Assembly: GCA_035288865.1 (NCBI GenBank)
Contig: DATDZA010000035.1
Location: 6,758 to 70,757 of the forward strand
DNA: 64,000 bases
Source of the DNA: Candidatus Nanoarchaeia archaeon
Lineage (GTDB): Archaea; Nanobdellota; Nanobdellia; Woesearchaeales; GW2011-AR4
Direction of reading: 5' to 3'
In this document: positions 1 through 64,000 of the stretch, piece after piece
Layout of the letters: each line of letters begins with the position of its first letter
Position numbering within the stretch: position 1 is the first letter of the stretch
Program-made: the position numbers and the translations under genes
Notes under the pieces: model-generated
Database searches by the model: none
Seen by the model: the letters and a program-made list of their open reading frames with translations, nothing else
Told to the model about the DNA's origin: nothing

Positions 1-378
1 TCTTGGGGAATTTAGCCTAAAATATCTTTTCAGTTTTCTATTATTTATTACAATGTAATCATTATATTTTATCAATTTTTTTGAATCAGTCTCTCTCCCA
101 TAAAACTCTTCTCCCCTTTTTTCAACAAGCAGCTTAAAAGTTTCATCATCAATCTCTCCCCAGGTTATGTAGTCCTTTGCCTGCTTCAGCATCCCAACAT
201 AAGTTGGGGTATTCGGAAGCACAACACAAAAATTATTTTTATACAGCCTTAGCATGTTCATTGCATCAACTATAGTGGTCCTAACCATAGTGCGTCCTCT
301 GATTCTTATTGCTGCAAGGTTTCCAGGCGCAGTTGCTGGTGCCGCCTTAATTGGCTTAGCTTTTGTTTTTTGTTCCAT
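1..378 (-). CDS. rpl30: 50S ribosomal protein uL30 (3' end lies beyond window start)
   Basis: Not in ORF track (no stop in window). My translation of the minus strand from ATG at 376-378 gives MEQKTKAKPIKAAPATAPGNLAAIRIRGRTMVRTTIVDAMNMLRLYKNNFCVVLPNTPTYVGMLKQAKDYITWGEIDDETFKLLVEKRG..., the archaeal uL30 pattern. It lies directly downstream of uS5, as in the conserved order S5-L30-L15. Confidence 0.8.
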   Translation of the reverse strand, partial: MEQKTKAKPIKAAPATAPGNLAAIRIRGRTMVRTTIVDAMNMLRLYKNNFCVVLPNTPTYVGMLKQAKDYITWGEIDDETFKLLVEKRGEEFYGRETDSKKLIKYNDYIVINNRKLKRYFRLNSPR

Positions 379-379
379 T

Positions 380-1267
380 TTAATTTGCTGATTTTGACAA
401 TCCTTCTACAACACTCAAATTGTTTGCACTTTTTTCATTCAATTTCACCTGAATAAGCTGCTGCAGAGCGCTGAAACATGCAAGCAATAAATTGAGCTTG
501 CTTCTGGTCTGACCTTCGGTCCGCGACCATACATCTTTTATTCCGGCCAATTTCAAAACTTTCTGGCATTCTTTTTCTACTTTCAATCCTGTGCCTTTCG
601 GAGCCGGAATTAATGTGATTACAACGGAACCAGCTTTTCCTGTGACCTTAAATGGAACAGTATGTGCATCACCGCAGCCGCAACCCCAGTCGCCGCATCC
701 TCTTCTTATTTTGATTATGTTCATTTTCGCCTGCCTGATTGCTTTTTCCCGCGCGGGAACTGTTTCTTTGGATTTTCCGTAGCCGATTCCCACATACCCA
801 TTTTCATTTCCAACAACAGCAAAGGTTGCGAATTTTGGCTTATTGCCTTCCTGTGTTTTTTTCTGAGTTTGCTTGAAAATTCTTTTCTGGCCTCCGCCAA
901 ATTTGCCCTTTGCCTGGCCGACCATCAACAAATCAGTCTGCAAATTTTGGACTAGAGATTCAACTATCTCAGGCTCAAGAATCTTGATTCTTCTGTCTAA
1001 AGCATAATCAATATTTGTAACTTCCCCACTCTTGACTTGCCTTCCTAGAGAAGTTTTCGGCTTCCAGGATTCTTTTTCAAACGCCCCTTTTTTCTTTACT
1101 TCCTCCACTATTTCCTGCTCAAGCTCTTTGACTTCTCCAAGCTCCGTAGCCAAACCTTCTTTTGGAGTCTCTATTACGGCCTCCTCATCAGGAACTGCTG
1201 CCTGTTCTGTTTTTTCTTCAGATTCCGGCTGTTCCTTGACTTTTTCTTCTGTTTTTTTCTTAGCCAT
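380..1267 (-). CDS. rps5: 30S ribosomal protein uS5
   Basis: 295-aa ORF. Core ...GYVGIGYGKSKETVPAREKAIRQAK... and ...VITLIPAPKGTGL... are uS5 hallmarks. It has a ~60-aa E/K-rich N-terminal extension and the expected operon position. Confidence 0.95.
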   Translation of the reverse strand: MAKKKTEEKVKEQPESEEKTEQAAVPDEEAVIETPKEGLATELGEVKELEQEIVEEVKKKGAFEKESWKPKTSLGRQVKSGEVTNIDYALDRRIKILEPEIVESLVQNLQTDLLMVGQAKGKFGGGQKRIFKQTQKKTQEGNKPKFATFAVVGNENGYVGIGYGKSKETVPAREKAIRQAKMNIIKIRRGCGDWGCGCGDAHTVPFKVTGKAGSVVITLIPAPKGTGLKVEKECQKVLKLAGIKDVWSRTEGQTRSKLNLLLACFSALQQLIQVKLNEKSANNLSVVEGLSKSAN

Positions 1268-1838
1268 GTATTTTACCTTTTATCTCGTTGAAATGTTTTA
1301 CAGCATCTTCCGGAGCAAGCCCCCTTTTCAAATAATTTGAAAATTGCCTCTCATACTTTTCCTTGTTTGATTTTAATAAATGTGCATATTTTGCAATATG
1401 TTCACCCGAAATTCTTTCTTTGGAAGGCAGTACTCCCTGATCAAATGGAATTTTAAGCCCAGAGTCGATTGCGCCTGCAAGCGCAGCATACAACCTTGAA
1501 CCTTTGACAGAGTTATTAAATCCCAAATCAAAAATTGCTTCCTTGATTCCCTTTTCAATTGATTTTTTGCCCGCTAAAAATCCAACCAGGTAAGCGCTGG
1601 ATAAATTTCCGTTGTCACCTTTCCATCCAAGATTTTTTAGTGTTGTTGAGCTGACTGAGAGTATTATTTTGTCACCTTTAACACCATATTCAATGATTGA
1701 CGCCCGCATATCCCTTAAAGATTTCCTGACAACGAACCTGCGCCTGCCGGACATCAGAATCCTCATTCTTTTTTTGTAGTATGTCCTTCCCTGCCTTTTC
1801 CTTCTGAAAGGGACCGTGAAAATATTACCTCTTTTCAA
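1260..1838 (-). CDS. rpl18: 50S ribosomal protein uL18
   Basis: 192-aa ORF with a TTG start. The N-terminus ...VPFRRKRQGRTYYKKR... is typical of archaeal uL18. It lies between eL19 and uS5. Confidence 0.9.
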   Translation of the reverse strand: MKRGNIFTVPFRRKRQGRTYYKKRMRILMSGRRRFVVRKSLRDMRASIIEYGVKGDKIILSVSSTTLKNLGWKGDNGNLSSAYLVGFLAGKKSIEKGIKEAIFDLGFNNSVKGSRLYAALAGAIDSGLKIPFDQGVLPSKERISGEHIAKYAHLLKSNKEKYERQFSNYLKRGLAPEDAVKHFNEIKGKIHG

Positions 1839-2280
1839 TTTTCACCAACCCCCTTTCCTGCACGTATAGTTTCAGGTGCCTTATGCTCCTGAAAAATCCG
1901 CCTTTGCTTTTCATGTAAATCTCGTGATAGTCTGTTGTAGAAATTATTTTATTGTCCCTCAATGATTTGATAAAATTTCTCTGAAGCCTTATTTTATTCA
2001 TCCAAACTCTTTTTGGAGGAAGCCTGGCAGTTTTCTTCCCTTTTCTTGATCCATGGCCCTTCTGCTTGCCGGAGATTTTCTGTTTTTTTGTTTTTCTCGC
2101 CCAGAACCGTGATGTATTTAATACTCTCCTTTTTGTGATTACACCCTGATTTATCAACGCCCTTACATCCAATTTAGTTATTGCTTCCTTTATTTCATCA
2201 AGCTTCGAAGGGTCAAATTTAATCCTATGCTCGCCACATTTCAATACACTTGCCGCTAATCTTCTTTGTACGCTGAACAT
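1825..2280 (-). CDS. rpl19e: 50S ribosomal protein eL19
   Basis: 151-aa ORF starting MFSVQRRLAASVLKCGEHRIKFDP..., the archaeal/eukaryotic-only L19e signature. Confidence 0.95.
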   Translation of the reverse strand: MFSVQRRLAASVLKCGEHRIKFDPSKLDEIKEAITKLDVRALINQGVITKRRVLNTSRFWARKTKKQKISGKQKGHGSRKGKKTARLPPKRVWMNKIRLQRNFIKSLRDNKIISTTDYHEIYMKSKGGFFRSIRHLKLYVQERGLVKIEKR

Positions 2281-2281
2281 T

Positions 2282-2851
2282 TTAGACCTTTTGTGTTAAC
2301 ACCTTATCTCTCTCTTTTTTATCAGATTCCTTTCGCTGCTCATCAGTCATCTTCTCTTCAGATTTTTCCTTCGGCTTTTCTTTTGCCTCGAGCTTTTTCT
2401 CCTCTTTTTTTGCTTGTGTCTTTTTTTGTGATTTTGATTTCATGAAATTTTCAATCTTCTGTATTGCCTCATCAATTTTTAAATTTAAAACCCGAACATC
2501 CAGCTCCCTTGCCTTTTTTAAAATTTCAATTTTTTTCTTCTTGCCTGCGGTTCTTGGCACAATAATTCCCTGCGTTAACTTATTTATTTTTGAAACTTCA
2601 TTGGCTGAAAAAACCCTTACCATTTCAAGCCCTGTTGAGTGAAGTCCTCTAACTGCTGCCGGAGATTTGAATCCGGGCGACGGCATTTTTCTTCTGCCCT
2701 TGAAGTGATGCCTTATCTTTGAATGAACACCCTTTGGCTTTCGCCATTTGTAGTTAAGCTTCATCCTCTTTGGATTATCCTGCCTGATAAACTCGGGCTT
2801 TCTTTCTTTGAGTTCTTTTCTGACTTCCAATAATACATTGTTTTGTGGCAT
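2282..2851 (-). CDS. rpl32e: 50S ribosomal protein eL32 with K/E-rich C-terminal tail
   Basis: 189-aa ORF. The core ...KWRKPKGVHSKIRHHFKGRRKMPSPGFKSP... is L32e. The last ~55 aa are lysine/glutamate low-complexity. Confidence 0.9.
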   Translation of the reverse strand: MPQNNVLLEVRKELKERKPEFIRQDNPKRMKLNYKWRKPKGVHSKIRHHFKGRRKMPSPGFKSPAAVRGLHSTGLEMVRVFSANEVSKINKLTQGIIVPRTAGKKKKIEILKKARELDVRVLNLKIDEAIQKIENFMKSKSQKKTQAKKEEKKLEAKEKPKEKSEEKMTDEQRKESDKKERDKVLTQKV

Positions 2852-2855
2852 TTTC

Positions 2856-3320
2856 TTACTCGAGTTTTTTAGCTGCTTTTACTAATGTATCCATTATCTC
2901 CAGTACTCGCTCTTTGGCTTTTACTAAATCTTGTTCAGCAACCTCTAAGGACCTCAAATGTGCTATATTTGCTGAATATGTTGTCATACTAGTTGTGTAA
3001 CGGTTTCTAGCATCATTTTCCAAGTATCCTTTTATTGTATCAATAGCTGATTTTATTCTACTTTCTGTTTCTGTAAGCTGTGTATTCGCAAGTATTTTTC
3101 TTATGTCCTGTTCCACTTTTTTAAGTATACTAGCAATCGCTTCTTCCAATTTTACTTTTTCGATACCAATGCTTTCTAGTTCAGAAACTTCTTTTTGCAT
3201 TGATGTAATAAATTGTTGTGTTTGATGAGGTTCCAAGCTACCAGCATAAGCCCTAACGATTATGTCCATCTCGCGCAAGATTTCATTGAACCTTTTCACT
3301 AACTTTTCTTCGCTTGTCAT
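2856..3320 (-). CDS. hypothetical alpha-helical/coiled-coil protein inserted between rpl32e and rpl6
   Basis: 154-aa ORF on the operon strand, 4 nt upstream of rpl32e. Heptad-like E/K/L-rich sequence with no Cys and no recognised motif. The conserved archaeal order normally has L6 directly followed by L32e. Confidence 0.6.
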   Translation of the reverse strand: MTSEEKLVKRFNEILREMDIIVRAYAGSLEPHQTQQFITSMQKEVSELESIGIEKVKLEEAIASILKKVEQDIRKILANTQLTETESRIKSAIDTIKGYLENDARNRYTTSMTTYSANIAHLRSLEVAEQDLVKAKERVLEIMDTLVKAAKKLE

Positions 3321-3369
3321 TTTTAATTCTCCATTTCAATTATTAATTGCTCATTTAGTTAATTTTCTT

Positions 3370-3939
3370 TTACTTGAGTTCCTTACCATCCTTAATAGTG
3401 ATGTAAATTCCGTCCTGAAATACACGGTTGTCAAATCCAGGCCTTCTTGTAAGCTGCTCGATATCCCCGCTTACCTGGCCGGCAAGCTCCTTGCTTGCGC
3501 TGCTGACGTGTATCAAAGCGCCGTCAACTTTTACTGCAGCGCCATGCTTGAGAGCCAGAACTCTCGAAACTTTTTCTCCCAAAAAATTCTTGACGTGAAG
3601 CTTGTTGTCAGATACTGTAACCGTCATCGGAAAATGCCCAGAGCATATCTTTAGCGTGTAATTGTGATTCTCAACAACCCCCCTGACAATATTTTTAACG
3701 TGGGCTGTCAGTGAGCCAAGCACTGATTTATTGTCCTTGGTATCCCTTCCTGACTCAAAAATTATTTTATTTCCTTCAACTTTTGCAGCTATCTGCTTGC
3801 CCATCATCCTTTGCACTTCGCCTTTTGGGCCCTTGATTGTCATTTTCTGGCCGTCAAAGTCCGCAGTAACTCCCTTAGGCAGTTCCACTTCACTTCTTAT
3901 CTTCAATTTCCTTTTTCTGTTTCTTTTTGATTCAGACAT
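3370..3939 (-). CDS. rpl6: 50S ribosomal protein uL6
   Basis: The track ORF runs to 3999 but that part overlaps rps8. The ATG at 3937-3939 (MSESKRNRKRK...) leaves a 7-nt gap. Sequence ...GKQIAAKVEGNKIIF...LKICSGHFPMTVTV... fits two-domain uL6. Confidence 0.9.
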   Translation of the reverse strand: MSESKRNRKRKLKIRSEVELPKGVTADFDGQKMTIKGPKGEVQRMMGKQIAAKVEGNKIIFESGRDTKDNKSVLGSLTAHVKNIVRGVVENHNYTLKICSGHFPMTVTVSDNKLHVKNFLGEKVSRVLALKHGAAVKVDGALIHVSSASKELAGQVSGDIEQLTRRPGFDNRVFQDGIYITIKDGKELK

Positions 3940-3946
3940 TTTAATT

Positions 3947-4336
3947 TTAGTAGCAGTAAGCCAGCAATTTTCCACCAAGCTTTTTTGATTTGGCATCATA
4001 GTGCGTCATGACTCCTTTGGGAGTTGAGACAAACAAGACTCCAAAATCCTTTGCAGGCAAAAATCTTCTTTCAAACTTTTCAAATTCATTATTCTTGACG
4101 CTGTATCTTGGCTTTATGACTCCGCATTTGTTAATCGCGCCATTTAAAGTCAATAAAATGTAATTTCCCCTTCCGTCTTCAACTTCCTTGAATTCGGCAA
4201 TGTAATCATTAGCTTTCATGACTTTCAGCACTTCTTTCATCAGTTTTGAAGATGGCTTAAGCAGGCAGTCTGACTTTCCGATTGCTTCGTTGTTCAAAAT
4301 CAGTGACATTGCGTCTGCTAGTGGATCATTTAACAT
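3947..4336 (-). CDS. rps8: 30S ribosomal protein uS8
   Basis: 129-aa ORF. N-terminus MLNDPLADAMSLILNNE... and C-terminus ...GGKLLAYCY are classic uS8. Confidence 0.95.
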   Translation of the reverse strand: MLNDPLADAMSLILNNEAIGKSDCLLKPSSKLMKEVLKVMKANDYIAEFKEVEDGRGNYILLTLNGAINKCGVIKPRYSVKNNEFEKFERRFLPAKDFGVLFVSTPKGVMTHYDAKSKKLGGKLLAYCY

Positions 4337-4345
4337 TTTGCACCT

Positions 4346-4576
4346 TTAACTGTATTTTTTAAATCCCAATGAAGTTGCGACTTCCCTGAAACATGTCCTG
4401 CATAATTCCAGGCCATATTTTCCTATGTGGCCTCCAGGCCTACCGCATCTTCTGCATTTTGTTGTGAATCGTCCGTGTTTTCTTGGCTTCGGAGCATTAT
4501 TCTTAATGTATTTTTGCAGCTTGATTGGCTTTGCTTTGAGCTGCTTGAAAGCTTTGCGATAATCACTATATGTCAT
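4346..4576 (-). CDS. rps14: 30S ribosomal protein uS14 (zinc type)
   Basis: 76-aa ORF ending ...[25 protein letters not shown]..., with two CxxC pairs. It lies between uS8 and uL5. Confidence 0.9.
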
Positions 4577-4578
4577 TA

Positions 4579-5091
4579 TTATTCTTCCTCCAATGATATG
4601 CTAAAATTTTTTATCATGAACTCAATTGCTTCTTCTTTTCTGATTCTGTGCCTGGCTGGGATTTTTCTTGCCATCAGTCTTCTTCTCTTTATCCTGTAAC
4701 CCGGCCTTTCCAGCGTAACGCACACTTCAAGCCCCATAATTCCTATTTTTGGATCATACTTGACTCCAGGAATTTCTATATATTCGTGAATGCCAAATGC
4801 AACATTTCCATTCTCGTCAAACTGCCTCGCAGCAAGCTTATGCTCTATTGCCTCAAGCAATCTTGGAAGTATTTTGACTGCCTTTTCTTTTCTCAATGTA
4901 AGCTTGCATCCAATCGGCAATCCCGGCCTTAAGCCCCATTCCTGAATTCTTTTGTTTGTTATTGTCTTTACGGGAGTTGCCTGCGCAATTGCGTTCAACA
5001 GGATCAGACCTTTCTCCAGTTTGGACTGATCTTTGCCTGCCCCGATGTTCAAAGTCACTTTTTCAATTTTAATTGATCTCATTTGGTTCAT
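4579..5091 (-). CDS. rpl5: 50S ribosomal protein uL5
   Basis: 170-aa ORF. ...[11 protein letters not shown]... and ...[25 protein letters not shown]... are uL5-like. Confidence 0.95.
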
Positions 5092-5143
5092 ATTATTAAA
5101 AATTTCATAAGTTTTTAATTCAGCAAATTGTCGTGAATTTTCG

Positions 5144-5833
5144 TTATCCTAAAGTTATGAGTGGTTTTAAATCTCCGACAACAAAAGCATATTTCTTTAA
5201 TGTTTCAACAAGGTTTCCGCTTGAGTCCTTGTAGATTATTTTGTTCGCTTTAATGTCTTCAACATTTCCAATCTCGCCTGTGTGCTTCCCACCAACAAGG
5301 AAGATTGAAGATTTCTTATCGAGTTTGAGATGCTTAGTGATTTTCTGGTCAGGCAAGGATAATAGAACGGAATCGCCGACTTTGTAATTTCCCGCACTTG
5401 CTAGTATGTTTTTGCCGTCGTACAAGTTGAGTTGAAGATTTCCTTTTACCATTGTTTTGCCGACTATTTTGCACGGCTTCACTAAAGCTTCTTCTTTTTT
5501 TATTTTAATCAATTCAAGCCTGCCGCTCTTGTTCAACACAATCCTAAATTGCTCACTTATGTTTGGAAATTCAAGTGTGTCAAAAATCCCAACTGGAAAT
5601 CTAAAATCCTTTCTTACTTTGCCATCCACTTTCACTTCATTTATGTTGAGGATTTTTTTGACCTCCCTGGTTGTTGATGCATATTTTAAAATTTCTTTTA
5701 AAATTATATTAACGGGCATTCCTGACTGCAACCCATGGGGGCCTGGCACAGGTTTTGTGATGAATGTGGTGGTCTTCCTGTCAATATTCCATGCCTTGGG
5801 CGCTGCAAGCCTTGCCAAATGATTCTTTCCCAT
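5144..5833 (-). CDS. rps4e: 30S ribosomal protein eS4
   Basis: 229-aa ORF starting MGKNHLARLAAPKAWNIDRKTTTFITKPVPGPH..., the S4e signature. Confidence 0.95.
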   Translation of the reverse strand: MGKNHLARLAAPKAWNIDRKTTTFITKPVPGPHGLQSGMPVNIILKEILKYASTTREVKKILNINEVKVDGKVRKDFRFPVGIFDTLEFPNISEQFRIVLNKSGRLELIKIKKEEALVKPCKIVGKTMVKGNLQLNLYDGKNILASAGNYKVGDSVLLSLPDQKITKHLKLDKKSSIFLVGGKHTGEIGNVEDIKANKIIYKDSSGNLVETLKKYAFVVGDLKPLITLG

Positions 5834-5834
5834 T

Positions 5835-6212
5835 TTATTTTCTCCCCATAATTTTTTGGCGCTGTTTATCCTCTATGTTTAATTCTGTGATCATTAAATT
5901 TGACGGGTTCAGTCCGAGCGGCCTTTTTGTGCCGTCTTTTTTTGGCACTTCGACTCCATTTACAAAAATGAGGGACTTTTTCAAATCCACCCTGTCAACC
6001 TTGCCTTCATGCTTTTTGAACTGACCGCGCATCACTTTTACCTTATCACCTTTTCTCACATCAACATTTCTTTTTTTGAATTTTTGCCTCAAATCCTTTG
6101 AAAGATGGGCACTGACAAATTTCTGCCTGATGTGGAGTGGAGCATTAAACCTATACTTTCTCTGTTTGCCGGGCTTAGTGCTGCTTTTCCACTCAATTGA
6201 AAATTTTTTCAT
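5835..6212 (-). CDS. rpl24: 50S ribosomal protein uL24
   Basis: KOW motif ...VRKGDKVKVMRGQFKKHEGKV.... The track start (TTG at 6230) overlaps rpl14, so I prefer the ATG at 6210-6212 (MKKFSIEW...). Confidence 0.9.
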   Translation of the reverse strand: MKKFSIEWKSSTKPGKQRKYRFNAPLHIRQKFVSAHLSKDLRQKFKKRNVDVRKGDKVKVMRGQFKKHEGKVDRVDLKKSLIFVNGVEVPKKDGTKRPLGLNPSNLMITELNIEDKQRQKIMGRK

Positions 6213-6222
6213 TTTAAATTTA

Positions 6223-6624
6223 TTAAACAACGATGCTTGCTATTTTTGCTATTCCTGGCCATCTCTCGCAAGCTTCTTTCGCGATTGCACCCTTGAATAT
6301 TGTCCCTTTTGGATTTCCTTTATCATCTTTCAAAACGACCGCTGCATTATCTTCAAATTTGATTCTCATGCCGTCCGATCTTCTATATTCTTTTTTCTGC
6401 CTCACAATGACTGCATAAACAACTGTCTTCCTCATATCCGGCTTTCCGCTTTTAACTGCAGCCTGCACCAAATCGCCGACACCGCAGCTTCCTATCCTTC
6501 CCTTAACAGTTTTCAGGCCTACAACCGTGAAAATTTTTATTCGTTTTGCACCTGAATTGTCACAAGTTTCAACCTCGCTGTAAACCGGCAGTGCCCTTGT
6601 AACATTTGATTTTAAGGCTTGCAT
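6223..6624 (-). CDS. rpl14: 50S ribosomal protein uL14
   Basis: 133-aa ORF. ...VETCDNSGAKRIKIFTVVG... and ...NPKGTIFKGAIAKE... are uL14-like. Confidence 0.95.
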   Translation of the reverse strand: MQALKSNVTRALPVYSEVETCDNSGAKRIKIFTVVGLKTVKGRIGSCGVGDLVQAAVKSGKPDMRKTVVYAVIVRQKKEYRRSDGMRIKFEDNAAVVLKDDKGNPKGTIFKGAIAKEACERWPGIAKIASIVV

Positions 6625-7053
6625 TTACTTTTCCTCCTCTGGCTTCGGCTCTTCTTTAACCGGCTTGATGACTTTTGATGCTTCTCTTGCTTCCATTTTT
6701 CCTTTGAATCCTTTTTCCTGACCGAGATTCTTGATTATAACAAAATTCTTTGTCTTGCTCAGAGGCCTGCATTCTATAACATCTACAATGTCACCGTCTT
6801 TTGCATTGATGCATTCTGGATTGTGAACTTTTAATCTTGTTCTTCGCTTTTCATATCTCTCATATTTTTTCAAAAAATTCATCCTCTCAAATTCTATGAC
6901 TGCAGTCTTTCTCATTTTTGTAGAGATAACTGTACCTGTGAACCTGCGCCCCCTGACGCTGAGCTTGCCATGAAAAGGGCAATTAATGTCAGTGCACTTC
7001 TGCTTTGGGGATTCCAAAACCATTCCAATGTTTCTTGATTCTGTTTTTGCCAT
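6625..7053 (-). CDS. rps17: 30S ribosomal protein uS17 with K/E-rich C-terminal tail
   Basis: 142-aa ORF with ...CPFHGKLSVRGRRFTGTVISTKMRKTAVIE.... The tail reads ...KPVKEEPKPEEEK. Confidence 0.9.
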   Translation of the reverse strand: MAKTESRNIGMVLESPKQKCTDINCPFHGKLSVRGRRFTGTVISTKMRKTAVIEFERMNFLKKYERYEKRRTRLKVHNPECINAKDGDIVDVIECRPLSKTKNFVIIKNLGQEKGFKGKMEAREASKVIKPVKEEPKPEEEK

Positions 7054-7115
7054 TTTGATTTACCAATGATATTACAGAGCCTAACGCCCTGAACCCAGTC
7101 CATTATTCACAATCT

Positions 7116-7424
7116 TTATCGCAGTTCAACGCTAGCCGGCGCAAAACCATATTCAACCAAGATTTTCTTGGTTCTCTGCCTCTGCTCGCCCTGCAGCTCA
7201 ATCTTCCCACCCTTGATGGTACCGCCGCATGCAAGCTTCGACTTAAGCCTTTTTGCCAAATCCTTGAGATCTATTTCCTTTGCGTCAATCCCTTCAACAA
7301 TTGTATAATTTTTGTTGAACTTCTTGCGCTCAAGATAAACCAAAATCTTCTGGCTTTCCTTGGCTATGGTCTCGCAGACACATAGTTCTTTTACCAAGCC
7401 ACACATTGTGCATACTTCACTCAT
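7116..7424 (-). CDS. sui1: translation initiation factor aSUI1/eIF1
   Basis: 102-aa ORF. N-terminal Cys cluster CTMCGLVKELCVCE, then ...YTIVEGID...LAKRLKSKLACGGTIKGGKIELQGEQR..., which is SUI1-like. Confidence 0.85.
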   Translation of the reverse strand: MSEVCTMCGLVKELCVCETIAKESQKILVYLERKKFNKNYTIVEGIDAKEIDLKDLAKRLKSKLACGGTIKGGKIELQGEQRQRTKKILVEYGFAPASVELR

Positions 7425-7630
7425 TCCTTTTTTATTCCTCCTAGTTGTTTTATCTTTCTGATTGTGAGTATTTTTGCAATTGTCCTCTTCATCTCTTTGA
7501 CTTTGCCAGGGCTTTTTGGAAGCGTGCCGATGGCAATCTGTGAATTTACTTTCATTAATTCCTTTTTCAGTTCGATTGATTTGTTTTCCAAATCAAGCTC
7601 ATTCATCGCTTTTAGTTCCTTGGCTTTCAT
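7421..7630 (-). CDS. rpl29: 50S ribosomal protein uL29
   Basis: 69-aa helical ORF (MKAKELKAMNELDLENKSIELKKELMK...) between uS3 and SUI1. Confidence 0.85.
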   Translation of the reverse strand: MKAKELKAMNELDLENKSIELKKELMKVNSQIAIGTLPKSPGKVKEMKRTIAKILTIRKIKQLGGIKKE

Positions 7631-8324
7631 CTTTTTTCTTCCGCGGACTTCTCCGCTTGGGTTTGTCTGCCTTTTTTTCTTCCTTAGGCTCTTCGGGCAC
7701 TCCCTTTACTTCTTCAACTTTAGTTTCCACAAAATCAACCAGCTCTATATCATCAGGCAATTTCAAATCAGGGGGCATTATTGAAACCTTGACCCCAATA
7801 ATTCCCGTCTTCAGCTGGGCCTGGGCATTTGATTTTCTGACGCTCAATGCTATGTCGCCGCATTTCTTCAGGTAACCCTGATAAAATCTCCAGGATTTTG
7901 CCCTTGCACTTGGGACTTTTCCGCTTATGCTTATTTCAATTCCAAGAGCGCCTGAGCGCATAACTTCCGTCATTATCTTATGGCCTATTGCCTTGAATTT
8001 TTCTGAGCCGAATTTTTCCAGGGCATCAACAATCTTCTCTGCAACAATGGTCGCATCAAGGCTCGGATTCTCAACTTCACTTATTTCAATCTGGGGATTT
8101 TCTAGATTGAACCTTTTTTTGAGCGTCTTTGTAAGCAGCTTGATGTTCTGGCCCTTTCTTCCGACTATGAGCCCCGGCCTTGAAGTGTAGATTACTATTT
8201 TCTCACCCAAGGGGGTCTTAATCATTTTTGTATGGCTGTGACCTACATTGTTGAGGCTTTGTGTTATGTACTCCTCAATCTGGAATTCCTTGATTTTCTG
8301 TGCTACAAATTTTCTTTCTATCAT
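7599..8324 (-). CDS. rps3: 30S ribosomal protein uS3 with K/E-rich C-terminal tail
   Basis: 241-aa ORF. KH region ...IYTSRPGLIVGRKGQNIKLLT.... The C-terminal ~40 aa are K/E/P-rich. Confidence 0.95.
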   Translation of the reverse strand: MIERKFVAQKIKEFQIEEYITQSLNNVGHSHTKMIKTPLGEKIVIYTSRPGLIVGRKGQNIKLLTKTLKKRFNLENPQIEISEVENPSLDATIVAEKIVDALEKFGSEKFKAIGHKIMTEVMRSGALGIEISISGKVPSARAKSWRFYQGYLKKCGDIALSVRKSNAQAQLKTGIIGVKVSIMPPDLKLPDDIELVDFVETKVEEVKGVPEEPKEEKKADKPKRRSPRKKKDESQGTKSDE

Positions 8325-8809
8325 TCTTTTTTCACTTTTGCTCCTTTTTCTTTAGCCTGCTTTTCTTCTGATTTCTTTGTTTTTTCCTCAACACAAATTT
8401 CAACATGGGTCCGTTTCATTCTTCTTCTTGAAAATCTTCCATAGTGCCATGCCTTTCCCGCCTTGTGGGCGCTCATGTGAATAATTATTAAATTTGAAGT
8501 GTTCATTCCTTTGAACTGCGCGTTTGCCTCGACGCTTTCAAGCAGCTTTATAAGCACAAGCGAAGCTTTTTCCGGGTAACTTCCTGGTCCAATTTTTTTC
8601 TTGTGTGACAAGTCGGCATTAAATCTCTTGAAAGGAACTGCAACTTTTTGCTCTGTAACCCGCAACAAAATTTTTTTTGCATCTGTAATATTTTTATGCC
8701 TAATAAAATTGCAAATTTCATAGCTTGTTTTGTATGAAATTGGCAAAGCTACACCGACAGCCCTTGCCATATATTCCTTATTGTAATCTCTGAATGTGTA
8801 TCCTACCAT
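8321..8809 (-). CDS. rpl22: 50S ribosomal protein uL22
   Basis: 162-aa ORF with ...ARAVGVALPISYKTSYEICNFIRHK.... The stop overlaps the rps3 start (ATGA). Confidence 0.9.
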   Translation of the reverse strand: MVGYTFRDYNKEYMARAVGVALPISYKTSYEICNFIRHKNITDAKKILLRVTEQKVAVPFKRFNADLSHKKKIGPGSYPEKASLVLIKLLESVEANAQFKGMNTSNLIIIHMSAHKAGKAWHYGRFSRRRMKRTHVEICVEEKTKKSEEKQAKEKGAKVKKE

Positions 8810-8816
8810 GTTATTC

Positions 8817-9200
8817 TTACTTCACTGACAAGCTTGCGCTTGAACGTGTAGCGCCGATTCCTGGAGCGCTGTGCTGGACTCTCCTTCTTGTCAAAACAAA
8901 TTCACCAAGGCAGTGACCAATCATCTCTGATTCAATAATTAAAGGTACAAATTCTTTTCCCGAATGAATTTTTATTGTAAAACCAATCATCTCGGGCAAA
9001 ATTATCATATCTCTGCAGTGAGTCTCAATATTTTTTTGATTTGTTCTTATTTTTTTAAGCAAAATCTGTTCCTGTTCTGTAAATCCTCTTTTGATTTTTC
9101 TCCTCTGTCTTGAAGTCAGCAGCTGGCCCAATTCATTCATACTCATTTTCTTGAGCTCTTCAAGCGTTTTTCCCTTGTATGTAAATTCTTTCTTTGCCAT
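8817..9200 (-). CDS. rps19: 30S ribosomal protein uS19
   Basis: 127-aa ORF with ...[30 protein letters not shown].... Confidence 0.95.
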
Positions 9201-9202
9201 GT

Positions 9203-9916
9203 TTACTTCCTGCCGGTTCGTTTAGGTGCAATTTTCCCCACCTTTCTTCCGGGCGGAGAGTTTCTTGCTGACTGGGTTGGAATTCCCTTTGCGTGGGAGC
9301 TTCTTCCACCAAAAGGATGTGATAAAGAGTTCATTGATGTTCCAGAGACTATGGGCCACATTTTATTTTTGGCTTTCATCTTGTAAAATTTGGTTCCTGC
9401 TTTTAGGAACGGCTTTTCTGTTCTTCCTGAGCCGGCAACAATTCCTATAATGGCTCTGCATTCAGGCAGAAAAGTTTTTCTCTTGCTCGACGGCAGCTCA
9501 ATAACAATTCCATCTTCCATCTTTGTGATTATCCTTGCGAAAGTGCCGCTTGACCTTACAAACTTGCCGCCGTCTCCGGGGCTGGATTCAATATTATAAA
9601 TGGAAGTTCCTTCCGGTATGTTTTTCAGCGGCAAAACATTCCCTGACTTGACTTCAATCTCATTTCCAAACTGTATTCTGTCTCCCACCCTGATTCCTTC
9701 CGGAGCCTGAAGCAATCCAACTTCCCCGTTGCTGTACTTTAATTCCATCAATGGCGCGCTGTGTCCCGGGCAGTGCAAAATATCCATAATATTAGCATGA
9801 AATATTGCTCCTTGTTCCTCAGATGTAAACCCCGCTTTTCCCTGATAGTTAAAACTAGGTGATCTATACCGCGGGCTTCCTTTTCCTCGCTTCTGCTGAA
9901 TTAAGCTCTTTCCCAT
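9203..9916 (-). CDS. rpl2: 50S ribosomal protein uL2
   Basis: 237-aa ORF with ...[34 protein letters not shown].... Confidence 0.95.
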
Positions 9917-9926
9917 TGTTTATACC

Positions 9927-10232
9927 TTACATTAACCCAAGCTGGGTCGCTATGTCTATAGCCGGGTTTTTTGCCGAAAATTTAACATAAGCCCTTTTCT
10001 CACAATCCTGTGTTACGAGGGTCTTTACATCATCAACGGCTACTTTAAACATTTCTTCTATTGCTTTCTTAATTTCTTTTTTCGTAGATTTGCTGTTAAC
10101 TACAAAAATTAGCTTGTTCTCAGACTCCATAATCCTTATTGATTTTTCTGTTGATAAAGGGTATTTGATTACTGTATAGGGATCCACTTTCAATGAATTT
10201 CCTTTTAATTGCTTATAGTTATTATTTGACAT
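9927..10232 (-). CDS. rpl23: 50S ribosomal protein uL23
   Basis: The track ORF extends to 10343, overlapping rpl4. The ATG at 10230-10232 (MSNNNYKQLK...DPYTVIKYPLSTEKSIR...) gives a normal-length uL23 with a 13-nt gap to the rpl4 stop. Confidence 0.9.
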   Translation of the reverse strand: MSNNNYKQLKGNSLKVDPYTVIKYPLSTEKSIRIMESENKLIFVVNSKSTKKEIKKAIEEMFKVAVDDVKTLVTQDCEKRAYVKFSAKNPAIDIATQLGLM

Positions 10233-10245
10233 GTTTAGTTTAAAA

Positions 10246-11052
10246 TTATTTGAATAGTTTTTCTTTCTCCAAAATATTAATTGCTGCCTGTGTCCATAAT
10301 GTAAGCCTTCCGGCTTTACCTCCCGGTGCAAGCAGTTCGGCATTCAGGCTTTTTACTTCCACAATATCCATCCCTGGAATGTTCGAAGCTGCTGTGATTA
10401 ACTTGTCTTTTTTTGAAACAACAATTAATATCCCTTTTTTCTGGATATATTTCCTTCCCCTTAACTTTCCTTTTCCGGCCCTTACTTTTCTGCTTTCAAC
10501 CCTTTCCAATTCATTTTCGAGTCCTAATTTTTTTAATGCGTCCAGTACTATTTTTGTCTTGTCGAACGATTCAAATTTATTATCTATGATAAAAGGATAA
10601 TTATCTGGAATTGTGTGACCCCTTTCAGCAACAACTTCTTTTACAACAGTTGCCGAGATTGCGCTTCTGATTGCCTTTGACCTTTCCTTTTCATTGATTT
10701 TGTGCCACCATATTTTTTCTGTTTTTGGTGGATGTGCACGACGTCCGCCTACGGTTCCCGGCATGAAAGCACCGACCCAGTTAAACCTTGTTCCGCTTCT
10801 GGTCATTATTTTTCTTGGAACCCTTGAGATTCCAATGCCGTAAGATCCCCTGTATTTTCTTCTTCGTCTTGAAAGTTTTGCAGAAGCCCTTTTTCCTGCA
10901 AGAGGGCTTGCTGCATAAGGCTGCCTTTTGTGGCTTTGAATAGCCAGCACCGCCCTTAATATTAAGTCAGGCCTTACGTCTTCTGCAAACTGCAGCGGCA
11001 GCTTGATTTCCCCTACCTTGATTTTTGTTGAATCTAAAATATCTAGTTTCAT
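10246..11052 (-). CDS. rpl4: 50S ribosomal protein uL4
   Basis: 268-aa ORF with ...GKRASAKLSRRRRKYRGSYGIGISRVPR.... Confidence 0.9.
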   Translation of the reverse strand: MKLDILDSTKIKVGEIKLPLQFAEDVRPDLILRAVLAIQSHKRQPYAASPLAGKRASAKLSRRRRKYRGSYGIGISRVPRKIMTRSGTRFNWVGAFMPGTVGGRRAHPPKTEKIWWHKINEKERSKAIRSAISATVVKEVVAERGHTIPDNYPFIIDNKFESFDKTKIVLDALKKLGLENELERVESRKVRAGKGKLRGRKYIQKKGILIVVSKKDKLITAASNIPGMDIVEVKSLNAELLAPGGKAGRLTLWTQAAINILEKEKLFK

Positions 11053-11160
11053 TTTAGTTTTCTTGTAAACTTTTATTTTTTATATTATTGATGAATTTTT
11101 TCAATGGTTGTTTTGTTTGCCGTGGGTATCTACTTGATTCATTATTTTAATAATAAAATT

Positions 11161-12132
11161 TTATCTCCCTTGTTTTGATTCCAGGCTGGTGTAAGTTATT
11201 TGCGGCGCATTTGGAACCCCTTTCTTTGGTTTAATGGCCTCTGTTAATCTAATAAATCTTTTTTGCGCGCCGCCCAAAGATCCTTTGACAAGAATGTATG
11301 AATTTTTAACAAGACCGTAATGCAGAAATCCCCCCTTAACATTAACTTCCTCAGTTTTGTTTCCAATTTTTAATACCCATTTATTGTATTCAGTTCTTAA
11401 ATGATAACCCATCTTTCCTGCGTGTGCAGTTCTCCACATTAAATGACCCTGGGCGCGCCATGCACCTAAAGAACCTGGATTACGCCTACTTTTTTCTGAT
11501 TTATGGTGTCTTAATGTAACCCCAAATCTTCGGACGGGTCCCTGAAATCCCCTTCCCCTCGTAACTGAATGAATATCAAGCTGCTGGCCTTCCTTGAAAA
11601 CTTCTGCAACTGCAATCTCTTTTCCTAATTTTTCTTTTGCATAAGCTAATTGCTGCTCTTTGCTTCCACCTAATGCAACTTCAAAAACTTCGGGTCTTTT
11701 CTTGCCAAATCCTGTTAATTTTGGTTGTGTTGCACACATTAATCTTACAAAATCGAAATCGGTTGCTTCTTTTCCTTTTTTAATTGGCAGGTTAATTCTT
11801 CTTCCAAGCTCCTTATCAAGCGAATTGGCATACAACTCAGAAACAAGACGAGAATCATCGCGGAATTTTTTATAAAATCTTATGGAGATTGCCTTTAGTG
11901 GCGGGCATTCAATGACTGTCGTCGGACAGAAAATTTCTGTGCCCTTTGTCAGAGAAGTTTGCCGGTTGTCGGTAATCATAACATGCGACATGCCGACTTT
12001 GTAGCCAGCAAACCCCAGCAGCTTTGCTTCCTTGTTGTTCGGCCAATGCCTTATCCGGGCAGTCTCTGTACTAGATCTGGCTCTCGGCCAAAACTGCATG
12101 CTTCCTGCTCTCGGTGACCTTGTTCTTGGCAT
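11161..12132 (-). CDS. rpl3: 50S ribosomal protein uL3
   Basis: 323-aa ORF starting MPRTRSPRAGSMQFWPRAR..., with ...GYKVGMSHV.... It is the first gene of the cluster. Confidence 0.95.
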   Translation of the reverse strand: MPRTRSPRAGSMQFWPRARSSTETARIRHWPNNKEAKLLGFAGYKVGMSHVMITDNRQTSLTKGTEIFCPTTVIECPPLKAISIRFYKKFRDDSRLVSELYANSLDKELGRRINLPIKKGKEATDFDFVRLMCATQPKLTGFGKKRPEVFEVALGGSKEQQLAYAKEKLGKEIAVAEVFKEGQQLDIHSVTRGRGFQGPVRRFGVTLRHHKSEKSRRNPGSLGAWRAQGHLMWRTAHAGKMGYHLRTEYNKWVLKIGNKTEEVNVKGGFLHYGLVKNSYILVKGSLGGAQKRFIRLTEAIKPKKGVPNAPQITYTSLESKQGR

Positions 12133-12745
12133 TTAATTTTAATACCACACAGACTAATTTGTCTATGCATTTATTCAATGCAAAAAAACCTTTTATTGAA
12201 TGCCTTTTGTAGAAAACAGTTTTCAACTGTACTGAAAAGGCAGTCTTTTCAGGCTTGTTTTTGTATATGTTTAACTTTTAAATTAAACACTAAAATTATA
12301 GTTATTAGGAATAGTATGTGATTTATAAAGGTTGTGGAAAATATAAAAGATTCGAAATTGGTTTTTTGGTATTATGGATTATTACAAGAGACTAAAATTT
12401 TGTATTTAAATTCTGGTTTCGGTACTTCTTTTGTGGGTGGGTTTCATCTCACATAAAAGTACCTGGAACCCATTTCGCTTTTGTTGACAACCGTAAGACC
12501 CGTTTCTTTTTTGTCTGGAAACACAACTTTTGTTTTGTTGTTTGTATTTGTGATTTTCGTGTGGTTTTGGGTTTTGTTGTTGGTACTAAATTAGTTTCTT
12601 TTTGTGTCTTTTTGTCACCAACACGAAATAACTGTGGGATATTTTACTCGTTTGCGGGTATTAGTAACAAAAAACCCGATTCCAGCAACAGTTAATTAAA
12701 TTTTTACGACCAGTGTGTTTTTGTTGTTATATAGTAATAAAAACA

Positions 12746-12780
12746 CCACCACCTACCCCTTTCTTTCGATTGGAAACCCA
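12746..12780 (-). repeat. ORB-like element a
   Basis: The minus strand reads TGGGTTTCCAATCGAAAGAAAGGGGTAGGTGGTGG: a dyad (TTCCA..GAAA) followed by a G-string, pointing away from the AT-rich core. Confidence 0.5.
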
Positions 12781-12898
12781 TTTAATTTTTGTTGTTGTTT
12801 TTTTATCTTGTTTTGTTTTTATTGTTATTTATTATTTTTTCTATATAGTAAATAAATATATAATATAAAAAAAAGACAAAACAAACAATAAATAATAG
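12781..12898. other. candidate DNA-unwinding element (AT-rich core)
   Basis: Hand count is 14 G/C in 118 nt. The left part is T-rich and the right part A-rich on the + strand, with the switch near 12845. It is flanked by inverted ORB-like elements a and b. Confidence 0.45.
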
Positions 12899-12925
12899 TT
12901 CCATAGGAAATGTAGGGGTGGGTTA
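12899..12925 (+). repeat. ORB-like element b
   Basis: The + strand reads TTCCATAGGAAATGTAGGGGTGGGTTA. It shares TTCCA-N3-GAAA-N3-AGGGGTRGGT with element a and lies in the opposite orientation. Confidence 0.5.
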
Positions 12926-12946
12926 AGTAAAGAAAATGTTTATATA

Positions 12947-12964
12947 CCTGTATTTCTTCTGGAA
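12947..12964 (-). repeat. weaker ORB-like element c next to orc1/cdc6 start
   Basis: The minus strand reads TTCCAGAAGAAATACAGG (dyad conserved, G-string degenerate), 6 nt upstream of the orc1/cdc6 ATG. A further weak copy lies on the minus strand at 12497-12520 (TTCCAGACAAAAAAGAAACGGGTC). There is a half-site at 12464-12475. Confidence 0.35.
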
Positions 12965-12969
12965 CCCTT

Positions 12970-14175
12970 ATGGGAAGTGGGTTAGATACATTTTTCGAGG
13001 TGTTTTTAAAGAGGGACAGTGTTTTTTTTGATAAAAAGGTGCTGCAGTCATCTTATACACCAGAAACAATCCCTTACAGGGAAGAACAGACAAAACAAGT
13101 AGCTAATATAATAGCCCCTGCCCTAAGGGGAGATAAACCCTCTAATGTACTTGTTTATGGGAAAACCGGGACCGGAAAAACACTAACAATAAGACACACC
13201 ACACAAAAACTTTCAGAAATAGCAGAAAGGGAAAACATTCCACTCAAAGTAATATATATCAACTGCAAACTCAAAAGAAGCACGGACACAGAATATAGAT
13301 TAATTGCCCAGCTCGCAAGGGAACTTGGGAAATCAATTCCCCCAACCGGGCTCCCAACGGAAGAAGTTTACAAAGCATTCTTTAAAGCACTCAACAAACA
13401 AAAACAAAATTATGTTTTGGTTTTGGACGAGATAGACCAACTTGTAAACAAAACTGGCGACAATGCACTTTACAACCTAACGAGATTAAATGAAGAAGAC
13501 ACAAAATCACAGATTTCTATTATAGGAATTTCAAATGATATAATGTTTGTTGAAAACCTTGATCCAAGAGTCAGGTCCTCCTTGTCTGAAGAAGAAATTA
13601 TTTTTCCACCATATAATGCTATACAAATTCAGGCAATCTTAAAACAAAGATCAGAACTGGCATTCAACAAAGAGGTGCTTGAGCAAGGGGTTATTGAAAA
13701 ATGCGCAGCTTATGCTGCAAGAGACCACGGCGACGCACGGAGGGCACTTGAATTATTAAGAGTTGCCGGCGAAGTTGCGGACAGAAAAAATTTCAAGAAA
13801 ATTGGGATACCTCACATTGATGAGGCAGAGGAAAAAATTGATAGGGACAGGATAATCGACATTGCAACTACACAGCCAAAACAATATCAACTAGTACTTT
13901 ACGCAATACTTGCCCTAAACCCAACAAATAATAAAAGTATGTTCACGGGGGAAGTTTACGAAATATATAAAACAATTTGCAACAAGATAAATATCAGCAT
14001 TCTGACACAAAGGAGGGTATCGGACATAATATCTGAATTTGATATGCTGGGGATAGTGAATGCAAAAGTCATCTCCAAGGGAAGATATGGGAGGACTAGG
14101 GACATTTCAGTAGATATTCCGGAAAGCACTTTAGCTAAGCTAAAGGCAATTCTTGAAGACAATATTCATATTTAA
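12970..14175 (+). CDS. cdc6: Orc1/Cdc6 replication initiator
   Basis: 401-aa ORF. Walker A VYGKTGTGKT and Walker B VLVLDEID, with a C-terminal winged-helix-like region. It sits next to the origin-like region. Confidence 0.95.
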   Translation: MGSGLDTFFEVFLKRDSVFFDKKVLQSSYTPETIPYREEQTKQVANIIAPALRGDKPSNVLVYGKTGTGKTLTIRHTTQKLSEIAERENIPLKVIYINCKLKRSTDTEYRLIAQLARELGKSIPPTGLPTEEVYKAFFKALNKQKQNYVLVLDEIDQLVNKTGDNALYNLTRLNEEDTKSQISIIGISNDIMFVENLDPRVRSSLSEEEIIFPPYNAIQIQAILKQRSELAFNKEVLEQGVIEKCAAYAARDHGDARRALELLRVAGEVADRKNFKKIGIPHIDEAEEKIDRDRIIDIATTQPKQYQLVLYAILALNPTNNKSMFTGEVYEIYKTICNKINISILTQRRVSDIISEFDMLGIVNAKVISKGRYGRTRDISVDIPESTLAKLKAILEDNIHI

Positions 14176-14280
14176 TATTATAACTCCACAAATATCAAGC
14201 TGATTAGGGTGTATTAAAACTATAATTAAATAAAAACAACCCAAACTAAAATTATACTATTTAACTTTGGGTTTTGACAT

Positions 14281-15783
14281 ATGCAGCAAGAACTCGTTAG
14301 GAAGAAACGTGAAATAATAGATATTTTTCTGAAGAACGGAGTACTGATAAGTTCAGAACTTTTGAAAGAAATAGAGAATGACGAGCAGGCAGATAAAGTA
14401 TTCAGCCTGCTAAAAACAAAAAAAACTGAAGATTTAGCAGTGACAGAAGAAGATTTAAATAAACTTTTTTCAAAACAAAAATCTGACCAGGCAACAGAAT
14501 TAAAGCAGGAAAAATCAGCAATATCCAACGTCAAAATTATTAGTTCATACAAAGGAGACCCAAAAAAACGAGAGGCCGCGGATTTCGTTGATTATTTCAA
14601 CATCCGGTACAAAGCAATCGAAAAAATTCTGAAACAGCACCAGGAATTAAAAAATACAGTATCAATAAGTAAAATAATTAATAAAAAAGACAAGGAAGCA
14701 ATAGCCATCATAGGGATTGTGAGCAGCAAGCAAATAACAAAAAATGGAAATCTGCTTTTGTTGCTGGAAGATCCGACCGGGCAAAGAAGAGTTTTGGTTA
14801 ACAAGAACAAACCAACACTGTTCAACGAAGCAAAAGATATAGTTCTGGATGAAGTAATAGGCATTGTCGGTGTAAATGTGGATACTCTGATGTTTGCGAA
14901 CAACGTTATATGGCCGGAAGTTCCGACGAGCAAGGAATTGATAAAAGCGCCGGAAGAAAAATATGCTATTTTCCTATCGGACCTGCATGTGGGCTCGTCA
15001 AAATTCCTGCCGGAAGATTTTGAAAAATTTTTGAAGTGGATAAATTGTGATATGGGAAATGAGCAGCAAAGACACATAGCAAAAAATGTTGAATATATTT
15101 TTATTGCAGGAGACTTGGTTGACGGTGTCGGGATTTACCCAGGACAGGACACCGAATTATTAATAAAAGATATCTATGAGCAATACAAAGCATGCGCCGA
15201 ATATCTTAAACAAATTCCTTCACATATACCCTTAATAATCTGTCCGGGCAATCACGATGCACTGAGAATTTCGGAGCCGCAGCCGATTTTATCCAAAGAA
15301 TATGCAAAACCGCTGCATGAAATGAATAACGTAATAATGGTTTCAAATCCCTCATTAGTCAATATAAATTCTTCAGAAAATTTTTCCGGTTTTGATGTGA
15401 TGATGTACCACGGCTACTCTTTTGACCATTATGTCGCGGAAGTTGATTCGCTAAGAAACCAGGGCGGCTATGACCGGGTGGATTTAATAATGAAATTTTT
15501 GCTGAAGAGGAGGCATCTTGCACCGACCCATACATCAACTTTGTATGTTCCTGACACGAAAAAAGACCCGCTTGTAATAGAGAAAGTTCCAGATTTTTTC
15601 CTGAGCGGCCATATTCATAAATCTGCTACGGCAAATTATAGAAATACAACTTTAATTTGTGGAAGCTGCTGGCAGGGCAAAACTTTGTTTCAGGAAAAAG
15701 TAGGCCACAATCCGGAACCGAGCCGAGTTCCAATAGTAAATCTACAGACAAGAGATGTGAAAATATTAAAGTTTGGGCAGTAA
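14281..15783 (+). CDS. DNA polymerase II (PolD) small subunit DP1
   Basis: 500-aa ORF with calcineurin-like phosphoesterase motifs LSDLHVGS, GDLVDG, CPGNHD and GHIH. It immediately precedes DP2. Confidence 0.9.
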   Translation: MQQELVRKKREIIDIFLKNGVLISSELLKEIENDEQADKVFSLLKTKKTEDLAVTEEDLNKLFSKQKSDQATELKQEKSAISNVKIISSYKGDPKKREAADFVDYFNIRYKAIEKILKQHQELKNTVSISKIINKKDKEAIAIIGIVSSKQITKNGNLLLLLEDPTGQRRVLVNKNKPTLFNEAKDIVLDEVIGIVGVNVDTLMFANNVIWPEVPTSKELIKAPEEKYAIFLSDLHVGSSKFLPEDFEKFLKWINCDMGNEQQRHIAKNVEYIFIAGDLVDGVGIYPGQDTELLIKDIYEQYKACAEYLKQIPSHIPLIICPGNHDALRISEPQPILSKEYAKPLHEMNNVIMVSNPSLVNINSSENFSGFDVMMYHGYSFDHYVAEVDSLRNQGGYDRVDLIMKFLLKRRHLAPTHTSTLYVPDTKKDPLVIEKVPDFFLSGHIHKSATANYRNTTLICGSCWQGKTLFQEKVGHNPEPSRVPIVNLQTRDVKILKFGQ

Positions 15784-15784
15784 A

Positions 15785-18700
15785 ATGGCAATTGACCAAA
15801 AATATTTTGAAAAAATAACCAAGCAGATTGATGAAACTTACAGAATAGCCAACGAGGCGAGGGCAAAGGGTTATGACCCGGAAGAAACCGTCGGTATCCC
15901 GCTTGCAAAAAACATGGCTGAAAGAGTTGAAGGGCTTGTTAGTGTTATGGCACCCCAAATAATAAACAAAGGAATCCCCCAGAGAATTAAGGAGCTGGAA
16001 ATAAAATTTGGAAAACTTGACTGGAGGGTCGCGCTTTCTGTTTCACTTGAAGTGGCACAAGAAAAATTCTGCAAATTTACCACTCAAAAAGAAGCTATTG
16101 AAACAGGAATAAGAATAGGAATTGCATATCTCACTCTAGGGGTTGTTGCATCTCCGCTTGAAGGGTTTGTTGAGTTAAATATTAGAAAAAGGGCGGACGG
16201 AAAAGAATATTTTGCATTAATGTATGCAGGCCCAATCAGAAGCGCAGGCGGAACAGCGGGGGCTGTCAGTGTCGTTCTCGCAGATTACCTAAGGAAAAGT
16301 TTTGGCTTTGAAGCTTATGACCCGACTGAAAAAGAAATAAGGAGGATGGTCACGGAGCTTTATGATTATCACGAAAGAATTACAAATTTGCAGTATCTTC
16401 CGAGCGAAAAGGAAATCAGGTTCCTCGTCGGAAATCTGCCGGTCCAAATCGACGGGGACGCTTCAGAGGAAATTGAAGTATCAAATTACAAGGATATGGA
16501 AAGGATCGAATCAAACAGGATAAGAAGCGGACCTTGCCTTGTTCTTGGGGAGTGTGTTGCGCAGAAAGCTGTGAAAGTGTGGTCTCAGCTCAAAAAATGG
16601 GGAAATGATTTTGATCTTAATAACTGGGAATTCCTCCAGGAGTTTGCACACATACAAAAGGAAGTAAAGGCAAAGGAAAAATTTTCAAAAAAAGGGATAG
16701 TTCCAATTTTTACTTACATTCAGGATTTGGTCGCGGGCCGCCCGGTGCTTGGGCATCCCTCAGCTGTCGGCGGATTCAGATTAAGATACGGTAGGAGCAG
16801 GCTATCCGGATATTCCGCAACTTCAATCCACCCTGCAACTATGATTGTTTTAAATAAGTATCTTGCAATAGGCACCCAGCTTAAAGTCGAGAGGCCTGGA
16901 AAAGCAACAGCCATAACAATCTGCGATTCAATCGAGGGACCGATAGTCAAAATTAAAGATGGCAGCGTTATAATAATGGACACAGAGCAGAAAGCAAAGC
17001 AATATTCCAACTCAATAAAAGAAATATTATTTATGGGTGACATACTGATAAGCTATGGTGATTTTTTTAACAGGGCGCATACGCTTGCTCCGGCTGGTTA
17101 TTGCGAGGAATGGTGGGAGCTCGAACTTGAAAAATCAGCTGAAGAATTATTTGGCTCGGCGAACATTTTAAAAATTGCTGAGATGACTAATATAGAAAAA
17201 ACAATCTTGGAAAAATTAACAAAAAATTATCTTTCGGAAAAACCAGATGCGTTTGTGGCGCTGACTTTAAGCGAGAAATTAAACATACCTCTTCATCCAT
17301 ACTACACGTATCACTGGAAAACAATTTCCAAAGAAAATTTTTTGGATTTGTTGGTCTGGATTGCCTCAGCGAAAATAGAATTTGAAGAAAATGACACCAA
17401 TAAATTAATTCTACCTAAAAACGAGGTTGGCAAAAGAATTCTTGAGATTTTGGGTGTTCCGCACATTTTTGTTAACAATGAATTTACAATCCTTGAAAAA
17501 GATGAAGCGAAGGTTTTCTATAAAATATTTGACCTCGGAAATTCAAATTTTATAGAACAGTTTCAGAAATCTGAAATTGAAGATGTGCTGGAAATAATAA
17601 ATTCAATATCCGATATTAAATTAAGGGACAAATCTGGAACATTCATCGGGGCAAGAATGGGGCGCCCGGAAAAAGCAAAAGTCAGAAAGATGGACGGCGA
17701 GCCACACACATTATTTCCAATCGGGAAGGAAGGTGGCAAGATGAGGTCGTTCCAAAGCGCCCTGGAAACAGGATTTGTGGAAGCGGAATTTCCATCTTAC
17801 ATTTGTATGAACTGCAAGCGTGAAACTGTTTTTGCAAAATGTGACCAATGTGACTTAAAAACGAAGCTGATGCATTACTGCAAGATCTGCGGATATGTTG
17901 AGGGCACAAAATGCGTTCACGGCGAGACACATACCTATAAGGCGCAAAAAATAGATATAAACACTGTTTTTAAAAACGTTCTTAAAAAAATCGGCGCAGC
18001 GCAATACCCAGATTTAATAAAAGGCGTGAAGGGTACATCAAACAAAAATCATGTTCCTGAACATTTTGCAAAAGGGATTATCCGGGCTAAATTTGACGTC
18101 CCGGTTAATAAGGATGGAACAACACGGTATGATATGACTCAGCTTCCAATAACACATTTTACGCCGAAAGAGATAGGCACGTCGGTTGAGGAAATTAGAA
18201 ATTTAGGATATGAAAAAGATTTGTGGGGCAACGAGATTGTGGATTCGGAGCAGGTCATTGAATTAAATCCGCAGGACTTGATATTACCAAAATGCGAAGA
18301 TGCGCCTGAACCCGGGGCAGATAAAATACTTTACAGTGTTGGGCTTTTTATTGATGAGCTTTTGGTTTCTTTATACGGCATGAAAAAATTTTATAATTTT
18401 CAATCTGAAAAAGATTTGGTTGGGCAATTAGTTGTTGCACTTGCCCCCCACACTTCAGCAGGAATTGTCGGTAGAATTATCGGATTTTCAAAGACACAGG
18501 GATTTTTCGCGCATCCTTTGTTTCATGCCGCTACTAGGAGGGATTGCGATGGTGACGAAGCTTCTGTCACTTTATTGATGGATGCCTTGCTGAATTTTTC
18601 AAAACAATTTCTGCCCAACACAAGAGGCGCAACGCAGGACGCGCCTTTGGTTTTGACGTCAATGCTAAATCCAACCGAAGTCGATGACATGGCATTTGAT

Positions 18701-19294
18701 TTGGATATTGTATCGAGGTACCCGCTTGAGCTTTATGAGGCCAGCCTGAAAATGGAAATGCCTGCCACTGTTAAAGTTGATAGATTTGCAAGCATACTAA
18801 ATTCCGGAAACCAGAACGGAGTAATTTATTACACACACCCCACAACAAACATGAATAACGGAATTAAATGCTCGTCTTATAAAACAATCCCTTCAATGGA
18901 GGATAAATTAAAGGGGCAGATGGACTTGGCTGACAAGATAAGGGCCGTTGATGCTGCAGATGTGGCAAGGCTCGTCATTGAGAAGCATTTGCTTCGTGAC
19001 ATTAAAGGCAACTTAAGAAAATTCTCAACACAGCAGTTCAGGTGCAGCAAATGTTCTGATAAATATCGCAGGCCGCCCCTCTCGGGAAAATGTCGCCTGT
19101 GCGGTGGCAGGTTAATATTCACGGTCTCAGAAGGCTCAATCATAAAATACCTCGAGCCTGCAATTTCACTGTCGAATAAATATAATCTTCCGCCTTACTT
19201 AAAACAAGTTCTGGAATTAACTAAAAATAGAGTTGAAGGAGTTTTCGGGAAAGATAAAGACAAGCAGGAAGGATTGGGAAGATGGTTTGGGTAA
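15785..19294 (+). CDS. DNA polymerase II (PolD) large subunit DP2
   Basis: ~1170-aa ORF with motifs GARMGRPEKA and RRDCDGDE and a C-terminal Cys cluster CSKCSDKYRRPPLSGKCRLCGG. I prefer the ATG at 15785 (MAIDQ...) over the track start 15773, which overlaps DP1. Confidence 0.95.
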   Translation: MAIDQKYFEKITKQIDETYRIANEARAKGYDPEETVGIPLAKNMAERVEGLVSVMAPQIINKGIPQRIKELEIKFGKLDWRVALSVSLEVAQEKFCKFTTQKEAIETGIRIGIAYLTLGVVASPLEGFVELNIRKRADGKEYFALMYAGPIRSAGGTAGAVSVVLADYLRKSFGFEAYDPTEKEIRRMVTELYDYHERITNLQYLPSEKEIRFLVGNLPVQIDGDASEEIEVSNYKDMERIESNRIRSGPCLVLGECVAQKAVKVWSQLKKWGNDFDLNNWEFLQEFAHIQKEVKAKEKFSKKGIVPIFTYIQDLVAGRPVLGHPSAVGGFRLRYGRSRLSGYSATSIHPATMIVLNKYLAIGTQLKVERPGKATAITICDSIEGPIVKIKDGSVIIMDTEQKAKQYSNSIKEILFMGDILISYGDFFNRAHTLAPAGYCEEWWELELEKSAEELFGSANILKIAEMTNIEKTILEKLTKNYLSEKPDAFVALTLSEKLNIPLHPYYTYHWKTISKENFLDLLVWIASAKIEFEENDTNKLILPKNEVGKRILEILGVPHIFVNNEFTILEKDEAKVFYKIFDLGNSNFIEQFQKSEIEDVLEIINSISDIKLRDKSGTFIGARMGRPEKAKVRKMDGEPHTLFPIGKEGGKMRSFQSALETGFVEAEFPSYICMNCKRETVFAKCDQCDLKTKLMHYCKICGYVEGTKCVHGETHTYKAQKIDINTVFKNVLKKIGAAQYPDLIKGVKGTSNKNHVPEHFAKGIIRAKFDVPVNKDGTTRYDMTQLPITHFTPKEIGTSVEEIRNLGYEKDLWGNEIVDSEQVIELNPQDLILPKCEDAPEPGADKILYSVGLFIDELLVSLYGMKKFYNFQSEKDLVGQLVVALAPHTSAGIVGRIIGFSKTQGFFAHPLFHAATRRDCDGDEASVTLLMDALLNFSKQFLPNTRGATQDAPLVLTSMLNPTEVDDMAFDLDIVSRYPLELYEASLKMEMPATVKVDRFASILNSGNQNGVIYYTHPTTNMNNGIKCSSYKTIPSMEDKLKGQMDLADKIRAVDAADVARLVIEKHLLRDIKGNLRKFSTQQFRCSKCSDKYRRPPLSGKCRLCGGRLIFTVSEGSIIKYLEPAISLSNKYNLPPYLKQVLELTKNRVEGVFGKDKDKQEGLGRWFG

Positions 19295-19306
19295 GTGATA
19301 TATAGT

Positions 19307-19966
19307 TCATAATATATTCATTTTTATTCCTGATGAAAATTTAGATACTTTGAATTTTCTTATCTTGAACTTATTTTTAATTTGGATCTTTAGTATATAA
19401 TCCTCTTCCGAAATAGTATCTAAAGCGATAGTTCCGTATTCTGACGTTTTTCCTTTAAACAAGATTTTATTATTTTGTAATATTTCATAATTTCTATTTT
19501 TTAATTTAAAAATCCAAAATCGTGTTAATGAAATTCCTAAAATACAGCCCAAAATATCTTCTTTTAAAAAATGTTCAATTTCATCATGGAACTTATTACA
19601 TAAATCAAATATTTCATCCTCCGGTTCAAAATTATAAAGAGACGCTAAAAATACATCTTGGTATACTTTTTTCAATTCTTTAACAATCTCTTTTTTAGTG
19701 GAACTTCTTTCAATCCTTTCTCTAACTCCTCCAAAATAGAAAGATAATCTTGCAATAAAATCAATCTCAACTTCTTCGAATTCATAAGATGGATAAAAGA
19801 AACATCTTTCGAGATACCAATACTGTCTTAATACTTTTCTTTTTTCTCCAAGCAATTTAACAAGTAGGTTTATTTTTGGAGATAATATTTGATATATTAG
19901 ATAATTCTTATCCATAAATAAACAAAGAAAACCCTTGTTAATAAATTTTGCTTCACGTATACTCAA
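19307..19966 (-). CDS. hypothetical protein (orphan)
   Basis: 219-aa ORF, very A+T-rich by eye, with no recognisable motif. It converges on the DP2 3' end. Confidence 0.5.
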   Translation of the reverse strand: MSIREAKFINKGFLCLFMDKNYLIYQILSPKINLLVKLLGEKRKVLRQYWYLERCFFYPSYEFEEVEIDFIARLSFYFGGVRERIERSSTKKEIVKELKKVYQDVFLASLYNFEPEDEIFDLCNKFHDEIEHFLKEDILGCILGISLTRFWIFKLKNRNYEILQNNKILFKGKTSEYGTIALDTISEEDYILKIQIKNKFKIRKFKVSKFSSGIKMNIL

Positions 19967-19975
19967 TATTCATAT

Positions 19976-20389
19976 TCAAATCTTCGCCTTGACAAAATTC
20001 TTTGCACCGCAGGCAGTGCATTTCATGTAATTCAGGTCACCTTCCCTTACAATCTGCGTGTCAGGCTTGCCGCATTCAATACAAAGGACGAATTCATTTG
20101 CATAATGTCTTATCTTGTCATTTATTCTTGATGCAGGAACTTTTGTTCCGAGAATTAATGCTCCTGATTTTTTAATCTCGCCGGGAGTCGCCAGCTCTTT
20201 AAGCACATATTTGAGCAAATGATCAACGTCCCTTCTTAATGCGGATGCAATCTGCAAAAAATTTGAAATGATTGTCCTGTTGCCCTGCATATGGCCGAGA
20301 ACTTTTGGTATCTCGAACCTTTCCTTTATGAAAACCGCTTCAGGCAGGTTTTTTCTCACATCCTCAAGCATTGATTTGTAGTCTTCCAT
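19976..20389 (-). CDS. translation initiation factor aIF2 beta subunit
   Basis: 137-aa ORF with a C-terminal zinc ribbon CIECGKPDT...CTACGA and ...LGHMQGNRTIISNF.... Confidence 0.9.
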   Translation of the reverse strand: MEDYKSMLEDVRKNLPEAVFIKERFEIPKVLGHMQGNRTIISNFLQIASALRRDVDHLLKYVLKELATPGEIKKSGALILGTKVPASRINDKIRHYANEFVLCIECGKPDTQIVREGDLNYMKCTACGAKNFVKAKI

Positions 20390-20576
20390 AGAATATAGAA
20401 ACCTGCATTATTTATAAATCTATTTCTGTAATGGGTGCTAATTAATTTTTTCCCGAAGCCTACCTATTGCGTTTTATGGGCACTGTTAAATTGGTACCCT
20501 TAGAAATAATGTCTGACACAAAAAATTGATTGAAATAGTTGTCCGCCGAATATAGTGTCGGATTAACATTGACCAT

Positions 20577-21545
20577 TTATTTACTTCGGACACTATATAT
20601 TGCTCTATGGTGATTTATTCTTTGATCATACAGGTTCCTTAAATCACGCAGGTTGTCAGCTTGCAATATCCTGCTTACAATTTCCCCTTGTAAAATTCCC
20701 TCATTTTTTGCGATAAGTTGCCTAAATGCTTCAGGATTAAATTGTTCAGCTGCCATAACATCCAATTCCCTATGGTAGTCTATCATCTGCAATTCTTGAG
20801 CATCGACTGCTGAGTTGAAATCAAATGAATATCGTTTGCAAATTTCAAGAGCGCCAGGCTCGCCAAAAACATGAAAAGCTATCCGCACAGCTCCTTTAAC
20901 ATCTTTAGGCGCGCTTCTTAAATAATTATCAATTGCCCTTTGCGCAAATTGTCCTCTTGAGGCAGGTTCAACATTTAATGGTGAATAATATTTTTCTCTA
21001 CCTAGAGCAGTTACAGGGGATATATAACCCTCGCATAGGCAAGCTGCCCCCCAATAATCATTTTTTTGTTCAAGATTCCCGACAGCTTTATCAATCCCAT
21101 CAAATTTTACGGCTATTATTGCAGCTACCGATGCCTGCAAGAAAGGATTAGGCTCATTTCGGGCGCTTCTTAGATAATTTTGAATTGTCCTCGATGTAAG
21201 TTTCCTTAGTTCATCGCCGTCTTTATGTCTAACACGAGCTAAATAATCTGCTGTTAATTTATCAAGCTGTAAACATGTAGAAATGTCTAACGTCTGTAAG
21301 AACCCATAACCTATATTAGCAGCCTCCTCATAAAATCCGCCACGTTCAAGAATATTAATAACTTCCGAAGTTCCTAGAACATCCTGTGCATTACAGGCGT
21401 CTACAATGGAAAAATCTCCCCCTGTTCCTGCAGCACTTATCTGCCCTTCAAGTGTTATTCGGGCGCTTCTTTTATTTAGAAATTCCTTTGGAGATAATAT
21501 CAATTTTACTGCTCCACTTTGAGATATTCGGCCTAGTAAATCCAT
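20577..21545 (-). CDS. hypothetical protein with three-fold internal repeat
   Basis: 322-aa ORF. The motif [IF]xN[YK][LR]RSA[RP] occurs three times (EFLNKRSAR, IQNYLRSAR, IDNYLRSAP). It looks GC-richer than its neighbours by eye. No family recognised. Confidence 0.6.
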   Translation of the reverse strand: MDLLGRISQSGAVKLILSPKEFLNKRSARITLEGQISAAGTGGDFSIVDACNAQDVLGTSEVINILERGGFYEEAANIGYGFLQTLDISTCLQLDKLTADYLARVRHKDGDELRKLTSRTIQNYLRSARNEPNPFLQASVAAIIAVKFDGIDKAVGNLEQKNDYWGAACLCEGYISPVTALGREKYYSPLNVEPASRGQFAQRAIDNYLRSAPKDVKGAVRIAFHVFGEPGALEICKRYSFDFNSAVDAQELQMIDYHRELDVMAAEQFNPEAFRQLIAKNEGILQGEIVSRILQADNLRDLRNLYDQRINHHRAIYSVRSK

Positions 21546-21706
21546 TCTTTAAAGTAGATTTATCTGTTTATAAACTTTCCTATTTTGTTATCACTTTGAA
21601 ATGAATAATAAGAGTTAGAAAGCAGGATTAAATCAACCAGTATACCAAACAAATCTGGGCTTTGTAATTCAAAAAATATATAAATGAAGCGTTCAAGGAA
21701 ATCAGC

Positions 21707-22558
21707 ATGGTACTCGAATCTTTGTTATTTCCAATTAAGGCGGAAAAAAGGCCTTGGCAGATGTTCTTTCTCGGATTTTTATATGCTTCAGTCGGGCTTT
21801 TTGTGGCCTTGTGGATTTTCAAGGATCAAGCCAGCTTAGTAATGGTTTTTATGATTACGATGGCAGCCTTGCCGATTTTCTACAATACGATGAAACTAGA
21901 GGAGAGCAAAGACATGATTATCGACACAGAATCCAAAATTCTCAGGGAACACAACAAAGCAATTATCTTTTTGATGTTTATGTTTATTGGAATGACATTT
22001 GCGTGCGCTTTATGGTACTCCGTTTTGCCTACAGAAATAATAAACAGTATTTTTGACAAGCAGGTCGGAACAATACAAACCATAAATAACCAGGTTTCCG
22101 GTCATGTTATACAGAACCTCAACATTATTACTAAAATATTTTTCAACAATTTAAGGGTACTGGCGTTCTCGGTATTATTTTCTTTTGTTTATGGAGCAGG
22201 GGCAATTTTTATCCTGGCATGGAACGCAACCGTTATAGGAGCGGCAATCGGGAATTTTATTCGCTCAAATGTCAGCAGCTACACGAGCTCTTTGGGACTG
22301 ACGCAAGCCGGAAATTATTTTCATGTTGTTTCAATAGGATTGCTGAGGTACGCACCTCACGGAATTCTGGAAATAGCTGCATATTTTTATGGAGGCCTGG
22401 CGGGGGGGATATTGTCTGCAGCGCTTATAAGGGGGCATTTCAGGACGAAAAGATTCCCGGCAATAATGTTTGATTTCTCTGAGCTTATTTTGATTGCAAT
22501 CGGTTGTCTGGTTGCGGCAGCTTTCTTTGAAGTTTATGTGACCCCGGTTTTATTTTAG
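21707..22558 (+). CDS. multi-pass membrane protein, SpoIIM/DUF95-like
   Basis: 283-aa ORF with several hydrophobic helices. ...AWNATVIGAAIGNF... and ...APHGILEIAAYFYGGLAGG... resemble the SpoIIM-type family. Confidence 0.55.
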   Translation: MVLESLLFPIKAEKRPWQMFFLGFLYASVGLFVALWIFKDQASLVMVFMITMAALPIFYNTMKLEESKDMIIDTESKILREHNKAIIFLMFMFIGMTFACALWYSVLPTEIINSIFDKQVGTIQTINNQVSGHVIQNLNIITKIFFNNLRVLAFSVLFSFVYGAGAIFILAWNATVIGAAIGNFIRSNVSSYTSSLGLTQAGNYFHVVSIGLLRYAPHGILEIAAYFYGGLAGGILSAALIRGHFRTKRFPAIMFDFSELILIAIGCLVAAAFFEVYVTPVLF

Positions 22559-22968
22559 AAACTATTATTTTGCCCCAAATTCTCAACAAATCTTAGCAGA
22601 TATCCATCAGGATCTTTAACAAGAAACTGTCTTAGCTGAATTAATTTATTTTTAACTTTATACTCCCTTTCAAAAGGTTCTACATAAAGCGGATAATCCA
22701 ATTTATTTAAGGAATCTAATAATTTTTCAATGCTCTTGACTGTAATTTGCAGATGAATTCCACGACCATAAGGATAATCTATTTTTCCAGTATTCCACTC
22801 AGGAGTGCTTTGCTCAATCATGATTTGAGTCCCTTCCAAAGATAGAAATGCAAATTTGGATTCCTTTCTTTCGTATTCTAATTTGAATCCAAGGACTTCT
22901 GTATAAAATTTCAAGCTTTTTGCAAAATCGAATGCCCTTAATTCCGGAATCAGCGCGTTAAAGTTCAT
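22555..22968 (-). CDS. glyoxalase/bleomycin-resistance (VOC) family protein
   Basis: 137-aa ORF with ...FDFAKSLKFYTEVLGFKLEY... and ...VKDPDGYLLRF, a typical VOC fold signature. Confidence 0.7.
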   Translation of the reverse strand: MNFNALIPELRAFDFAKSLKFYTEVLGFKLEYERKESKFAFLSLEGTQIMIEQSTPEWNTGKIDYPYGRGIHLQITVKSIEKLLDSLNKLDYPLYVEPFEREYKVKNKLIQLRQFLVKDPDGYLLRFVENLGQNNSF

Positions 22969-23000
22969 GAAGAGAAATAAATTTGGATTAATTTAAATAA

Positions 23001-23639
23001 TTATTCCAAAACCTTTACTCTGCCGGGCTTTATCTCAAAAATATCGCCGTTCTCAAGCAAACGATTTATTGTCGACTCAGTATCATTTAAACTGGAATTT
23101 TTTATTATTGTATCAATATCTGCCCCATCCCCCAAATCCAATTTTTTAATTAAAGTATAAATCTGTTCAAAGGCATTCACGGAAATATTTTTATCAGTGA
23201 CATCTATTTTTTCCTCTTTTTGCTCAACAGCAATGAGGTCTTTTAATTCAAGTTTTCTTACAGCCATCCAGCCAATATCATTTAATTTTTTTAGAATTTC
23301 CGGCATAATGTATTTTTCATTGCCGAATTCCCTTACTCTTCCGACAACCAAAACCATATCTCCGATGTCAACTTTTGAAAATGCGGCGAAAGTTTCAAAA
23401 CTTTTCAGTAATATCTTTCCTGTGCCGTCATCAATCATCACGCTGCTTAAGGCCTGCTCCTGGTCCGCTTTGTAGACGACAGTTGCTATTAGATTGGCCC
23501 TCGAAACAACCACTTCATTTATTTTTATGTAGCCTGCGGAAGTTTCATCTTTCATAAAATTGGAATTCAAAATATCAGAAATCCATACCTTGTAGGCAAC
23601 CTGCCTTTTCTGGAACGATTTTTGTTCTAAGTCCGGCAT
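23001..23639 (-). CDS. OB-fold nucleic-acid-binding protein (RPA32/Stn1-like) with C-terminal winged-helix-like region
   Basis: Start taken at the ATG at 23637-23639 (MPDLEQ...). OB-like core ...ANLIATVVYKADQ...MIDDGTGKILLKSFE...GDMVLVVGRVREFGNEKYIMPE.... It lies adjacent to mcm. Confidence 0.5.
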   Translation of the reverse strand: MPDLEQKSFQKRQVAYKVWISDILNSNFMKDETSAGYIKINEVVVSRANLIATVVYKADQEQALSSVMIDDGTGKILLKSFETFAAFSKVDIGDMVLVVGRVREFGNEKYIMPEILKKLNDIGWMAVRKLELKDLIAVEQKEEKIDVTDKNISVNAFEQIYTLIKKLDLGDGADIDTIIKNSSLNDTESTINRLLENGDIFEIKPGRVKVLE

Positions 23640-23774
23640 TTTATTATAACTTTTTAAAAATATTAAAAAACAACTCAACCCATCAATTTTTATTTTTTTA
23701 TCGAGCAAAAAATAATGAAACTCGCACTAAGGACTCATAAAAAAATAAAAAGCCCGTCCTTTTGTTATCCTGGT

Positions 23775-25817
23775 TTATAATTTACCTATGTGACCACGAC
23801 GAGGCTCATAAATGTCACCGGAACGCTTCAGCCTTTCCAAAGCTTCATCAATTTTTGGCTCATCCAGGCCGCGGTTCTTTGCTTCGGCATACACTTCTTC
23901 AATTGGTATCGTCTTTCCTAATTTTGACTCAAGCTCTGTGATTACATCTTTTACTATAAGTATGTGGCTTCTTTGGGATGCACCCACTCCAGTTGCAATC
24001 CTGTCGATGTCAATTTTTCCGGTTTCCTTGTCAAAGCCGACCTGCATCAAACAGTAATCCAGAAGTTCAATTGCCTTCTTTGCGTCTTTTCTTGTGACTC
24101 GGTCGTCAAGGCGCGCTTTTGCCGATGCCTCGCTTAATCGTACCAGAGCTTCAAGCTGCCTCGCCGAGATGGGGATTGCTTTTATTCCACCTTCCCCGCT
24201 GCCGCTTTTCCTCATTTTTAGATAATACTCTTTAATCTCTTCAAGCGCGCCATCAGTCAGTTTGGGAACTATTCTCTGCCGCGCATAAGCTACAAATTTT
24301 CTTAGAAGGTTTGTTGATATTTCTGGCTCATTCAAATCTGGAGCCTGATGCAGAGTGAGTATGTGCTTTGCCATTCTCTCGTCGCGTGTTTCATCTGGTA
24401 AATCTTTTATTGGAAAAATCAAATCAAACCTGTTAATCAAAGTTGGAGGCATATCAATCTGGTCAGCTATGATTCCATAAGGGTCAAATCTTCCGAATTT
24501 TGGATTGGCAGCGGCGAGCACAGTTGTTCTTGCAATCAAAGTTGCCTGAATATTTGCTTTTGAAATGCTGACGGTCTGGTTTTCAAGAGCCTCGTGCATT
24601 GCCGCGCGGTCTTCGTTGCTCATTTTATCCATCTCATCGACGCAAATTAACCCGTCGCTGCTCAGCACCATCGCCCCAGCTTCGAGCGCCCAGCCTTTTA
24701 AGAACTCATCCCTGACGACAGCAGCGGTCAAGCCGGCTCCGCTTACTCCTTTTCCGCTGACGTACCTTCCTTTTGGCGCGATTTGTGTTATTCTTTTTAG
24801 CAATGCGCTTTTTCCCGATCCTGGATCCCCAACGAGCAAAATGTGCATATCTCCTCTGCTAACAACACTGTCACTCCTTACTTTTCGAACCCCACCCATC
24901 AGCTGAAGAAGCAACGATTCCTTGATTTTTTCATATCCATAAATCGAAGGTGCAATAGAATTGATTAATTTTTCATATCCTTTCGGGTCATTCGCAATAT
25001 CCTGAATTTGTTTTTCTTCTTCCTTGCTTATGTTGATTTCGTGGAAAGAATCCTGCGTTGGATGGAGGTGATTTGCATCAATCATCAAGTCAAATCTTGT
25101 TGATTTTGCGCCGCTTTTCGAGATAATCGGAACTTCCTTTACAATTCCAAAAACCTCAACTTTGCTTCCGGGAGATGTTCGCTTTTCGCTTAACGGGCTG
25201 ACCAAATCATCAGTTAATAAAATATTAATTCTCTTTGGCTGCTCTCCGCCTTCGAGATTTTCTGACGCTTCCTCGAGCACAATTCCCTGCGCATCAACAA
25301 GCGCTTTGTCGAGCATTACAAATTTTCCTTTTCTGCCGCAGCCGCATCTTGTCGGTTCCTTAAAAGTTCCTTCAACCTGCAGAATGTTCATTATGTTTCC
25401 ACAAACCGGGCATTCAAACCTTGCTGATGTTACCTGCGGCCTTACATCAGATTTTTGCTTTATAATTCCATTCACGAAAAGAAATTTATTTATATGCTGG
25501 CTTCTGATGTTCCTTATCATTACAAACTGGCTTTGCGGAAGGTTGAAGAATCGGATTCTGAAATTTTTCAGTCCTTCAACATCAAATTGCTCTATTGACT
25601 TTTCAATCGCTTTGATACTCTCTTCAGGAGAGTCGAGAAGCTCTGAGGCAAGGTCCAAATCATATTTTGATAAATCTGCAAAGTCAATCAGCAGGGAATG
25701 GTCCCCCTTTCTTGCATTGTCCAAAAGAATATTGTAATAATTGCTTTCAATAAATTCCTGAAACTTTTTTATCTGTTCGCTTACACTCATTTTTGAACTT
25801 AGTGTTGTTGCTTCCAT
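23775..25817 (-). CDS. mcm: MCM replicative helicase
   Basis: 680-aa ORF. Zinc motif CPVCG...CGCG, Walker A LLVGDPGSGKS, Walker B CVDEMDKM and arginine-finger region NRFDLIF. Confidence 0.97.
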   Translation of the reverse strand: MEATTLSSKMSVSEQIKKFQEFIESNYYNILLDNARKGDHSLLIDFADLSKYDLDLASELLDSPEESIKAIEKSIEQFDVEGLKNFRIRFFNLPQSQFVMIRNIRSQHINKFLFVNGIIKQKSDVRPQVTSARFECPVCGNIMNILQVEGTFKEPTRCGCGRKGKFVMLDKALVDAQGIVLEEASENLEGGEQPKRINILLTDDLVSPLSEKRTSPGSKVEVFGIVKEVPIISKSGAKSTRFDLMIDANHLHPTQDSFHEINISKEEEKQIQDIANDPKGYEKLINSIAPSIYGYEKIKESLLLQLMGGVRKVRSDSVVSRGDMHILLVGDPGSGKSALLKRITQIAPKGRYVSGKGVSGAGLTAAVVRDEFLKGWALEAGAMVLSSDGLICVDEMDKMSNEDRAAMHEALENQTVSISKANIQATLIARTTVLAAANPKFGRFDPYGIIADQIDMPPTLINRFDLIFPIKDLPDETRDERMAKHILTLHQAPDLNEPEISTNLLRKFVAYARQRIVPKLTDGALEEIKEYYLKMRKSGSGEGGIKAIPISARQLEALVRLSEASAKARLDDRVTRKDAKKAIELLDYCLMQVGFDKETGKIDIDRIATGVGASQRSHILIVKDVITELESKLGKTIPIEEVYAEAKNRGLDEPKIDEALERLKRSGDIYEPRRGHIGKL

Positions 25818-25908
25818 GGTTATTTTATTGGTTCCGTGTTTTATATATTTTGCGTGCCAATGTCCAGTGCTCTATCTAATAAAAACAATTTTGACACTGT
25901 AAAAGTAA

Positions 25909-26463
25909 CTAAGCCTTGACTCTTTTTAAGTTTTCAATTAGCTTGTCAAGCGCAGCATGAACCTCTTTCTCGCTTTTGGTTCCTGTGCACACCACTTTTC
26001 CATTGCTAAAAAGTAAAAATGTAGCTTTGGCGGCTGTAAGCTTGTAAACTAATCCCGGAAACTGCTCTGGCTCGTATTCTGTGTTCTCGAGCTTCATTGC
26101 CAAAGTATTAAGATTCAGGTCCATTCCGACACTTCCTGATGCAACAATGTTTTGAATTTTGATTTCCGGCTTTATAGTTATTTTGACGTTAATTTTTTCC
26201 AGGCTCTTGATAATTTTTTTTATGCTCTCTTCAACTTTGTCCATAGAGCGTGCTCCCGTGCACACAACTTTGCCTGAAGAGAATATCAGGGCAGAAGTTT
26301 TAGGGTCTTTAATCCTTATAACGAGGCCCGGAAACTGTTCTGGATTGTATTCCGTATTGCTTAGGGTAGCTGCCATCTTTTCAAGCGGAATAGCGTGATT
26401 TAAAGATGTCGAAACAACTATATTGACGACCTTTATATCTCTCTTAGTTTCTTTCTTTGTCAT
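25909..26463 (-). CDS. tbp: TATA-box-binding protein
   Basis: 184-aa ORF with two direct repeats, each containing ...TEY[NE]PEQFPGLV...GK[V]VCTG.... Confidence 0.95.
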   Translation of the reverse strand: MTKKETKRDIKVVNIVVSTSLNHAIPLEKMAATLSNTEYNPEQFPGLVIRIKDPKTSALIFSSGKVVCTGARSMDKVEESIKKIIKSLEKINVKITIKPEIKIQNIVASGSVGMDLNLNTLAMKLENTEYEPEQFPGLVYKLTAAKATFLLFSNGKVVCTGTKSEKEVHAALDKLIENLKRVKA

Positions 26464-26564
26464 ATTAAATTACACCCCCAAATAATAATTATTTCAACTG
26501 AATAAGCCTTCAAATAGTCTTGAATCGTTGTGGAAGCCCTCTTTGACCTCTGAAAGGCTGTTTG

Positions 26565-26663
26565 TTTATAAACATTTATAAATGCGGTGTTCTTTATAAA
26601 TACTTTTGTTTGTCAAAAACCTATTATGGTTTTTGAGCACTGTCGAAATTTATATAAATTTCG
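26565..26663. promoter_or_regulatory. cluster of palindromic TATA-like elements in the tbp/rpp30 divergent spacer
   Basis: TTTATAAA occurs at 26565-26572, 26575-26582 and 26593-26600. A perfect 20-bp palindrome CGAAATTTATATAAATTTCG lies at 26644-26663. Confidence 0.35.
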
Positions 26664-26735
26664 AAGTTTAAATAGAATTATTTGAACAGAGAGTTTAAAG
26701 GCGTTATGCCTCCTTCATTACGTGTGGAACAATAG

Positions 26736-26745
26736 TTTTATATAA
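26736..26745 (+). promoter_or_regulatory. TATA-like box upstream of rpp30
   Basis: TTTTATATAA is centred ~29 nt upstream of the ATG at 26770. This fits a leaderless or short-leader archaeal promoter. Confidence 0.35.
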
Positions 26746-26769
26746 TTAGTTTGGATATTTAAATCCAAA

Positions 26770-27390
26770 ATGTATAGCGATATTGCAATTCCACAAAATA
26801 ATGAAACAGAGTTTGCTGAGATTGCTTCAAAACTGGGAATAAAAAAACTTTATTTTTTATATGAATCAAATAATTTTTCAGAAGAAAAAATAAACAAGAA
26901 AATTGAATCAATAAAAGAGAAGTATAATTTAAACTTTGAATCAGGAATAATTATTAAAAACCAGGATACAAATAAAATAAAAATAAATTCTAAATTAACC
27001 GTCGCAAGAAGCTCAGATAAGGACAGATTTCTAATTGAATGCAAAAAAATTAAGATGATTTATGGATTCGAAGGGCTTGGCAGGAAGGATTATCTTCATC
27101 AAAGAGCATCAGGATTAAATCATATTATGTGTGAGCTCGCAAGAAAAAATAACATTTATGTTGGATTCTCATATAGTTCATTACTAAATAACGAGGCTAA
27201 TTCGCCAGTTCTTATCGGCAGAATGATTCAGAACATTAAGCTTTGCCAGAAATATAAAGTCAAAACTGCCATTGGGGCCTTTGCTGAAAACCCTTTTGAT
27301 TTAAGGGCGCCGCATGACTTATTTAATCTATTTAAAATATTTGGAATGGACGAGGGGAATGTTAAGAATTCTCTTAACTACAATTTATGA
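26770..27390 (+). CDS. rnp3: RNase P protein component 3 (Rpp30)
   Basis: 206-aa ORF. The C-terminal two thirds (...GLNHIMCELARKNNIYVGFSYSSLL...MIQNIKLCQKYKVKTAIGAFAENPFDLRAPHDLFNLFKIFGM...) align by eye with archaeal Rpp30 (...IDHVLAKL...VALGFSLRPLL...KYKVRRFLTSSA...RYPRDLISLG...). Confidence 0.75.
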   Translation: MYSDIAIPQNNETEFAEIASKLGIKKLYFLYESNNFSEEKINKKIESIKEKYNLNFESGIIIKNQDTNKIKINSKLTVARSSDKDRFLIECKKIKMIYGFEGLGRKDYLHQRASGLNHIMCELARKNNIYVGFSYSSLLNNEANSPVLIGRMIQNIKLCQKYKVKTAIGAFAENPFDLRAPHDLFNLFKIFGMDEGNVKNSLNYNL

Positions 27391-27454
27391 ATGAAAAACC
27401 AAAAGGTTTTAATAGAAGATATTCAGTAAATCTAATTTAAAATGAATATTGTGC

Positions 27455-27462
27455 TATAAATA
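27455..27462 (+). promoter_or_regulatory. TATA-like box upstream of locus gene A
   Basis: TATAAATA starts 29 nt upstream of the ATG at 27484. It is a candidate promoter for the first gene of the surface locus. Confidence 0.35.
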
Positions 27463-27483
27463 TTTTTTTATTTATTTTTTAAC

Positions 27484-30400
27484 ATGAAAAGAGGAAAAAT
27501 GGGTGCAACTGTTAATAATAAAATTCGCGCTTTTTCTATTTATGCCCTGATAATACTTTTATTTTCATTGCTTAGGGGAGATAGAATGAAAATTAAAAAT
27601 AAAAATTCTCGAGAACATCTCATGTTCGTAACATTTTTGATATTTTTGATTAGTCTTAATTTTGTGTATTCAACAGGTGAGTCATGCATTTCCGATTCAG
27701 ATTGTAACGGAGGTGAGATATGTTCAGGGAGTGTTTGTACTGCACAAAATCTTTGCGGCGATGGAGTGTGCAGTGGAGAAACACCTGTAAGTTGCCCCCA
27801 AGATTGCAAGTATTGCGATGATAAATGTGATCCTCAAGGATGTTTTCCCCAATCTTACGGAAAAAGAATATACACTCCATATTTTGGCACTTGTTATCCC
27901 TCTTGTGGATTTAAAGGAGGAAGTTGTTTATCCAATCCCAATCAATGCTCATATCCTGTTGTAAATGCTGGTTATGAAACTTGGGATTGTGAAGGATATT
28001 GCTGTGTATCATCTTCATCAACAGTAACGGTAACTGCTTCCCATACCCCTCAAAATCCATCAGCGTCGAGTACTGTTGTAATAACTGTAGGATCTTCACA
28101 AGTAGTTAATTTCTTAGATATTAATGTTGGAAGTACCGGCAAAGAAACGTGCTTAAATACCAATACTTGTACTTTTAGTTTCCTCGCGAGTGTTTATGGA
28201 ACTACTTCTTATGATTATTATGGAACCGCAAGATCACAAGCAATTGAATTAGGAAGATCAGGAACAAACACTATAACCTTAGGAGGGGGATCATCACAAC
28301 TAACAGCAACTCCAAATTCTGTAAATATAGGTGTAGGAGAAAATAAACCTAATCAAGCAACTATTTCAGGCGGCTCAGGAGGTTATAGTATTAAAGAAGC
28401 ATGCAACAGCGCTATTGCGTGGTGTGATTTATTGGGACCTAATAAAGATTCACTTTACGTCGAGGGAAGAAGTGCAGGCTCAACAGCCATTAAAGTAAAA
28501 GACAGCGTAAATGCCGAAGTGACCGTCACAGTTAACGTCGGCACCGGCGGTCCAACTGGATGCGGCGCAAGAGGATGGCGAGATTATCCTAGTTGGGGTC
28601 AATGCCAAGAGTGCGATCAAAATCCTCCCGGCTGTGGAGGCAGAGGATGTGGAGAAGCTGAAGCATTCTGTGATGGAACTAATTGGAATAATCAATATTC
28701 TCCTTTTGTAAAAGACAGCGACAAGGGAACAGCAACATCTGGCCATGCATGCCCATGCGCAGGAAGCACACAATTATGTAACGGACAACCAAGACCAACA
28801 ACTCCAGCATGTCCGCAAGGCCAAACTTATCAATGTGTAAATACTCCGCCTGAGACCGGTAACTTTTGGGTATGTAGGAGTGGAACATCAAGCTGCCCAG
28901 CATGCAGTCCTCCCGGATCAACAGACGTGAAAGCAAGAGTTTTGAAAGCACAGTCGTGCCTGCCTGTTGGGGCTTCAAGCATGGATTGCCTAGTCACAAT
29001 TACTAATGGATTCGGCGGATGCTCAATCAGCAGAACGCCGCGTTTTCCAGGCTCATCAATAATCAGCTGTAACAAAATATCTGGATGCGGAACTGGAGCT
29101 GATTTATTTAGTATGATAGAAAATGGCCCGGGAAATTGTGTAGGTGCTGCAGGGCCATGGAGATATGAAACTGGTGGGAGTGGCACATGCCCAGCATGCA
29201 CTTCTCCAGGAACAACAGATGTAAAAGCAAGGGTCTTGCAAGCGCAGTCGTGCATGACCCCAAGTCCTTCAAGTATGGACTGTCTGGTTTCCACGGTTAA
29301 TAGTTGGGGAGGCGGCCAAATCAAAAGACGTTGCTGCAAGCCAGGCGGAAGTGAACCTCGAGATGATACAATTGACACCCCAAATGGAAGAATTATAGAT
29401 TTGATATCCAGCTGTTGCGACCTTCCAGAATCGAGATGGGCATATATGGATGTAACAGATGGCGGAGGAATCGATAATGAATTGCCCAAGATAGACTCGG
29501 TCACCCCAAACCCAGTAAAAACTGGAGCAACATTGACAATCAACGGCAAAAGCCTCGTGGCAACAGTGCAATATTTTGATTCTGCCAGAGTAATGAGAAC
29601 ATATATAGGGCACACAAATAGTGCAGCAACACAAATAATAATTCCAGTGCCAAGTGATTTTAAGCCAGGGCAATACACTGTAAGAATATACGCCGCGGCT
29701 GACAGAATTTCAAATGAAGTTCCAGTAACAGTTATAGCAGGAACTCAGAAATGCTCACCTGATGGATCCGCTTGCGGATATTGCGAAGAAGAATCACAGT
29801 GCCTACTCGATCCTCTGACCCCAACGGAAACGCAATGCATCAGCTCAGGCCAGTATTCTGGTGACAATTTCTGCGACAAAGGGCAATGGACGACAAGAAC
29901 TAAATTGCTTGCATTAAAGTTATTGAAGCTAAAAAGTGCCGACTATGTTTTATTCTGTGATAAGAAAGAAGTTTCATTAAATACTTTACAATACTTAACT
30001 GCTTCAAGCCAGGACGCATATACTGCATTAAGCAATTTTGATCCGAATAATTTCTGCGTGCTGAAAAACAATAATGCGGTAATCGGCGGGGCATCATTAA
30101 ATGGAAATCTAAGCACGAATTCAGGAAGCATTAATGTTTTTGGAGTTACCAATTGTAATGGCGCAATGGCATTTAATGATAACCAATATCATCCATGTGG
30201 CTCAAATAATGTGTGGTACAACAACGGACTTAACAGCATTATTTTTAGCAGTACTTCCATTTCAATAAGTTCTGATCAAGAACAGACTAGCTTTATAGTC
30301 AACATTATTCAATCAATAATTGATGCTATTAAGGGGTTGATAATAAAATCGCCTTATGACGAATCCTACTTGAATAGCATCATGAAATTCCGACAGCTGT

Positions 30401-30672
30401 ATATGAGCATACAAGGCAGTAAATCTATAATGGGCTCAATGGATTTCAACGGGCAGCAGTATCTTAACACCGTCATAGAGTACCGAGGCTTTGATGATAA
30501 CCTGTGCGTCTTAGTGGATAGCTACAACGTGGCAAATTCAGATCCCTCTTCTGGAATAGCGTGCGCGCAGAAGGGGCAAGATTTCTACGTGCTTGCCCAG
30601 GGAAGCCAATTTACAAAATTAAATCCTGATGATGTATGGCTGGATTTAACCTCCAAGTTGAGGATAAAATGA
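27484..30672 (+). CDS. locus gene A: large exported Cys-rich protein with IPT/TIG-like domain
   Basis: 1062-aa ORF. There are two N-terminal hydrophobic segments; an alternative start at ATG 27586 (MKIKNKNSREHLMFVTFLIFLISLNFVYS) is preceded by GGGGAG. It has many Cys, including vicinal CC, and a ~50-aa internal duplication (CPAC[ST][PS]PG[ST]TDVKARVL[KQ]AQSC...SSMDCLV). An IPT-like segment reads ...SVTPNPVKTGATLTINGKSL...GQYTVRIYAA.... Confidence 0.8.
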   Translation: MKRGKMGATVNNKIRAFSIYALIILLFSLLRGDRMKIKNKNSREHLMFVTFLIFLISLNFVYSTGESCISDSDCNGGEICSGSVCTAQNLCGDGVCSGETPVSCPQDCKYCDDKCDPQGCFPQSYGKRIYTPYFGTCYPSCGFKGGSCLSNPNQCSYPVVNAGYETWDCEGYCCVSSSSTVTVTASHTPQNPSASSTVVITVGSSQVVNFLDINVGSTGKETCLNTNTCTFSFLASVYGTTSYDYYGTARSQAIELGRSGTNTITLGGGSSQLTATPNSVNIGVGENKPNQATISGGSGGYSIKEACNSAIAWCDLLGPNKDSLYVEGRSAGSTAIKVKDSVNAEVTVTVNVGTGGPTGCGARGWRDYPSWGQCQECDQNPPGCGGRGCGEAEAFCDGTNWNNQYSPFVKDSDKGTATSGHACPCAGSTQLCNGQPRPTTPACPQGQTYQCVNTPPETGNFWVCRSGTSSCPACSPPGSTDVKARVLKAQSCLPVGASSMDCLVTITNGFGGCSISRTPRFPGSSIISCNKISGCGTGADLFSMIENGPGNCVGAAGPWRYETGGSGTCPACTSPGTTDVKARVLQAQSCMTPSPSSMDCLVSTVNSWGGGQIKRRCCKPGGSEPRDDTIDTPNGRIIDLISSCCDLPESRWAYMDVTDGGGIDNELPKIDSVTPNPVKTGATLTINGKSLVATVQYFDSARVMRTYIGHTNSAATQIIIPVPSDFKPGQYTVRIYAAADRISNEVPVTVIAGTQKCSPDGSACGYCEEESQCLLDPLTPTETQCISSGQYSGDNFCDKGQWTTRTKLLALKLLKLKSADYVLFCDKKEVSLNTLQYLTASSQDAYTALSNFDPNNFCVLKNNNAVIGGASLNGNLSTNSGSINVFGVTNCNGAMAFNDNQYHPCGSNNVWYNNGLNSIIFSSTSISISSDQEQTSFIVNIIQSIIDAIKGLIIKSPYDESYLNSIMKFRQLYMSIQGSKSIMGSMDFNGQQYLNTVIEYRGFDDNLCVLVDSYNVANSDPSSGIACAQKGQDFYVLAQGSQFTKLNPDDVWLDLTSKLRIK

Positions 30673-32786
30673 AAATAAAATCACTCAAATCACAGATTAC
30701 AATGATGATTATAGTCGGGTTAGTGTTATCCATATTAATTGGAATTGTATTTTACATTTCTAAATCTACTGTCAAGAAAACGATACAGCAAGGAGTGAAA
30801 ACAACACAGAGCACTGCTCTCGACACACAGCCGATTAAGGAGTTTGTGTCAAAATGCCAGGACAAGCTCGCAAAAGAGGCAATCACACTTATAGGGAAAC
30901 AGGGTGGTTACATATACAAAAGCCAGGGTGGAGATTTAATTGATTATTCAGGCAGCGATCAGGGCATATTCTTCATCATGTATGGGGGCAATAAAGTTGC
31001 TTACAATATCGAGCAGCCTCCCATTTATTTGATAGCACCTTTTTCTTCAACACCTCCAGATTATCCGTGGATAAGTTTTCCTTACAAGGACTCACAGTCC
31101 AATGATCAAACATTTGACGGAATTTTTGGATTGAGCAATATGCCTCCATTAAATAATTCTCAAGGGCCTAACTCAATTCAATCACAGATAGAAAGTTATA
31201 TCGATAATAAAATGGGAATTTGCGCAGATTTAAAAACATTCACAAATGAAGGTTACGAAATCAGCGTAAACAAAAGCAAAACAACTGCCACTATTGCAAG
31301 TTCTGATGTGAGAATAAAAACCTCAATGCCGATTAGAATAATAAATAAAGCAACGGGCGAGCAAACCTATATTGACGCATTTTCAACATCAGTCAATGTA
31401 AGGGTTCAGGATATTTATTATTTTGCGAAAAGTATTTTAAGCAACGATGTTACGAAAATCAATTTTGATCTTAAGGATGTTGCCAATAATAAGAATTCTT
31501 TCAGAATAGAAGTTCTGGATAATATTTTTTCGAAAGATGACATAGTAATAATTACTGATGACAAATCGCAGATATCTGGAAAACAGTATGAATATAGACT
31601 TGCCAGAAAGAATAGGGCTCCTGCGCTTTATTACATAAAGGAGAATATAATCCAACTTCCGCGAGATTATATGATATACCAAGATGACCTTATAAGGGGG
31701 TCGGAACTGAACGCTGAAGACCCTGATGAGGATTCTGTAAGGATAACCATTACGGACCAGCTCAATCCAACAGGAAACACTCCAGCAGGAAACCCTCCTG
31801 GAGCAAAGCTTTTTGGTCGGGAAAAATTCTTTGTTGTGGTATCTTATTTTGATGCTTTGCGAGCTTCGGATAGCACACTCGATTCGGATTTTACATATTT
31901 AAAATCAAAAGGAGTAGATGGAATAAGAATATTTCCGAATTGGTGGAACTGGAATAACGGCGATCGCCAAGCTGCAACTGACACTTTGATAGACGAAAAC
32001 GGAAATCTTAGACAGAGCCAATTAGACAGGTTGAAAATTGTTTTGGACAAAGCAAAAAACAAAGAATTTATTGTGGATGTAAGCTTTGCAAGGGAAGTGG
32101 CAGGGCAAGAGGTTATAGATATTAACGAATATAAAAATGGAATTATAGAGGCCGTAGGCATGATAAAACAGGACGGCTACAAGGATATACTGATTGATAT
32201 ACAAAACGAGCATAATGGGGGAATAACTTATCTAAGCGACAATGATGTGAAGGATATAAGGGACGATATAAAGCAAATTGCTCCTGATTACCCCCTTGGA
32301 GCATCAATTGCTTACGACGCATCTACTTCTTATGCCATAGATGCAGCTAATGTTGTAAATCTTGATGTGATTTTGTACCATGATCCGCGCACTGCCGATT
32401 GGTACCAAAGAACAGGGCAAGTGGTCAATGAGCTTAAGGTTTCTGGCAAGCCAGTCTATCTGGAGGAGCCGGAAAGATGGATGCCGGGAAGTTCCCTGAC
32501 CAGCAACGACTTTATGACTGCGATGACGCAGGCAAAATCCGCAGGAGCCGCTGCATGGACATTTCACACAGAGGCAGGGTTTGACCTTAGATCTGACTCA
32601 TTGCAATCACAACTAAGCAGTGTTGAGCGCGAATTTTTAGATTCAATCAATGGACTCCAGCTCAACCCGATTGGCATAGGATCTAATCTGCCCGTAATGC
32701 TTGACAGGCCGCAAATAAAATTTAGAATAGAGGCAAGCGACGGAATTTTATCAGATTATCAAATTATAACGGTAAACCAAGAATGA
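30669..32786 (+). CDS. locus gene B: pilin-like leader plus clan GH-A-like TIM-barrel domain
   Basis: The start ATG at 30669 overlaps the stop of A (ATGA). Leader MKIKSLKSQITMMIIVGLVLSILIGIVFY. Residues encoded by ~31827-32590 show (beta/alpha)8 glycosidase-like landmarks: IRIFPNWW, IDIQNEHNG (NE at 32205-32210), ILYHD, PVYLEEPE and AAWTFH. Confidence 0.5.
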   Translation: MKIKSLKSQITMMIIVGLVLSILIGIVFYISKSTVKKTIQQGVKTTQSTALDTQPIKEFVSKCQDKLAKEAITLIGKQGGYIYKSQGGDLIDYSGSDQGIFFIMYGGNKVAYNIEQPPIYLIAPFSSTPPDYPWISFPYKDSQSNDQTFDGIFGLSNMPPLNNSQGPNSIQSQIESYIDNKMGICADLKTFTNEGYEISVNKSKTTATIASSDVRIKTSMPIRIINKATGEQTYIDAFSTSVNVRVQDIYYFAKSILSNDVTKINFDLKDVANNKNSFRIEVLDNIFSKDDIVIITDDKSQISGKQYEYRLARKNRAPALYYIKENIIQLPRDYMIYQDDLIRGSELNAEDPDEDSVRITITDQLNPTGNTPAGNPPGAKLFGREKFFVVVSYFDALRASDSTLDSDFTYLKSKGVDGIRIFPNWWNWNNGDRQAATDTLIDENGNLRQSQLDRLKIVLDKAKNKEFIVDVSFAREVAGQEVIDINEYKNGIIEAVGMIKQDGYKDILIDIQNEHNGGITYLSDNDVKDIRDDIKQIAPDYPLGASIAYDASTSYAIDAANVVNLDVILYHDPRTADWYQRTGQVVNELKVSGKPVYLEEPERWMPGSSLTSNDFMTAMTQAKSAGAAAWTFHTEAGFDLRSDSLQSQLSSVEREFLDSINGLQLNPIGIGSNLPVMLDRPQIKFRIEASDGILSDYQIITVNQE

Positions 32787-35700
32787 AAATCGACAAAATA
32801 TTTCTAACAATATTGGCAGTTTCGATATTCTTGACAGCATCAAGTATAGTATACTCCCAGTCTGGTGCAACAGTGCTTGGATGCTGCACTAATCCAGGAG
32901 CGGGAGATAGATCATGTTCCAGTCAAAGGTTAGTCCAGCTTGATGAGGAATGCTGCCCGAAACCTGAATCAAATTTTCTGAGCTATTATAAATCAGCGCA
33001 AAATCCACAGGGGCCGGCTAATTATAATGAATGTTCTTCAAATTTTTTCTTTGTGAATAGAGACTGCGGAACAGTAAATGCGTGCGCGCTTGGATGCTGC
33101 TGTTCCAATACTGGTGGAGTGTTAGCCCCTCAAAGCCAATGCACCGGCACCGGCTCAACATTCTATGGCGGGACAACAATCTGCAGCGAGGTTTGCGCAA
33201 ATCCACAATGCAATGATAACCTTGACAACGATAATAATGGGTGTGCAGACTTTAACGGCGCAGATACGGGATGTAGCAGCACTGCAGACAATGAAGAATC
33301 CGGAGGCAGCTGCAGTAATATAGCTGGAGCGTGCCTAAACCCAGCCTATGTTCCGAAACTTACAAGCTTTGAGATTAGGCCAGTCAAGGGAGAGAAAAGA
33401 TTTACAATGTCGTGGTCTGATGAATGCAGTGCAGGAGCATCATTTTATGAAATTTTTAAATGTACGGGCTCCGGATGCACAAATTTTGCATTGATCGGCA
33501 CATCGACTGCCGCAACATTTGATGATTCGTCGGACCTTTCATTCGGAGTTGCTTACACTTATCAGGTTAAATCACATTATACCCTTCAGGCAGCCACTCC
33601 GATAATAAACAAGACAGCATCGCTGGGAAACATAGAATGCCTTGGCAAATTTTCAACGAACAATTTTTGCGCAAATAATTCGGCTTATGCCTGTGACAGC
33701 TTCAACAAGCTTATACTCAGTGTGAATTGCAATTCTCCAAAAATTTGTTCTATAAATAACAATGTCCCGGTGTGCATTGCAAGAAGCAATTGCAGCATTG
33801 GAAACCCTTTTGGACTCTTTGGTGCACGAAACGACTGTGAGGTTGGAAAATACTGCTTTTATGATAAATCTTTTTCTACCGTAAACTACTGCTTTGGGTG
33901 CGAGCCTTCAATGTCGTGCTATGACTACAAATCACAGCAGACATGCACACGTGATAATTGCGGAGTTGGAAGCTGCATGTGGAAAAATATTGGAAATGAT
34001 TTTGACGCCGGAGCTTGCGTAAGCACAGATGAATATAACTGCAAGTGGTGCGTTGAAAAGGGAACTTCGTCGATTGGAACTAACAGGGTTTTTAATAATA
34101 TATTTGATGTTTGCACTCTGGAAAAATCAAGAGCGTTATCCCAGGGAAATTTTAGATGCTATTTTAACAATGGCGTGGCAACCTCATGCCAGGATATGGG
34201 TTGCAGGAGCTATGATCCCTCACAATGCTCCAGCGAGAATATACAGCACGATGAGAACAATAATCTTATAAATCCTTCAGGCGATGAATGCGGCATTAAA
34301 GTATGCCAAAATATCGGAAACCAGTGTGTGAAGAATGCAGATGGTGACAATGCATCTGACTGTATGGAGGATTTATGCGAAATGGATTATTTTGCACCAA
34401 ATACTACTTTAATTCCTATAATCAAACAAGGAGTGATTGACAGTTTCAACATTAACATTTATGACAAGCTGAGCGCAAATAGTTCACCAAATCTTCAGAA
34501 TTCAGGTAATTATTCGACGTATATATGTGTAGAGCCATGCGGACAGCAAGGTCATCCATATGACAATTTTACAACATCCAGAAAACTTATTTTGAGCGGC
34601 CTTGGCATTTTTGACGGTTCCAGCGGAAGCAAAATTTTATCGTTGCAGGAAGGGAACAATGTTGTAAGGTACTATTCACAGGATCCCGCAAAAAACCTAG
34701 AACAAGTTAAGAGTATAACGATTGAGGCGCACAGTAACTCCTTGAACCCACACGTTATAGGAATAAACGTCACTGGCGCATCAAAAATCAATCAGAAATT
34801 TATTACAAGCAATTCCAGGCCAACTATCACAGTTTTATTTTTAGACCCAGCAATCATAACCTTTGCACGAGTTGTGAATAGGAACACCGGTTTTATGGTT
34901 CAGCTGCAGCCAAGCAGCGAGCTCAATAATATACTGAACTTGAACATCAATCAAAATATTCCTGATGGAGAATACACTTTTGAGCTGAATGCGAAGAACC
35001 AGAACAATCTGTTCATGAATTCTCTGTACACGGCGGCAATAATTGTTGACACAACTCCACCGACACTTAATATTACACCAGCAACCGGAGCGATATTAAA
35101 TTTGACTCCTGTGAACGTCCTGCTGGCTTTCAGCGAAGAGGTAGTTTTGAGCACTGCAAAAATAAATTTGGCTGATATTAGTGGTTCTTTTTCCACCAAC
35201 AATAAGAAAAATTATGTTTCTTCTTTGAACCTTAGCGATGGAAATAAAGTCCTTGAAGTATCCGCAAAAGATTACGCAGGAAATCAGGTAGGCCGAACGT
35301 CTACATTTATAGTTGATGCTTATCCAACGCAAATTAGCCTGTCGCAGCCACAATTTGGAGTATCTCCCACTTACAATTTTAACATAGCCGTGCAAACCGA
35401 CAACAATGCGCAATGTAGATATGAGCTTGACAACAACCTAGATTTTGAATTCATGAATACATTTTCGTCCACTGGCGGAGTTATACATATTATTCAAAAC
35501 TTTAACAGAATAACCGTAGGAGATACAAACGTGCATAAATTATATGTTAAATGCCAAGCATCAAGGGGATTAGCTTCAAATATATTTGACCTCAGCGTTG
35601 ACACGTCCCCGCCTCAAATCATAAACTCATTTGCTTATCCCAACCCTATCATAGAAAGACCAATTAGAACCTCTCTAACAGTCCAGACAGATGAGCCTGC

Positions 35701-38700
35701 GATATGCAAGTACAGCGCCAATACAAACGATTTCAACAGCATGGAAAATAAATTTTATGGATTTGACAACAATACTTTCCTGACTATAATTAGGCAGCAA
35801 ATAGAACTAGCTAATGATGGAGTATACGTTTATTATGCAGCGTGCAAAAATAAAGCCCAATCCGTTTCAAACACTTCCCAAATAAACTTCAATGTAAATC
35901 TTGCCAGCCCACTGAATGTTATATCCCATACTCCTTTATACTTTAATACCAGCATTATTGTTTTGGCTGTAGAAACAAATAAACTTGCGCAGTGCAAATA
36001 TTCAGAAACGGATCCGACAGTTCAAACTGGTTTTATATTCGGAGCGCCTTCTTACGGCCATACGGTTCAACTTACGCTTCCAACCGGAAGGCACGACTTT
36101 TATGTCGCATGTAAGGACCAGTACCTTCAACAGTGGTCGAGCCCGTTGAAAGTGAGCTTGATTGCGGACCCAACTCAGCCCATCATGCTTTTTGTGAATG
36201 ACACAAGCACGCTTGAATTTGCAGTCGAGAAAACATGCAATACCGATAAACTCAGGGTAAAATTCCTTGGAGAAGATCCGGAATCCGGAATTAAAAATTA
36301 CTTTTATTCAATCATAAAGAATAATCTTCCCATAACTCCGCTTACAGACGCTTTCAATGGAAACGAGTGGATATGGGTACAGAATTTAAGTCTTCAGGAC
36401 AATTCGTTATATTTCTTTAGCGTTCAGGCTAAAAATTATGCAGAACTTAGCAGCGCGCCTAAAATAAGTGACGGAATAACTGTTGATACTTCGGCATGCA
36501 TGCCGGCTGCGCGATGCCAAGATGGAGTAATAAATCAGGCAAATGAAGAGTGTGATAAAACTTCGTTTGGATCGATTAACAGTTGCCTTAATTATACCAA
36601 TTTCGTTGGAGGTCACTTGCAGTGCAATATTAACTGCCAGCTTGACACTTCAGGATGTGTTAAATTACCTGACTGCGGCAACAATAGACTTGATCCAGGA
36701 GAAAGCTGCGACGGCAACCTATTTGGTGCAATTAATTCATGCACAAATTTTAGCACGTTCAGTGGAGGATCTTTAAGATGCTCTCCAACAACCTGCCAAC
36801 TTGATACTTCATTCTGCACAGAAAAGCCAAAATGTGGAAACAGTGTAATTGATTTAGGAGAAAGCTGTGACACGTTCAACTTAGGGCCACTAAGCGGAAA
36901 ATGCGTTGATTACAACCCATCAACATTTACTGATGGAAATTTATCCTGCAATTCATGTAAGATTAATACATTAGGCTGCCAAGGCATTCAAGGCTCGTGC
37001 GGAAACGGAATAATCAACATTGGTGAAACATGCGACGGCATTAATTTTGGGCAGATTAAAGGTTGCACAAACTTCACCACTTTTAACGGTGGAACGCTAA
37101 AATGCGACGCTTCAAATTGCCAGCTTGACACTTCGTCCTGCATAGAAAAACCAAAATGTGGAAACACTGTAATTGATTTAGGAGAAAGCTGTGACTCCAA
37201 TAATTTAGGTCCTTTGACCGGCAACTGCATTGATTACAGCTACGACTTTAACGCCGGCACATTAAACTGTACTTCATGTAAATTGGACACGGGTGCTTGC
37301 TCACGGGCGTCTCTGTGCGGAAACAACAGGCTTGACACCGGAGAGACCTGCGACGGCACTAAATTTACTTTGAGTGATTTAACCTGCAATAGTTATAATT
37401 CTAATTTCCGAAATGGAACTTTAGTGTGCGGCAGTTCCTGCAGCATAAGCACTAGGAATTGCAATTCGAATGTGACTGTTCAGCCTCCGATTACCTGCAA
37501 GGACAACGGAACGTGTAAAATAAATGATGCATGCGATGATAGTTCCGATTGCGAGAGCAGATACTGCGATTCAAATAAAAAATGCCAGACACCTTCCTGC
37601 ACAGATGTAACCAAAAACCAGGATGAGTCGGATATTGACTGCGGTGGAAGCTGCGCAAAATGTGAAAGTAATAAAGCATGCAGGTCAAGCAGTGACTGTC
37701 TGGCAGGCTCGTGCAATTTTGGAATGTGTGGCTCCCAAGAATTATGCCTTGATGGAGAATTAAGCCCTGGCGAAACTGACATAGACTGCGGCGGGCAGTG
37801 CCCAAAAAAATGCTCTGAAGAAAGAAGCTGCGAAGTTGACGCAGACTGTCAGTCTGAATTAGTGTGTAGGTATTCACAATGTAAGCAGCCTGCCCTACCA
37901 CAACCACAAAACCCAACGGAGACGGACACAGACGGAGACGGAATGACCGACAACTGGGAAGTTGAAAATGGATTAAATCCTAATGATCCCAATGACGCCG
38001 AGGCCGATGATGATAAAGACGGTCTGACTAATCTCCAGGAGTTTAAATTAAAAGACACGTACAGCAGTAGTGCTGATCCTCACAATGCAGACACAGACGG
38101 TGATGGAATCAATGATGGAGATGAAGTCCAGGCTGGTACAAATCCCCTTGATGCAAAAGATTTCACAAAATCAAGCAAAACAAAAATTATATTATTTATC
38201 CTCGGTGCAATAATCTTGATTTCCGGTTTTGGCTATTTGGCGTACAATGCAGTTCAAAAAAGAAAAGAAAATGAATTTGAAATTCCGAGACAAAGAGAAT
38301 TACCCAGACAAAGAGAATCTCCTGTAATCCCTCAATCGCCCAGGCCTGCACAGCCTGTTTTCAGGCCAAGACTAAATTATGGTGCAGATCAAATGCGGAT
38401 AAATGAATCCTTAAGGGCAAAACAGCAGCAGATGGATTTGGAAAGAAAAAGATTATTTGAGCCTTTTGGAGCTGTAAAGCCACAAGCACAAAAAACACAA
38501 CAGAGTGCACCAGAAACACAAAAAGAAGAGCAAAAAGCCAAGCCTAAGAATAAAGAAATTAAGCGTCAACATAAACCAAACAGAGAGAGTAAGAAAAAAG
38601 TCCGTCCCAAAAAGTCGAAAGAAGATGTATTTATTAAGCTTCAGGAAATAGCAAGAGAGTCAAAAAATAAAATAAAAGGAAAGAACAAAAATGCAAGTGC

Positions 38701-38707
38701 AAAATGA
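32783..38707 (+). CDS. locus gene C: giant membrane-anchored Cys-rich surface protein (putative adhesin)
   Basis: 1974-aa ORF whose start overlaps the stop of B. It has a Sec-type signal (MKIDKIFLTILAVSIFLTASSIVYS), Cys-rich N-terminal modules and an FN3-like segment. Six tandem Cys-rich modules and two ...[ST]DIDCGG.C... modules follow, then TSP3-like DTDGDG repeats. A C-terminal TM helix (~38185-38255) and a K/R/Q-rich cytoplasmic tail complete it. Confidence 0.85.
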   Translation: MKIDKIFLTILAVSIFLTASSIVYSQSGATVLGCCTNPGAGDRSCSSQRLVQLDEECCPKPESNFLSYYKSAQNPQGPANYNECSSNFFFVNRDCGTVNACALGCCCSNTGGVLAPQSQCTGTGSTFYGGTTICSEVCANPQCNDNLDNDNNGCADFNGADTGCSSTADNEESGGSCSNIAGACLNPAYVPKLTSFEIRPVKGEKRFTMSWSDECSAGASFYEIFKCTGSGCTNFALIGTSTAATFDDSSDLSFGVAYTYQVKSHYTLQAATPIINKTASLGNIECLGKFSTNNFCANNSAYACDSFNKLILSVNCNSPKICSINNNVPVCIARSNCSIGNPFGLFGARNDCEVGKYCFYDKSFSTVNYCFGCEPSMSCYDYKSQQTCTRDNCGVGSCMWKNIGNDFDAGACVSTDEYNCKWCVEKGTSSIGTNRVFNNIFDVCTLEKSRALSQGNFRCYFNNGVATSCQDMGCRSYDPSQCSSENIQHDENNNLINPSGDECGIKVCQNIGNQCVKNADGDNASDCMEDLCEMDYFAPNTTLIPIIKQGVIDSFNINIYDKLSANSSPNLQNSGNYSTYICVEPCGQQGHPYDNFTTSRKLILSGLGIFDGSSGSKILSLQEGNNVVRYYSQDPAKNLEQVKSITIEAHSNSLNPHVIGINVTGASKINQKFITSNSRPTITVLFLDPAIITFARVVNRNTGFMVQLQPSSELNNILNLNINQNIPDGEYTFELNAKNQNNLFMNSLYTAAIIVDTTPPTLNITPATGAILNLTPVNVLLAFSEEVVLSTAKINLADISGSFSTNNKKNYVSSLNLSDGNKVLEVSAKDYAGNQVGRTSTFIVDAYPTQISLSQPQFGVSPTYNFNIAVQTDNNAQCRYELDNNLDFEFMNTFSSTGGVIHIIQNFNRITVGDTNVHKLYVKCQASRGLASNIFDLSVDTSPPQIINSFAYPNPIIERPIRTSLTVQTDEPAICKYSANTNDFNSMENKFYGFDNNTFLTIIRQQIELANDGVYVYYAACKNKAQSVSNTSQINFNVNLASPLNVISHTPLYFNTSIIVLAVETNKLAQCKYSETDPTVQTGFIFGAPSYGHTVQLTLPTGRHDFYVACKDQYLQQWSSPLKVSLIADPTQPIMLFVNDTSTLEFAVEKTCNTDKLRVKFLGEDPESGIKNYFYSIIKNNLPITPLTDAFNGNEWIWVQNLSLQDNSLYFFSVQAKNYAELSSAPKISDGITVDTSACMPAARCQDGVINQANEECDKTSFGSINSCLNYTNFVGGHLQCNINCQLDTSGCVKLPDCGNNRLDPGESCDGNLFGAINSCTNFSTFSGGSLRCSPTTCQLDTSFCTEKPKCGNSVIDLGESCDTFNLGPLSGKCVDYNPSTFTDGNLSCNSCKINTLGCQGIQGSCGNGIINIGETCDGINFGQIKGCTNFTTFNGGTLKCDASNCQLDTSSCIEKPKCGNTVIDLGESCDSNNLGPLTGNCIDYSYDFNAGTLNCTSCKLDTGACSRASLCGNNRLDTGETCDGTKFTLSDLTCNSYNSNFRNGTLVCGSSCSISTRNCNSNVTVQPPITCKDNGTCKINDACDDSSDCESRYCDSNKKCQTPSCTDVTKNQDESDIDCGGSCAKCESNKACRSSSDCLAGSCNFGMCGSQELCLDGELSPGETDIDCGGQCPKKCSEERSCEVDADCQSELVCRYSQCKQPALPQPQNPTETDTDGDGMTDNWEVENGLNPNDPNDAEADDDKDGLTNLQEFKLKDTYSSSADPHNADTDGDGINDGDEVQAGTNPLDAKDFTKSSKTKIILFILGAIILISGFGYLAYNAVQKRKENEFEIPRQRELPRQRESPVIPQSPRPAQPVFRPRLNYGADQMRINESLRAKQQQMDLERKRLFEPFGAVKPQAQKTQQSAPETQKEEQKAKPKNKEIKRQHKPNRESKKKVRPKKSKEDVFIKLQEIARESKNKIKGKNKNASAK
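36515..37470 (+). repeat. in-frame tandem array of six ~53-aa Cys-rich modules inside gene C
   Basis: Each module is C[GQ][ND]xxx[DN]xGE[ST]CD...C.N[FY]..F.GG.L.C...C.LDTS.C. At DNA level, 36821-36871 and 37145-37195 differ at 2 of 51 nt by my alignment. Their 324-nt offset equals two modules. Confidence 0.85.
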
Positions 38708-39186
38708 GGAAATCGCAGCTCTATGGCCAGATTTTTATTTACATCCTGACGATACTCCTAATATTTTTTATTCTAATTTATGGATACAACGCAATTTCTA
38801 ATTTTAAAGGCAGGACTGAACAGATAGTTTCATTGAAACTTGGCGAAGAAATCAAGAATTCTGTGCAAAGCATAACTCCAGATTTTGGAAGTGTGGTTAA
38901 AAAGGAACTTGACATTGGAGGCGCTTCTGAGATATGTTTTGTTGAGAGCTATAATATCCCTAGCCTTCCAATTGATACAAGAAACAAATATCCCTTAATA
39001 CAGGATAGCGTGGACTCGAAAAGCGGCAAGAATGTTTTTTTGGTCGGGAAAAATGCCGAAACATCTTTTTATGGTGGAATCATTTCAGTTGAGCCGGACC
39101 TACTCTGCATTGCTCCAAAGGGTGGAAGAGTAAATTTGAAATTGGAAGGTATGGGTGACCATGCTGATATAACTAAGTGGACTTAA
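38704..39186 (+). CDS. locus gene D: class III (pilin-like) leader protein, unknown function
   Basis: 160-aa ORF whose start overlaps the stop of C (ATGA). Leader MRKSQLYGQIFIYILTILLIFFILIYG. Confidence 0.7.
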   Translation: MRKSQLYGQIFIYILTILLIFFILIYGYNAISNFKGRTEQIVSLKLGEEIKNSVQSITPDFGSVVKKELDIGGASEICFVESYNIPSLPIDTRNKYPLIQDSVDSKSGKNVFLVGKNAETSFYGGIISVEPDLLCIAPKGGRVNLKLEGMGDHADITKWT

Positions 39187-39187
39187 A

Positions 39188-40216
39188 ATGAGAAATAAAA
39201 AAGCCTTTGAGATACAGTTCAACTGGATTTTTGTGCTTATAGCTGGAGCCGCAATACTGGTAATTTTCTCATTGGTAATATTCAAGCAAAAAAGCTTATC
39301 TGAGCAATCTACAAACAGCATTGCGCTTAGAAGCATAGAGTCTGTTGTCGCCGGCACCAGCGTCAGCACAGACGTATCAAGCTTGATAACTGTGCCGGAT
39401 TTGAGCATAGGAGTTGACTGCGGCAAAATTTCAATAGGTAAAATTTCAAAGCAGTATCCGCGGCTGGTTTTATTTTCTCCGTCATTAATAAAAGGCAACA
39501 AGATAATCGCGCAGACTTTATCTTTCAGCGCGCCTTATAAGTCTTCAAATCTCCTTTTTATGACGAGCCAGCAGATAAAATATATTCTTATAGGTGATTC
39601 ACCTTTAATTAAATCTATAAACAAATCATTGTCATCAGAAATCAATAAGGAAATTTTTTCTTCCTACGACCCGTCAAAGATTAAAAATTCCAATAATTAC
39701 AAAGTTCGGTTTGTTTTTGACAATATAGGCTCATCACCCCTCACTTTTCCGAATTCATTATCAAAAATGCCCGACGGCGATGTTACGGCATTGAAAATAA
39801 CGGGAAATTTAGATAATGGGGTGATTGATTTTTACGAGAATAATGCCGGATCTTTTGTGAACAAAGGCACATCCTATTATATAGGGAAAGCGGCATTGAT
39901 AGGTGCAATTTACGCGGACACCGTGGAACATTATGAATGTAATATAAAGAATGTTTTTGCAAGGCATGGTATTGTTAGTGACGTGTATCTCAGCAGAACT
40001 ACTGACTTGAACAATGATGCCTTTTTGAGTTCGGAATGCAAACAGGCTTATTCAACTTCACTCTCGCTTATATCTAATATAGGAGCTGCGTCGAGAAATC
40101 TCGCGCGTGCCACGCCGCTATCGCAATCGGATGTAAACATAATTATTGGCTCTTCTGATCCGTTATCAATTCAAAATAAGGAAACTCAGAAATTTTCCTG
40201 CCCCCTTATTTATTAA
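39188..40216 (+). CDS. locus gene E: class III (pilin-like) leader protein, unknown function
   Basis: 342-aa ORF, 1 nt after D. Leader MRNKKAFEIQFNWIFVLIAGAAILVIFSLVIF. Confidence 0.7.
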   Translation: MRNKKAFEIQFNWIFVLIAGAAILVIFSLVIFKQKSLSEQSTNSIALRSIESVVAGTSVSTDVSSLITVPDLSIGVDCGKISIGKISKQYPRLVLFSPSLIKGNKIIAQTLSFSAPYKSSNLLFMTSQQIKYILIGDSPLIKSINKSLSSEINKEIFSSYDPSKIKNSNNYKVRFVFDNIGSSPLTFPNSLSKMPDGDVTALKITGNLDNGVIDFYENNAGSFVNKGTSYYIGKAALIGAIYADTVEHYECNIKNVFARHGIVSDVYLSRTTDLNNDAFLSSECKQAYSTSLSLISNIGAASRNLARATPLSQSDVNIIIGSSDPLSIQNKETQKFSCPLIY

Positions 40217-40217
40217 A

Positions 40218-40706
40218 ATGAATAATAGAAAAGCCCAGATACAGATTTTTGAGACAATAGCCGTATTAGTTGTATTTTTCATGCTTTTAGGGATAGGATT
40301 TATTTTTTATACAAAAGTTATTAGTAGCAATATTGAATCTGACACGGCAGAAATCTCCCAAAGCAAATCTATTTCAATAGCCCAGCGCGTCATGTTTCTT
40401 CCGGAAATACAATGCAGCGAGGATAGCGTTCCGAAAGAGAACTGCATTGACACTTTGAAATTAGATTCAGCAATTTCTGTCATCAATAAACCTGAGAATT
40501 CACTTTACTATTACGATTTATTTGAATTCAGTGACATAAGTATAAAAGAGATTTATCCTTCTTCCGGTGCCGCAATTCAATTGTATTCTAAATTTACAAC
40601 TGACTATAAAAATAAATTTCAAACAAATATCCCAGTTGCCTTGTATGACCCTAAAACTAAAATAAATAAATTTGGATTAATTAGCATAACGACGCAAACA
40701 AAATGA
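40218..40706 (+). CDS. locus gene F: class III (pilin-like) leader protein, unknown function
   Basis: Start taken at ATG 40218, 1 nt after E; the track start 40146 overlaps E. Leader MNNRKAQIQIFETIAVLVVFFMLLGIGFIFY. Confidence 0.7.
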   Translation: MNNRKAQIQIFETIAVLVVFFMLLGIGFIFYTKVISSNIESDTAEISQSKSISIAQRVMFLPEIQCSEDSVPKENCIDTLKLDSAISVINKPENSLYYYDLFEFSDISIKEIYPSSGAAIQLYSKFTTDYKNKFQTNIPVALYDPKTKINKFGLISITTQTK

Positions 40707-41197
40707 AAAAGGCTCAAACAGAGATATTGGGGCTTGCAATTGTAGTTGTTCTAGTGATTATCGGGACTATCCTTGTTGTAAAATTTGGATTTACCAAATC
40801 AACAAATGTTAGAAATGATTTTACAAGCTCACAGGAGGCCTCTAACATACTTAACACTTTTTTAAAAACATCAGCTCCAGATTGCTCCCAGCTTACTATG
40901 ACGGAATTATTGCAGGACTGCGCGCAGGGAACCGGATTAGTTTGCAGCAATGGTGAAGACTCGTGCAGTTTCGTCAAATCTGCCGCTACAGCAATTCTTT
41001 CAGGAACTATCGGCGCTGAAAAGAAGAAATATGAATTTCTAGCGTGCAGTAACTTTAACATGAAAGAAATAAAATGCTATGATACACCTCCTTTGGTTGA
41101 AATTGGACAATCTTGCCCAGGGCAGAAAAAATTGAAAATATTTCCAATACCAATAAATCCAGGGACAATTTACGTTAAATTGGAGATTTGCAATTAA
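40703..41197 (+). CDS. locus gene G: class III (pilin-like) leader protein, unknown function
   Basis: 164-aa ORF whose start overlaps the stop of F (ATGA). Leader MKKAQTEILGLAIVVVLVIIGTILVV, with several Cys in the mature part. Confidence 0.7.
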   Translation: MKKAQTEILGLAIVVVLVIIGTILVVKFGFTKSTNVRNDFTSSQEASNILNTFLKTSAPDCSQLTMTELLQDCAQGTGLVCSNGEDSCSFVKSAATAILSGTIGAEKKKYEFLACSNFNMKEIKCYDTPPLVEIGQSCPGQKKLKIFPIPINPGTIYVKLEICN

Positions 41198-41384
41198 AAG
41201 GTAATATGGGAAAATATATTTGAAAAAATGAAGTTATAACTAACTCATTACAAAACATAATAATCTACGAATAAAACTTCCTGCTATGTAAAATCCAAAG
41301 AGGAGACATGTTTAATGCCGTAGTTGCACAATATTAATTCCCTCCCTTACGAATTAAAGTTTTGGCCGTGTGTGGGAACTTCCG

Positions 41385-41399
41385 ATATATTTAAATATA
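41385..41399 (+). promoter_or_regulatory. TATA-like element of a candidate internal promoter for the small pilin genes
   Basis: ATATATTTAAATATA lies ~40 nt upstream of ATG 41435 in the only long gap of the locus. It is flanked by AACTTCC repeats at 41377-41383 and 41399-41405. A GAGGA RBS-like sequence is at 41426-41430. Confidence 0.35.
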
Positions 41400-41434
41400 A
41401 CTTCCTTTACAAGTTGCCTAATAAAGAGGATAAC

Positions 41435-41731
41435 ATGAGAAAAAAAGCGCAGGGTATGTCTATCAACGTGATTATCATAGCTGCCATTGGACTGGCAGTT
41501 TTAGTTGTTCTGTTCGCTATATTCACAGGCAGGCTTAACATATTCAGCTTGGGTATTTCAAAGACCGCATCCTGTGAGAATGCGTGCAAGGCACAGGCGA
41601 AAGGATTTGGAACAGAATCCAATGATGCTGCCTGCAGGGCAGATTCAACTGGAACGAGAACCTATGTTCCGGGTAAATATGACGATGTGCCAGCCGGGGG
41701 AGCATGCTGTTGTGTCCCATCCTTTAATTAA
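41435..41731 (+). CDS. locus gene H: small pilin-like protein (candidate major subunit)
   Basis: Start taken at ATG 41435, in frame within track ORF 41324. 98 aa: MRKKAQGMSINVIIIAAIGLAVLVVLFAIFTGR..., ending ...GGACCCVPSFN. It is a paralogue of gene I. Confidence 0.7.
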   Translation: MRKKAQGMSINVIIIAAIGLAVLVVLFAIFTGRLNIFSLGISKTASCENACKAQAKGFGTESNDAACRADSTGTRTYVPGKYDDVPAGGACCCVPSFN

Positions 41732-41770
41732 ACCAAATATTTATATATCTGATTCTCTAAAATTCTTGTA

Positions 41771-42049
41771 ATGGTTGGAGTTAATCGTAGGTCGCAAGGA
41801 ATGCCGGTAAATGTAATAATTATAGCAGTTCTTGCCTTGATAGTATTAGTCGTTCTGACTATTATATTTACTGGCAGGATTAGGATATTTTCATCAACTT
41901 TGGAAAGTTGCCAAGCAAAACAAGGGCAGTGTGAAACTGGCCCTTTTTGTTCATCCAACAAGGCACTTGTTACTGGAACCAACTGTCCGGAAACAGCACA
42001 AGACAAACCTAATAAAAAAATATGTTGTGTTCAAGTATTAAATCCATAA
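41771..42049 (+). CDS. locus gene I: small pilin-like protein (paralogue of H)
   Basis: 92 aa: MVGVNRRSQGMPVNVIIIAVLALIVLVVLTIIFTGR..., ending ...KKICCVQVLNP. Confidence 0.7.
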   Translation: MVGVNRRSQGMPVNVIIIAVLALIVLVVLTIIFTGRIRIFSSTLESCQAKQGQCETGPFCSSNKALVTGTNCPETAQDKPNKKICCVQVLNP

Positions 42050-42059
42050 TTTGAATAAA

Positions 42060-42182
42060 ATGCAATCTCTATTTAAAAAATCCCAATCAAGGAATGTTTT
42101 TGTATGGATTATAGGCCTTGCGCTAGCTATACTATTTCTATTGGTAGTAGGGAGGGTTTTAGGTGTCCTTAGGCCAAAGTAA
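42060..42182 (+). CDS. locus gene J: 40-aa micro-protein with pilin-like leader (tentative)
   Basis: Not in the track. ATG at 42060, stop at 42180-42182. My translation is MQSLFKKSQSRNVFVWIIGLALAILFLLVVGRVLGVLRPK. It overlaps the GTG start of K by 20 nt. Confidence 0.35.
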   Translation: MQSLFKKSQSRNVFVWIIGLALAILFLLVVGRVLGVLRPK

Positions 42183-43368
42183 TAAGGGAATTGAATGGAA
42201 CTTTCTGATTGAAATCCTTCTCCTCCTAGTTGCAACAACTCTAATAATTACAATATTTACTATAGCGGCAGGAAGGGCTGACGACAAAACATCAGAAAAT
42301 CTTTGTAGGGGATTTAACGCGATAAGATATGCTACTCAAATTGGGGAGGGTAAATTGAGTATAACTGCTGCGCCTAATGCGTGTAAAACAATAGATAAAA
42401 AAGATGTTCCTAGCAAAGATTATAAGAACAATGCCGATAGCACTAAGGACGGCGCCCAAAAAGAAATCAGAGATTTAATGGCAAGGTGCTGGTGGATGTG
42501 GCTTGAAGGAAACCAAAAAAATATGTTTGATAAAAGTTTTTATAACTGGCAAAATGGATGTTTTATATGTTATACTTTTTCAACTGGCAAAGATGTGGGA
42601 TATATGAAGTATGAGGATCTTTCGACATCTCTAAATCAACCTTATTATGCTGTAGATAAGACGGATAGATGTGCTCCTTTAGGCCAAGGAGGGAAGTGTA
42701 TGGATTCTTGCACCGAACCATTTACAACAGAAGTACCCTCGAGCAAGTGCAATCCTCAAGAAAGTTTAGCTGTAGAAATGGGCAACAAATTAATTAATCC
42801 AGACTCAACGACAGGTTCAAACTCAAAAACCGATGGGAAAACCAGCACAGGAGTTCAAATAAGAAAATGCTGCGCTGCCGAAAATGAATGTGAAAATCGG
42901 GGTGGGAGATGCCTGCCTAAGCCTGATCAAGTTTATTCGGTTCCTTATACAGGCTGGGCGTGCAAGCAAGGTCATTGCTATTTGGAACCAGACAGAATGG
43001 CATCTTATCTTGATTACATACAGGGAACAAGAGGAGCAGGCGGAGGCGCCGGAAAAGTTCTTTTCTTAAATGAGGGTGGAATCAATCCCAGAACAAAATA
43101 TGCAATTACTTTTGTAAGCCCTGGAGATAGTTCATGGAACTGGAATTTTGTTGTTAAAGCTGGAACAGCAGCAGGAGCTATAGGCGCGGGTATATTATTA
43201 CAAGCAGTTCCTGTTATTGGCACTGTTGGGGGTTTGACCATGGCGGCTGTAGCATCCTACGAGTTAATATCAGCAGGAAATCCATCTGAGTATAATTATA
43301 TTTTTGTATCAAGCTACGATAGTGTGAAAAACCAATGTGAAATAGAAGCAGGAGCTGGTGAAAAATAA
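42163..43368 (+). CDS. locus gene K: class III (pilin-like) leader protein, Cys-rich, unknown function
   Basis: 401-aa ORF with a GTG start. Leader SLGQSNKGIEWNFLIEILLLLVATTLIITIF. It contains ...IRKCCAAENECENRGGRC... and a Gly/Ala-rich hydrophobic C-terminal region. Confidence 0.7.
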   Translation: MSLGQSNKGIEWNFLIEILLLLVATTLIITIFTIAAGRADDKTSENLCRGFNAIRYATQIGEGKLSITAAPNACKTIDKKDVPSKDYKNNADSTKDGAQKEIRDLMARCWWMWLEGNQKNMFDKSFYNWQNGCFICYTFSTGKDVGYMKYEDLSTSLNQPYYAVDKTDRCAPLGQGGKCMDSCTEPFTTEVPSSKCNPQESLAVEMGNKLINPDSTTGSNSKTDGKTSTGVQIRKCCAAENECENRGGRCLPKPDQVYSVPYTGWACKQGHCYLEPDRMASYLDYIQGTRGAGGGAGKVLFLNEGGINPRTKYAITFVSPGDSSWNWNFVVKAGTAAGAIGAGILLQAVPVIGTVGGLTMAAVASYELISAGNPSEYNYIFVSSYDSVKNQCEIEAGAGEK

Positions 43369-43512
43369 TTTCAAATAAATCTGCAATAATAGAAAGCACT
43401 TTAATTAAAGCTTTAATAGCATTAGCTATATTAGCAGTAGCTATTGGGTTATATGTAATATTCAGCGGAAGATCCAGTTCGATAATTAAAAGTATTACGG
43501 ATTTGTTCTAAA

Positions 43513-44340
43513 ATGGCAGAAGCAATTCTTGGAAAAATTATTCAATGGGGTCTTTTACTTATTTTTCTATTCATCGTTATGTTTGCGTTTCTCAATCCAA
43601 AATTTGGCCTGATGCAGAAAATTGGAAAAGCATCACTAAGTTTTGAAAGATTTCTTCCCGACAGTCCAAGCAAAGATGTGGCTGCAGACCAATCCCTGCC
43701 AAAAGAAGCGACAAGCATCCAGCAAAGGTTTCTCAGTGAAATCTCAACATATTCTGACAAAAGCAATTGCCTGCTAAGATTTAGCGATCTTTCAGGCTTA
43801 GAGGATACAAAACTTGAACTTGTCAATTTCGAAGGCAAAATTTCTTCCAGAATTCAAAAACCTACAGGACAAAAGTTAAATCCCATTCCAACGGGAATAA
43901 ATGTTCAGCTTTGCAAAATTAATGCAGAGGAGCTGTATAATTGCTGCCTTAAAAATAATGAAGCTACAGATTGTAGTAAGTGCGGCTCACAAATATACTC
44001 AACGATAAGTTCTGTGTTATTATCAAATGATAAAATTGTATTGAGCAGCCTTAAGTCTGGGGAGTATAATTATGCAAAAGGATTGATATTTAAGCCAACT
44101 GCAGATAGAACGTGTTTTATTCCTGTGTATTCAGGATGGTTTACCAAACCCGGATGCGAGGCATCAGGGGATAAGTTAGATGATGATTGTATTACAGATA
44201 TAGAGATAAAAATTTCAAATTGTGGGGAATCAAAGTCATGTAAATCACCCAATCTCTGTGTATCTGCTCCTGAGTGTAGTGGCTCGGTAATAACAAACGA
44301 AGCATGCCAAAATGACCAAGTATGTTGCGCATTTAACTAA
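43513..44340 (+). CDS. locus gene M: N-terminally anchored exported protein, Cys-rich C-terminus
   Basis: 275-aa ORF. N-terminus MAEAILGKIIQWGLLLIFLFIVMFAFL, with no [KR]-[GAS] motif. It ends ...CSGSVITNEACQNDQVCCAFN. Confidence 0.7.
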   Translation: MAEAILGKIIQWGLLLIFLFIVMFAFLNPKFGLMQKIGKASLSFERFLPDSPSKDVAADQSLPKEATSIQQRFLSEISTYSDKSNCLLRFSDLSGLEDTKLELVNFEGKISSRIQKPTGQKLNPIPTGINVQLCKINAEELYNCCLKNNEATDCSKCGSQIYSTISSVLLSNDKIVLSSLKSGEYNYAKGLIFKPTADRTCFIPVYSGWFTKPGCEASGDKLDDDCITDIEIKISNCGESKSCKSPNLCVSAPECSGSVITNEACQNDQVCCAFN

Positions 44341-44341
44341 A

Positions 44342-44614
44342 ATGAAAAACAAAAGAGCTTCTGAATCAACGATATGGCTTGTTGTTGTAATTGCGCTTCT
44401 TTTACTTTTTTTCCTTATATATTCCGGAGTGCTTGGAAAACTTTACAATAAGATATTTTCAGGAACCAGTAAGCAAATAGACAGTACAAATGATGATGAT
44501 AATGACGGCGTTGCAAATTTTATGGACAAATGCCCTGGAACAGATACTGGTGAACCCGCAGACCAATCCGGATGTTCCTCGGGACAAAAAGAAAATAAGA
44601 ATCCCTTAATCTAA
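44342..44614 (+). CDS. locus gene N: small pilin-like protein with thrombospondin type 3-like Ca-binding motif
   Basis: Start taken at ATG 44342, 1 nt after M. 90 aa with leader MKNKRASESTIWLVVVIALLLLFFLIYS, then DDDNDGVANFMDKCPGTDTGEPADQSGC. Confidence 0.65.
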   Translation: MKNKRASESTIWLVVVIALLLLFFLIYSGVLGKLYNKIFSGTSKQIDSTNDDDNDGVANFMDKCPGTDTGEPADQSGCSSGQKENKNPLI

Positions 44615-44615
44615 C

Positions 44616-45302
44616 ATGAACAAAAAGAAAGGAATGGCAATAGAGGCCCTTATGAGGATCATAATAGCAATCATACTTCTTTTTATAGCGATCAAGGTTG
44701 GCCAAAAAGTGGTAAGCATTTTTGCAGGAAGTGATGCGCCAAAGAGCCTCGAGGATTTTACACAAGAGCTTAATGACCCTAATTTTAAGAACGGTGACTC
44801 CAAATCTACTTTTGTGATTTTAGATCCTGATATGGCAGTAATCGGTTTCAGCAAAAGTGCCACGGAATTTAGATGCTATGGCTGTCTTAATGACAAAGAA
44901 TATTCAGGCAAACTGATTTATTATTCAATGAAAAAGCCTGCTTATTCTGAGTGCAGTGACAAGGCGTGCGCATGTGTTTGCTTAAGTGATTTTAGCGCTT
45001 TGCCTGCTTCAGAGGGAGAAGCAAGAGAGTTATACTGCAGAAAATTTTATTGCAGGACATTAACAACAGATATTGCTTCTGATCTTTCGCTTCAAGGTCC
45101 AAGAAAAAGGTCTGGGGTGGATTTGCCTTCTTACCCTTATTGGCAAAATGGATTTATGTTTGTCAGGGCAACTAGTTCGAGTACACCTTCAAATGGAATG
45201 AATCCCCCCAACAGCGATAGAAAACAGGCAATCTGCATTGCAAAAATTAACAGAGGTGGAAATTTTTATTCTGCAGCACTTCCTTTGGCCTGCGCCAGCT
45301 AA
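44616..45302 (+). CDS. locus gene O: class III (pilin-like) leader protein, Cys-rich
   Basis: 228-aa ORF, 1 nt after N. Leader MNKKKGMAIEALMRIIIAIILLFIAIKV. Confidence 0.7.
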   Translation: MNKKKGMAIEALMRIIIAIILLFIAIKVGQKVVSIFAGSDAPKSLEDFTQELNDPNFKNGDSKSTFVILDPDMAVIGFSKSATEFRCYGCLNDKEYSGKLIYYSMKKPAYSECSDKACACVCLSDFSALPASEGEARELYCRKFYCRTLTTDIASDLSLQGPRKRSGVDLPSYPYWQNGFMFVRATSSSTPSNGMNPPNSDRKQAICIAKINRGGNFYSAALPLACAS

Positions 45303-45343
45303 TAAACAAAAATATTATAAATTGAGGATAAATTATTAATTCT

Positions 45344-45757
45344 ATGAAAAAAAGAGGACAGCTCGTAAATAAGGCTCTTATAGTTTTAATCACTTCTGCC
45401 GTAGTTATAATCACTTTTTATTCCGCTGGCAAAACGTATGGGAACAAAGAAGCTTATTATAGGCTGGCTGTAGCTAAAGACATAGCGCTTACAATAGATT
45501 ATTTGTATTCTATTCCGGGAGATGTGGAATTTATTTATCCCAATGAAGTATCTGACTATGACATTGAAATAACAGATAATTCAGTAAGAGTTTATCAGCA
45601 CGGTTCCGGAAAGCTTGACGCGACTGCTGGAATTTATGGGTATGCTGGAACATCTTACGATAAAATAAACACATTTGTTTCAGGACCGAAATATATCGAG
45701 ATTAAAAAAACAGGGAACACAATTACAGCGATTGGCCTGCAGGATAAAACAATCTGA
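45344..45757 (+). CDS. locus gene P: class III (pilin-like) leader protein
   Basis: 137-aa ORF. Leader MKKRGQLVNKALIVLITSAVVIITFY. Confidence 0.7.
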   Translation: MKKRGQLVNKALIVLITSAVVIITFYSAGKTYGNKEAYYRLAVAKDIALTIDYLYSIPGDVEFIYPNEVSDYDIEITDNSVRVYQHGSGKLDATAGIYGYAGTSYDKINTFVSGPKYIEIKKTGNTITAIGLQDKTI

Positions 45758-45768
45758 TTTAAAATACG

Positions 45769-46275
45769 ATGATACAAACTATTTTTACCAAATTCATAAA
45801 ATCAAAAAAAGCAGAATCCCAGCTTTGGGCACCCGACACTATGCTTTTTTGGATACTTTATGGGATAGTACTGGGGTTTGTTGCGGTTTTTTTTGTTATA
45901 ATTGTTGCAAAAACCGGCTCGGAACAAGCAACTATTTACGGCAACCTTGAAAGCATGTATCTTTCGCAACGATTCCTTAAATCGCCTGAGTGTTTTTCGT
46001 ATAAATATGATGGGATATTAATGGTCAATACAATAGATGCTAAAAAATTTACCAGTGAGCAGATAAATAGCTGCTACGACCCGAAGAATTTGGAAATGGC
46101 TGCATTTAGGATAACCCTGAGTTCAACTTTAATAAAATCTTTTGAGCCCGTGATGACGAAAAACTGGAATACTAATAGAGAATACGCGCAAAAACCTGCA
46201 CCGTACAATGTATTAGTTTACTCTGATGGAAAATTTTACAATGGTGAGCTAACAATTGAGATACAAAATATCTAA
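45769..46275 (+). CDS. locus gene Q: pilin-like/anchored exported protein
   Basis: 168-aa ORF. N-terminus ...KSKKAESQLWAPDTMLFWILYGIVLGFVAVFFVIIVA. Confidence 0.65.
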   Translation: MIQTIFTKFIKSKKAESQLWAPDTMLFWILYGIVLGFVAVFFVIIVAKTGSEQATIYGNLESMYLSQRFLKSPECFSYKYDGILMVNTIDAKKFTSEQINSCYDPKNLEMAAFRITLSSTLIKSFEPVMTKNWNTNREYAQKPAPYNVLVYSDGKFYNGELTIEIQNI

Positions 46276-46777
46276 AAATAAAAAAGGGATAGGGATAGAT
46301 GATGCATTGCCGCTTATAGTTTTTATACTTATTGCCGCTTTTGTAATTTTTGTTTTCCGCATATATGATAGCACAAAACTGGATAAAACAATCAAGAGCA
46401 TTCAGCAGCCAAAAGACGAAATGTATGGCCACGAAATCCTGATCAATTATCTGTCACAAACTGATTCGAAAGGCAACAGCAAAGCAAAAATTATTTCCGA
46501 GCTTTACGTTGGGGGGGAATATGACCAAATAAGTATAGATCTTCAGGCATATTTCAAATCCAAGCTTGAGCCAATAGCAAGATGGGACATTGATATTGTT
46601 ACAGTATATAATGAAAATGTACTTTCTGTAAAAGGGGGATTTTCACCGAATGCAGACAAGCGCTTTATCAATTCAATAAAAATCCCAATTAATTCCCAAA
46701 AACCAAATTACCTTAGTATTCGACTTTTTATGTCAAGGGACTTGCCAATTGATTTTTATTCTGCAAAGGTTGGATAA
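46256..46777 (+). CDS. locus gene R: class III (pilin-like) leader protein
   Basis: 173-aa ORF with a TTG start that overlaps Q by 20 nt. Leader ...SKNKKGIGIDDALPLIVFILIAAFVIFVF. Confidence 0.65.
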   Translation: MRYKISKNKKGIGIDDALPLIVFILIAAFVIFVFRIYDSTKLDKTIKSIQQPKDEMYGHEILINYLSQTDSKGNSKAKIISELYVGGEYDQISIDLQAYFKSKLEPIARWDIDIVTVYNENVLSVKGGFSPNADKRFINSIKIPINSQKPNYLSIRLFMSRDLPIDFYSAKVG

Positions 46778-46778
46778 A

Positions 46779-47912
46779 ATGCTAAGAAGAAACAAGAAAG
46801 GTATTGGATTAGAATGGTATATGCTTATTGTTGCAGTTTTCATAGGTTTTACGACCTTTTTTGTATATCATTTCAGCGGCCAAAAGATAATGGATAATTT
46901 TATTGGTGATTATCAGTTTTCTATACTAAGGTCGGTTCAAGAATCTGAAAAAACCCTCTTTTACGTCGACCAATCCGCCCAATATTCTCTTGAGCAGTCA
47001 GTCTACGATTTGGCAAATAGCGGCGGAGTTTCTGAAATTGAAATCAGTGATGAAGAAAATTTTGCGGGCTACGAATGCGGAAAATATAATGATGCTTATG
47101 TATGGTATCAAGTGATAAAAAAAGACGGGAAGTATGATGCCCAAGAATGTTTTGATGAAAAATCTGCTGAAACAAATCTTGCTTACACGTTTAATCGAAA
47201 CCTTGACAACTATCTTGTAAGTTATCCTGGCAATATACCAACTGATAACTATAAATATGAATTCAAAAATAATCTGGAGATAATCGGCCTTGCTGCATTG
47301 CCGGTTTATATTAATATTTTTAAAAAAGAAATACCGGAAGATTTCTCTACAGAAGCTCGCGAGATTAAGCCAAAACCCCTTGATGCCAAGCAGTTAGATA
47401 AAGACACCACAAAAAATTCTGAAGGATTCAGAGACTTTACAGGCACGGATTTGTGCGCCAAGGGCTCCCGATGCGTCCTTAAGGAAAATGCTTTCCAGCA
47501 GCTTGTGAAAGCGCAGGATGCTGCTGTAAAAAAAGGAATTTCGCTTGAAGTTTATTCTGCTTACAGATCATCGGAACAGCAGCAGGCACTATGGAACGGA
47601 GATACTCCGGAAAAATACGCAGACCGGTATAAAGACCCGACTGTAAGAATAAAATATGTCTGCGATCCAAAAGGTGGAGAGATCAAATGCCCCCACTTGA
47701 GCGGCAATGTTGTTGATATAAGATTGAAAGGAAAGACAACTAAAACAATGAACAGCGCTGAATGGAATATTTTGTACAGTATTATGACTTCAGCAGACTC
47801 AAACAAGCAGCCTTTGTGGGTTAAATACTCAAACGAGCCGTGGCATTTTGAGTGCTGCAATACACCAAGATACTCAAGAGCTATAGAAAAAGGAGTGACT
47901 TCAATAGTGTAA
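46779..47912 (+). CDS. locus gene S: pilin-like leader fused to VanY/M15-type (LAS) zinc peptidase domain
   Basis: Start taken at ATG 46779, 1 nt after R. Leader MLRRNKKGIGLEWYMLIVAVFIGFTTFFVY. The C-terminal domain carries SAYRSSEQQ (from 47556), H-x6-D in CPHLSGNVVD (His 47694-47696, Asp 47715-47717) and EPWHFE (His 47844-47846). This is the D,D-carboxypeptidase VanY / L-Ala-D-Glu peptidase motif set. Confidence 0.7.
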   Translation: MLRRNKKGIGLEWYMLIVAVFIGFTTFFVYHFSGQKIMDNFIGDYQFSILRSVQESEKTLFYVDQSAQYSLEQSVYDLANSGGVSEIEISDEENFAGYECGKYNDAYVWYQVIKKDGKYDAQECFDEKSAETNLAYTFNRNLDNYLVSYPGNIPTDNYKYEFKNNLEIIGLAALPVYINIFKKEIPEDFSTEAREIKPKPLDAKQLDKDTTKNSEGFRDFTGTDLCAKGSRCVLKENAFQQLVKAQDAAVKKGISLEVYSAYRSSEQQQALWNGDTPEKYADRYKDPTVRIKYVCDPKGGEIKCPHLSGNVVDIRLKGKTTKTMNSAEWNILYSIMTSADSNKQPLWVKYSNEPWHFECCNTPRYSRAIEKGVTSIV

Positions 47913-47917
47913 ATAAA

Positions 47918-49696
47918 ATGGAAACAAAAGATTTAATTTTATTGCTGATGATTCCTGTAATGCTGGTAGGAATAATTACTTTTGTTAATAATAATTCCAT
48001 AACTGGAAATGTTGTCGCTGAGCAATCTGATAATGAAAAAATTGGAACTTATTCCGTCATGCCTTCTTTCAGAGCAAAGATTGATTACAGTCTGCAGGAT
48101 TATTCTGATTTAAAAATTAAATTAAAAACTGCAATTGATAAATGCTTTGCAAGTAAGCAACAGGATGTCAAAGATTGCATCAGGACCGAAACAAATAAAG
48201 ATGGATATAATTGGAATTGCAATGAAAAAGATTCTGACGTGCTTTACGATTTTACAGACAAGCTGAAAGAATGCATTAATCTTGAAAATGAAAATTATGT
48301 ATGCAGGTTTTCTTTTGATTCAAGAGGCTTTCTGAACACGGAAAAACCTAAAAGAAATTTTGAGATTAAATTAACAAATTGGTATTATCCAAGAATAAAA
48401 GCTGAATTGTTTGAAGATGACGATATTCTTCTTGGGACAGAGTTTATTGAAGCAGGAAAACTGTTTTATACTGATTATGAAAACAAGGACAAGGAAAGTA
48501 AAAATTTAGATTCTATTACTATTAAAATTAATTATGAAGATGGAATTCCAGTTGTTACTGATTCACATGCAACTTTTAAAGATAAAAATATTGACAGGAC
48601 AGTAGGATTAAGCAAAATATTTTTAATTTACAAATCCAAAGAAGGCATTAAATTCATCGACGAGCGTTTTGAGTCAAGCTTCAGAGGCCCAGAGCCTGCA
48701 AATACAATAATTGACCTGCCGCGCATGCAGGGTATTGATTTTTGCGCAAAAACGGGGAAAAAAGTTACTGCTTATGACGCCTCGGACGGAAAAGTTAAAG
48801 AACGGGAAATTGTTTACAAGTTTGCAATTATGCTGCCGAATCCTGTTCCTGCTCCCGTCGAGCTATTTGATGCAAAAGATAATCTGAAAGCCGAAAATTC
48901 TGCATTATTGGCCTGGGGAAAAGATTCGCAGGCAGGCATTAAATCCTATTCAGTTTATTATTCAACGAAAGATTTTATTGATGTGGAGATGAGCGATATC
49001 AAAAAAGATAATGATATCAAAAAAGTTTCAATTTTAATTAATAATCCAATCGAAATTGAAAAAGTTGATTTGGATAAATGCGAATTTAATCCGACCAATG
49101 AGCCCTGCAAATACAAGAATTATGGCAACCCATTGTTAAAAAATAAATTGTATTACATTAAACCCGAAAATAAATTTGTTTATGTCCTTTCAGATGTTGA
49201 TTTTAAAGACGAGACTGATTATAATATTGCAATCACCGCTGTAAATGATAAAAATGAGGAGATTGACAACGACAATTCAATAAAAGACAATAAGAATATT
49301 TTTGATATTGGAAAAAATTATCTTTGGTTCTCTTCAAATGATGATTTGCCGCCTGCTAAAATAATTAATTTAAAAAAAGAAACAGGTTCGGATGGCAAGA
49401 TAAAACTATTATGGGATTTGCCGACCAAAAACCTTGATGGAACTGATTTGAGTGACCTTAAAGGATTTAATATCTATTACAGAAAATATCTTGTCGGGCC
49501 TTTTGTAATTGCGTCATCTAATATAGACTCATCTTTTTCTAAAAAGGAAATAAGAGTTTCTGATGCTGGGTGCAGCAGCTCACAGCCTCAATGCGGGTAT
49601 GAGATGGAAGAATTGGCAAGCGGGCAGTATTTTATATCTGTTGCAGCATTTGACGATAAGAATAATGAATTCAAGGACACTGCGCAATTAACTTAA
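47918..49696 (+). CDS. locus gene T: N-terminally anchored protein with FN3-like domains
   Basis: Start taken at ATG 47918 (METKDLILLLMIPVMLVGIITFV). Two FN3-like segments: ...ENSALLAWGKDSQAGIKSYSVYYS... and ...GKIKLLWDLP...GFNIYYRKY...GQYFISVAAFDDKNNE.... Confidence 0.65.
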   Translation: METKDLILLLMIPVMLVGIITFVNNNSITGNVVAEQSDNEKIGTYSVMPSFRAKIDYSLQDYSDLKIKLKTAIDKCFASKQQDVKDCIRTETNKDGYNWNCNEKDSDVLYDFTDKLKECINLENENYVCRFSFDSRGFLNTEKPKRNFEIKLTNWYYPRIKAELFEDDDILLGTEFIEAGKLFYTDYENKDKESKNLDSITIKINYEDGIPVVTDSHATFKDKNIDRTVGLSKIFLIYKSKEGIKFIDERFESSFRGPEPANTIIDLPRMQGIDFCAKTGKKVTAYDASDGKVKEREIVYKFAIMLPNPVPAPVELFDAKDNLKAENSALLAWGKDSQAGIKSYSVYYSTKDFIDVEMSDIKKDNDIKKVSILINNPIEIEKVDLDKCEFNPTNEPCKYKNYGNPLLKNKLYYIKPENKFVYVLSDVDFKDETDYNIAITAVNDKNEEIDNDNSIKDNKNIFDIGKNYLWFSSNDDLPPAKIINLKKETGSDGKIKLLWDLPTKNLDGTDLSDLKGFNIYYRKYLVGPFVIASSNIDSSFSKKEIRVSDAGCSSSQPQCGYEMEELASGQYFISVAAFDDKNNEFKDTAQLT

Positions 49697-49750
49697 TTCC
49701 ATTTGTTAGAACCAAAACTATTATAAATCATCTGAACTAACCTTATTCTT

Positions 49751-50743
49751 ATGATGAAGATTCCTTATGAAGAGATAGTTCTCAAAATAAATGAAAGCAC
49801 GAAGATGCCTGCTTCTGAAATTGAAGAACGGGTGGAAAAAAAATTAAAACAGCTTTCCGGGCTGATAAGCAAAGAAGGCGCTGCGCATATTGTTGCAAAC
49901 GAGCTCGGTGTAAAAATCTTTGAGGTCTTGAGCGGAAAATTACAGATTAAAAATGTTCTTAATGGAATGAGGGACGTTGAAACAATCGGAAAAGTCCTGC
50001 AGATTTTTGACATGAAAGAATTTGTTTCTGCGAAAGGAGCAGGAAAAGTGGCTTCACTTCTAATAGGAGATGAAACCGGCACAATCAGAGTTGTGATGTG
50101 GGGCACTCACGCAGACCACGCTGCCAGCATCGGGCAGGGCTTTATTGTCAAAGTCATCGGCGGCTATGTGCGCGAGAATAATGGAAGAAAAGAAATACAT
50201 CTGAATGACAGGAGCCAGCTGCTTATTAATCCAAAAGGTGAGACTGTAGATAATGTTGCAATTGAATCCAGAGCCGGCAACAGAAAGGAAATCAGAGCGC
50301 TTGCAGAGAATGACAATGAAGTTGAGCTGCTTGGAACAGTTGTTCAGGTTTTTGACTTAAGGTTTTACGAAGTCTGCCCGAAATGCGGCAAGAGAGTAAA
50401 GCCGTCATCTGATTTATTTGCATGCGCTGAGCACGGAAATGTTATGCCTGCATATTCTTATGTTTTGAATACTGTACTTGATGACGGGACAGAAACGATA
50501 AGATGTGTGTTTTTCCGTAATCTGGTTGAGAAATTACTGAAATTAAATCAAGAACAGGTTTTGCATTTTAAAAGCGAGCCCGCTGAGTTCGAGGCAGCCA
50601 AGAATGAGCTGCTTGGCACAATTGTTAAATTAAACGGGCGAACAAATAATAATTCTTTATTCAACCGCTTGGAATTTGTAGTGCAGAATGTTGACACAAA
50701 TCCTAATCCTGAAGAAGAGATAAAGCGATTAAGCAATAACTAG
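49751..50743 (+). CDS. rpa: replication protein A (RPA41-like ssDNA-binding protein)
   Basis: 330-aa ORF. N-terminal helical domain (...LSGLISKEGAAHIVANELGV...), OB folds, and zinc motif CPKCGKRVKPSSDLFACAEHG. Confidence 0.75.
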   Translation: MMKIPYEEIVLKINESTKMPASEIEERVEKKLKQLSGLISKEGAAHIVANELGVKIFEVLSGKLQIKNVLNGMRDVETIGKVLQIFDMKEFVSAKGAGKVASLLIGDETGTIRVVMWGTHADHAASIGQGFIVKVIGGYVRENNGRKEIHLNDRSQLLINPKGETVDNVAIESRAGNRKEIRALAENDNEVELLGTVVQVFDLRFYEVCPKCGKRVKPSSDLFACAEHGNVMPAYSYVLNTVLDDGTETIRCVFFRNLVEKLLKLNQEQVLHFKSEPAEFEAAKNELLGTIVKLNGRTNNNSLFNRLEFVVQNVDTNPNPEEEIKRLSNN

Positions 50744-50749
50744 ATTTTT

Positions 50750-51166
50750 CTAAAATCCCTTTTTCCAACCATTCGGAATTTTTACCTTATGCTTACATTT
50801 TTTATGGGCATATAACCCATTATACTCATAAACTTTCTTGCCCTTATATGTAAATGGATGTGTAAAACTTACAATAGTAAAATATTTTCCCAAGGAGTCA
50901 ATTTTCTTATTGCAGACCGTACATTTTTTATATCTGAATTTTCTAAATTTCTTCAAAGATAATAGGCGCATGATTGCACCCTTTTCTGTTTTTAGTTTAG
51001 AAATGCAAGAATAGTTATGCTTTAAAATTGGCATATATTTCTTTTTTAGAATCTCTTTATACATATAACTATCGCAATCTATATCATTACATTTTCCTTC
51101 CAACGCCCAAATAACTTCTTCTAATTTCTCAGTTAAAAAGCAATATTCTTCTTTAGTGTTATTCAT
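50750..51166 (-). CDS. hypothetical Cys/His-containing protein (orphan)
   Basis: 138-aa ORF, A+T-rich, with ...CTVCNKK...HKKCKHK.... No family recognised. Confidence 0.45.
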   Translation of the reverse strand: MNNTKEEYCFLTEKLEEVIWALEGKCNDIDCDSYMYKEILKKKYMPILKHNYSCISKLKTEKGAIMRLLSLKKFRKFRYKKCTVCNKKIDSLGKYFTIVSFTHPFTYKGKKVYEYNGLYAHKKCKHKVKIPNGWKKGF

Positions 51167-51230
51167 TAAGATTAAGAGGCTAAACTTGTATTTAAAGATT
51201 GTACAACTGAAAATTCTCTATTTTAATCTA

Positions 51231-51286
51231 TATTTTCCAGTATCAATGGACACTGGACATCTCCGCACAAGGTTTATAAGGGAATT
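51231..51286 (+). repeat. direct repeat copy R1
   Basis: ~56 bp containing TGGACACTGGACATCT, then a TATA-like TTTATAA and GGAATT, directly before the Bro-N ATG. By my alignment it shares ~44/56 positions with R2, including a 16-nt identical core. Confidence 0.6.
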
Positions 51287-51511
51287 ATGAATTTGAATTC
51301 TAAAATGAATGAAGAAAATGCATTGGTTGTGTTTCAGGACAAGAGGATAAGGAGAATATGGCATGATAATGAATGGTATTTTTCCGTTGTGGATGCAGTT
51401 GCTGCTTTAACAGAGAGCCTTGATTCTAAAGATTACTGGTATAGGCTCAAAAAGAGAGAGCAAGAGGCAGGTGTTGAGTTATCGACATTTTGTCGACAAC
51501 TGATTTTATAA
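51287..51511 (+). pseudogene. Bro-N domain gene fragment (N-terminal ~70 aa only)
   Basis: The 74-aa ORF ...VVFQDKRIRRIWHDNEWYFSVVDAVAALTES.DSKDYWYRLKKR...ELSTFCRQL matches the N-terminal Bro-N pattern. It stops where full-length members continue, and its 3' end collides with the hsdM remnant. Confidence 0.55.
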
Positions 51512-52060
51512 GCGGGCGCGGAGTGTAATACTCTCCGCCATTTCTGCCGGCATTGCCCATATTTTGAATTTTTGCTTCATACAAGTGGGACATTTCGTGT
51601 TTTTCAGCGTGAGAGCCAAAACGCAGCCCGTCAATCAAATTAATTACTTCACGCAGATTATAGCCGCTTTGAATTCTATTTTTTAGTTCGCTAAAAATCT
51701 CACCAATCTTATATTGGATTGTATCTGCATTTTCCGCATTTACTTTAAATTTTTTAAAATAAGGAAATAATTTATTATTGACAAAATCTGTTAAATCGTC
51801 CCCGGTAAGTGCTTTATGATGGTCTAACTTGCCATCTTTGCCTTTTGGCTTGCCCAAACGCCCCATTGAAACTCTAGGCTAATTATACTAACATAAGTTT
51901 TGCCTGTCAACTGCGCAGAGGTATGTTTTTCTTTTTCAAGGTCATCAATATATTTTAAAAATAGAATCCAAGAAGTTTGCTCTATATAATCTAATTCACT
52001 GCTACAACCTGCATCTTTCCAAAGAACGTCATCTACATTCTTAAAAATTTGTTCAAACAT
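51489..52060 (-). pseudogene. hsdM: type I restriction-modification methyltransferase (HsdM) remnant, frameshifted and 3'-truncated
   Basis: Two overlapping ORFs in different frames. 51824-52060 reads MFEQIFKNVDDVLWKDAGCSSELDYIEQTSWILFLKYIDDLE.... 51447-51866 reads ...GKLDHHKALTGDDLTDFVNNKLFPYF...IGEIFSELKNRIQSGYNLREVINLIDGLRF...NAGRNGGEYYTPRPLI. Together they give only the HsdM N-terminal region. The frameshift is near 51840-51866 and the catalytic domain is absent. Confidence 0.75.
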
Positions 52061-52182
52061 TTTTCTTTACCAGCTTAACATCCACGTTTTCTGAAACGGT
52101 ATTTTAATAATTTTTGTATGGAATTTACTAAAAGATTCATTAAATGCTTAATAAGTTTTCTTATCTTATATTCTCCAACCTA

Positions 52183-52238
52183 TATATTCAAGTACCACTG
52201 GACACTGGACATCTTCGGCTGAAGTATATAAAGGAATT
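52183..52238 (+). repeat. direct repeat copy R2
   Basis: See R1. The core TGGACACTGGACATCT is at 52199-52214, followed by TATATAAA and GGAATT. It lies ~150 nt upstream of the PC4-like gene. Confidence 0.6.
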
Positions 52239-52391
52239 CTGTCTATCTACTGTTTGAAGTTGTCGCAAGGCAATTTTACCCAGTCTCTGGGGCGTGCGTG
52301 GTTAATGGCGTAAATCCGCCTAATACCGTCAAAACACGTCCATAATCAAAGGAGATCTGAAAAAAAACGCGAAAGCAAATGGGTGAATAAA

Positions 52392-52694
52392 ATGAATGAA
52401 ATAAAAAATATACCGGAAAAGAGATTTAGTACAGGCGCAGTTACTGCAACTGTCTGGCAAAACCAGGGAAAAGGCAGAAATGGGGAAGTAGTGCCATACA
52501 GGACTGTTTCTTTGCAGAGAAATTATAAAGACAAAAACGGAGTATGGCAGCATGCTAGTTCTTTAAGAGTCAATGACTTGCCAAGGGCATCCCTAGTGCT
52601 TCAAAAAGCATTCGAGTTTTTGGTTATAAGGGAGCAGAATGCAAATACCGCAGTAGATTATGTTGACGAAGACATAATTGAAGAAGTAATCTAA
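52392..52694 (+). CDS. small PC4/YdbC-like putative ssDNA-binding protein (tentative)
   Basis: ~100 aa, from ATG 52392 within the GTG-start track ORF. The pattern ...GAVTATVWQN...YRTVSLQRNYKDKNGVWQHASSLRVNDLPRASLVLQKAFEFL resembles the PC4 beta-sheet plus helix layout (..IDIREYW..G...KGISL...W..L). Recognition is weak. Confidence 0.3.
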   Translation: MNEIKNIPEKRFSTGAVTATVWQNQGKGRNGEVVPYRTVSLQRNYKDKNGVWQHASSLRVNDLPRASLVLQKAFEFLVIREQNANTAVDYVDEDIIEEVI

Positions 52695-52785
52695 ATCTAC
52701 GAGGAATTAGATGAATTTTAATTTTATTTTTTAATTAAAAAAACAAAATAATAACAATAAGTATAAAAAACCAAGGTGATTAACG

Positions 52786-53820
52786 ATGGAACAGGAATTA
52801 ATGGAACAATTAGAAGATGTTAAGGAAACAAAAAGAAAAAGAAAAGAAATGAAATCAGAAAAATCTGAAGAGCCGGAAACCAAGAAAGAGCAGTCAATCT
52901 ATGACCTGCCGGGAGTAGGCGCAGCTACGGCTGAAAAATTAATGGCAGTTGGCTACACTGACTTGATGAGCATTGCGGTAGCAAGCCCGGGTGAATTAAT
53001 AGAAGCGACGGGAATGGGAGATGCAGTCGCAAAAAAACTCATAGCAATTGCAAGAAGTAATCTTGAAATGGGGTTTGAATCGGGAGAAGAATTATTGAAA
53101 AGAAGAGAAAAAGTCATCAGATTAAAGACTGGAAGCAATGCATTGAACACTTTGCTGGGCGGCGGGTTTGAAACAGGCGCAATTGTGGAATGTTTCGGAG
53201 AATTCGGCTCAGGAAAAACACAAATAGGCCATTCTTTGGCAGTTATGGCGCAGACTGTGGAAAAGGATGCAGTTGCAGTCTACATTGACACAGAAAACAC
53301 TTTCAGGCCGGACAGGATAATTCAATTGGCGAAAGGCGCCGGACTGGATCCGGACCAGGTTTTGAAAAATATAAAAGTTGCAAGAGCTTACAACTCCGAC
53401 CACCAGATGCTGTTGGCGGAAAAAGTTGAAGATTTAATCAAGAAGCAGGGACTGAATGTCAAACTAGTTGTTGTGGATTCATTAACTGCCCATTTCAGGG
53501 CGGAGTTCATTGGCCGCGGCACATTAGCAGAAAGACAGCAGAAATTAAACAGGCACTTGCACGTTCTTGCCAAACTGGCAGACAGATATAATTTCTGTGT
53601 TTATGTTACCAACCAGGTAATGGCAAAGCCAGACATGTTTTTTGGCGACCCTACACAGGCCATCGGCGGGCATATTGTAGCTCACGCCTCAACTTTCCGT
53701 GTCTACCTGAGAAAAGGAAAGAAAGGAACGAGAGTTGCAAAATTAATAGATTCACCAAATCAGCCTGAAGGGGAAGCGGGATTTTATGTTGACGAATCCG
53801 GGATAAAAGACGTTGAATAA
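52786..53820 (+). CDS. radA: RadA recombinase
   Basis: 344-aa ORF. Hh[13 protein letters not shown], Walker [10 protein letters not shown], and ...[14 protein letters not shown].... It has a ~35-aa K/E-rich N-terminal extension. Confidence 0.95.
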
Positions 53821-53823
53821 ACG

Positions 53824-53858
53824 TTTTTATTTATTTTTCTTTTTTTAATTTTTATTAT
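53824..53858 (+). terminator. oligo-T tracts downstream of radA
   Basis: TTTTTATTTATTTTTCTTTTTTTAATTTTTATTAT lies directly after the radA stop. Archaeal RNAP terminates on T-runs. The call is weak in an AT-rich genome. Confidence 0.3.
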
Positions 53859-53981
53859 TTGATTTATTGAATTTCAAACAAGTGATTCTTTCTTCAATAA
53901 ACTTAATTCTTGCATCGTATAACAAACCTTTTAAAATAGCATAAACTCCGGGATATATTCGACTACAGTAAATGGATCATC

Positions 53982-54653
53982 ATGAAAAAGAAAAAGATAG
54001 CTGCATTCTTTGATTTTGACGGTACAATCTACAAAGGGCTGGTTGCTTTCGACATTTTCACATTTGCTTTTAGAAATGGCATTATGAACCTCTCCGAGAT
54101 GCTTACATTATCCAAGCTTTCGTACTATTATGTTCTAGATAAATTCAATCTCGCAGAAAGAATATCCATAAACAAGAGGCTGTACAAAAAAATTAAAGGA
54201 CTGAAGTCGGAAGAGTTAGTTGGATCAGCGTCAGAAAAATTTTTTTTACATAACAAATATAAAAAATTTTATCCCGATATTATGGGAATTATCGGGTGGC
54301 ATGCAAAAAATGGGCACAGAATTGTGGTAGTTACATCCGCAATTAAAGAAACGGTGAATCCCGTTAAAAAATTGATTAAGATTGACGAGATAATTTCAAC
54401 AGAAGTAGAAACAAAAAATGGAATATATACAGACACTGTTAAAATACTGCCCGTAGGGCAGAACCGCATAGATCTCATAAAAAATTATTGCAAAAAACAC
54501 AATATAGATTTGAGGAGGAGCTATGCCTACTCAGACCATTTTTCTGACATACCTTTGCTCGAGAGCGTGGGCAATGCCATTGTTACCAGCCCTGACAGGA
54601 GGCTGAGGGCGCATGCAGTAAAAGAAGGATGGAAAATAATAGAGAATAGATAG
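53982..54653 (+). CDS. HAD superfamily hydrolase, subfamily IB (SerB-like)
   Basis: 223-aa ORF. Motif I FFDFDGTIY, motif II VVTSA and motif IV AYSDHFSDIPLL. Confidence 0.8.
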   Translation: MKKKKIAAFFDFDGTIYKGLVAFDIFTFAFRNGIMNLSEMLTLSKLSYYYVLDKFNLAERISINKRLYKKIKGLKSEELVGSASEKFFLHNKYKKFYPDIMGIIGWHAKNGHRIVVVTSAIKETVNPVKKLIKIDEIISTEVETKNGIYTDTVKILPVGQNRIDLIKNYCKKHNIDLRRSYAYSDHFSDIPLLESVGNAIVTSPDRRLRAHAVKEGWKIIENR

Positions 54654-54731
54654 CACAAGACACACAAAACCGGCAGTAACGCAAGTTCTTCACCAAAACC
54701 TTTTTAATACAATATTTAATAGTTAAAGACT

Positions 54732-55379
54732 ATGATTCATCCATACCATCGCTGGTTTATGCATATTTGGATGCTATGGACTAGAAGTATAGGGGGACTT
54801 GAAAACATTCCAAGAGGAAAAGCTTTCATAATTGCATTAAACCACTCAAGTTATTATGATACCGGGCTTGTCCATGCATTGCTAATCCCTTTATTGGATA
54901 AAAAAGTGCATCCTTTCGTAAACAGCTCTTACTGGAAATATAAATTTGTTGCAAGAATATTTCTTAGCCCGGGAGAGGCTATTCCAATTTACATAAAAAA
55001 AGAAGATAATTACAAGCAAAAAAACAAAAAGGCATTCAATAAAGCGCTCTATTATGCAAAAAAAGGAGAGCCTCTTATGATTTTTCCGGAAGGGAAAAGG
55101 AGCAAAGACGGGAAACTGGGAAAGGCTTACACAGGAATTGCAAAGCTGGCATTGAAAGCGAAGATTCCTGTAATTCCTATGGGAGTTATTGGCTCAAACA
55201 AAGTCTGGCCAAAAGGCAAAACCTTTCCAAGATTCAAAAGATGCGATATCAAAATCGGAAAGCCTATTTATTTTGAAGATTACTATAATAAAAAACCAAC
55301 CGAGTATATTTATGAACAAGTTACGAGAATCATAATGAAAGAGATAGCAAAACTAATCGGGCAAAAATACGACTACTAA
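54732..55379 (+). CDS. plsC: lysophospholipid/glycerol-phosphate acyltransferase (PlsC family), paralogue 1
   Basis: 215-aa ORF. Motif I ALNHSSYYD (NHxxxxD) and motif III FPEGKRS. Confidence 0.85.
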   Translation: MIHPYHRWFMHIWMLWTRSIGGLENIPRGKAFIIALNHSSYYDTGLVHALLIPLLDKKVHPFVNSSYWKYKFVARIFLSPGEAIPIYIKKEDNYKQKNKKAFNKALYYAKKGEPLMIFPEGKRSKDGKLGKAYTGIAKLALKAKIPVIPMGVIGSNKVWPKGKTFPRFKRCDIKIGKPIYFEDYYNKKPTEYIYEQVTRIIMKEIAKLIGQKYDY

Positions 55380-55380
55380 A

Positions 55381-56010
55381 ATGGTGTATTCAATACTTAA
55401 AATATGGTTTCCACCTTTATGCAAGCTATGGGTTAGCAAAATACAAGGAATTGAAAATATACCAAAAAACATGCCTTTTATCATTGCTGCCAACCATAGC
55501 AGCTATTATGATGATGTTTTGACTTATGCAATAATTGTTCCTCAAACAAACAAACAAATCCACGCACTTGTAAACAGCACTTATTGGAAAAAATTCCCGG
55601 CAAAACAAATAATCGAGCATGGCAAGTGCATACCCGTTTACGTCGGGAAAAATTATGATGCTGATAGAAACAAGAAATCACTCCAGCTTGCAGTGGAGTA
55701 TTTAAAAAAAGGTGACCTGATTATGATATTTCCTGAGGGCACTAGGAGCATTGACGGAAAAATTAAAAAAGGCCACAGCGGAGTTGCAAAAATTGCGTTA
55801 AAATCAAAGACACTGGTCTTGCCGATTGGAATCAAGGATTCAAATAAGGTGCTTCCAAAAGGTGCTGGATTTATGAAATTTGCAAGATGCAGCGTTATAA
55901 TCGGAAAGCCATTGAGCTTTGAAAACTACAATAAAAATTCATATGGCAAGGTAACAAGAATTATAATGCAAAAAATTGCAAAGCTAACAGGGCAAGAATA
56001 CAACTACTAA
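55381..56010 (+). CDS. plsC: lysophospholipid/glycerol-phosphate acyltransferase (PlsC family), paralogue 2
   Basis: 209-aa ORF, 1 nt after paralogue 1. Motifs AANHSSYYD and FPEGTRS. Confidence 0.85.
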   Translation: MVYSILKIWFPPLCKLWVSKIQGIENIPKNMPFIIAANHSSYYDDVLTYAIIVPQTNKQIHALVNSTYWKKFPAKQIIEHGKCIPVYVGKNYDADRNKKSLQLAVEYLKKGDLIMIFPEGTRSIDGKIKKGHSGVAKIALKSKTLVLPIGIKDSNKVLPKGAGFMKFARCSVIIGKPLSFENYNKNSYGKVTRIIMQKIAKLTGQEYNY

Positions 56011-56011
56011 A

Positions 56012-56641
56012 ATGGCATATCCAATCGGAAAATACATCATCGTTCCATTTTTTAATTTATGGCTCAAGCAGATAAGCGGAATTGAAAATCTGCCTCCCGA
56101 TGCATTCATAATTGCTGCCAACCACTCCAGTTATATGGATCATCCTCTAATCGTCGGAAATATTGTTAAACACAAAAACAGAAAAGTTCATTTCCTTTCA
56201 AAAAAAGAGCACTTTGACACAACGCTAAAAGCAATATGGCACAGATATGCAGGAGCAATCCCTTTAGACAGGCAAAGAGGTGGAAAACTTGCTTTAAAAA
56301 AAGCTGTAAAAATATTAAAAGAAGGAAAAATTATTGCCATCCATCCCGAAGGGACAAGAAGCCTTGATGGCAAATTAATGAGGGCAAAAACAGGAATAGC
56401 AAGGCTTTCATTAGCTGCAAAGGTTCCTGTTGTCCCGGTCGGATTGATAGGAACTTTTGAAATACTTCCGAAAGGCAAATATATTCCCAGGATGAAAAGG
56501 GCCATAATACATATAGGCAAGCCGATGTATTTTGGCAAATATTATAGAAAGCCCGTGACCAAAAGATTATTAAGGGAAATCACAACAAAAATAATGAAAG
56601 AGATTGCCAAATTGTCAAACAAAAAATATGAATTTGATTAA
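56012..56641 (+). CDS. plsC: lysophospholipid/glycerol-phosphate acyltransferase (PlsC family), paralogue 3
   Basis: 209-aa ORF, 1 nt after paralogue 2. Motifs AANHSSYMD and HPEGTRS. Confidence 0.85.
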   Translation: MAYPIGKYIIVPFFNLWLKQISGIENLPPDAFIIAANHSSYMDHPLIVGNIVKHKNRKVHFLSKKEHFDTTLKAIWHRYAGAIPLDRQRGGKLALKKAVKILKEGKIIAIHPEGTRSLDGKLMRAKTGIARLSLAAKVPVVPVGLIGTFEILPKGKYIPRMKRAIIHIGKPMYFGKYYRKPVTKRLLREITTKIMKEIAKLSNKKYEFD

Positions 56642-56779
56642 AGATAAATTAAAATATAATGATTAATAATAAATTAATGAAGCTATCTCACTTTTAATAA
56701 TAATTAAAAATATTGTCAATTAAGAATATGAGAATAGCGTGAGAATTATATTAAACAATAAAAAATTCAAATAAATAAA

Positions 56780-57757
56780 ATGAAAATATCCATAATAGGG
56801 GCAGGAAGCTGGGGCACGGCTTTAGCAATCCTTTTAAGCGAAAAAGGATTTGATGTGAAATTATGGGCAAGAAGAAAAGAGCTCGCAAATGAAATTAACA
56901 TCAAAAAAGAAAATACACAATATTTGCCTGGAATAAGAATTCCAAACAATCTGGTAGTCGACTCTTCATTAAAAAATGTTACAGATGGTTCTGATATTAT
57001 GATTACAGCCGTCCCGAGTGAATTCTTGAGAGCCACTTTGAGTGAACTCAAGCCATTTTTCAAAAATCAAATTGTTGTCAGCGTCACAAAAGGAATTGAG
57101 CATTCAACGGGAAAAAGGATGACAGAAGTTATCGAAGATGTTTTAGGAAAAAATTCTAAAGTCACTGCGCTGTCCGGACCAAACCATGCAGAGGAAGTCG
57201 GGAGAAAGATGCCGACTGCAAGCGTGCTGGCAAGCAATAACCAGAAACTTGGTAAGTTCGTTGCGGAAAAATTAAGCACGCCTGCTTTTAAAGTTTATTA
57301 TTTAAATGATGTTGCCGGAGTGGAAACTTGCGGAGCCCTTAAAAATATTACAGCCATCGCAACCGGAGTGTGCGATGGATTTGGCTTTGGAGACAATGCA
57401 AGGGCTTCAATAATTACTTTGGGATTGATGGAGATGAATAATTTTGGAAGGCATTTCGGTGCGAAAAGAGGAACAGTATACGGATTGGCAGGTGTTGGAG
57501 ACTTAATTGCAACCTGCGTCAGCAAGCACAGCAGGAACAGGTTTGTAGGCGAGCAACTGGCAAAAGGAAAAACAATGAAGGAAATAAAAAACGAGATGCA
57601 TGGCATGATAGCAGAAGGGATTTCCACAACAAAAGCTGTTTATGAATATTCTATGAAGCACAAAATACAGATGCCGTTAACAAATCAGGCCTATGAAGTT
57701 CTTTTCAACAACAAAGATATTAAGAAAGCGATTGTGGATTTATTGAATTTGGTTTAA
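56780..57757 (+). CDS. gpsA: NAD(P)H-dependent sn-glycerol-3-phosphate dehydrogenase
   Basis: 325-aa ORF that aligns by eye along its full length with bacterial GpsA. Shared motifs: IIGAGSWGTALA, ...VTKGIE..., LSGPNHAEEV, GALKNITAIATG, ...NARASIITLGL.EM... and GVGDLIATC.S..SRNR. Confidence 0.93.
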   Translation: MKISIIGAGSWGTALAILLSEKGFDVKLWARRKELANEINIKKENTQYLPGIRIPNNLVVDSSLKNVTDGSDIMITAVPSEFLRATLSELKPFFKNQIVVSVTKGIEHSTGKRMTEVIEDVLGKNSKVTALSGPNHAEEVGRKMPTASVLASNNQKLGKFVAEKLSTPAFKVYYLNDVAGVETCGALKNITAIATGVCDGFGFGDNARASIITLGLMEMNNFGRHFGAKRGTVYGLAGVGDLIATCVSKHSRNRFVGEQLAKGKTMKEIKNEMHGMIAEGISTTKAVYEYSMKHKIQMPLTNQAYEVLFNNKDIKKAIVDLLNLV

Positions 57758-57767
57758 AGGAGATTTC

Positions 57768-58430
57768 ATGTCTTGGTTTCATAATATTAATAACTTTAGT
57801 TTGGAAATTTATAATAAGGAATTAGGTAAATTTATTCGTGATGCAAATAGTTTTTCTTGGTTTAACCATTTGCCTAGCTTTGGCATGTCTTATAACGGTA
57901 AGGGATTCATAGAATTGTTTCAGATGCATGAAAAGTCGCAAAAACTTATATTTAATGAATTTGTTGAAAAAGATTTAGATATTGTTTTGTATTGCATTAA
58001 AGAAAAGCACATTAACGATGAATGGCTAAAATGTTTTGAATGGTATAATAAAAGAAAGAGAGCTATAAATAGGGCACATTCAGTATTCAAAACTTTTATT
58101 TCTCCATTCTTATACAGATCTATACTTCCAAGCATGTATAAAAAACTCTTACGATACGGAAGTATAACAGCGAATCTTACCGACCAATTCGAGGGTGAAT
58201 CTTTTCGACAAGCAAATCTTCCAAGATCTGATTATATATGGGCGTCAGATTTTATAGAAAAAGCATGGGAAGGCACTCAAAATTTGAATCCGGCAATAAT
58301 CGTGATATACAGGAAAAAATATTTTTATAAGTGGAAGTCAGGTTATGGCGGCTATGTCTGGATCAAAAAAGATAAAAGTACAGATTACAGGGATACAATT
58401 GAAGCTATAATAAAAGTAAGATATTATTAA
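57768..58430 (+). CDS. hypothetical protein (orphan)
   Basis: 220-aa ORF, aromatic-rich (W/Y/F), with no recognised motif. Confidence 0.5.
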   Translation: MSWFHNINNFSLEIYNKELGKFIRDANSFSWFNHLPSFGMSYNGKGFIELFQMHEKSQKLIFNEFVEKDLDIVLYCIKEKHINDEWLKCFEWYNKRKRAINRAHSVFKTFISPFLYRSILPSMYKKLLRYGSITANLTDQFEGESFRQANLPRSDYIWASDFIEKAWEGTQNLNPAIIVIYRKKYFYKWKSGYGGYVWIKKDKSTDYRDTIEAIIKVRYY

Positions 58431-58455
58431 AATTTAAATTAAAAAACAAATAAAT

Positions 58456-59061
58456 TTATTCTTCTGTGAAATCCTCAATCTTCTGCGGCAACTCTTCATC
58501 TTCTTTTAACTTACCTTTTGCCTTGAGGAATTCTTTTGTTAGGATGTAGAACAGCAATCCCAGGGATTTCTTTCCCTTGTTGTTGCACGGTATGACAAAG
58601 TCAAGATAATTGGTCTGATTGTTTGTGTCACACAGCGCAATCACTGGAATGCCGACTTTTACTGAATCAAGGACTGCATTTCTGTCGGGCCAGGCATCAA
58701 CTACCATTACAATTTTTGCTTCCGTGTAATCTTCAAGGTTGGGGTTTGTCAAAATTCCCGGAGGATAACGCCCGGCAAATGTTCTTACTCCAGCCAATTT
58801 TCCAAACAATTCAACCGCTTTCCATCCGTTTTCCCGCCTGCATATGATTAAGATATCCTTTAGTTCATATTGGGCCAGAAAAGTCGCGGCAACTCTTATC
58901 CTTTCATCTATTTTCTGCAGGTTTAAAACAGACAATCCGTCCGGCCTTGTTTTGTAGATGAACTGATCCATGTATGCGGTTCTGAACTTCGTGCCTATGT
59001 GTATTCCTGATTTGAGATAAACATCCCTTGGAACCAAAAACTTATCTTCTGCCATTTTCAA
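58456..59061 (-). CDS. rps2: 30S ribosomal protein uS2
   Basis: 201-aa ORF with ...YLKSGIHIGTKFRTAYMDQFIYKTRPDGLSVLNLQKIDERI... and ...VGIPVIALCDTNN.... Confidence 0.93.
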   Translation of the reverse strand: MKMAEDKFLVPRDVYLKSGIHIGTKFRTAYMDQFIYKTRPDGLSVLNLQKIDERIRVAATFLAQYELKDILIICRRENGWKAVELFGKLAGVRTFAGRYPPGILTNPNLEDYTEAKIVMVVDAWPDRNAVLDSVKVGIPVIALCDTNNQTNYLDFVIPCNNKGKKSLGLLFYILTKEFLKAKGKLKEDEELPQKIEDFTEE

Positions 59062-59322
59062 ATCCTCCGTTAATTTTATTTTCTTTGAGTTTAATATTTT
59101 TATTTTATTTGAATTTTATAATTTAATTTTTTATTAATAAATACACAATTTGATAATCATTACTTTATTGAATATTATTATTAATTCATTATTTATTTTT
59201 CTTGATTAATTTCTTGAACAGCTCAGAATTAGTGTGTCTGAACCGCTTTTATAGCCCGCAGTTGAACAACTCGTATTCTTAGGCAATAGTTTGCGGAATG
59301 AGATAGCCATTTAAAAATGTTA

Positions 59323-59859
59323 CTAATGAAAATTGAATGTTTCTAAATCCTCATAAACCTGGTCTTGCGATGTTAAAGTTGACTTTATAAGTCTAAAATC
59401 CTTTATTTCAATTCTTTTGCTATCAACTTTGATTTTTTTTATGTCATCAACTAAATATTTTTTATCATCTGGAAATTTAGTCCTTGCCAAAGTAATGTGC
59501 GCCTTGAAATCTTTTTCTTTTTTAAATAAATTTTTTAAAGAGGCATCCACTTGTTTTTGCAATTCAATAATTTTTTCCTCAGGATTTAATCCAACCCAAA
59601 CAACCCTTACCTCATTTCCAGCATAAAATAGTCCAATCAAATCTAAATTTACATTAAAAGGCTCAACCTTAATTTTCTTGAGGTTATCAACAATTTCATC
59701 AAAGTTTTTTGACTGCACATCCCCAAGAAACTTCAAAGTCAGATGAAATGATTTTACCAGGCTTAATTTTTTATCGGAAGGAAGATGTTTTTGCAGCTCT
59801 ATAAAATAATCTTTTAATTCATTAAAATCGATTGCAACGAATAATCTCATGATTATCAA
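59323..59859 (-). CDS. thpR: RNA 2',3'-cyclic phosphodiesterase / 2'-5' RNA ligase (LigT/ThpR, 2H family)
   Basis: 178-aa ORF with two H-x-T-x motifs: FHLTLKFLG and AHITLAR. Confidence 0.8.
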   Translation of the reverse strand: MIIMRLFVAIDFNELKDYFIELQKHLPSDKKLSLVKSFHLTLKFLGDVQSKNFDEIVDNLKKIKVEPFNVNLDLIGLFYAGNEVRVVWVGLNPEEKIIELQKQVDASLKNLFKKEKDFKAHITLARTKFPDDKKYLVDDIKKIKVDSKRIEIKDFRLIKSTLTSQDQVYEDLETFNFH

Positions 59860-59929
59860 AAATAATGAAATATATTTAAAGCTTATCTTAAAAAAATAAA
59901 CAAAGAATTAAACTTTATCTGTAATTTTC

Positions 59930-60298
59930 CTATTCTTCTCCAAAGTTTTCCGTGTCTTGGCCGCCTTCGTACCCGTCGTTGGACTCCTTGCTTTCGGATT
60001 CAGCAGACTTGTCGTAGCTTTCTTCTGCTCGACCCTCTCTTGGTGACTCAGATGACTCTTCGGTTTTTTCACCTATCACTTCTGCAAAACCAACTTTGGG
60101 AAGGACTTTTGTTATTTTCACCCTTACCTCATCGCCTTGCTTTGTGTTAGGAATAAACAGCACGAAACCGTCTTTCTTTGCTATGCCGTCGCCTTTCTCC
60201 CCGACAGCCTCTATCTTAACATTCAGCTCATCGCCAACCTTTACTGGTGCGAAATTTTGTCTGCTGAAATCTCTTCTTGGCCCTCTATCATTTCTCAT
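59930..60298 (-). CDS. TRAM domain protein with acidic C-terminal tail
   Basis: Start taken at the ATG at 60296-60298 (MRNDRGPRR...); the track start 60406 overlaps the SDR gene. TRAM core PVKVGDELNVKIEAVGEKGDGIAKKDGFVLFIPNTKQGDEVRVKITKVLPKVGFAEVI. Confidence 0.8.
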   Translation of the reverse strand: MRNDRGPRRDFSRQNFAPVKVGDELNVKIEAVGEKGDGIAKKDGFVLFIPNTKQGDEVRVKITKVLPKVGFAEVIGEKTEESSESPREGRAEESYDKSAESESKESNDGYEGGQDTENFGEE

Positions 60299-60392
60299 AT
60301 CTAATACCTCTATATTATTTACCCTATCTTGTGCCGTGCACAATACTCCGTAAAAAGTGACATTAGTATTTAAAGTTTGCTGGTTAAAATCC

Positions 60393-61181
60393 TCAGAAAT
60401 CACCAATCTTTGGCCAATTAGCCATTACACAGCCGCCATCGATAACAAGAGTTTGGGCTGTAATGTAGCTAGCGGCATCGCTTGAAAGGAAAGTTACAGC
60501 ATCTGCGATTTCCTGCACATCTGCAAATCTTCCCATAGGAACCTCTTTTTTGAGTTTTTCAAACTTTTTTTGGTCGTTTACAAGCTCGTACTTTAAGCCG
60601 CTTGTATTAACAAATCCAGGCGCAACAACATTAACGTTTATGCTGTATTTTGCCCATTCAAGTGCAAGACTTCTTGTTAAATTAATCACGCCAGCCCTTG
60701 CGGCGCCTGAATGAATCATTCCTGCAGCCGATTTTACTGCATAAATAGTGACCATGTTTGTTATCTTGCCGTACTTTTGCTTTTTCATAAATTCTCCGGC
60801 GGCCTTGCAGCAGTAGAATGTATTATAAAGATTTGTCTTGACTACGGCATCAAATCCATTTGGAGAGATTTTTTCAATTGGAGCTAGAAATTGTCCGCCG
60901 GCGTTGTTTACAAGAAAATCAATTCTTTCATATTCTTTTGCAATATCTTTGAATACCTTTTCTACCTGAGTAAAATCCCTTAAATCAGCCTGAAATCCAA
61001 TGCATTTTGAAAACTTGCTTAGCTCTTTGACACCGGAATCAACATTCTCTTTTTTTCTATGAACTATTGCAATCTTTGCCCCAAGCTTTCCGAACTGGGT
61101 GGCAATTGATTTTCCTATTCCTGTTCCCCCTCCCGTGATTACAGCAATTTTTCCCTTGAACAAATTTTTTGCAAATATCAT
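60393..61181 (-). CDS. short-chain dehydrogenase/reductase, dienoyl/enoyl-CoA reductase-like
   Basis: 262-aa ORF. Cofactor motif ITGGGTGIGKS and NNAGG. The active-site region HSGAARAGVINLTRSLALEW resembles the DECR/PECR subgroup. Confidence 0.65.
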   Translation of the reverse strand: MIFAKNLFKGKIAVITGGGTGIGKSIATQFGKLGAKIAIVHRKKENVDSGVKELSKFSKCIGFQADLRDFTQVEKVFKDIAKEYERIDFLVNNAGGQFLAPIEKISPNGFDAVVKTNLYNTFYCCKAAGEFMKKQKYGKITNMVTIYAVKSAAGMIHSGAARAGVINLTRSLALEWAKYSINVNVVAPGFVNTSGLKYELVNDQKKFEKLKKEVPMGRFADVQEIADAVTFLSSDAASYITAQTLVIDGGCVMANWPKIGDF

Positions 61182-61223
61182 CTTGCTTTGAGTATTTGTT
61201 TTGCATTAAAAAGGTTTTGATTT

Positions 61224-62705
61224 TTATCTTATTCTATATCTTATTCCTTCCGGATCTATTTCATTTAAGATTTTAATATCTTTATCTGTTAATTCACTTA
61301 ATTTTTTAGCATTTACGTCTTCCAAGTCAAATCCAGTATTATCCTTAATTTCCCAGATACTTGAAACTGGGTAATATCCCAGAATTTCCGGTTTTTTGCC
61401 GAGCTTCAATATTCCGAGATTGCTTATGACTATTGTGTCATTATCTGAGCTCGTAGTTATAAAATCAACTTTATCGACAAAAGTTCTCTTTGAATGATTT
61501 TGAGTTGTTATGATAGTTCTTTTACATAAATTCCTTAAAGTAACGGCGCCTGCAGGGCCAGGAAGCTTGACTTTTGGCTTTTTATAATCGCCTATGCATG
61601 TTATGTTCGCCTCGCCTTTTTTTGAAATTTGAACTGCGCCAAAAAACATCAAGTCTATGTCCCCTTTTAGCGCAAAATCCCAAACTTTGTCAAGCTCTAT
61701 GAATGAATCTTTTCTTTCAAGCGCATTTACTGTCACAGAAGAATACGCTGGGCTCTTGATGTCGGGGTTGATTGCGCCGCTTCCGCAGTTAAAATAATTA
61801 AATTTCTTGCCTAATTTTCTTGCAAACATTGTTGCCAGCATCGGCAATGGTGAAGCTACCCCAGTTGCAACCGATTTATTGTCTATTATGAAATCTGCCA
61901 AAGTTGTAATTATATAATCAGTCTGTTTTTTTTCAATTTCATTCTTTGCAGGTTTTTCATTTCCATTATTTTTTCCATTACTCAGATATTCACGTATTTT
62001 TTTTGCATCATAATTGTAGAATTTAAAACATGAAGTAGGCAATGCACCATTTTTTATTTCAACAATAAAATCAATTTTTTCTGCAGGAATAGTTATTTCT
62101 TCTAATTTATCAGCTATTTTTTCCACGCTGACAATAACCTTTTTGCTTGCTTTTGCAATCAGCTTATCAATCAAGGGGTCATTTATGAACACATTTCCTT
62201 TTCTGTCTGCATATTGGGCATGAATCAGAGCGAAATCAGGGTTCAGTGCATTTGTCATTATGCTTCCGCCGCTTTTTTTGTATTCATTAAATTTTAAGTA
62301 ATTTGTATTTTTAAATGAGGAAACTTCAATTTCATTTAGTCCTAATGCAGCGGCTTTCAAGGCTTGAATTATCTCCAGTATGTCCGTTTCTTTCCATTTA
62401 ATCAAACCATTTTCTATTGCTTTCCGCCAATTTGGGGCTATTACAAACCCGTCTTCATAAGAAAATCCATTGAATCCGAAAATGGCTTCTCTAACGCAGT
62501 TATTTTTTATCAAAACGTCTGCTGCAAGCGGGTTTGGAATGCTGATTATTTTAAGATTTTTTTTCTTTTGCCTTGCTATTTCAAAAATCAGCGCCATTGG
62601 AGCCCGATTCAACTCCATTCCCGAAAAGGTAATGAAGCTGCCGTCTTTAATTTTTTCAATAGCCTTCGCTAGTGTTGTAAATTCCATTTTAGGCCACAAT
62701 TTCAC
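61224..62705 (-). CDS. CoA-transferase, fused subunit A-like and B-like halves
   Basis: 493-aa ORF. The N-terminal half (...AIEKIKDGSFITFSG...DFALIHAQYADRKGNVFIN...) is like family I CoA-transferase alpha. The C-terminal half (...GSGAINPD...FFGAVQISKKGEANI...LPGPAGAVTL...) is like beta. Confidence 0.55.
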   Translation of the reverse strand: MKLWPKMEFTTLAKAIEKIKDGSFITFSGMELNRAPMALIFEIARQKKKNLKIISIPNPLAADVLIKNNCVREAIFGFNGFSYEDGFVIAPNWRKAIENGLIKWKETDILEIIQALKAAALGLNEIEVSSFKNTNYLKFNEYKKSGGSIMTNALNPDFALIHAQYADRKGNVFINDPLIDKLIAKASKKVIVSVEKIADKLEEITIPAEKIDFIVEIKNGALPTSCFKFYNYDAKKIREYLSNGKNNGNEKPAKNEIEKKQTDYIITTLADFIIDNKSVATGVASPLPMLATMFARKLGKKFNYFNCGSGAINPDIKSPAYSSVTVNALERKDSFIELDKVWDFALKGDIDLMFFGAVQISKKGEANITCIGDYKKPKVKLPGPAGAVTLRNLCKRTIITTQNHSKRTFVDKVDFITTSSDNDTIVISNLGILKLGKKPEILGYYPVSSIWEIKDNTGFDLEDVNAKKLSELTDKDIKILNEIDPEGIRYRIR

Positions 62706-63486
62706 TGTCCATATTTATTAGAAATCCTTCCTTGTCAATCTGCCTTAGTATTTTTAATTCATCCTTTGATGGCTCCTTGGTTATTTCAATATTTTTAGGC
62801 ACAATTGGCTGAAATCCAGTTTTATCGAGAACTTCCTGCAAATTTGAACTGGAATGGATTGATTTTATTCTCATAATTCCATTTTCAAAATCAAAAACAC
62901 AAAGGGGAGTTATGCAAAGCAGCGGGCCGCCGGCTATTCCATATTTTTTTCTTGTATTATAGCCGATGCTTGAAATATAATAAACTTCCTCGACAAATCT
63001 TCTTTTCGAGTGTTCCAAGCTGAAAATAAAATATTTTTTTGATAGCTGCGCAATAGAAGTTGTCCCGATTGAGCCCGGACCCCTGAATTTAAATTTCCTA
63101 TTTTCATCTTTTGTGCCGATTAAATTAGTGTTTCCTGATTTATCAATCTGCAGCCCTGAAACAAAAAAAGTATCACATAATTTATTTTGCTCATTTGGAT
63201 TTGCTATACTTAAAATCGAATCGTGTTTTTCATTATACTGCACAAGAAGATGCGACTTGCTATCAACATTTGAAGTCCAGGCTGCGGGATTTAATTCAAC
63301 CACATTATTTACACTTAAACCGTGCCTTATTTTCAGTTTTGGAGAATATAATTTCTGGGCAAGAAAAGCCGCGGCTAACGTGAATTCTGCATGCAGTCCA
63401 AATGCAACAGTATCATCATTTTTTAACTCTCTGGCTATCACGCACGCCAACAATTCCCCAATTGAGTGGTTTTTATTGATTTTCAT
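62689..63486 (-). CDS. CoA-transferase subunit B-like
   Basis: 265-aa ORF with ...ELLACVIARELKNDDTVAFGLH..., ...FVSGLQIDKSGNTNLIG... and ...RGPGSIGTTSIA.... Confidence 0.55.
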   Translation of the reverse strand: MKINKNHSIGELLACVIARELKNDDTVAFGLHAEFTLAAAFLAQKLYSPKLKIRHGLSVNNVVELNPAAWTSNVDSKSHLLVQYNEKHDSILSIANPNEQNKLCDTFFVSGLQIDKSGNTNLIGTKDENRKFKFRGPGSIGTTSIAQLSKKYFIFSLEHSKRRFVEEVYYISSIGYNTRKKYGIAGGPLLCITPLCVFDFENGIMRIKSIHSSSNLQEVLDKTGFQPIVPKNIEITKEPSKDELKILRQIDKEGFLINMDSEIVA

Positions 63487-63497
63487 TTTAATCTTAA

Positions 63498-64000
63498 TTA
63501 TTTATTCTTAAGTTTTAATGAATTTAATTCATTTTTTCCAATTAGTTTGATATAATCCTCATGATTTTTCATATTGAAAACGTATTTTTTAAGATAGTCA
63601 TTGAATTTTCTTTCTCTGCAGTACCTGGCATATTCTTTATAATGGTTTAAATCTGGAATATAAAATCCATTTGAAGCGCCAGGATGGGCTCCGAAGGGAA
63701 TCTCTATAACTTGCGCATTTCTTATAATTGTTCTTTCTGGATGCCGCATTATTGCCACGTTATTAACAATTTTTTCAACAGAACAAACCACTTTAGTTGA
63801 TGATTCTGCTAATTCCTGCTCGCAAAATAATCTTCCAAGAAAAATGTTATTTGGAAACTGCACGTTTCCTTTTGAGTCAGCAATTCCACAATGCAAAAAT
63901 GAAATATCAATATTTATCGGGGGAATTTTTAAATAATATTTTCCATTTATCTTTATTTCTTTAATATCCTCATTTAACCTCGGAATACTGCTTCCAAAAC
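63498..64000 (-). CDS. CoA-transferase subunit A-like (5' end beyond window end)
   Basis: The track ORF 63498-63896 starts at a TTG, but the frame stays open to the window edge. My translation upstream is FGSSIPRLNEDIKEIKINGKYYLKIPPINIDISFL-HCGIADSKGNVQF.... The pattern DISFLH...ADSKGN is typical of the alpha subunit. Confidence 0.55.
   Translation of the reverse strand, partial: FGSSIPRLNEDIKEIKINGKYYLKIPPINIDISFLHCGIADSKGNVQFPNNIFLGRLFCEQELAESSTKVVCSVEKIVNNVAIMRHPERTIIRNAQVIEIPFGAHPGASNGFYIPDLNHYKEYARYCRERKFNDYLKKYVFNMKNHEDYIKLIGKNELNSLKLKNK

What the first reader, a model, noticed from the sequence alone, without database searches (positions are those of the whole stretch)
27484..49696. 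22-kb co-directional locus of ~20 exported-protein genes: candidate surface filament / host-contact apparatus
Every gene between 27484 and 49696 is on the + strand. Junctions are 4-nt ATGA overlaps (30669, 32783, 38704, 40703), 1-nt gaps (after 39186, 40216, 44340, 44614, 46777) or short spacers. The only long internal gap is 41198-41434. All products start with a hydrophobic export or anchor segment. 14-16 of them carry a type IV pilin-like (class III) leader. Three are very large and Cys-rich (1062, 705 and 1974 aa). Two carry predicted wall-lytic catalytic domains: a GH-A-like TIM barrel in B and a VanY/M15 LAS peptidase in S. No cytoplasmic protein is encoded inside the locus, and neither is an assembly ATPase (PilB/FlaI-type), a platform protein (PilC/FlaJ-type) or a prepilin peptidase. 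A set of pilins plus adhesin-like giants plus lytic enzymes is what I would expect for an apparatus that attaches to and locally opens another cell's envelope; this is inference. I cannot place members D, E, F, G, K, M, O, P, Q and R in any named family, and I cannot tell from the sequence whether the locus has been described before.
Basis: partly seen in the sequence, partly recalled or inferred. Interest (0 to 1): 0.85.

Follow-up and report, generated by a model that had tools for sequence, protein, structure and literature searches.

The report
Pilin-like wall-cutting surface locus of Woesearchaeota
This is a roughly 20-gene block, conserved across a large group of tiny uncultured archaea (Woesearchaeota/Pacearchaeota), that encodes about 14 pilin-like surface proteins, giant adhesin-like proteins and an enzyme that cuts bacterial cell wall, so these archaea probably attach to and breach bacteria.

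Summary
Window 27484-49696 carries 18 co-directional, tightly packed genes, and every product starts with a hydrophobic segment. Fourteen carry a conserved prepilin-like leader, [KR][KR][A/G/S] followed by Q/F/I/L and about 20 hydrophobic residues. There is no ATPase, platform protein or prepilin peptidase.

The window comes from a DPANN archaeon (Woesearchaeota / class Nanoarchaeia). The locus is not a loose set of secreted proteins. The same gene order recurs in 80 species-level genomes, even where the signature protein E is only 26-30% identical.

The main new result concerns the gene at position Q (VanY/M15 here). It keeps its roughly 200-aa N-terminal module, but its catalytic domain is exchanged among unrelated murein hydrolase families in other genomes: Amidase_2, SLT, M15_3 and M23. 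Where Q is missing, the next gene sometimes carries GH73 or SLT. Cutting bacterial peptidoglycan therefore appears to be the conserved function.

None of the pilin-like proteins matches a known pilin family. The confident model of E has no fold match.

Best reading (about 0.5): a type-IV-filament-like apparatus, assembled by machinery encoded elsewhere, that displays adhesins and a wall hydrolase against bacterial hosts or prey. Whether these genomes encode the assembly ATPase, platform and peptidase could not be tested.

The parts
27484..30672 (+). A: 1062-aa secreted protein with 62 Cys. The true start is probably the second Met at about 27586, which gives a Sec-type signal peptide. A TATA-like CTATAAATA lies upstream.
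   Evidence: orthologs of 750-1077 aa lie upstream of B in 26 related loci; no Pfam hit
30669..32786 (+). B: 705 aa with a prepilin-like leader (KS|QITMMIIVGL). The conserved N-terminal ~380 aa has unknown function. A lineage-specific C-terminal GH5-like (clan GH-A) domain is attached.
   Evidence: orthologs are about 400 aa
31809..32783 (+). C-terminal domain of B: an uncharacterised family remotely related to GH5 endoglucanases and mannanases. Its closest relatives are bacterial (CPR Paceibacterota 47% identity, Hydrogenedentes).
   Evidence: profile against PDB, best hit 6kdd_A E = 1.9e-4, with GH5/clan-A glycosidases filling the rest of the list; invariant N133-E134 and E220 align with the acid/base and nucleophile residues
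32783..38707 (+). C: 1974-aa giant surface protein with 118 Cys. It has a Sec signal, Ig-like domains, Cys-rich repeats, TSP3 calcium-binding repeats, a C-terminal transmembrane helix (aa 1797-1824) and a Lys-rich cytoplasmic tail. Adhesin candidate.
   Evidence: a giant protein hitting the C profile lies upstream of E in 48 of 57 loci; two related giants tested carry Ig-like and/or TSP3 repeats (L036, L085) and a third (L073) only a CarboxypepD_reg domain; none has SLT
38704..39186 (+). D: 160 aa, prepilin-like leader (RKS|QLYGQIFIYIL). First gene of the conserved D-E-F-G module.
   Evidence: directly upstream of E in 66 of 77 loci
39188..40216 (+). E: 342 aa, the signature protein of the locus. 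Leader KKA|FEIQFNWIFVL, 4 invariant Cys. The model shows an N-terminal helix (6-57), a beta domain and a C-terminal helical bundle, with no known fold match.
40218..40706 (+). F: 162 aa, prepilin-like leader (RKA|QIQIFETIAVL). Full-length paralog of O and P.
40703..41197 (+). G: 164 aa with 8 Cys, prepilin-like leader (KKA|QTEILGLAIVV).
   Evidence: F and G lie directly downstream of E in 65 of 70 loci
41198..41434 (+). The only long intergenic gap. It holds an archaeal TATA-like box TTTAAATA (41390-41397) and a GAGG ribosome-binding site (41426-41429) ahead of H.
   Evidence: sequence. Promoter function is inferred from the known archaeal TATA consensus.
41435..41731 (+). H: 98 aa, candidate major subunit. 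Leader KKA|QGMSINVIIIAAIGLAVLVVLFAIFTGR is nearly invariant across species. The head is variable with 6 Cys and ends in CCC.
41771..42049 (+). I: 92 aa, paralog of H. It has its own TATA box (TTTATATA, 41740-41747, about 27 nt upstream of the ATG). The 6-Cys head has beta-defensin-like cysteine spacing.
42163..43368 (+). J: 401 aa with 16 Cys, leader NKG|IEWNFLIEILLLL, and a second hydrophobic stretch at aa 334-358. It is split into two genes in many relatives.
43513..44340 (+). K: 275 aa with 16 Cys. It has an N-terminal anchor. The leader motif is degenerate here but is KKG/KRA-type in orthologs.
44342..44614 (+). L: 90 aa, leader KRA|SESTIWLVVVIAL, with a TSP3-like Asp-rich motif. Related to H and I over about 60 columns.
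44616..45302 (+). M: 228 aa with 10 Cys, leader KKG|MAIEALMRIIIAI.
45344..45757 (+). N: 137 aa, leader KRG|QLVNKALIVLI.
45769..46275 (+). O: 168 aa, leader KKA|ESQLW... Paralog of F.
46256..46777 (+). P: 173 aa, leader KKG|IGIDDALPLIVFIL. Paralog of F and O.
46779..47912 (+). Leader KKG|IGLEWYMLIV, then a conserved ~200-aa N-terminal module, then a C-terminal VanY/M15 zinc peptidase domain (aa 234-357, about 47478-47849). In other genomes the same position carries Amidase_2, SLT, M15_3 or M23.
47918..49696 (+). R: about 592 aa, anchored by an N-terminal transmembrane helix with no prepilin-like motif. One ortholog has an FN3 domain. Some enlarged orthologs carry GH73, SLT or 3D domains where Q is missing.

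Best explanation
The stretch is a vertically inherited surface-apparatus locus typical of Woesearchaeota/Pacearchaeota (class Nanoarchaeia, DPANN).

Shown:
- It encodes about 14 proteins from at least 11 families that share only a prepilin-like N-terminus.
- It encodes two giant adhesin-like proteins and one protein whose C-terminus is a murein hydrolase.
- The gene order is conserved across the lineage.
- The hydrolase position is kept while its catalytic fold is swapped.

Inferred mechanism:
- The leaders are cut by a prepilin peptidase.
- The subunits are assembled by a type-IV-filament ATPase and platform encoded elsewhere in the genome, into a pilus or short pseudopilus.
- The separately promoted ~90-aa proteins H and I form the shaft. 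Their N-terminal helix is nearly invariant and their knotted heads vary.
- D-E-F-G, always next to the giant protein C, form a priming or tip module that presents the adhesin.
- J to P are further minor subunits.
- Q places a peptidoglycan-cutting enzyme at the cell surface or on the filament.

Archaea of this group are not known to make murein, so the target is presumably the wall of a bacterium. The apparatus would hold the archaeon to a bacterial host or prey and locally open its wall.
For: - Synteny: E relatives occur in 143 species-representative genomes. In the 80 fetched, D lies upstream of E in 66 of 77, F and G downstream in 65 of 70, H/I within 10 kb in 58 of 65, and J, M and N are all present in 35 of 45. 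The locus sits between RNase P p30 and RPA in distant relatives too.
- Leaders: position -2 is K/R, -1 is only A/G/S, and +1 is mostly Q. These are conserved among orthologs in 14 families and enriched in the locus (p = 2e-7). A +1 Gln and a pilin locus separate from the ATPase locus are both documented for Methanococcus maripaludis pili (PMC3875500).
- The families share only the first ~30 residues in profile-profile comparison, as pilins do.
- H and I: the first 35 residues are nearly invariant, the heads vary, there are 2-5 tandem copies, and each has its own TATA box.
- Models: E has a helix at 6-57 plus a globular part (pLDDT 89). H has a helix at 10-44 plus a small alpha/beta head.
- All products have even Cys counts, which fits extracellular disulfides.
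- Q-position proteins (27 scanned): VanY/M15 in 14, Amidase_2 in 3 (E to 1e-28), SLT in 3 (E to 1e-24), M15_3 in 3, M23 in 1 (5e-18). Each domain starts near residue 200, after a conserved N-terminal module. Where Q is absent, GH73 (1e-15) and a borderline SLT hit (E 1.6e-4, just above the cut-off) appear in the next gene.
- Literature: murein hydrolases in Woesearchaeota have been read as signs of bacterial hosts or prey (PMC8204110, PMC9723730, PMC12352652). FlaI, FlaJ and FlaK homologs are reported in Woesearchaeota (PMC8407392). Other DPANN have TadA/B/C/V clusters with no annotated pilins (PMC9563170).
Against: - No product hits any pilin, archaellin or class-III-signal family in Pfam or NCBIfam, even at permissive thresholds.
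- A profile of H/I finds nothing significant in the PDB. The best archaeal filament subunit scores E = 1.6.
- Foldseek finds no pilin match for the E or H models.
- No ATPase, platform protein or peptidase lies in the 64-kb window, in its 10-kb extensions, or within 10 kb of the locus in 80 relatives.
- One study states that type IV pilus components are missing from DPANN genomes (10.1101/2020.05.14.094862).
- A basic N-terminus followed by a hydrophobic helix is also what an uncleaved signal anchor looks like.
- Eight of 37 loci lack a separate Q gene.
- Cleavage, filament formation and the target organism are all untested.
Confidence: 0.5

Rival explanations
1. The locus encodes a membrane-anchored envelope complex, not a filament. 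The N-termini are uncleaved signal anchors, or cleaved but never polymerised as in the Sulfolobus bindosome proteins. Their conserved helices pack with one another in the membrane. The products form a fixed cell-surface layer or contact patch that carries adhesins and a wall hydrolase.
For: No assembly ATPase or platform protein lies near the locus in any of 80 genomes. There is no sequence or fold match to pilins. He et al. report type IV pilus parts missing in DPANN. The weak similarity of F to the bindosome protein BasB is confined to the N-terminus. Eleven or more distinct conserved subunit families is many for a pilus.
Against: Position -1 is restricted to A/G/S and +1 is usually Q across 14 families. 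That is hard to explain for a plain anchor. The near-invariant 35-residue N-terminus of H/I combined with variable heads and tandem copies is the pattern of filament shaft subunits. Pilin loci separate from their ATPase are normal in archaea (PMC3875500).
Confidence: 0.25
2. The locus encodes a surface digestive complex for scavenging. The hydrolases (murein hydrolase Q, and the GH5-like domain of B in this lineage) break down cell-wall debris and polysaccharides in the environment for food. No living host is attacked.
For: These organisms have very limited biosynthesis, and a recycling role has been proposed for them (PMC9723730). B carries a polysaccharide hydrolase rather than a murein lysin. 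There is no pore-forming or injection component in the locus.
Against: A feeding enzyme need not be tied to a fixed position in a 20-gene block of structural surface proteins with giant adhesin-like partners. Only one hydrolase slot is conserved. The GH5-like domain is lineage-specific.
Confidence: 0.12
3. The locus encodes a type-II-secretion-like pseudopilus. The pilin-like proteins form a short piston that pushes the large proteins A and C and the enzymes across the S-layer, rather than an adhesive fibre.
For: There are many minor-pilin-like subunits. D-E-F-G resembles the four minor pseudopilins of bacterial type II secretion in number and sizes, with one large member (my own knowledge of GspH-K). 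Exported proteins are encoded alongside.
Against: Archaeal type-II-like secretion has not been demonstrated. A and C have ordinary Sec signals and need no extra exporter to cross a single membrane. The same unknowns about the ATPase apply.
Confidence: 0.08
4. The locus is a chance collection of unrelated secreted-protein genes, or an integrated mobile element or virus.
For: All products are annotated as hypothetical. One relative has a transposase inserted in the block.
Against: Gene order is conserved across 80 species-level genomes down to 26% identity. The chromosomal position among replication genes is fixed. Base composition matches the flanks. There are no phage or plasmid hallmarks and no match in the viral structure library.
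Confidence: 0.02

Closest known systems
Archaeal type IV pili of the Methanococcus maripaludis Epd type ('system 1' of archaeal type IV filaments)
   Same: Many pilin-like proteins with short basic leaders and Gln at +1. Small major subunits of about 60-90 aa. Pilin genes lie in loci separate from the ATPase and platform genes. System 1 is reported in some DPANN (PMC3875500; 10.64898/2026.04.22.720090).
   Different: There is no DUF361/Class_IIIsignal or any other pilin-family match. There is no conserved +5 Glu in H/I. Position -1 is often Ala or Ser. The locus holds far more conserved subunit families (at least 11) in one block, with no peptidase gene in it. It includes a murein hydrolase subunit and giant Cys-rich proteins.
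Bacterial minor-pilin plus adhesin operons (fimU-pilVWXY1E of type IV pili; GspH-I-J-K of type II secretion); comparison from my own knowledge
   Same: A block of four small or medium pilin-like genes, one of them about twice the size of the others (E), sits beside a very large adhesin gene (C). Major subunit genes are separate and have their own promoters.
   Different: No sequence or fold similarity was found. The organism is an archaeon with a single membrane. A second run of eight more pilin-like genes follows.
Type IV pili of episymbiotic Saccharibacteria (CPR bacteria)
   Same: An ultrasmall, host-dependent cell type from similar habitats uses pili to find and bind a bacterial host (PMC9894109, PMC11623550). 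This would be a functional parallel if the reading here is right.
   Different: Those are canonical bacterial pili with recognisable PilA/B/C/D genes. Here nothing is recognisable by sequence, and the assembly genes were not located.
[quoted passage not shown]
   Same: Large non-pilin-like ectodomains sit behind prepilin-type leaders. F has a weak N-terminal similarity to BasB (E = 0.011).
   Different: Bindosome substrates are sugar-binding proteins encoded next to ABC transporters, and the Bas system has its own ATPase and platform locus. None of that is present here.
Archaeal peptidoglycan hydrolases aimed at bacteria, and the murein lytic transglycosylases already noted in Woesearchaeota/Pacearchaeota
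   Same: Murein hydrolase domains occur in archaea that do not make murein, and have been read as anti-bacterial or host-contact tools (PMC12352652, PMC9723730, PMC8204110).
   Different: Those reports list single genes or giant SLT proteins with Sec/Tat signals or no recognised signal. Here the hydrolase has a prepilin-like leader and a conserved N-terminal module. It occupies a fixed slot in a 20-gene structural locus, and its catalytic domain is interchangeable. In the papers I searched, I found no description of this locus or of that pattern.
Modular lysins of phage tails and the dedicated wall hydrolases of bacterial envelope-spanning machines (VirB1, FlgJ, EtgA); comparison from my own knowledge
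   Same: One structural or targeting module is combined with alternative catalytic domains (amidase, transglycosylase, M15, M23, glucosaminidase) that all open murein locally for a machine.
   Different: Those enzymes cut the producer's own wall or the host wall from a virion. Here the producer has no murein, and the carrier module is pilin-like.

Membership tests
Type IV filament (pilus/archaellum/pseudopilus) superfamily | Subunits carry a class III signal peptide: a short basic leader ending in a small residue, directly followed by about 20 hydrophobic residues. | tested here: met
   Fourteen products fit. Positions -2 (K/R), -1 (A/G/S) and +1 (mostly Q) are conserved across orthologs. The motif is in 11 of 18 locus genes against 1 of 51 others by a strict scan. 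This is motif-level evidence only; cleavage is not shown.
Type IV filament superfamily | A prepilin peptidase (A24 family: PibD/FlaK/EppA) is encoded in the genome. | not testable with these tools
   None is in the window or its 10-kb extensions. Whole genomes could not be scanned. FlaK is reported in Woesearchaeota (PMC8407392).
Type IV filament superfamily | An assembly ATPase of the FlaI/PilB/TadA (T2SSE) family is present. | tested here: inconclusive
   There is no Walker-A ORF of this type in the window or within 10 kb of the locus in 89 fetched loci. Genome-wide presence was not testable. The literature conflicts.
Type IV filament superfamily | A polytopic platform protein (FlaJ/TadC/PilC, T2SSF) is present. 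| tested here: inconclusive
   There is no polytopic membrane protein in the locus and no T2SSF hit in the window genes scanned. Genome-wide presence was not testable.
Type IV filament superfamily | Pilin fold: an extended N-terminal alpha-helix packed against a beta-sheet head. | tested here: inconclusive
   The E model (pLDDT 89) has a helix at 6-57 plus a beta domain and a helical bundle. The H model (pLDDT 75) has a helix at 10-44 plus a small alpha/beta head. Foldseek against the PDB gives no hit with E <= 0.001 for either.
Known archaeal pilin/archaellin sequence families (Pfam and NCBIfam models for archaeal pilins, class III signal peptides and archaellins) | A significant profile match. 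| tested here: not met
   No such hit for any locus protein at E <= 0.01 to 10, nor among the 25 most-matched of 72 Pfam families listed for the 85 H/I family members at E <= 5. A profile against the PDB gave nothing significant.
Epd-type pilins (EppA substrates) | +1 Gln, +5 Glu and the DUF361 motif. | tested here: not met
   +1 Gln is present in B, D, F, G, H, I and N. Acidic residues sit at varied positions (+1 to +7) and are absent in H/I. There is no DUF361 hit (definition from PMC3875500).
LAS zinc peptidases, VanY/M15 (protein Q) | Pfam match above the curated cut-off, plus the zinc ligands H-x6-D and a C-terminal His. | tested here: met
   PF02557 scores 33.1 bits against a cut-off of 25, E = 5.7e-8. 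HLSGNVVD and EPWH are present and kept in most orthologs. The sequence aligns with the YodJ carboxypeptidase 4ox3, but that hit is not significant on its own (E 0.17).
Glycoside hydrolase clan GH-A / GH5-like (C-terminus of B) | A (beta/alpha)8 barrel with the Asn-Glu acid/base after strand 4 and the Glu nucleophile after strand 7. | tested here: inconclusive
   There is no Pfam hit. The family profile hits 33 PDB sequences, nearly all GH5 endoglucanases/mannanases plus a few other glycoside hydrolases, best E = 1.9e-4. Invariant N133-E134 and E220 align with the catalytic residues. The barrel itself was not modelled.

The most novel reading that the evidence does not exclude
Woesearchaeota and Pacearchaeota, a large part of archaeal diversity in groundwater and sediments, share a lineage-defining 'lytic pilus'. 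It would be a type-IV-filament-derived organelle built from a dozen pilin families that no current model recognises. Its shaft subunits would have disulfide-knotted (partly beta-defensin-like) heads, and one subunit would carry an interchangeable murein hydrolase.

If true, bacteria rather than archaea would be the hosts or prey of this DPANN radiation. The reported absence of type IV pilus components in DPANN would be an annotation artefact. An even more novel version is that these genomes truly lack the ATPase, platform and peptidase set, so the prepilin-like proteins assemble by an unknown route.
Probability: 0.3. Interest if true: 0.85.

Novelty: new variant of a known kind. Interest (0 to 1): 0.72.

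Why it matters
No member of the Woesearchaeota or Pacearchaeota has been cultured. How they live and what they live on are open questions. Every cultured DPANN archaeon so far depends on an archaeal host.

This locus gives a concrete, lineage-wide candidate for the contact machinery, and its conserved murein hydrolase slot points to bacteria as the partners. It gives a likely role to about 18 'hypothetical' families. One of them (E) has about 1,900 clusters at 50% identity and no known fold.

It also offers markers for proteomics, cryo-tomography and host prediction: E, the H/I N-terminus, and the N-terminal module of Q. It may explain why pilins could not be found in DPANN genomes. Finally, the swapped catalytic domains form a natural panel of archaeal anti-bacterial lysins carried on a common module.

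Tried and rejected
- RNA: the tRNA and Rfam scans of the window found nothing.
- Sequence families: Pfam and NCBIfam scans of all locus proteins, also at permissive thresholds, gave no pilin, archaellin, secretion or S-layer family. An alignment-wide Pfam scan of 85 H/I members gave only generic transmembrane-helix hits and a few defensin-type hits.
- PDB sequence searches: B, Q and R gave nothing useful, apart from a non-significant alignment of Q with YodJ.
- Fold searches: Foldseek of the E model against the PDB and the viral library, and of the H model against the PDB, gave no significant match.
- Hunt for an assembly ATPase: a Walker-A scan of all unassigned ORFs in 89 loci found none. 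Clustering of recurrent neighbours found only housekeeping genes and giant surface proteins. One 10-kb step beyond each window end found ribosomal proteins and SecY on one side and fatty-acid genes on the other.
- I tested whether the giant C-type proteins are the SLT-bearing giants described by Castelle et al. 2021. The three tested have no SLT domain.
- The mobile-element or virus origin and the chance-collection idea are rejected on synteny, fixed chromosomal position and composition.
- The intercellular nanotubes seen by cryo-ET in a DPANN co-culture were considered. They originate from the host, so they are not relevant.
- The sigma-70 promoter tool was not used because the organism is an archaeon. 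TATA boxes were read by eye instead.

Full report
**Source organism.** The window is archaeal. The locus is flanked by RNase P p30 (26770-27390) and an RPA-type single-strand-binding protein (49751-50743). Nearby are MCM, TBP, Cdc6, both PolD subunits, RadA and a ribosomal protein operon. Contigs encoding the identical protein E come from Rifle and other groundwater metagenomes. All named relatives are Candidatus Woesearchaeota, Nanoarchaeota or Nanoarchaeia. There are no tRNA genes and no Rfam matches. Base composition in the locus matches the flanks.

**Checking the observation.** Eighteen genes on the + strand fill 97% of 27484-49696. The four ATGA overlaps, the five 1-nt gaps and the single 237-nt gap are as described. 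Every product has an N-terminal hydrophobic segment, and every product has an even number of cysteines (0 to 118), which fits secreted, disulfide-bonded proteins. A and C have ordinary signal peptides. R has a plain anchor. The other products have a short basic leader ending in Ala, Gly or Ser, followed at once by about 20 hydrophobic residues. Under a strict rule this pattern occurs in 11 of 18 locus genes and 1 of 51 other genes in the window (Fisher p = 2e-7). Pfam finds only TSP3 and Ig-like repeats in C and VanY/M15 in Q. There is no ATPase, platform protein or peptidase in the locus or elsewhere in the window. One correction: B is not cysteine-rich (2 Cys).

**Conservation of the block.**
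- Protein E (342 aa) has 167 full-length relatives at 43-85% identity in the indexed search, all unnamed.
- A profile search of 1.84 billion cluster representatives gives 1,909 clusters at E <= 0.001, nearly all 320-380 aa.
- A scan of one genome per species found E relatives in 143 genomes, and 80 loci were fetched.
- I called ORFs in these loci and built iterated profiles from each window protein. The order (A B) C D E F G, then two to five H/I copies, then J K L M N O P Q R, then RPA, recurs throughout. This includes genomes where E is only 26-30% identical and RPA about 45-55% identical.
- Counts over loci with enough flanking sequence: D upstream of E in 66 of 77; F and G downstream in 65 of 70; H/I within 10 kb in 58 of 65; J, M and N together in 35 of 45.
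- In one distant relative the left neighbours are again MCM, TBP and p30.
- In a few genomes the block is split after G or interrupted by a transposase, so A-G is a separable module.
- The locus proteins evolve faster than RPA but keep their order.

This refutes the 'collection of unrelated secreted proteins' alternative and the mobile-element alternative.

**The N-termini.** Alignments of orthologs show that position -2 is Lys or Arg, position -1 is only Ala, Gly or Ser, and +1 is usually Gln (Phe in E; Ile, Leu or Met in others). This holds in 14 families: B, D, E, F, G, H, I, J, L, M, N, O, P and Q. K shows the motif in orthologs but not in this genome. Profile-profile comparison shows that F, O and P are full-length paralogs, H and I are paralogs, and L is related to H/I. 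All other pairs share only the first ~30 residues (F orthologs were partly recruited into the O profile, so that score is inflated, but the recruitment itself shows the relationship). A shared N-terminal module on otherwise unrelated bodies is how type IV pilins look. Gln at +1 and a pilin locus separate from the ATPase and platform locus are both documented for Methanococcus maripaludis pili (PMC3875500).

**Candidate shaft subunits.** H and I are about 90 aa. Across species their first 35 residues (KK[A/G/S]-Q-[S/G]-ISINTIIIAAIALAVLVVLFAIFTGR) are almost invariant. The ~55-residue heads vary but keep six cysteines. They occur in two to five tandem copies. In the window each has its own TATA-like box: TTTAAATA at 41390-41397 with a GAGG site before H, and TTTATATA at 41740-41747 before I. 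Promoter function is my inference from the archaeal consensus. The AlphaFold model of H (pLDDT 75) has a helix at 10-44 and a small alpha/beta head.

**The signature protein.** The model of E is confident (pLDDT 89, pTM 0.82). It has a 52-residue N-terminal helix, a beta-rich domain and a C-terminal helical bundle. Foldseek finds no match at E <= 0.001 in the PDB or in the viral structure library. H also has no structural match. No locus protein, and none of the 25 top-listed families for the 85 H/I members, matches a pilin, archaellin or class-III-signal family. A profile of H/I against PDB sequences gives only insignificant hits. One of these is an archaeal 'flagellin-like' filament subunit at E = 1.6. 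Membership in the pilin superfamily therefore rests on the leader motif and the overall architecture, not on homology.

**The wall hydrolase slot.**
- Q in the window has a VanY/M15 domain at residues 234-357, with the zinc ligands H-x6-D and E-x-W-H. It also aligns, not significantly (E 0.17), with the YodJ carboxypeptidase structure.
- Looking at relatives through the H family, the gene at the same position carried Amidase_2 in one genome and Peptidase_M15_3 in another.
- I then scanned 27 Q-position proteins. Fourteen have VanY/M15. Three have Amidase_2 (E to 1.5e-28), three have SLT lytic transglycosylase (E to 1.3e-24), three have M15_3, one has M23 (5e-18), and two have nothing recognisable.
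- In every case the catalytic domain starts near residue 200, after an N-terminal module that aligns across all 27 (conserved Gly, Ser-Ala, two Cys, Phe and Tyr).
- In 8 of 37 loci Q is missing as a separate gene. In three of these the enlarged next gene carries a GH73 glucosaminidase domain (1.3e-15), a borderline SLT hit (E 1.6e-4, just above the cut-off), or a sub-threshold 3D-domain hit.
- At least five unrelated murein-cutting folds therefore occupy one slot. The simplest reading is that cutting murein is the selected function and the fold is interchangeable.

Archaea of this group are not known to make murein (established knowledge; PMC8204110 says murein transglycosylases are normally absent from Archaea). 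The substrate is therefore bacterial wall.

**B's extra domain.** The C-terminal 325 residues of B have no Pfam match. They do have 248 relatives, mostly bacterial stand-alone proteins of about 345 aa (CPR Paceibacterota 47% identity, Hydrogenedentes), all unnamed. A profile of this family hits 33 PDB sequences, nearly all GH5 endoglucanases/mannanases plus a few other glycoside hydrolases (best E = 1.9e-4). The invariant Asn-Glu and Glu align with the acid/base and nucleophile residues. However, other Woesearchaeal B proteins are about 400 aa and lack the domain. It is a lineage-specific, probably horizontally acquired addition, and it is a polysaccharide hydrolase rather than a murein lysin.

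**What could not be settled.** A type IV filament needs a prepilin peptidase, an ATPase and a platform protein. None is in the window. None is in the 10 kb beyond either end, which hold ribosomal proteins and SecY on one side and fatty-acid synthesis genes on the other. None is within 10 kb of the locus in any relative. I had no way to scan whole genomes. The literature is divided:
- One groundwater study says type IV pilus components are missing from DPANN genomes (10.1101/2020.05.14.094862).
- A comparative study reports FlaI, FlaJ and FlaK in Woesearchaeota (PMC8407392).
- Makarova et al. found ATPases in nanoarchaea without cognate pilins (PMC4858521).
- Other DPANN have TadA/B/C/V clusters with no annotated pilins (PMC9563170).
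- Makarova et al. 2019 noted dark-matter islands of probable pilins in some DPANN, but next to FlaI and TadC (PMC6393860).

The locus here could be the missing pilin complement of this lineage. That remains inference.

**Most likely mechanism (confidence about 0.5).** The leaders are cleaved, and the subunits are assembled by machinery encoded elsewhere. H and I form the shaft. D-E-F-G, always beside the giant Ig/TSP3-repeat protein C, form a priming or tip module that presents the adhesin; this is analogous to the four minor pilins plus PilY1 in bacteria (my own knowledge, an analogy only). J to P are further minor subunits. Q brings a murein hydrolase to the surface or onto the filament. The cell uses this to hold on to a bacterium and open its wall locally. 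The main rival (0.25) is a non-filament, membrane-anchored surface complex with the same adhesin and hydrolase functions. Lesser rivals are a scavenging complex (0.12) and a secretion pseudopilus (0.08).

**Comparison with what is known.** Murein hydrolases in Woesearchaeota and Pacearchaeota, and the idea of bacterial hosts or prey, are already published (PMC8204110, PMC9723730, PMC12352652). Castelle et al. 2021 also list 51 lineage-specific families of unknown function, many membrane-bound or extracellular, which probably include these. In the papers searched I found no description of three things: the conserved locus itself, the shared prepilin-like leader, and the fixed hydrolase slot with swapped catalytic domains. 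I therefore rate it a new variant of a known kind (a type-IV-filament-like system) and not a member of any named pilin family.

Noticed in passing
window 53982-57757 and 60393-63896; L090 1-10000: The archaeal genome carries bacterial-type lipid genes. These are a HAD hydrolase, three tandem PlsC-type acyltransferases and a bacterial NAD-dependent glycerol-3-phosphate dehydrogenase (GpsA). Just beyond the window end there are also FabA, thiolases, a ketoreductase, KAS III and biotin carboxylase. This is already reported for Woesearchaeota (PMC8204110).
   Followed up: partly
window 41771-42049 (I) and I-type genes in L007-L088: The heads of the I-type small subunits have the cysteine spacing C-x6-C-x3-6-C-x9-18-C-x5-17-CC, which is the beta-defensin framework. 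Sixteen of 85 H/I members fall within tight beta-defensin-like limits. A few members hit the defensin families AtDEF-like (4e-5) and Defensin_beta_2 (8e-5). This may be a chance resemblance between small disulfide knots, or it may be functional.
   Followed up: partly
window 42060-42182 (+): A 40-codon ORF, MQSLFKKSQSRNVFVWIIGLALAILFLLVVGRVLGVLRPK, has a prepilin-like N-terminus and no head. It overlaps the start of J in another frame and is also called as a gene on near-identical contigs. It may be a decayed H/I copy or a headless subunit.
   Followed up: no
window 12133-12969: An 838-bp AT-rich intergenic region lies between the divergent ribosomal protein operon and cdc6/orc1, which is followed by PolD. 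The coding strand and GC skew switch here. There are short repeats (AACCCATTT..TTTTGTTG twice, GTTTTGTTGTT twice). This is a candidate replication origin.
   Followed up: no
window 31809-32783: The closest relatives of B's GH5-like domain are bacterial, with CPR Paceibacterota best at 47% identity. Other Woesearchaeal B orthologs lack the domain. This looks like a horizontally acquired domain fused on in this lineage.
   Followed up: partly
L009/L040 3600-10000; L008/L039 12000-21000: In one relative an rve-family transposase and other genes (5.7 kb) sit between D and E. In another the block ends after G and unrelated genes follow. Module A-G can therefore be separated from H-R.
   Followed up: partly
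J orthologs in L012, L014, L016, L020, L022 and others: The 401-aa protein J is encoded as two adjacent genes of about 260 and 300 aa in many relatives, and both halves hit the J profile. This suggests an internal duplication or a fission/fusion history.
   Followed up: no

What the first reader, a model, noticed from the sequence alone, without database searches (positions are those of the whole stretch)
46779..47912. Pilin-like leader fused to a VanY/M15 (LAS) peptidoglycan-type peptidase in an archaeon
Gene S begins with a class III-like leader (..RRNKKG-IGLEWYMLIVAVFIG). It ends with the full motif set of VanY-type D,D-carboxypeptidases / L-Ala-D-Glu endolysin peptidases: SAYRSSEQQ, H-x6-D (PHLSGNVVD) and EPWHFE. 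These enzymes cut D-amino-acid-containing murein peptides. Archaea do not make murein, and pseudomurein peptides are built from L-amino acids. A plausible role is attack on, or remodelling of, a bacterial partner or prey wall, delivered from a pilus-like structure. An alternative is a new substrate in an archaeal envelope. I do not know of a fusion of a lytic LAS domain to a pilin leader.
Basis: partly seen in the sequence, partly recalled or inferred. Interest (0 to 1): 0.75.

Follow-up and report, generated by a model that had tools for sequence, protein, structure and literature searches.

The report
Pilin-like anchored murein peptidase, DPANN archaeon
A tiny, probably symbiotic archaeon (Woesearchaeales) encodes a bacterial-cell-wall-cutting enzyme fused to a pilin-like anchor. 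The gene sits in a large conserved cluster of pilin-like surface genes, which suggests that these archaea engage bacterial cell walls.

Summary
ORF 46779-47912 (+, 377 aa) starts with MLRRNKKG followed by a 24-residue hydrophobic helix. It ends in a VanY/M15B (LAS) domain: Pfam PF02557 scores 33.1 bits against a cut-off of 25. R263, H306, D313 and H356 are invariant in 54 homologs and E353 is at least 90% conserved. The predicted fold matches VanY, VanXYc, LdcB, VanX and Ply500.

The window is archaeal, and the closest loci are Woesearchaeota/Nanoarchaeia MAGs. The gene is the penultimate member of a + strand array of about 15 genes whose products carry the same [KR][GAS]+hydrophobic leader. 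The array is collinear in more than 20 MAGs.

The N-terminal "carrier" domain (aa 40-185) also occurs alone. Elsewhere it is fused to Amidase_2 or to a truncated Peptidase_M23 in place of VanY, or to the downstream gene's product. These interchangeable murein hydrolases point to bacterial peptidoglycan as the substrate.

Three things remain unproven:
- Pilin identity. There are no profile or fold matches, and no TFF ATPase, platform protein or prepilin peptidase within the window or about 10 kb beyond each end.
- Bond specificity.
- Biological role.

Archaeal peptidoglycan hydrolases and bacterial "modular pilins" are both known. I rate this a new variant of a known kind, of moderate to high interest.

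The parts
46779..47912 (+). Whole gene (377 aa plus stop codon): leader, carrier N-domain, linker and VanY/M15B domain.
   Evidence: There are 59 homologs, mostly 340-400 aa. The ATG lies 1 nt after the upstream gene's stop codon, and the next gene's ATG lies 5 nt after this gene's stop codon.
46779..46802 (+). Short basic leader MLRRNKKG. The putative class III cleavage site follows Gly8.
   Evidence: Sequence. [KR][KR]x[G/A/S] is conserved in all family members with a complete N-terminus.
46803..46874 (+). Hydrophobic segment, aa 9-32 (IGLEWYMLIVAVFIGFTTFFVYHF). It is either a membrane anchor or a pilin-type alpha1-N helix.
   Evidence: AlphaFold2 predicts a helix at aa 6-32. The segment is conserved in the family.
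46896..47333 (+). Carrier N-domain, aa 40-185. It has a long helix, a beta-hairpin sheet, a second helix and more strands, with an invariant Cys100/Cys124 pair. Its fold is unknown.
   Evidence: Alignments A1 and A3. The models have pLDDT 55-85 and 68. Foldseek finds no match. The domain also occurs alone, or fused to Amidase_2, to M23 or to the downstream protein.
47334..47423 (+). Low-complexity, low-confidence linker, aa 186-215.
   Evidence: pLDDT is 52-56 for aa 181-200, and aa 191-195 fall below 50. Linker length varies across the family: the alignment has 539 columns for proteins of about 370 aa.
47424..47909 (+). VanY/M15B (LAS) zinc peptidase domain, aa 216-377. Key residues: R263 (47565), Q268 (47580), H306 (47694), D313 (47715), E353 (47835), H356 (47844). 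Invariant cysteines: C226/C232, C295/C304 and C359-C360.
   Evidence: pLDDT is about 88-96 over aa 221-377.
38704..49696 (+). Array of about 15 co-directional, tightly packed genes, 13 of them with [KR][GAS]+hydrophobic leaders. Gene starts: 38704, 39188, 40218, 40703, 41435, 41771, 42163, 43513, 44342, 44616, 45344, 45769, 46256 (TTG start), 46779 and 47918.
   Evidence: Homologs are collinear in more than 20 Woesearchaeota/Nanoarchaeia loci at 24-60% identity.
41435..42049 (+). Two small paralogous proteins of 98 and 92 aa with leaders KKAQ/RRSQ followed by GM(S/P)(I/V)NVIIIA.... They are candidate major filament subunits.
   Evidence: the two are 41% identical (E = 3e-5). They are conserved in nearly all related loci. 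They match no pilin family profile.
47918..49696 (+). Downstream 592-aa partner protein with an N-terminal hydrophobic anchor and faint fn3 hits in orthologs. It always follows the carrier gene. In three lineages it is fused directly to the carrier N-domain.
   Evidence: P0059 residues 187-451 are 44% identical to it (E = 2e-66). P0219 and P0221 show the same fusion.
27484..38707 (+). Three large upstream surface proteins: 1062 aa (Cys-rich), 716 aa (leader-like N-terminus), and 1974 aa (TSP3_bac repeats, Big_3_3, C-terminal TM segment and a basic tail). The giant protein is syntenic with the array.

Best explanation
The gene encodes a modular, pilin-like surface protein.

Proposed mechanism:
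1. A short basic leader and a roughly 24-residue hydrophobic helix (class-III-signal-like) take the protein across the membrane and hold it at the outer face. It may enter a filament or pseudopilus built from the 13-15 similarly led proteins of the same operon-like array.
2. A family-specific 'carrier' domain (aa 40-185) and a flexible linker present a C-terminal zinc peptidase of the VanY/LdcB/Ply500 (M15, LAS) type.
3. The organism is a Woesearchaeales/DPANN archaeon, which is not expected to make murein. The enzyme most likely cuts stem peptides of bacterial peptidoglycan outside the cell, thinning or opening the wall of a bacterial partner or prey where the surface apparatus makes contact.

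Shown here: domain identity, intact catalytic residues, leader conservation, locus conservation, and interchange of the effector module.

Inferred: cleavage of the leader, incorporation into a filament, the bond that is cut, and a bacterial target.
For: (1) VanY domain. Pfam gives 33.1 bits against a cut-off of 25. Foldseek gives probability 1.00 to VanY-B 5hnm, VanXYc 4mut, LdcB 4ox3/4jid, VanX 1r44 and endolysin Ply500 2vo9. A profile alignment to LdcB lines up the YRS..Q, H..G.A.D and EPWH motifs.

(2) Purifying selection on the active site. R263, H306, D313, H356 and E358 are invariant, and E353 and Q268 are at least 90% conserved, in 54 sequences with 42% mean column identity. Eight invariant cysteines are also present, which I read as disulfide pairs of an extracytoplasmic protein.

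(3) Leader. Every complete homolog has [KR][KR]x[G/A/S] immediately before the hydrophobic helix. Ten of the 11 strict leader matches in the window fall in this cluster.

(4) Synteny. The order giant protein, four led genes, small putative subunits, further led genes, carrier-VanY, 590-aa partner, RPA is collinear in more than 20 MAG or metagenome loci.

(5) Effector swapping on the same carrier in the same slot:
- Amidase_2: P0057, E = 1.6e-31, loci L001/L002/L045.
- Peptidase_M23: P0215, 44.3 bits against a cut-off of 28.7.
- No effector: P0208, in the same slot in L071.
- Fusion to the downstream partner: P0059, P0219 and P0221.
The three unrelated catalytic folds share only murein as a substrate.

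(6) Relatives of the VanY domain. An exhaustive search of 1.84 billion representatives found 923 relatives. Of the best 150, 43 are T4SS_pilin (PF18895)+VanY fusions. One was checked and sits in a bacterial context (L062). Pilus-subunit-borne VanY therefore recurs in another group.

(7) Literature. Archaeal secreted peptidoglycan hydrolases kill bacteria, and such hydrolases are prominent in Nanoarchaeota (PMC12352652). Woesearchaeota carry GH23 lytic transglycosylases (PMC9723730). DPANN genomes hold islands of unrecognisably divergent pilins (PMC6393860).
Against: No protein of the array matches any pilin, archaellin or class-III-signal family in Pfam or NCBIfam, even at E up to 10.

The carrier-domain model is of low confidence (pLDDT 68, pTM 0.34) and has no Foldseek match.

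No TFF ATPase, platform protein or prepilin peptidase is encoded in the 64-kb window or in the roughly 10 kb beyond each end that other contigs supplied. One groundwater study states that type IV pilus components are missing from DPANN genomes (bioRxiv 10.1101/2020.05.14.094862).

The closest solved relatives, VanY and LdcB, are carboxypeptidases, which trim stem peptides rather than lyse cells. No peptidoglycan-binding domain was found.

The M23 example rests on one 3.8-kb contig, and its domain is truncated at profile position 63 of 96.

Some lineages lack the effector altogether, so it is dispensable for the apparatus. No bacterial host of any DPANN archaeon has been demonstrated, to my knowledge.
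Confidence: 0.5

Rival explanations
1. Membrane-anchored ectoenzyme for scavenging. The N-terminus is an uncleaved signal anchor, or a class III signal used only for surface display as with Sulfolobus bindosome proteins. The VanY domain trims D-Ala or other residues from free muropeptides and wall debris to feed an auxotrophic cell. No filament and no live target are involved.
For: The best sequence and structure matches are carboxypeptidases (LdcB, VanY, VanXYc). No TFF machinery lies nearby. No pilin-family profile hits were found. Class III signal peptides on non-filament, nutrient-capturing proteins are established (bioRxiv 10.64898/2026.04.22.720090). DPANN archaea are thought to recycle cellular compounds (PMC9723730).
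Against: The gene is embedded in, and strictly syntenic with, a roughly 15-gene array that includes small subunit-like proteins and giant adhesin-like proteins. It is not next to transporters. The alternative effectors, Amidase_2 and M23, cut the murein mesh itself (the glycan-peptide bond and peptide cross-bridges), which is more typical of wall breaching than of trimming. Fusions of the carrier to the downstream structural partner suggest a structural complex.
Confidence: 0.27
2. The substrate is not bacterial murein. The LAS domain acts on an archaeal envelope polymer, either the organism's own (to insert the surface apparatus) or that of an archaeal host. Candidates are pseudomurein or another peptide-containing wall.
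For: All cultivated DPANN archaea have archaeal hosts (PMC11291902). The LAS fold is versatile. Substrate specificity cannot be read from the sequence.
Against: The interchangeable effectors on the same carrier are Amidase_2 (a MurNAc-L-Ala amidase family) and M23. Both are families annotated as murein hydrolases (Pfam family descriptions). As far as I know, the described pseudomurein endoisopeptidases are cysteine peptidases rather than LAS enzymes. The nearest relatives of the domain sit in murein-walled, CPR-like bacteria. Woesearchaeales are not known to have a wall polymer (my own knowledge, not tested here).
Confidence: 0.08
3. The LAS domain serves as a non-catalytic, wall-binding adhesin module: an inactive enzyme used for attachment.
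For: No separate peptidoglycan-binding domain is present. Modular pilins usually carry binding modules (PMC8179133).
Against: The metal ligands (H306, D313, H356), the catalytic Glu353 and Arg263 are invariant or nearly so across 54 sequences. That is the pattern of an active enzyme.
Confidence: 0.05
4. Artefact. The gene is a bacterial (for example CPR) fragment mis-assembled or mis-binned into an archaeal contig.
For: The VanY domain is of bacterial type, and its relatives occur in CPR-like bacteria.
Against: The same gene lies in the same position, between led archaeal genes and RPA/RadA, in more than 20 independent assemblies from different studies. GC content shows no break: 0.36-0.37 against about 0.38 for the window.
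Confidence: 0.01

Closest known systems
VanY / LdcB / VanXYc / Ply500 zinc peptidases (MEROPS M15, Pfam PF02557, LAS fold)
   Same: The motif set is the same: Y-R-S-x3-Q, H-x6-D and E-x-x-H. The predicted fold is the same.
   Different: Identity to solved members is only 18-21%. The Ser of the usual S-x-H motif is replaced by an invariant Cys in C-P-H. Four extra conserved cysteine positions or pairs are present. The host is an archaeon. The domain is fused to a leader and carrier domain rather than to a Sec signal, a TM anchor or a wall-binding domain. Bond specificity is unknown.
Modular type IV pilins of bacteria (S. sanguinis PilB/PilC; Raynaud et al. 2021, PMC8179133)
   Same: The layout is the same: class III-type leader, small N-terminal module, linker, then a grafted functional module. 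Modules are exchanged between lineages. Predicted peptidase modules (S74, M26) were already listed for bacteria.
   Different: This example is archaeal. The N-module matches no pilin signature or fold. The grafted modules are murein hydrolases (VanY, Amidase_2, M23). The assembly machinery has not been identified.
Secreted archaeal peptidoglycan hydrolases (Woldo/Danwoldo of Halogranum; survey in PMC12352652) and Woesearchaeota GH23 lytic transglycosylases (PMC9723730)
   Same: Both are bacterial-type murein hydrolases encoded by archaea that lack murein, and they are prominent in Nanoarchaeota/Woesearchaeales. A target in bacteria is presumed.
   Different: Those proteins combine a catalytic domain with a known wall-binding domain and carry Sec or Tat signals. 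The survey lists PG_binding_1+VanY in Nitrososphaeria and LysM+SLT in Woesearchaeales. The present family has no binding domain, has a class-III-like leader, and is part of a conserved multi-gene surface locus.
Sulfolobus bindosome substrate-binding proteins (class III signal peptide on non-pilin cargo)
   Same: A functional extracellular domain sits behind a prepilin-type signal, and the gene is encoded away from the assembly ATPase and platform genes (bioRxiv 10.64898/2026.04.22.720090).
   Different: The cargo here is a hydrolase, not a solute-binding protein. No ABC transporter lies nearby. Only one cluster gene (40218) gives even a faint BasB hit, at E = 0.011.
Specialised wall hydrolases of trans-envelope machines (VirB1, PrgK/TraG of T4SS, FlgJ) and T4SS_pilin+VanY fusions seen here in CPR-like bacteria
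   Same: A murein hydrolase is physically coupled to a filament or secretion apparatus. The VanY domains of the T4SS_pilin fusions are among the nearest relatives of this domain.
   Different: Those enzymes open the producer's own wall. Here the producer is not expected to have one. The pilin module is of a different type (VirB2-like, as opposed to class-III-like).

Membership tests
Peptidase M15B / VanY (PF02557), LAS superfamily | Significant match to the family profile above the curated threshold | tested here: met
   PF02557 gives E = 5.7e-8 and 33.1 bits against a cut-off of 25, covering profile positions 4-127 of 132. Of the 59 homologs, 44 carry a precomputed PF02557 or PF01427 hit.
Peptidase M15B / VanY (PF02557), LAS superfamily | Zinc ligands H-x6-D plus a C-terminal H; catalytic Glu in E-x-x-H; Arg of the Y-R-S motif | tested here: met
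   H306, D313, H356 and R263 are invariant, and E353 is at least 90% conserved, in 54 sequences. They align to the corresponding LdcB and VanX motifs. Coordinates were checked.
Peptidase M15B / VanY (PF02557), LAS superfamily | LAS fold | tested here: met
   The AlphaFold2 C-domain has pLDDT of about 88-96. Foldseek gives probability 1.00 to 5hnm, 4mut, 4ox3, 4jid, 1r44 and 2vo9, with target-normalised TM-scores of 0.39 (1r44) to 0.51.
Peptidase M15B / VanY (PF02557), LAS superfamily | His-Asp-His geometry around a zinc ion, and hydrolysis of D-amino-acid-containing wall peptides | not testable with these tools
   Model coordinates cannot be inspected here, and no biochemistry is available.
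Archaeal type IV pilin-like proteins (class III signal peptide substrates) | Short basic leader ending in a small residue (G/A/S), followed directly by about 20 hydrophobic residues | tested here: met
   The sequence is MLRRNKKG|IGLEWYMLIVAVFIGFTTFFVYHF. The pattern is conserved in all complete homologs. Thirteen neighbouring genes share it.
Archaeal type IV pilin-like proteins (class III signal peptide substrates) | Similarity to a recognised pilin or archaellin family profile | tested here: not met
   No cluster protein hits any pilin, archaellin or class-III-signal family in Pfam or NCBIfam at E up to 1-10. Pilins are known to diverge beyond detection in DPANN (PMC6393860).
Archaeal type IV pilin-like proteins (class III signal peptide substrates) | Pilin fold: N-terminal helix packed on a beta-sheet | tested here: inconclusive
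   The models show a long helix, four to six strands and an extra helix, but at pLDDT 55-85 and 68 with pTM 0.34. No Foldseek hit has E below 2.
Archaeal type IV pilin-like proteins (class III signal peptide substrates) | Genome encodes a prepilin peptidase, a TFF ATPase and a platform protein | tested here: inconclusive
   None lies in the 64-kb window or in about 10 kb beyond each end. The rest of the genome could not be reached.
Archaeal type IV pilin-like proteins (class III signal peptide substrates) | Leader cleavage and incorporation into a filament | not testable with these tools
   This needs an experiment.
Modular pilins (pilin module + linker + effector module) | N-terminal carrier module that exists on its own and carries different C-terminal modules in different lineages | tested here: met
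   The carrier occurs alone (P0208, same slot). It also carries VanY (most members), Amidase_2 (P0057), truncated M23 (P0215) and the downstream partner (P0059, P0219, P0221).
Modular archaeal peptidoglycan hydrolases as defined in PMC12352652 | Catalytic peptidoglycan-hydrolase domain plus a recognised wall-binding domain, with a Sec or Tat signal | tested here: not met
   Only the catalytic domain is found. The leader is class-III-like. Architectures of this kind do not appear in the passages of that paper's tables that I retrieved.
Phage endolysins (L-Ala-D-Glu peptidases of the M15 family) | Close sequence relatives in phage genomes | tested here: not met
   tblastn of aa 215-377 against 50,697 phage records found no match at E = 1e-3 or better. 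Only the fold resembles Ply500 and LysB4.

The most novel reading that the evidence does not exclude
Woesearchaeales (DPANN archaea) build a dedicated, conserved surface filament or pseudopilus. One of its subunits is a carrier for interchangeable murein hydrolases (VanY, Amidase_2, M23). They use it to pierce the peptidoglycan of living bacteria. This would be a cross-domain, archaeon-on-bacterium episymbiosis or predation apparatus, paralleled in CPR bacteria by VanY fused to T4SS pilins.
Probability: 0.3. Interest if true: 0.85.

Novelty: new variant of a known kind. Interest (0 to 1): 0.62.

Why it matters
All cultivated DPANN archaea live on other archaea. Whether the abundant groundwater and sediment Woesearchaeales interact with bacteria is an open question, so far supported only by scattered lytic transglycosylase genes.

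This locus gives a concrete, testable handle. A conserved array of about 20 kb carries a subunit-like protein that bears murein-specific hydrolases of three unrelated folds. If the enzyme is active on murein and located on filaments or at contact sites, three things would follow:
- It would identify a molecular apparatus for archaeon-bacterium contact.
- It would extend the 'modular pilin' principle to archaea.
- It would add a delivery route to the newly recognised repertoire of archaeal antibacterial peptidoglycan hydrolases: class-III-led, with no wall-binding domain, and so missed by the Sec/Tat and binding-domain criteria of the survey in PMC12352652.

Tried and rejected
- **Phage endolysin origin.** tblastn of the VanY domain against the phage collection found nothing.
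- **Pilin-family membership by profile.** Pfam and NCBIfam scans of ten cluster proteins at permissive E-values gave only noise. phmmer of the small subunit candidate against PDB sequences also gave noise.
- **Pilin fold for the carrier domain.** A separate AlphaFold2 model (pLDDT 68) and a Foldseek search gave no hit with E below 2. This is inconclusive, not negative.
- **Assembly machinery.** Every ORF of at least 120 aa in the window was scanned, together with about 10 kb beyond each end recovered through edge genes. The flanks hold only replication, ribosomal, SecY and lipid or fatty-acid genes.
- **Taxonomy of distant VanY relatives.** Cluster look-up returned no names. I used gene context instead.
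- **Domain phylogeny.** A neighbour-joining tree of 181 VanY domains recovered a core clade of 87 sequences, 79 of which carry the carrier domain. Deeper branching among T4SS_pilin fusions and other architectures was not resolved, so I make no claim about the donor lineage.
- **First N-domain homolog search.** The single-sequence search found only 4 proteins because of the word prefilter. The profile search was informative.
- **Functions of neighbouring large proteins.** The 716-aa and 592-aa proteins gave no PDB sequence hits.
- **Contamination or mis-binning.** Rejected on synteny.
Full report
**1.

The ORF runs from ATG 46779 to the stop codon at 47910-47912 on the + strand and encodes 377 aa. 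The mechanical ORF list extends it to a TTG at 46749. The N-termini of 54 homologs start at the equivalent of the ATG. That ATG lies one base after the stop codon of the preceding gene, and the next gene's ATG (47918) lies five bases after this gene's stop codon. The genes are therefore packed like an operon.

The N-terminus reads MLRRNKKG followed by IGLEWYMLIVAVFIGFTTFFVYHF. Its nucleotide coordinates for His306, Asp313 and His356 are exact.

**2. The C-terminal domain is a VanY/M15B LAS peptidase**

- Pfam PF02557 matches aa 234-357 at E = 5.7e-8, with 33.1 bits against a gathering score of 25.
- A profile of the family hits B. subtilis LdcB/YodJ (4ox3) at E = 1.4e-4. It also hits VanX, B. 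anthracis LdcB, VanXYc, Ply500 and VanY-B. The Y-R-S-x3-Q, H-x2-G-x-A-x-D and E-P-W-H motifs are in register.
- An AlphaFold2 model built on 54 sequences has pLDDT of about 88-96 over aa 221-377. Foldseek matches it, at probability 1.00, to VanY-B (5hnm, 5zhf), VanXYc (4mut), LdcB (4ox3, 4jid, 4mph), VanX (1r44) and the Listeria phage endolysin Ply500 (2vo9).
- In the 54-sequence alignment (mean column identity 42%), R263, H306, D313, H356 and E358 are invariant, and Q268 and E353 are at least 90% conserved. So are eight cysteines: C100/C124, C226/C232, C295/C304 and C359-C360.

I read this as an active, probably disulfide-stabilised, extracytoplasmic enzyme. The bond it cuts cannot be deduced. 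The same Pfam family holds DD- and LD-carboxypeptidases as well as a lytic L-Ala-D-Glu endopeptidase.

**3. The organism is a DPANN archaeon**

The window encodes PolD DP1 and DP2, MCM, Cdc6/Orc1, RadA, TBP, RPA, aIF2-beta, RNase P p30 and archaeal or eukaryotic-type ribosomal proteins.

Every locus in the GTDB species set that encodes a close homolog is titled Candidatus Woesearchaeota, Nanoarchaeota or Nanoarchaeia. Some carry what looks like a placeholder label, 'uncultured Methanosarcinales archaeon'. GC content is 0.33-0.44 with no break at the gene.

That such archaea lack murein is established background knowledge. It was not tested here.

**4. The leader is part of a much larger pattern**

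From 38704 to 47912, thirteen consecutive + strand genes begin with a short basic stretch ending in K/R-G/A/S, followed directly by about 20 hydrophobic residues. Examples are MRNKKA|FEIQFNWIFVLIAGAAILVIF, MKKA|QTEILGLAIVVVLVIIGTILVV, MRKKA|QGMSINVIIIAAIGLAVLVVLF and MNKKKG|MAIEALMRIIIAIILLFIAI.

A strict regular expression applied to all six frames of the window finds 11 instances. Ten are in this region and on this strand. Two small paralogs of 98 and 92 aa (41435 and 41771) look like filament subunits. Three large Cys-rich or repeat-rich surface proteins lie upstream (27484-38707; TSP3_bac and Big_3_3 in the 1974-aa protein).

Within the VanY family itself, every member with a complete N-terminus keeps [KR][KR]x[G/A/S] at the junction. 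A prepilin-peptidase site would require this. A plain signal anchor would not.

**5. The locus is conserved**

Contigs were found through the VanY domain (27 loci), through the carrier domain (31 loci) and through individual homologs. They show the same order: giant protein, four led genes, small subunits, a variable middle, carrier-VanY, a protein of about 590 aa, then RPA. The order holds in more than 20 independent assemblies at 24-60% protein identity. This excludes mis-assembly and shows that the fusion protein is a standing component of the apparatus.

**6. The N-terminal domain is a carrier with exchangeable cargo**

Residues 40-185 form a family-specific domain (alignment A3, 55% mean column identity). 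hmmsearch over all fetched loci shows carrier plus VanY in nearly every case. The exceptions are informative.

- P0057 (loci L001, L002, L045) has the carrier followed by a full-length Amidase_2 domain (E = 1.6e-31) in the same slot.
- P0215 has the carrier followed by Peptidase_M23 (44.3 bits against a cut-off of 28.7). That ORF stops at profile position 63 of 96 and comes from a single 3.8-kb contig.
- P0208 is the carrier alone, in the same slot, followed by the 581-aa partner and RPA.
- P0059, P0219 and P0221 fuse the carrier directly to a homolog of the downstream gene (44% identity over 277 residues, E = 2e-66).

VanY, Amidase_2 and M23 are unrelated folds whose common denominator is bacterial peptidoglycan. 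This is the strongest argument here that murein is the substrate. The fusions to the downstream protein argue that the carrier and the 592-aa partner work together outside the cell.

**7. Wider relatives of the domain**

An exhaustive profile search of 1.84 billion representative proteins found 923 relatives at E of 1e-3 or better, 165 at 1e-10 or better and 36 at 1e-30 or better. The top group has the same architecture.

Beyond it, 43 of the best 150 hits combine a VirB2-like T4SS_pilin domain (PF18895) with a C-terminal VanY. The one example examined lies among bacterial genes (ClpB, ribosomal protein L9, S41 peptidase, D-Tyr-tRNA deacylase). I interpret these as CPR/Patescibacteria-type proteins, but that taxonomy is inferred.

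A further family of about 300 aa, with a different class-III-like leader, sits in an archaeal context near RPA and RadA. Giant proteins of 2401-3064 aa also end in this domain.

A neighbour-joining tree gave a coherent core clade for the carrier family but did not resolve deeper relations. No phage genome holds a detectable relative.

**8. What is not supported**

- None of the cluster proteins matches a pilin, archaellin or class-III-signal family.
- The carrier domain is modelled as a long helix, a beta-hairpin sheet, a second helix and more strands, but with low confidence and no structural neighbour.
- No TFF ATPase, platform protein or A24 peptidase is encoded in the window or in the extra 10 kb recovered on each side. 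The rest of the genome was out of reach.

The literature is divided on pili in DPANN. One groundwater study says type IV pilus components are missing in DPANN (bioRxiv 10.1101/2020.05.14.094862). Others report TFF systems in some DPANN (bioRxiv 10.64898/2026.04.22.720090) and 'dark-matter' islands of unrecognisably divergent pilins next to FlaI/TadC in DPANN genomes (PMC6393860). The pilus part of the model is therefore a reasonable inference, not a result.

**9. Most likely mechanism**

- The leader and hydrophobic helix direct the protein to the outer face of the membrane.
- The helix either stays as an anchor or, after cleavage behind Gly8, serves as the polymerisation helix that places the protein in or at the tip of a filament or pseudopilus formed by the array's small subunits.
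- The carrier domain docks to the 592-aa partner.
- The flexible linker (aa 186-215, low pLDDT) lets the zinc peptidase reach the stem peptides of a bacterial wall at the point of contact.

I give this 0.5. The main rival, at 0.27, is a surface ectoenzyme that trims muropeptides from debris for nutrition without any filament. Minor rivals are a non-murein archaeal substrate (0.08), a catalytically silent adhesin (0.05) and an artefact (0.01).

**10. Comparison with what is known, and novelty**

Each ingredient is known.

- Archaea encode bacterial-type peptidoglycan hydrolases, and some of these kill bacteria (PMC12352652). That survey lists VanY as a catalytic domain. It found PG_binding_1+VanY in Nitrososphaeria and LysM+SLT in Woesearchaeales.
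- Woesearchaeota carry GH23 transglycosylases (PMC9723730).
- Bacteria graft functional modules, including predicted peptidases, onto pilins (PMC8179133).
- NCBI already labels homologs of this protein as D-alanyl-D-alanine carboxypeptidase family proteins.

What I did not find described is the combination: an archaeal class-III-led carrier protein with exchangeable murein hydrolases, fixed in a conserved Woesearchaeal multi-gene surface locus, with a parallel in T4SS-pilin-VanY fusions. I classify it as a new variant of a known kind. Interest is 0.62, because it makes the question 'do DPANN archaea attack or attach to bacteria?' experimentally approachable.

Noticed in passing
window 53982-57757 (+); L066 1-9989: The archaeal genome carries bacterial-type lipid genes. 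These are a HAD hydrolase, three tandem PlsC-type acyltransferases (PF01553) and a GpsA-type NAD-dependent glycerol-3-phosphate dehydrogenase. Just beyond the window's right end, a contig of the same organism adds FabA, three thiolases, a ketoreductase, a KAS-III-like protein and a biotin carboxylase. The acyltransferases after RadA are syntenic in another Woesearchaeota MAG.
   Followed up: partly
P0111, P0120, P0123, P0132, P0138 and 38 others; L062 8001-8873: Of the 150 best VanY-domain relatives, 43 fuse a VirB2-like T4SS_pilin domain (PF18895) to a C-terminal VanY domain. Many also have Sec-type signals and Cys-rich spacers. The one context examined is bacterial. I did not find this architecture mentioned in the Patescibacteria T4SS paper (PMC12102498).
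   Followed up: partly
P0059 (L064 6001-7377, L065), P0219, P0221: In three lineages the carrier N-domain is fused in frame to the N-terminal part of the homolog of the downstream gene (window 47918-49696), and no hydrolase domain is present. This is a Rosetta-stone link between the two proteins.
   Followed up: yes
L063 186-1067 (P0130); also P0105, P0110, P0134, P0139, P0166, P0199: A second family of about 300 aa combines a different class-III-like leader and N-domain with VanY. It lies in an archaeal contig, again a few genes upstream of RPA-like and RadA genes.
   Followed up: partly
L017 2760-9965; P0096 (3064 aa), P0103 (968 aa): Giant surface proteins of 968-3064 aa end in the same VanY domain. 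One of them is in a MAG that also has the ordinary carrier-VanY locus (L012 and L017 come from the same assembly).
   Followed up: no
window 30636-32786 (+): A 716-aa protein with a leader-like N-terminus (KSLKSQ|ITMMIIVGLVLSILIGIVFYI) contains a central stretch that looks to my eye like a TIM-barrel glycosidase (…GIRIFPNWWNW…IQNEHNGG…). It has no hit in Pfam, NCBIfam or PDB sequences. It may be another enzyme-bearing led protein.
   Followed up: partly
window 32783-38707 (+): A 1974-aa Cys-rich protein has bacterial TSP3 repeats, a Big_3_3 domain, a C-terminal TM segment and a long Lys/Arg-rich tail. It is syntenic with the array in many MAGs and may be an adhesin of the apparatus.
   Followed up: no
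L004, L007, L008, L011, L012, L017, L018, L023, L024, L026, L027: Contigs that are collinear with Woesearchaeota loci are titled 'uncultured Methanosarcinales archaeon' in their public records. This is probably a placeholder or an erroneous taxonomic label.
   Followed up: no
window 21707-22558 (+): A SpoIIM-family membrane protein (PF01944, E = 2.3e-14) is present in this archaeal genome. It is the only strict leader-regex match outside the cluster.
   Followed up: no
L070 1809-2633: The carrier+Peptidase_M23 ORF ends at M23 profile position 63 of 96, before the HxH motif, and about 220 non-coding bases follow. It could be a pseudogene, or a frameshift or assembly error in a low-coverage contig.
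   Followed up: partly

Follow-up and report, generated by a model that had tools for sequence, protein, structure and literature searches.

A conserved acyltransferase–gpsA island between radA and rps2 in Woesearchaeota-type DPANN archaea: a candidate locus for bacterial-type membrane lipids

Genes of bacterial lipid synthesis have been reported from archaea before, namely gpsA in Woesearchaeota (PMC5059525), homologues of plsC and plsY in DPANN, Marine Group II/III and Asgard archaea (PMC6431249), and a bacterial glycerol-3-phosphate (G3P) dehydrogenase together with fatty-acid genes in Woesearchaeota (PMC8204110). The relevant passages of these papers deal with presence/absence and single-gene trees, and concern the same gene families and archaeal group as the locus analysed here. 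The general view of DPANN archaea is that they scavenge their lipids (PMC11868695, PMC7242380). Public records already annotate the proteins of this locus as PlsC and GpsA. However, the radA–acyltransferase–acyltransferase–gpsA–rps2 island, the division of its acyltransferases into types A and B and an alternative architecture with a glycerol-3-phosphate acyltransferase (GPAT) were not found in the passages of these three papers within the literature searchable here. The initial annotation placed the novelty in the compact operon and the triplicated acyltransferase. The compact island is indeed conserved, but the triplication, like the HAD gene, is lineage-specific and the gene families were already known in these archaea, and what is new is modest: the conserved island and the complementarity of type A and GPAT.

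The island and its archaeal setting

The window is the whole 64-kb stretch of DNA that was analysed, from a Woesearchaeota-type archaeon with a small genome, and the island consists of the genes between archaeal radA and rps2. Five of these, all on the + strand, encode a HAD-IB hydrolase, three PF01553 acyltransferases (AT1, AT2 and AT3) and a bacterial-type GpsA. The five co-oriented genes initially annotated were recovered as ORFs at precisely the same coordinates, and profile scores bore out their families. The archaeal flanks were also confirmed. The conserved left border is the RadA recombinase gene (52786..53820, + strand; TIGR02236, 447.8 bits, and PF08423), the conserved right border is the gene for ribosomal protein uS2 of the archaeal/eukaryotic type (58456..59061, − strand; TIGR01012, 233.6 bits), and the remaining window genes are plainly archaeal (ribosomal operon, Orc1/Cdc6, PolD DP1/DP2, MCM, TBP and RNase P p30).

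The genes likely form three transcription units, namely HAD alone, AT1-AT2-AT3, and gpsA with a 220-aa ORF. The gaps within AT1-AT2-AT3 are 1 nt, which suggests translational coupling. Two putative BRE/TATA-like motifs are weak indications of archaeal promoters: AACCTTTTAAAA (53925..53936, + strand) precedes the HAD start by 57 nt and ACCTTTTTAATA (54698..54709, + strand) precedes the AT1 ATG at 54732 by 34 nt. The pattern covering both, A[AC]C[CT]TTTT[TA]?A[AT]A, was defined post hoc and has only three occurrences in the 64-kb window, both strands counted, two of them at these positions.

The locus, with identical gene order, was found in six independent assemblies (ENA, JGI and Logan samples). 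Among 31 related species-level loci, 28 keep the order type A acyltransferase, type B acyltransferase, GpsA, uS2, and RadA is present in 27 of these; the other three end at contig edges. In each of the 31 related loci, and also in L087 and L095, GpsA is followed by uS2, and in 27 related loci as well as in L097 the acyltransferases come after RadA. The conserved core is two acyltransferases, one of each type, and GpsA. The HAD gene, the third acyltransferase and the 220-aa ORF are lineage-specific additions. Among the related loci compared, HAD is at the island position only in the window, L007, L008 and L036, and the 220-aa ORF is found only in the same-species contigs L001-L006 and is absent from L007-L037 and L087-L091. 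AT2 is an extra type A copy confined to the species of the window; three acyltransferase copies are present, as initially annotated, but they are not the conserved unit.

Genes of bacterial type in such surroundings could be a bacterial fragment mis-assembled or mis-binned onto archaeal DNA, or a functionless, decaying relic of a transfer. One of the related loci, L036, is filed as a CPR bacterium ('Nomurabacteria') and has frameshift-like breaks in its RadA and GpsA. However, L036 carries archaeal RPA, RadA and uS2, and its bin label is therefore wrong. The junctions are identical in the six independent assemblies and the flanks are the same in 28 species-level genomes. GC, GC3 and codon usage of the cluster are inside the window's own range, all island ORFs are intact, and the catalytic motifs are kept over ~30 orthologues per acyltransferase group. 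Because of the six assemblies and the synteny in 28/31 loci, chimerism is effectively excluded, in agreement with the initial annotation, and an artefact or relic, now effectively refuted, is hardly credible.

Acyltransferases, GpsA and neighbouring genes

AT1 (54732..55379, + strand, or from 54759 according to gene callers), AT2 (55381..56010, + strand) and AT3 (56012..56641, + strand) score 71, 84.3 and 96 bits, respectively, with PF01553 (cutoff 23 bits). AT2 is 51 % identical to AT1. NHSSY[YM]D lies within residues 37-44 and PEG[KT]RS within residues 112-124 of each. AT1 has the HX4D and EGxR motifs (NHSSYYD, 37-43; PEGKRS, 119-124). AT3 contains all four PlsC/LPAAT blocks (NHSSYMD, IPLDR, PEGTRS and PVVPVG) and is the only one to keep the block II arginine, the corresponding sequences being IPIYI (84-88) in AT1 and IPVYV in AT2. 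This arginine reportedly, in work attributed to Lewin et al. 1999, helps bind the phosphate of G3P or LPA. Scores with the NCBIfam PlsC model TIGR00530 were 53.9, 54.5 and 82.7 for AT1, AT2 and AT3, all below the equivalog cutoff of 102.95. The initial description of three PlsC enzymes with intact motifs thus holds for the NHxxxxD and PEG[KT]RS motifs, found in 3/3, but not for block II in 2/3, nor for membership of the PlsC equivalog.

AT1 and AT2 represent type A and AT3 represents type B; each type is a conserved orthologue group with a block II sequence of its own. In a neighbour-joining tree without support values, types A and B are sisters relative to bacterial gpsA-adjacent acyltransferases. 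The best PDB match of AT3 is TmPlsC (5KYM, E=3.4e-21). The AF2 model of AT1 (pLDDT 92.6) matches PlsC (5KYM) and GPAT (1K30) about equally and so does not separate GPAT from LPAAT; PatA and LpxM are also among its structural matches.

GpsA (56780..57757, + strand), an NAD(P)H-dependent sn-glycerol-3-phosphate dehydrogenase, scores 402.5 bits with NF000942 (cutoff 257), matches PF01210, PF07479 and PF20618, and includes GAGSWG (7-12), GALKN (185-189) and SRNR (251-254). It is of the bacterial kind, as initially proposed, with 249 bits to Thermotoga maritima 1Z82 versus 116 bits to Archaeoglobus 1TXG. Identity is 66-90 % inside the clade and at most 49 % outside it, which, like the synteny and the composition of the cluster, speaks for vertical retention. 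The 220-aa ORF (57768..58430, + strand) begins 10 nt after gpsA, has no Pfam or NCBIfam match and is a doubtful member of the lipid system. The HAD-IB family phosphatase-like hydrolase (53982..54653, + strand; TIGR01490, 127.9 bits, cutoff 98.3) includes DFDGT (11-15), VTSA (117-120) and SDHFSD (184-189), and its orthologues in relatives (43-61 % identity) are located in larger lipid clusters.

The relatives L012, L013 and L018 have patatin-like phospholipases (PF01734) as insertions in the cluster, and an α/β-hydrolase and a large lipase-like protein are also found inside the island in relatives. In sister lineages, represented by L087, L095 and L097 (and by L088, which is rearranged), the slot between RadA and uS2 has a larger architecture, in which a PlsB-like GPAT that keeps all four blocks is accompanied by a FadD-like/HMGR fusion, HAD-IB and a LarA homologue. 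Where contigs reach far enough, this architecture also includes a YegS-type lipid kinase (L088, L095 and L097), a single type B acyltransferase (L088 and L097) and GpsA (L087, L088 and L095). Type A is absent from all four of these loci. In the small architecture, type A is present and no GPAT was found within ±8 kb. Type A and the PlsB-like GPAT are thus complementary between architectures, a modest new point based on four to five large-architecture loci. In bacteria, 12 actinobacterial loci have an acyltransferase gene immediately before gpsA, and L041, from a Bacteroidota MAG, encodes a 1080-aa protein made up of GPAT, HAD-IB and PlsC, with gpsA immediately downstream.

Proposed function

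We favour, with a probability of about 0.6, a lipid island on the chromosome, bacterial and old in origin, that became fixed between radA and rps2 in a Woesearchaeota-type DPANN clade and would encode a G3P acyl-lipid core for synthesis or re-acylation. This best reading is backed by the bacterial acyltransferase–gpsA operons, the GPAT–HAD-IB–PlsC fusion beside gpsA, the patatins in clusters of relatives and the PlsB-like GPAT that sister lineages have in this slot. To this extent the lipid role initially proposed is supported. GpsA, a clear member of its family, would reduce dihydroxyacetone phosphate to sn-glycerol-3-phosphate, the predicted direction of the reaction, and the PlsC-superfamily acyltransferases would take fatty acyl groups from a thioester donor and esterify the glycerol phosphate backbone with them. 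The donor is more likely to be acyl-CoA, because, to our knowledge, archaea generally lack ACP. AT3 most likely turns lysophosphatidic acid into phosphatidic acid, as its full LPAAT motif set suggests. Type A, as a sister paralogue lacking the block II arginine in the place of the PlsB-like GPAT of sister lineages, would be either the first-step GPAT or a lysophospholipid re-acylating enzyme. HAD-IB, which travels with lipid genes in relatives and in bacteria, is predicted to be a phosphatase, probably acting on a lipid or glycerol phosphate intermediate.

Several observations count against this reading. The loss of the block II arginine appears to fit a GPAT role poorly, and none of the three acyltransferases reaches the PlsC cutoff. 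No ACP, acyl-CoA ligase, PlsX, PlsB/PlsY, GPAT, fatty-acid synthesis, CDP-diacylglycerol or head-group genes were found in the 64-kb window. PF01553 enzymes have highly varied acceptors, the AT1 fold is ambiguous and the GpsA reaction is reversible.

Some of these points would suit salvage and remodelling alone, resembling a Lands cycle, in which diacyl- or lyso-phospholipids and fatty acids are taken up from bacterial hosts or neighbours, trimmed by phospholipases and re-acylated by the PlsC-like enzymes, with no de novo phosphatidic acid. Type A would then act, like Aas, on lysophospholipids bearing head groups, and GpsA would top up G3P or, in reverse, feed scavenged G3P to glycolysis. The lipolytic genes in relatives' islands and the missing GPAT and fatty-acid synthesis genes favour this, as does the Aas-type acyl-ACP–phospholipid acyltransferase model, the top NCBIfam match of AT2 and a close second for AT1. 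Loss of the block II arginine would suit an acceptor without a free phosphate monoester, and the literature view is that DPANN archaea modify scavenged lipids (PMC11868695, PMC7242380). However, patatin genes are present in only 3/31 loci, a bona fide PlsB-like GPAT adjoins GpsA at the same site in sister lineages, and re-acylation of lysolipids alone would hardly account for the strict order-wide linkage of the acyltransferases to GpsA, the enzyme that supplies the free backbone. We consider salvage alone unlikely.

A role outside glycerolipids is improbable. GpsA would feed an archaetidylglycerol head group or glycerol-phosphate polymers, and the acyltransferases would modify amino-acid lipids, glycolipids or proteins. 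This agrees with the functional breadth of PF01553, the structural matches to PatA and LpxM and the weak similarity of AT2 to the ornithine-/glycine-lipid acyltransferases OlsF, OlsA and GlsA (NCBIfam, E 1e-4 to 3e-8, far below cutoffs). GpsA is also found in some euryarchaea with normal archaeal lipids (PMC5059525). However, the best matches, by sequence as well as by structure, are to PlsC and GPAT, AT3 retains the phosphate-binding blocks II and III, and adjacency to GpsA is conserved, with the PlsB-like GPAT substitution, lipid kinase and phospholipases of relatives all pointing to glycerolipids. The same linkage in bacteria serves phospholipid synthesis. With the G3P acyl-lipid core as the preferred reading, the locus offers a clean and testable candidate case of archaea building or repairing bacterial-type membrane lipids.

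Comparison with known systems

A close parallel is with the bacterial phosphatidic acid genes plsC and gpsA, as in T. maritima (5KYM and 1Z82). The two families are the same, AT3 aligns to the catalytic domain of TmPlsC with all four blocks, and GpsA is closest to 1Z82 in the comparison above. In contrast to the bacterial genes, those of the island belong to an archaeon and include two or three PlsC-like paralogues, no PlsB or PlsX/PlsY is nearby, and type A lacks the block II arginine. Only ~20 residues precede the catalytic domain, versus ~65 in TmPlsC, and the window enzymes fall below the TIGR00530 cutoff. The actinobacterial pairs likewise have a co-oriented acyltransferase gene immediately before gpsA. 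The Bacteroidota fusion shares a TIGR01490-type HAD-IB, two acyltransferase modules and the adjacent gpsA. However, all its modules are in one protein, the first acyltransferase being a PlsB2-like GPAT that includes a GPAT_C domain, whereas the window genes are separate, a divergent PlsC paralogue takes the place of the GPAT and the HAD is only 28 % identical. The fusion presumably resembles the Mycobacterium tuberculosis pair plsB2 (Rv2482c) and Rv2483c (HAD-IB + PlsC).

Aas (2-acyl-glycerophosphoethanolamine acyltransferase) and other PF01553 lysophospholipid acyltransferases are a further parallel. The matches of AT2 and AT1 to Aas-type models are compatible with re-acylation beside phospholipases, but the scores are 49-58 bits versus cutoffs of >1200 and a fused acyl-ACP synthetase domain is lacking. 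Mycobacterial PlsM (Rv2182c) is a PlsC-like enzyme that acylates G3P directly and works together with PlsB2 (PMC10593935). The window enzymes resemble it in having a small, soluble or monotopic PlsC fold with no predicted transmembrane helices, and, by fold and role, PlsM may be a precedent for the first acylation proposed for type A.

The radA–rps2 gene cluster and its contig

The initial annotation described five co-oriented lipid genes embedded between archaeal genes, and this description holds. All five ORFs are on the forward strand, at 53982–54653 (HAD-IB hydrolase), 54732–55379, 55381–56010 and 56012–56641 (acyltransferases AT1, AT2 and AT3) and 56780–57757 (GpsA), and their families were confirmed by profile scores. 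RadA (52786–53820, forward strand; TIGR02236, 447.8 bits) ends 161 nt before the HAD gene, which is separated from AT1 by 78 nt. The AT1–AT2 and AT2–AT3 gaps are 1 nt each, and 138 nt lie between AT3 and GpsA. An ORF of 220 aa (57768–58430, forward strand) starts 10 nt after GpsA and ends 25 nt from the convergent gene for uS2 (rps2, 58456–59061, reverse strand), which is of the archaeal/eukaryotic type (TIGR01012, 233.6 bits). The window also includes a ribosomal-protein operon and genes for Orc1/Cdc6, both PolD subunits (DP1 and DP2), TBP, RNase P p30, RPA and an MCM with an archaeal winged helix, and the contig is archaeal beyond doubt.

Chimeric assembly and contamination were ruled out; from the flanks, the annotation had argued against a binning contaminant unless the contig is chimeric. 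An identical GpsA protein is encoded by 16 contigs, and six places from six separate samples (ENA, JGI and Logan) agree on the full gene order, namely RadA, HAD, three acyltransferases, GpsA, the 220-aa ORF and uS2. The same junctions are thus found in independent assemblies, synteny is kept in related species, and the five genes do not depart from the normal range of the window in GC content, GC3 or codon usage. The BRE/TATA-like motif AAC CTTTT(T)AA(A)A precedes HAD by 57 nt and AT1 by 34 nt. This pattern, which was defined post hoc, occurs just once more in the window and weakly hints at similar but separate promoters for the two genes. Scanning the window for sigma-70 promoters and terminators gave only noise, as expected in an AT-rich archaeon, and tRNA and Rfam scans of the window gave no match.

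Four other regions of the window were recorded. An 837-bp gene-free stretch between the ribosomal operon and Orc1/Cdc6 (12133–12969), where the GC skew switches sign, contains repeated AACCCATTT…TTTTGTTG and GTTTTGTTGTT elements and may be a replication origin. A 22-kb run of forward-strand ORFs with almost no Pfam matches (27484–49696) encodes, among others, a VanY/M15-like peptidase (46749–47912, forward strand) and proteins of 716, 1062 and 1974 aa, of which the longest carries TSP3 and Big_3 repeats; the run may serve the cell surface or interaction with a host. Short overlapping ORFs at 51287–52060, of which one of 78 aa (51824–52060) matches HsdM_N, resemble the remains of a type I restriction-modification methylase. 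Downstream of the cluster, the window encodes CoA-transferases, SDRs and thiolase/HMGCS/DUF35 proteins. This reverse-strand block (60393–64000, continuing at 13614–20971 of L001, a contig from the same species) comprises an SDR, three CoA-transferases, a DUF35 protein, a thiolase, an HMG-CoA-synthase-like protein and an SDR, and is an archaeal thiolase/HMGCS/DUF35 set with CoA-transferases. The CoA-transferases were considered as a conserved acyl-activation partner and rejected, as they are absent from all related loci.

Enzyme families

GpsA is full length, as claimed initially, and exceeds the curated NF000942 cut-off (402.5 bits against 257). It has the PF01210 (183.7 bits), PF07479 (185.8 bits) and PF20618 (72.7 bits) domains, a Rossmann GxGxxG motif (GAGSWG, residues 7–12), and GALKN (185–189) and SRNR (251–254) motifs that both align with those of Thermotoga maritima GpsA (1Z82). 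We take the GALKN lysine and the SRNR arginine to be substrate or catalytic residues, the arginine binding phosphate. Judged by its scores against proteins of solved structure, namely 249 bits for T. maritima 1Z82, 230 for Coxiella 3K96 and 116 for Archaeoglobus 1TXG, this GpsA is of the bacterial type.

The GpsA proteins of the clade collapse to about one cluster at 50 % identity. The next representatives, 44–49 % identical, are from Promethearchaeota MAGs, Latescibacterota, KSB1, Nitrospirota and one Methanobacteriota MAG, and the genomic context of the closest non-clade protein was uninformative, the contigs being short. Recent horizontal transfer from an identifiable donor is not supported, given that there is no compositional anomaly and that the non-clade GpsA, at no more than 49 % identity, are scattered over mixed labels. 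The low identity and the normal composition indicate that the acquisition was old; the data name no donor. PlsC and PlsY enzymes, unlike PlsB, do not discriminate between the glycerol-phosphate stereoisomers (PMC13400652), so it is GpsA and not the acyltransferases that argues for an sn-3 backbone here.

The HAD-IB hydrolase scores 127.9 bits against TIGR01490 (cut-off 98.3) and has the motifs DFDGT, VTSA and SDHFSD. Assignment as a histidinol-phosphatase (88 against a cut-off of 280) or a phosphoserine phosphatase (26.8 against 144) was rejected.

All three acyltransferases match PF01553 (AT1 71, AT2 84 and AT3 96 bits; cut-off 23), are basic (pI about 10) and have no clear transmembrane helix. 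They had been described as three PlsC-family enzymes with intact catalytic motifs. This is correct for NHSSY[YM]D and PEG[KT]RS, which are present in all three. However, AT1 and AT2 lack the block II arginine, and all fall short of the TIGR00530 PlsC cut-off of 102.95 (53.9, 54.5 and 82.7 bits for AT1, AT2 and AT3, respectively). In block I (HX4D), the sequence is NHSSYYD in AT1 and AT2 and NHSSYMD in AT3, and about 30 orthologues per type retain the block. In block II, AT3 alone has the arginine (IPLDR, aligned with FLDR of T. maritima PlsC), the equivalents being IPIYI in AT1 and IPVYV in AT2. Block III is PEGKRS in AT1 and PEGTRS in AT2 and AT3, and block IV is PVIPMG in AT1, PVVPVG in AT3 and a variant, LVLPIG, in AT2.

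We refer to AT1, AT2 and their orthologues as type A and to AT3 and its orthologues as type B. The type B consensus (AT3 and 28 others), ANHxSYmDH, GAiPlDR, IhPEGTRs and PVxPiG, contains all four LPAAT/GPAT blocks. Type A (AT1, AT2 and 28 orthologues) keeps HX4D, PEGxRS and block IV, but its block II consensus over these 30 sequences, 'iPvyv.k.k..k.kN', has no arginine and includes a six-residue lysine-rich insert. The two types are 40–45 % identical to each other, and either is 31–36 % identical to the bacterial acyltransferases compared. They form sister clades in a neighbour-joining tree without support values, which is consistent with a gene duplication that followed acquisition. AT1 and AT2, which share 51 % identity, are not sisters in this tree, so that a recent tandem duplication is not supported.

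The best solved relative of AT3 is T. maritima PlsC (5KYM, E=3.4e-21). An AF2 model of AT1 (pLDDT 92.6) matches 5KYM (TM 0.63–0.65) and the soluble plant GPAT from squash, 1K30 (TM 0.67), equally well, and the fold therefore assigns no acceptor, GPAT or LPAAT. The N-terminal two-helix membrane motif of T. maritima PlsC is not represented in the archaeal enzyme, where about 20 residues precede the core.

Conservation and an alternative architecture

A scan that took one genome per species recovered 31 loci with GpsA at 66–90 % identity, below which identity drops to 45 % or less, in bacteria. The nearest homologues (73–90 %) are all labelled Woesearchaeota, Nanoarchaeota or Nanoarchaeia. Of these loci, 28 have the order acyltransferase, acyltransferase, GpsA, convergent uS2, with LigT, a TRAM protein and an SDR coming next, and RadA is upstream in 27 of these 28; the remaining three loci are on contigs that end just upstream of GpsA. 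A HAD-IB gene at the cluster position is confined to the window and the three relatives closest to it (L007, L008 and L036), a third acyltransferase to the window species (another relative, L018, carries a different extra copy) and the 220-aa ORF to the window population. Since two acyltransferases and GpsA are kept in 28 of 31 loci and the other genes are restricted in this way, the ancestral unit was two acyltransferases plus GpsA. The triplicated acyltransferase, which the initial annotation had singled out as a feature, and the HAD gene are recent decorations.

Identities of the acyltransferases were compared with those of neighbouring genes for 54732–56641 and four relatives (L007, L008, L010 and L037), and are incongruent. 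Relative to L007 and L008, the acyltransferases are only 54–60 % identical, whereas GpsA is 89–90 % and RadA 97–98 % identical; relative to L037, AT3 is 72 % identical and GpsA only 66 %. The acyltransferases thus appear to be fast-evolving or exchanged as cassettes within the clade.

Further genes are found within or beside the island of lipid genes between radA and rps2 in relatives. Patatin-like phospholipases (PF01734) are in L012 (5198–6058, reverse), L013 (6107–6724, forward), L018 (1405–2310, forward, and 4260–5153, reverse) and L035 (approximately 10700–11470, reverse), and in three related archaeal loci they are inserted inside the island. Islands of further relatives hold an α/β-hydrolase, a HAD_2 phosphatase or a CMAS-like methyltransferase. 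In five relatives, the interval from RadA to the type A gene contains, on the reverse strand, a conserved SAM-dependent methyltransferase (Methyltransf_11, with weak CMAS similarity) that may be a lipid methyltransferase: L014 (4179–5003), L022 (5809–6522), L030 (2656–3498), L033 (3148–3969) and L035 (3475–4293). The gap between GpsA and uS2 contains a conserved 233-aa protein without a Pfam match in L016 (8986–9687), L019 (2418–2918) and L034 (3884–4585), and the unrelated 220-aa ORF in the window, and is therefore a variable insertion spot.

Some public labels look wrong. L036 (LBZW01000039.1), filed as 'Candidatus Nomurabacteria', carries archaeal RPA, RadA and uS2 as well as the cluster, and its RadA and GpsA genes show frameshift-like breaks. 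Many sister MAGs (L007, L009–L011 and others) are titled 'uncultured Methanosarcinales archaeon' though their proteins match Woesearchaeota.

In sister lineages, a larger architecture, assembled as a composite from L087, L095 and L097 plus the rearranged L088, occupies the same RadA–uS2 site. RadA is followed, on the opposite strand, by a type-B-like acyltransferase, a YegS-type lipid (DAG) kinase and a Zn-ADH, then by a fusion of a FadD-like ligase, a possible carrier region and HMG-CoA reductase (~900–1080 aa), an orthologue of the window HAD-IB (43–61 % identity), a LarA homologue, a PlsB-like GPAT, GpsA and convergent uS2. The GPAT has all four blocks (PNHRSVFD, YFVRR, IEGGR and VPV). A metagenome scan with the archaeal GPAT alignment recovered only one 2.3-kb fragment.

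The fusion (L088 3879–7004, L090 3822–6971, L095 2752–5427, L096 4410–7652, L097 6191–9004 and, cut, L087 1–2061) consists of a FadD-like long-chain fatty-acid-CoA ligase, a weak PP-binding region and a class-I HMG-CoA reductase (TIGR00533, 378–386 bits). It is always directly upstream of the HAD-IB orthologue, and no homologue was found in the 64-kb window. Its activity might be the production of mevalonate from carrier-bound HMG or an ElbD-like reduction of a fatty acid to an alcohol. The LarA homologue (L087 5414–6994, L088 7825–9405, L095 6132–7709 and L097 9692–11269) sits between HAD-IB and the GpsA-adjacent GPAT, and the L088 protein scores 746 bits, at the cut-off, for NF052592 (LarAH14/15/16). 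A gluconate 2-epimerase belongs to that group (PMC11770544). A role as a glycerol-phosphate racemase would be pure speculation.

The larger architecture thus has a GPAT and one type-B enzyme without type A, whereas the smaller one has types A and B and lacks, within ±8 kb, a GPAT, the ligase fusion, the LarA homologue and the lipid kinase. There is reason to think that type A may do the job of the GPAT, mainly because the two occur in complementary architectures, a pattern that rests on four or five large-architecture loci.

Proposed pathway and relation to known systems

We consider the cluster to be a working module for glycerol-3-phosphate acyl-lipid synthesis or re-acylation, with a probability of roughly 60 %. 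The scheme draws on gene families, motifs, conservation and genomic associations. GpsA would make sn-glycerol-3-phosphate from DHAP, type A would perform the first acylation or re-acylate lysophospholipids, and type B would convert lysophosphatidic acid to phosphatidic acid. The donor would be an acyl thioester, probably acyl-CoA, and HAD-IB may dephosphorylate a lipid or glycerol-phosphate intermediate. Mycobacterial PlsM, a PlsC-like enzyme that performs the first acylation, offers a precedent for type A in that role (PMC10593935).

The claim that this organism can assemble bacterial-type phosphatidic acid stands in part. It is supported by the enzyme families, the bacterial GpsA and the associations with lipid genes, but no enzyme dedicated to the first acylation (PlsB, or PlsY with PlsX) was found in the 64-kb window or within ±8 kb in the 31 related loci, and a PlsB-like GPAT is present at this site only in the alternative architecture. 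The cluster includes no acyl-donor genes (ACP/FAS II or acyl-CoA ligase), and acyl-donor, CdsA and head-group genes were not found in the 64-kb window. Relatives have a FadD-like ligase domain in linkage with their HAD-IB orthologue.

Two more specific readings were weighed. One, possible but doubtful, is that type A is a new GPAT class that arose by plsC duplication in Woesearchaeota and displaced the PlsB-like GPAT, the clade making phosphatidic acid de novo. If so, type A, type B and GpsA would be a minimal phosphatidic acid pathway without PlsB/PlsY or ACP, and a large, widespread archaeal clade would build sn-glycerol-3-phosphate diacyl membranes, bacterial-type or mixed, and not only borrow lipids. 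The complementary architectures favour this reading. However, the missing block II arginine sits uneasily with an enzyme that must hold glycerol-3-phosphate and suits a head-group-bearing lysolipid acceptor no less well. Remodelling or salvage of lipids, rather than de novo synthesis, is therefore a serious rival, and scavenging is the field's default view of DPANN (PMC11868695, PMC7242380); we nevertheless rate it as rather unlikely. The complementarity of type A and GPAT on which the displacement reading depends is a prediction checkable across hundreds of complete Nanobdellota genomes, and the island is a small gene set open to direct expression and assay. Natural archaeal sn-glycerol-3-phosphate ester-linked lipids would bear on the 'lipid divide', on the membrane supply of ultra-small DPANN and on models of the archaeal-to-eukaryotic membrane transition.

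Homologues of gpsA and plsC in DPANN archaea were already known. GpsA in Woesearchaeota was described in 2016 (PMC5059525), PlsC/PlsY homologues in DPANN and their bacterial origin in 2019 (PMC6431249), and matches to ElbD, Ger and Mss in Woesearchaeia in 2025 (PMC11868695). No description of the radA–rps2 island, the split into types A and B or the GPAT-containing alternative was found in the searchable literature, which included these reports and two recent Woesearchaeota/Nanobdellota genome papers. What the comparison adds is the compact core of type A, type B and GpsA, vertically conserved at a fixed chromosomal site, together with the GPAT-containing alternative at the same site and the recurrent phospholipase insertions.

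Comparable arrangements exist in bacteria. Twelve actinobacterial loci have an acyltransferase gene immediately upstream of gpsA. In a Bacteroidota MAG (L041), gpsA immediately follows a gene for a single 1080-aa protein with three modules, a PlsB2-like GPAT (NF002886, 457 bits, with GPAT_C), a TIGR01490 HAD-IB domain (158.6 bits) and a PlsC domain (TIGR00530, 126 bits, above the cut-off). This fusion is a Rosetta-stone joining of the parts list found in the window.
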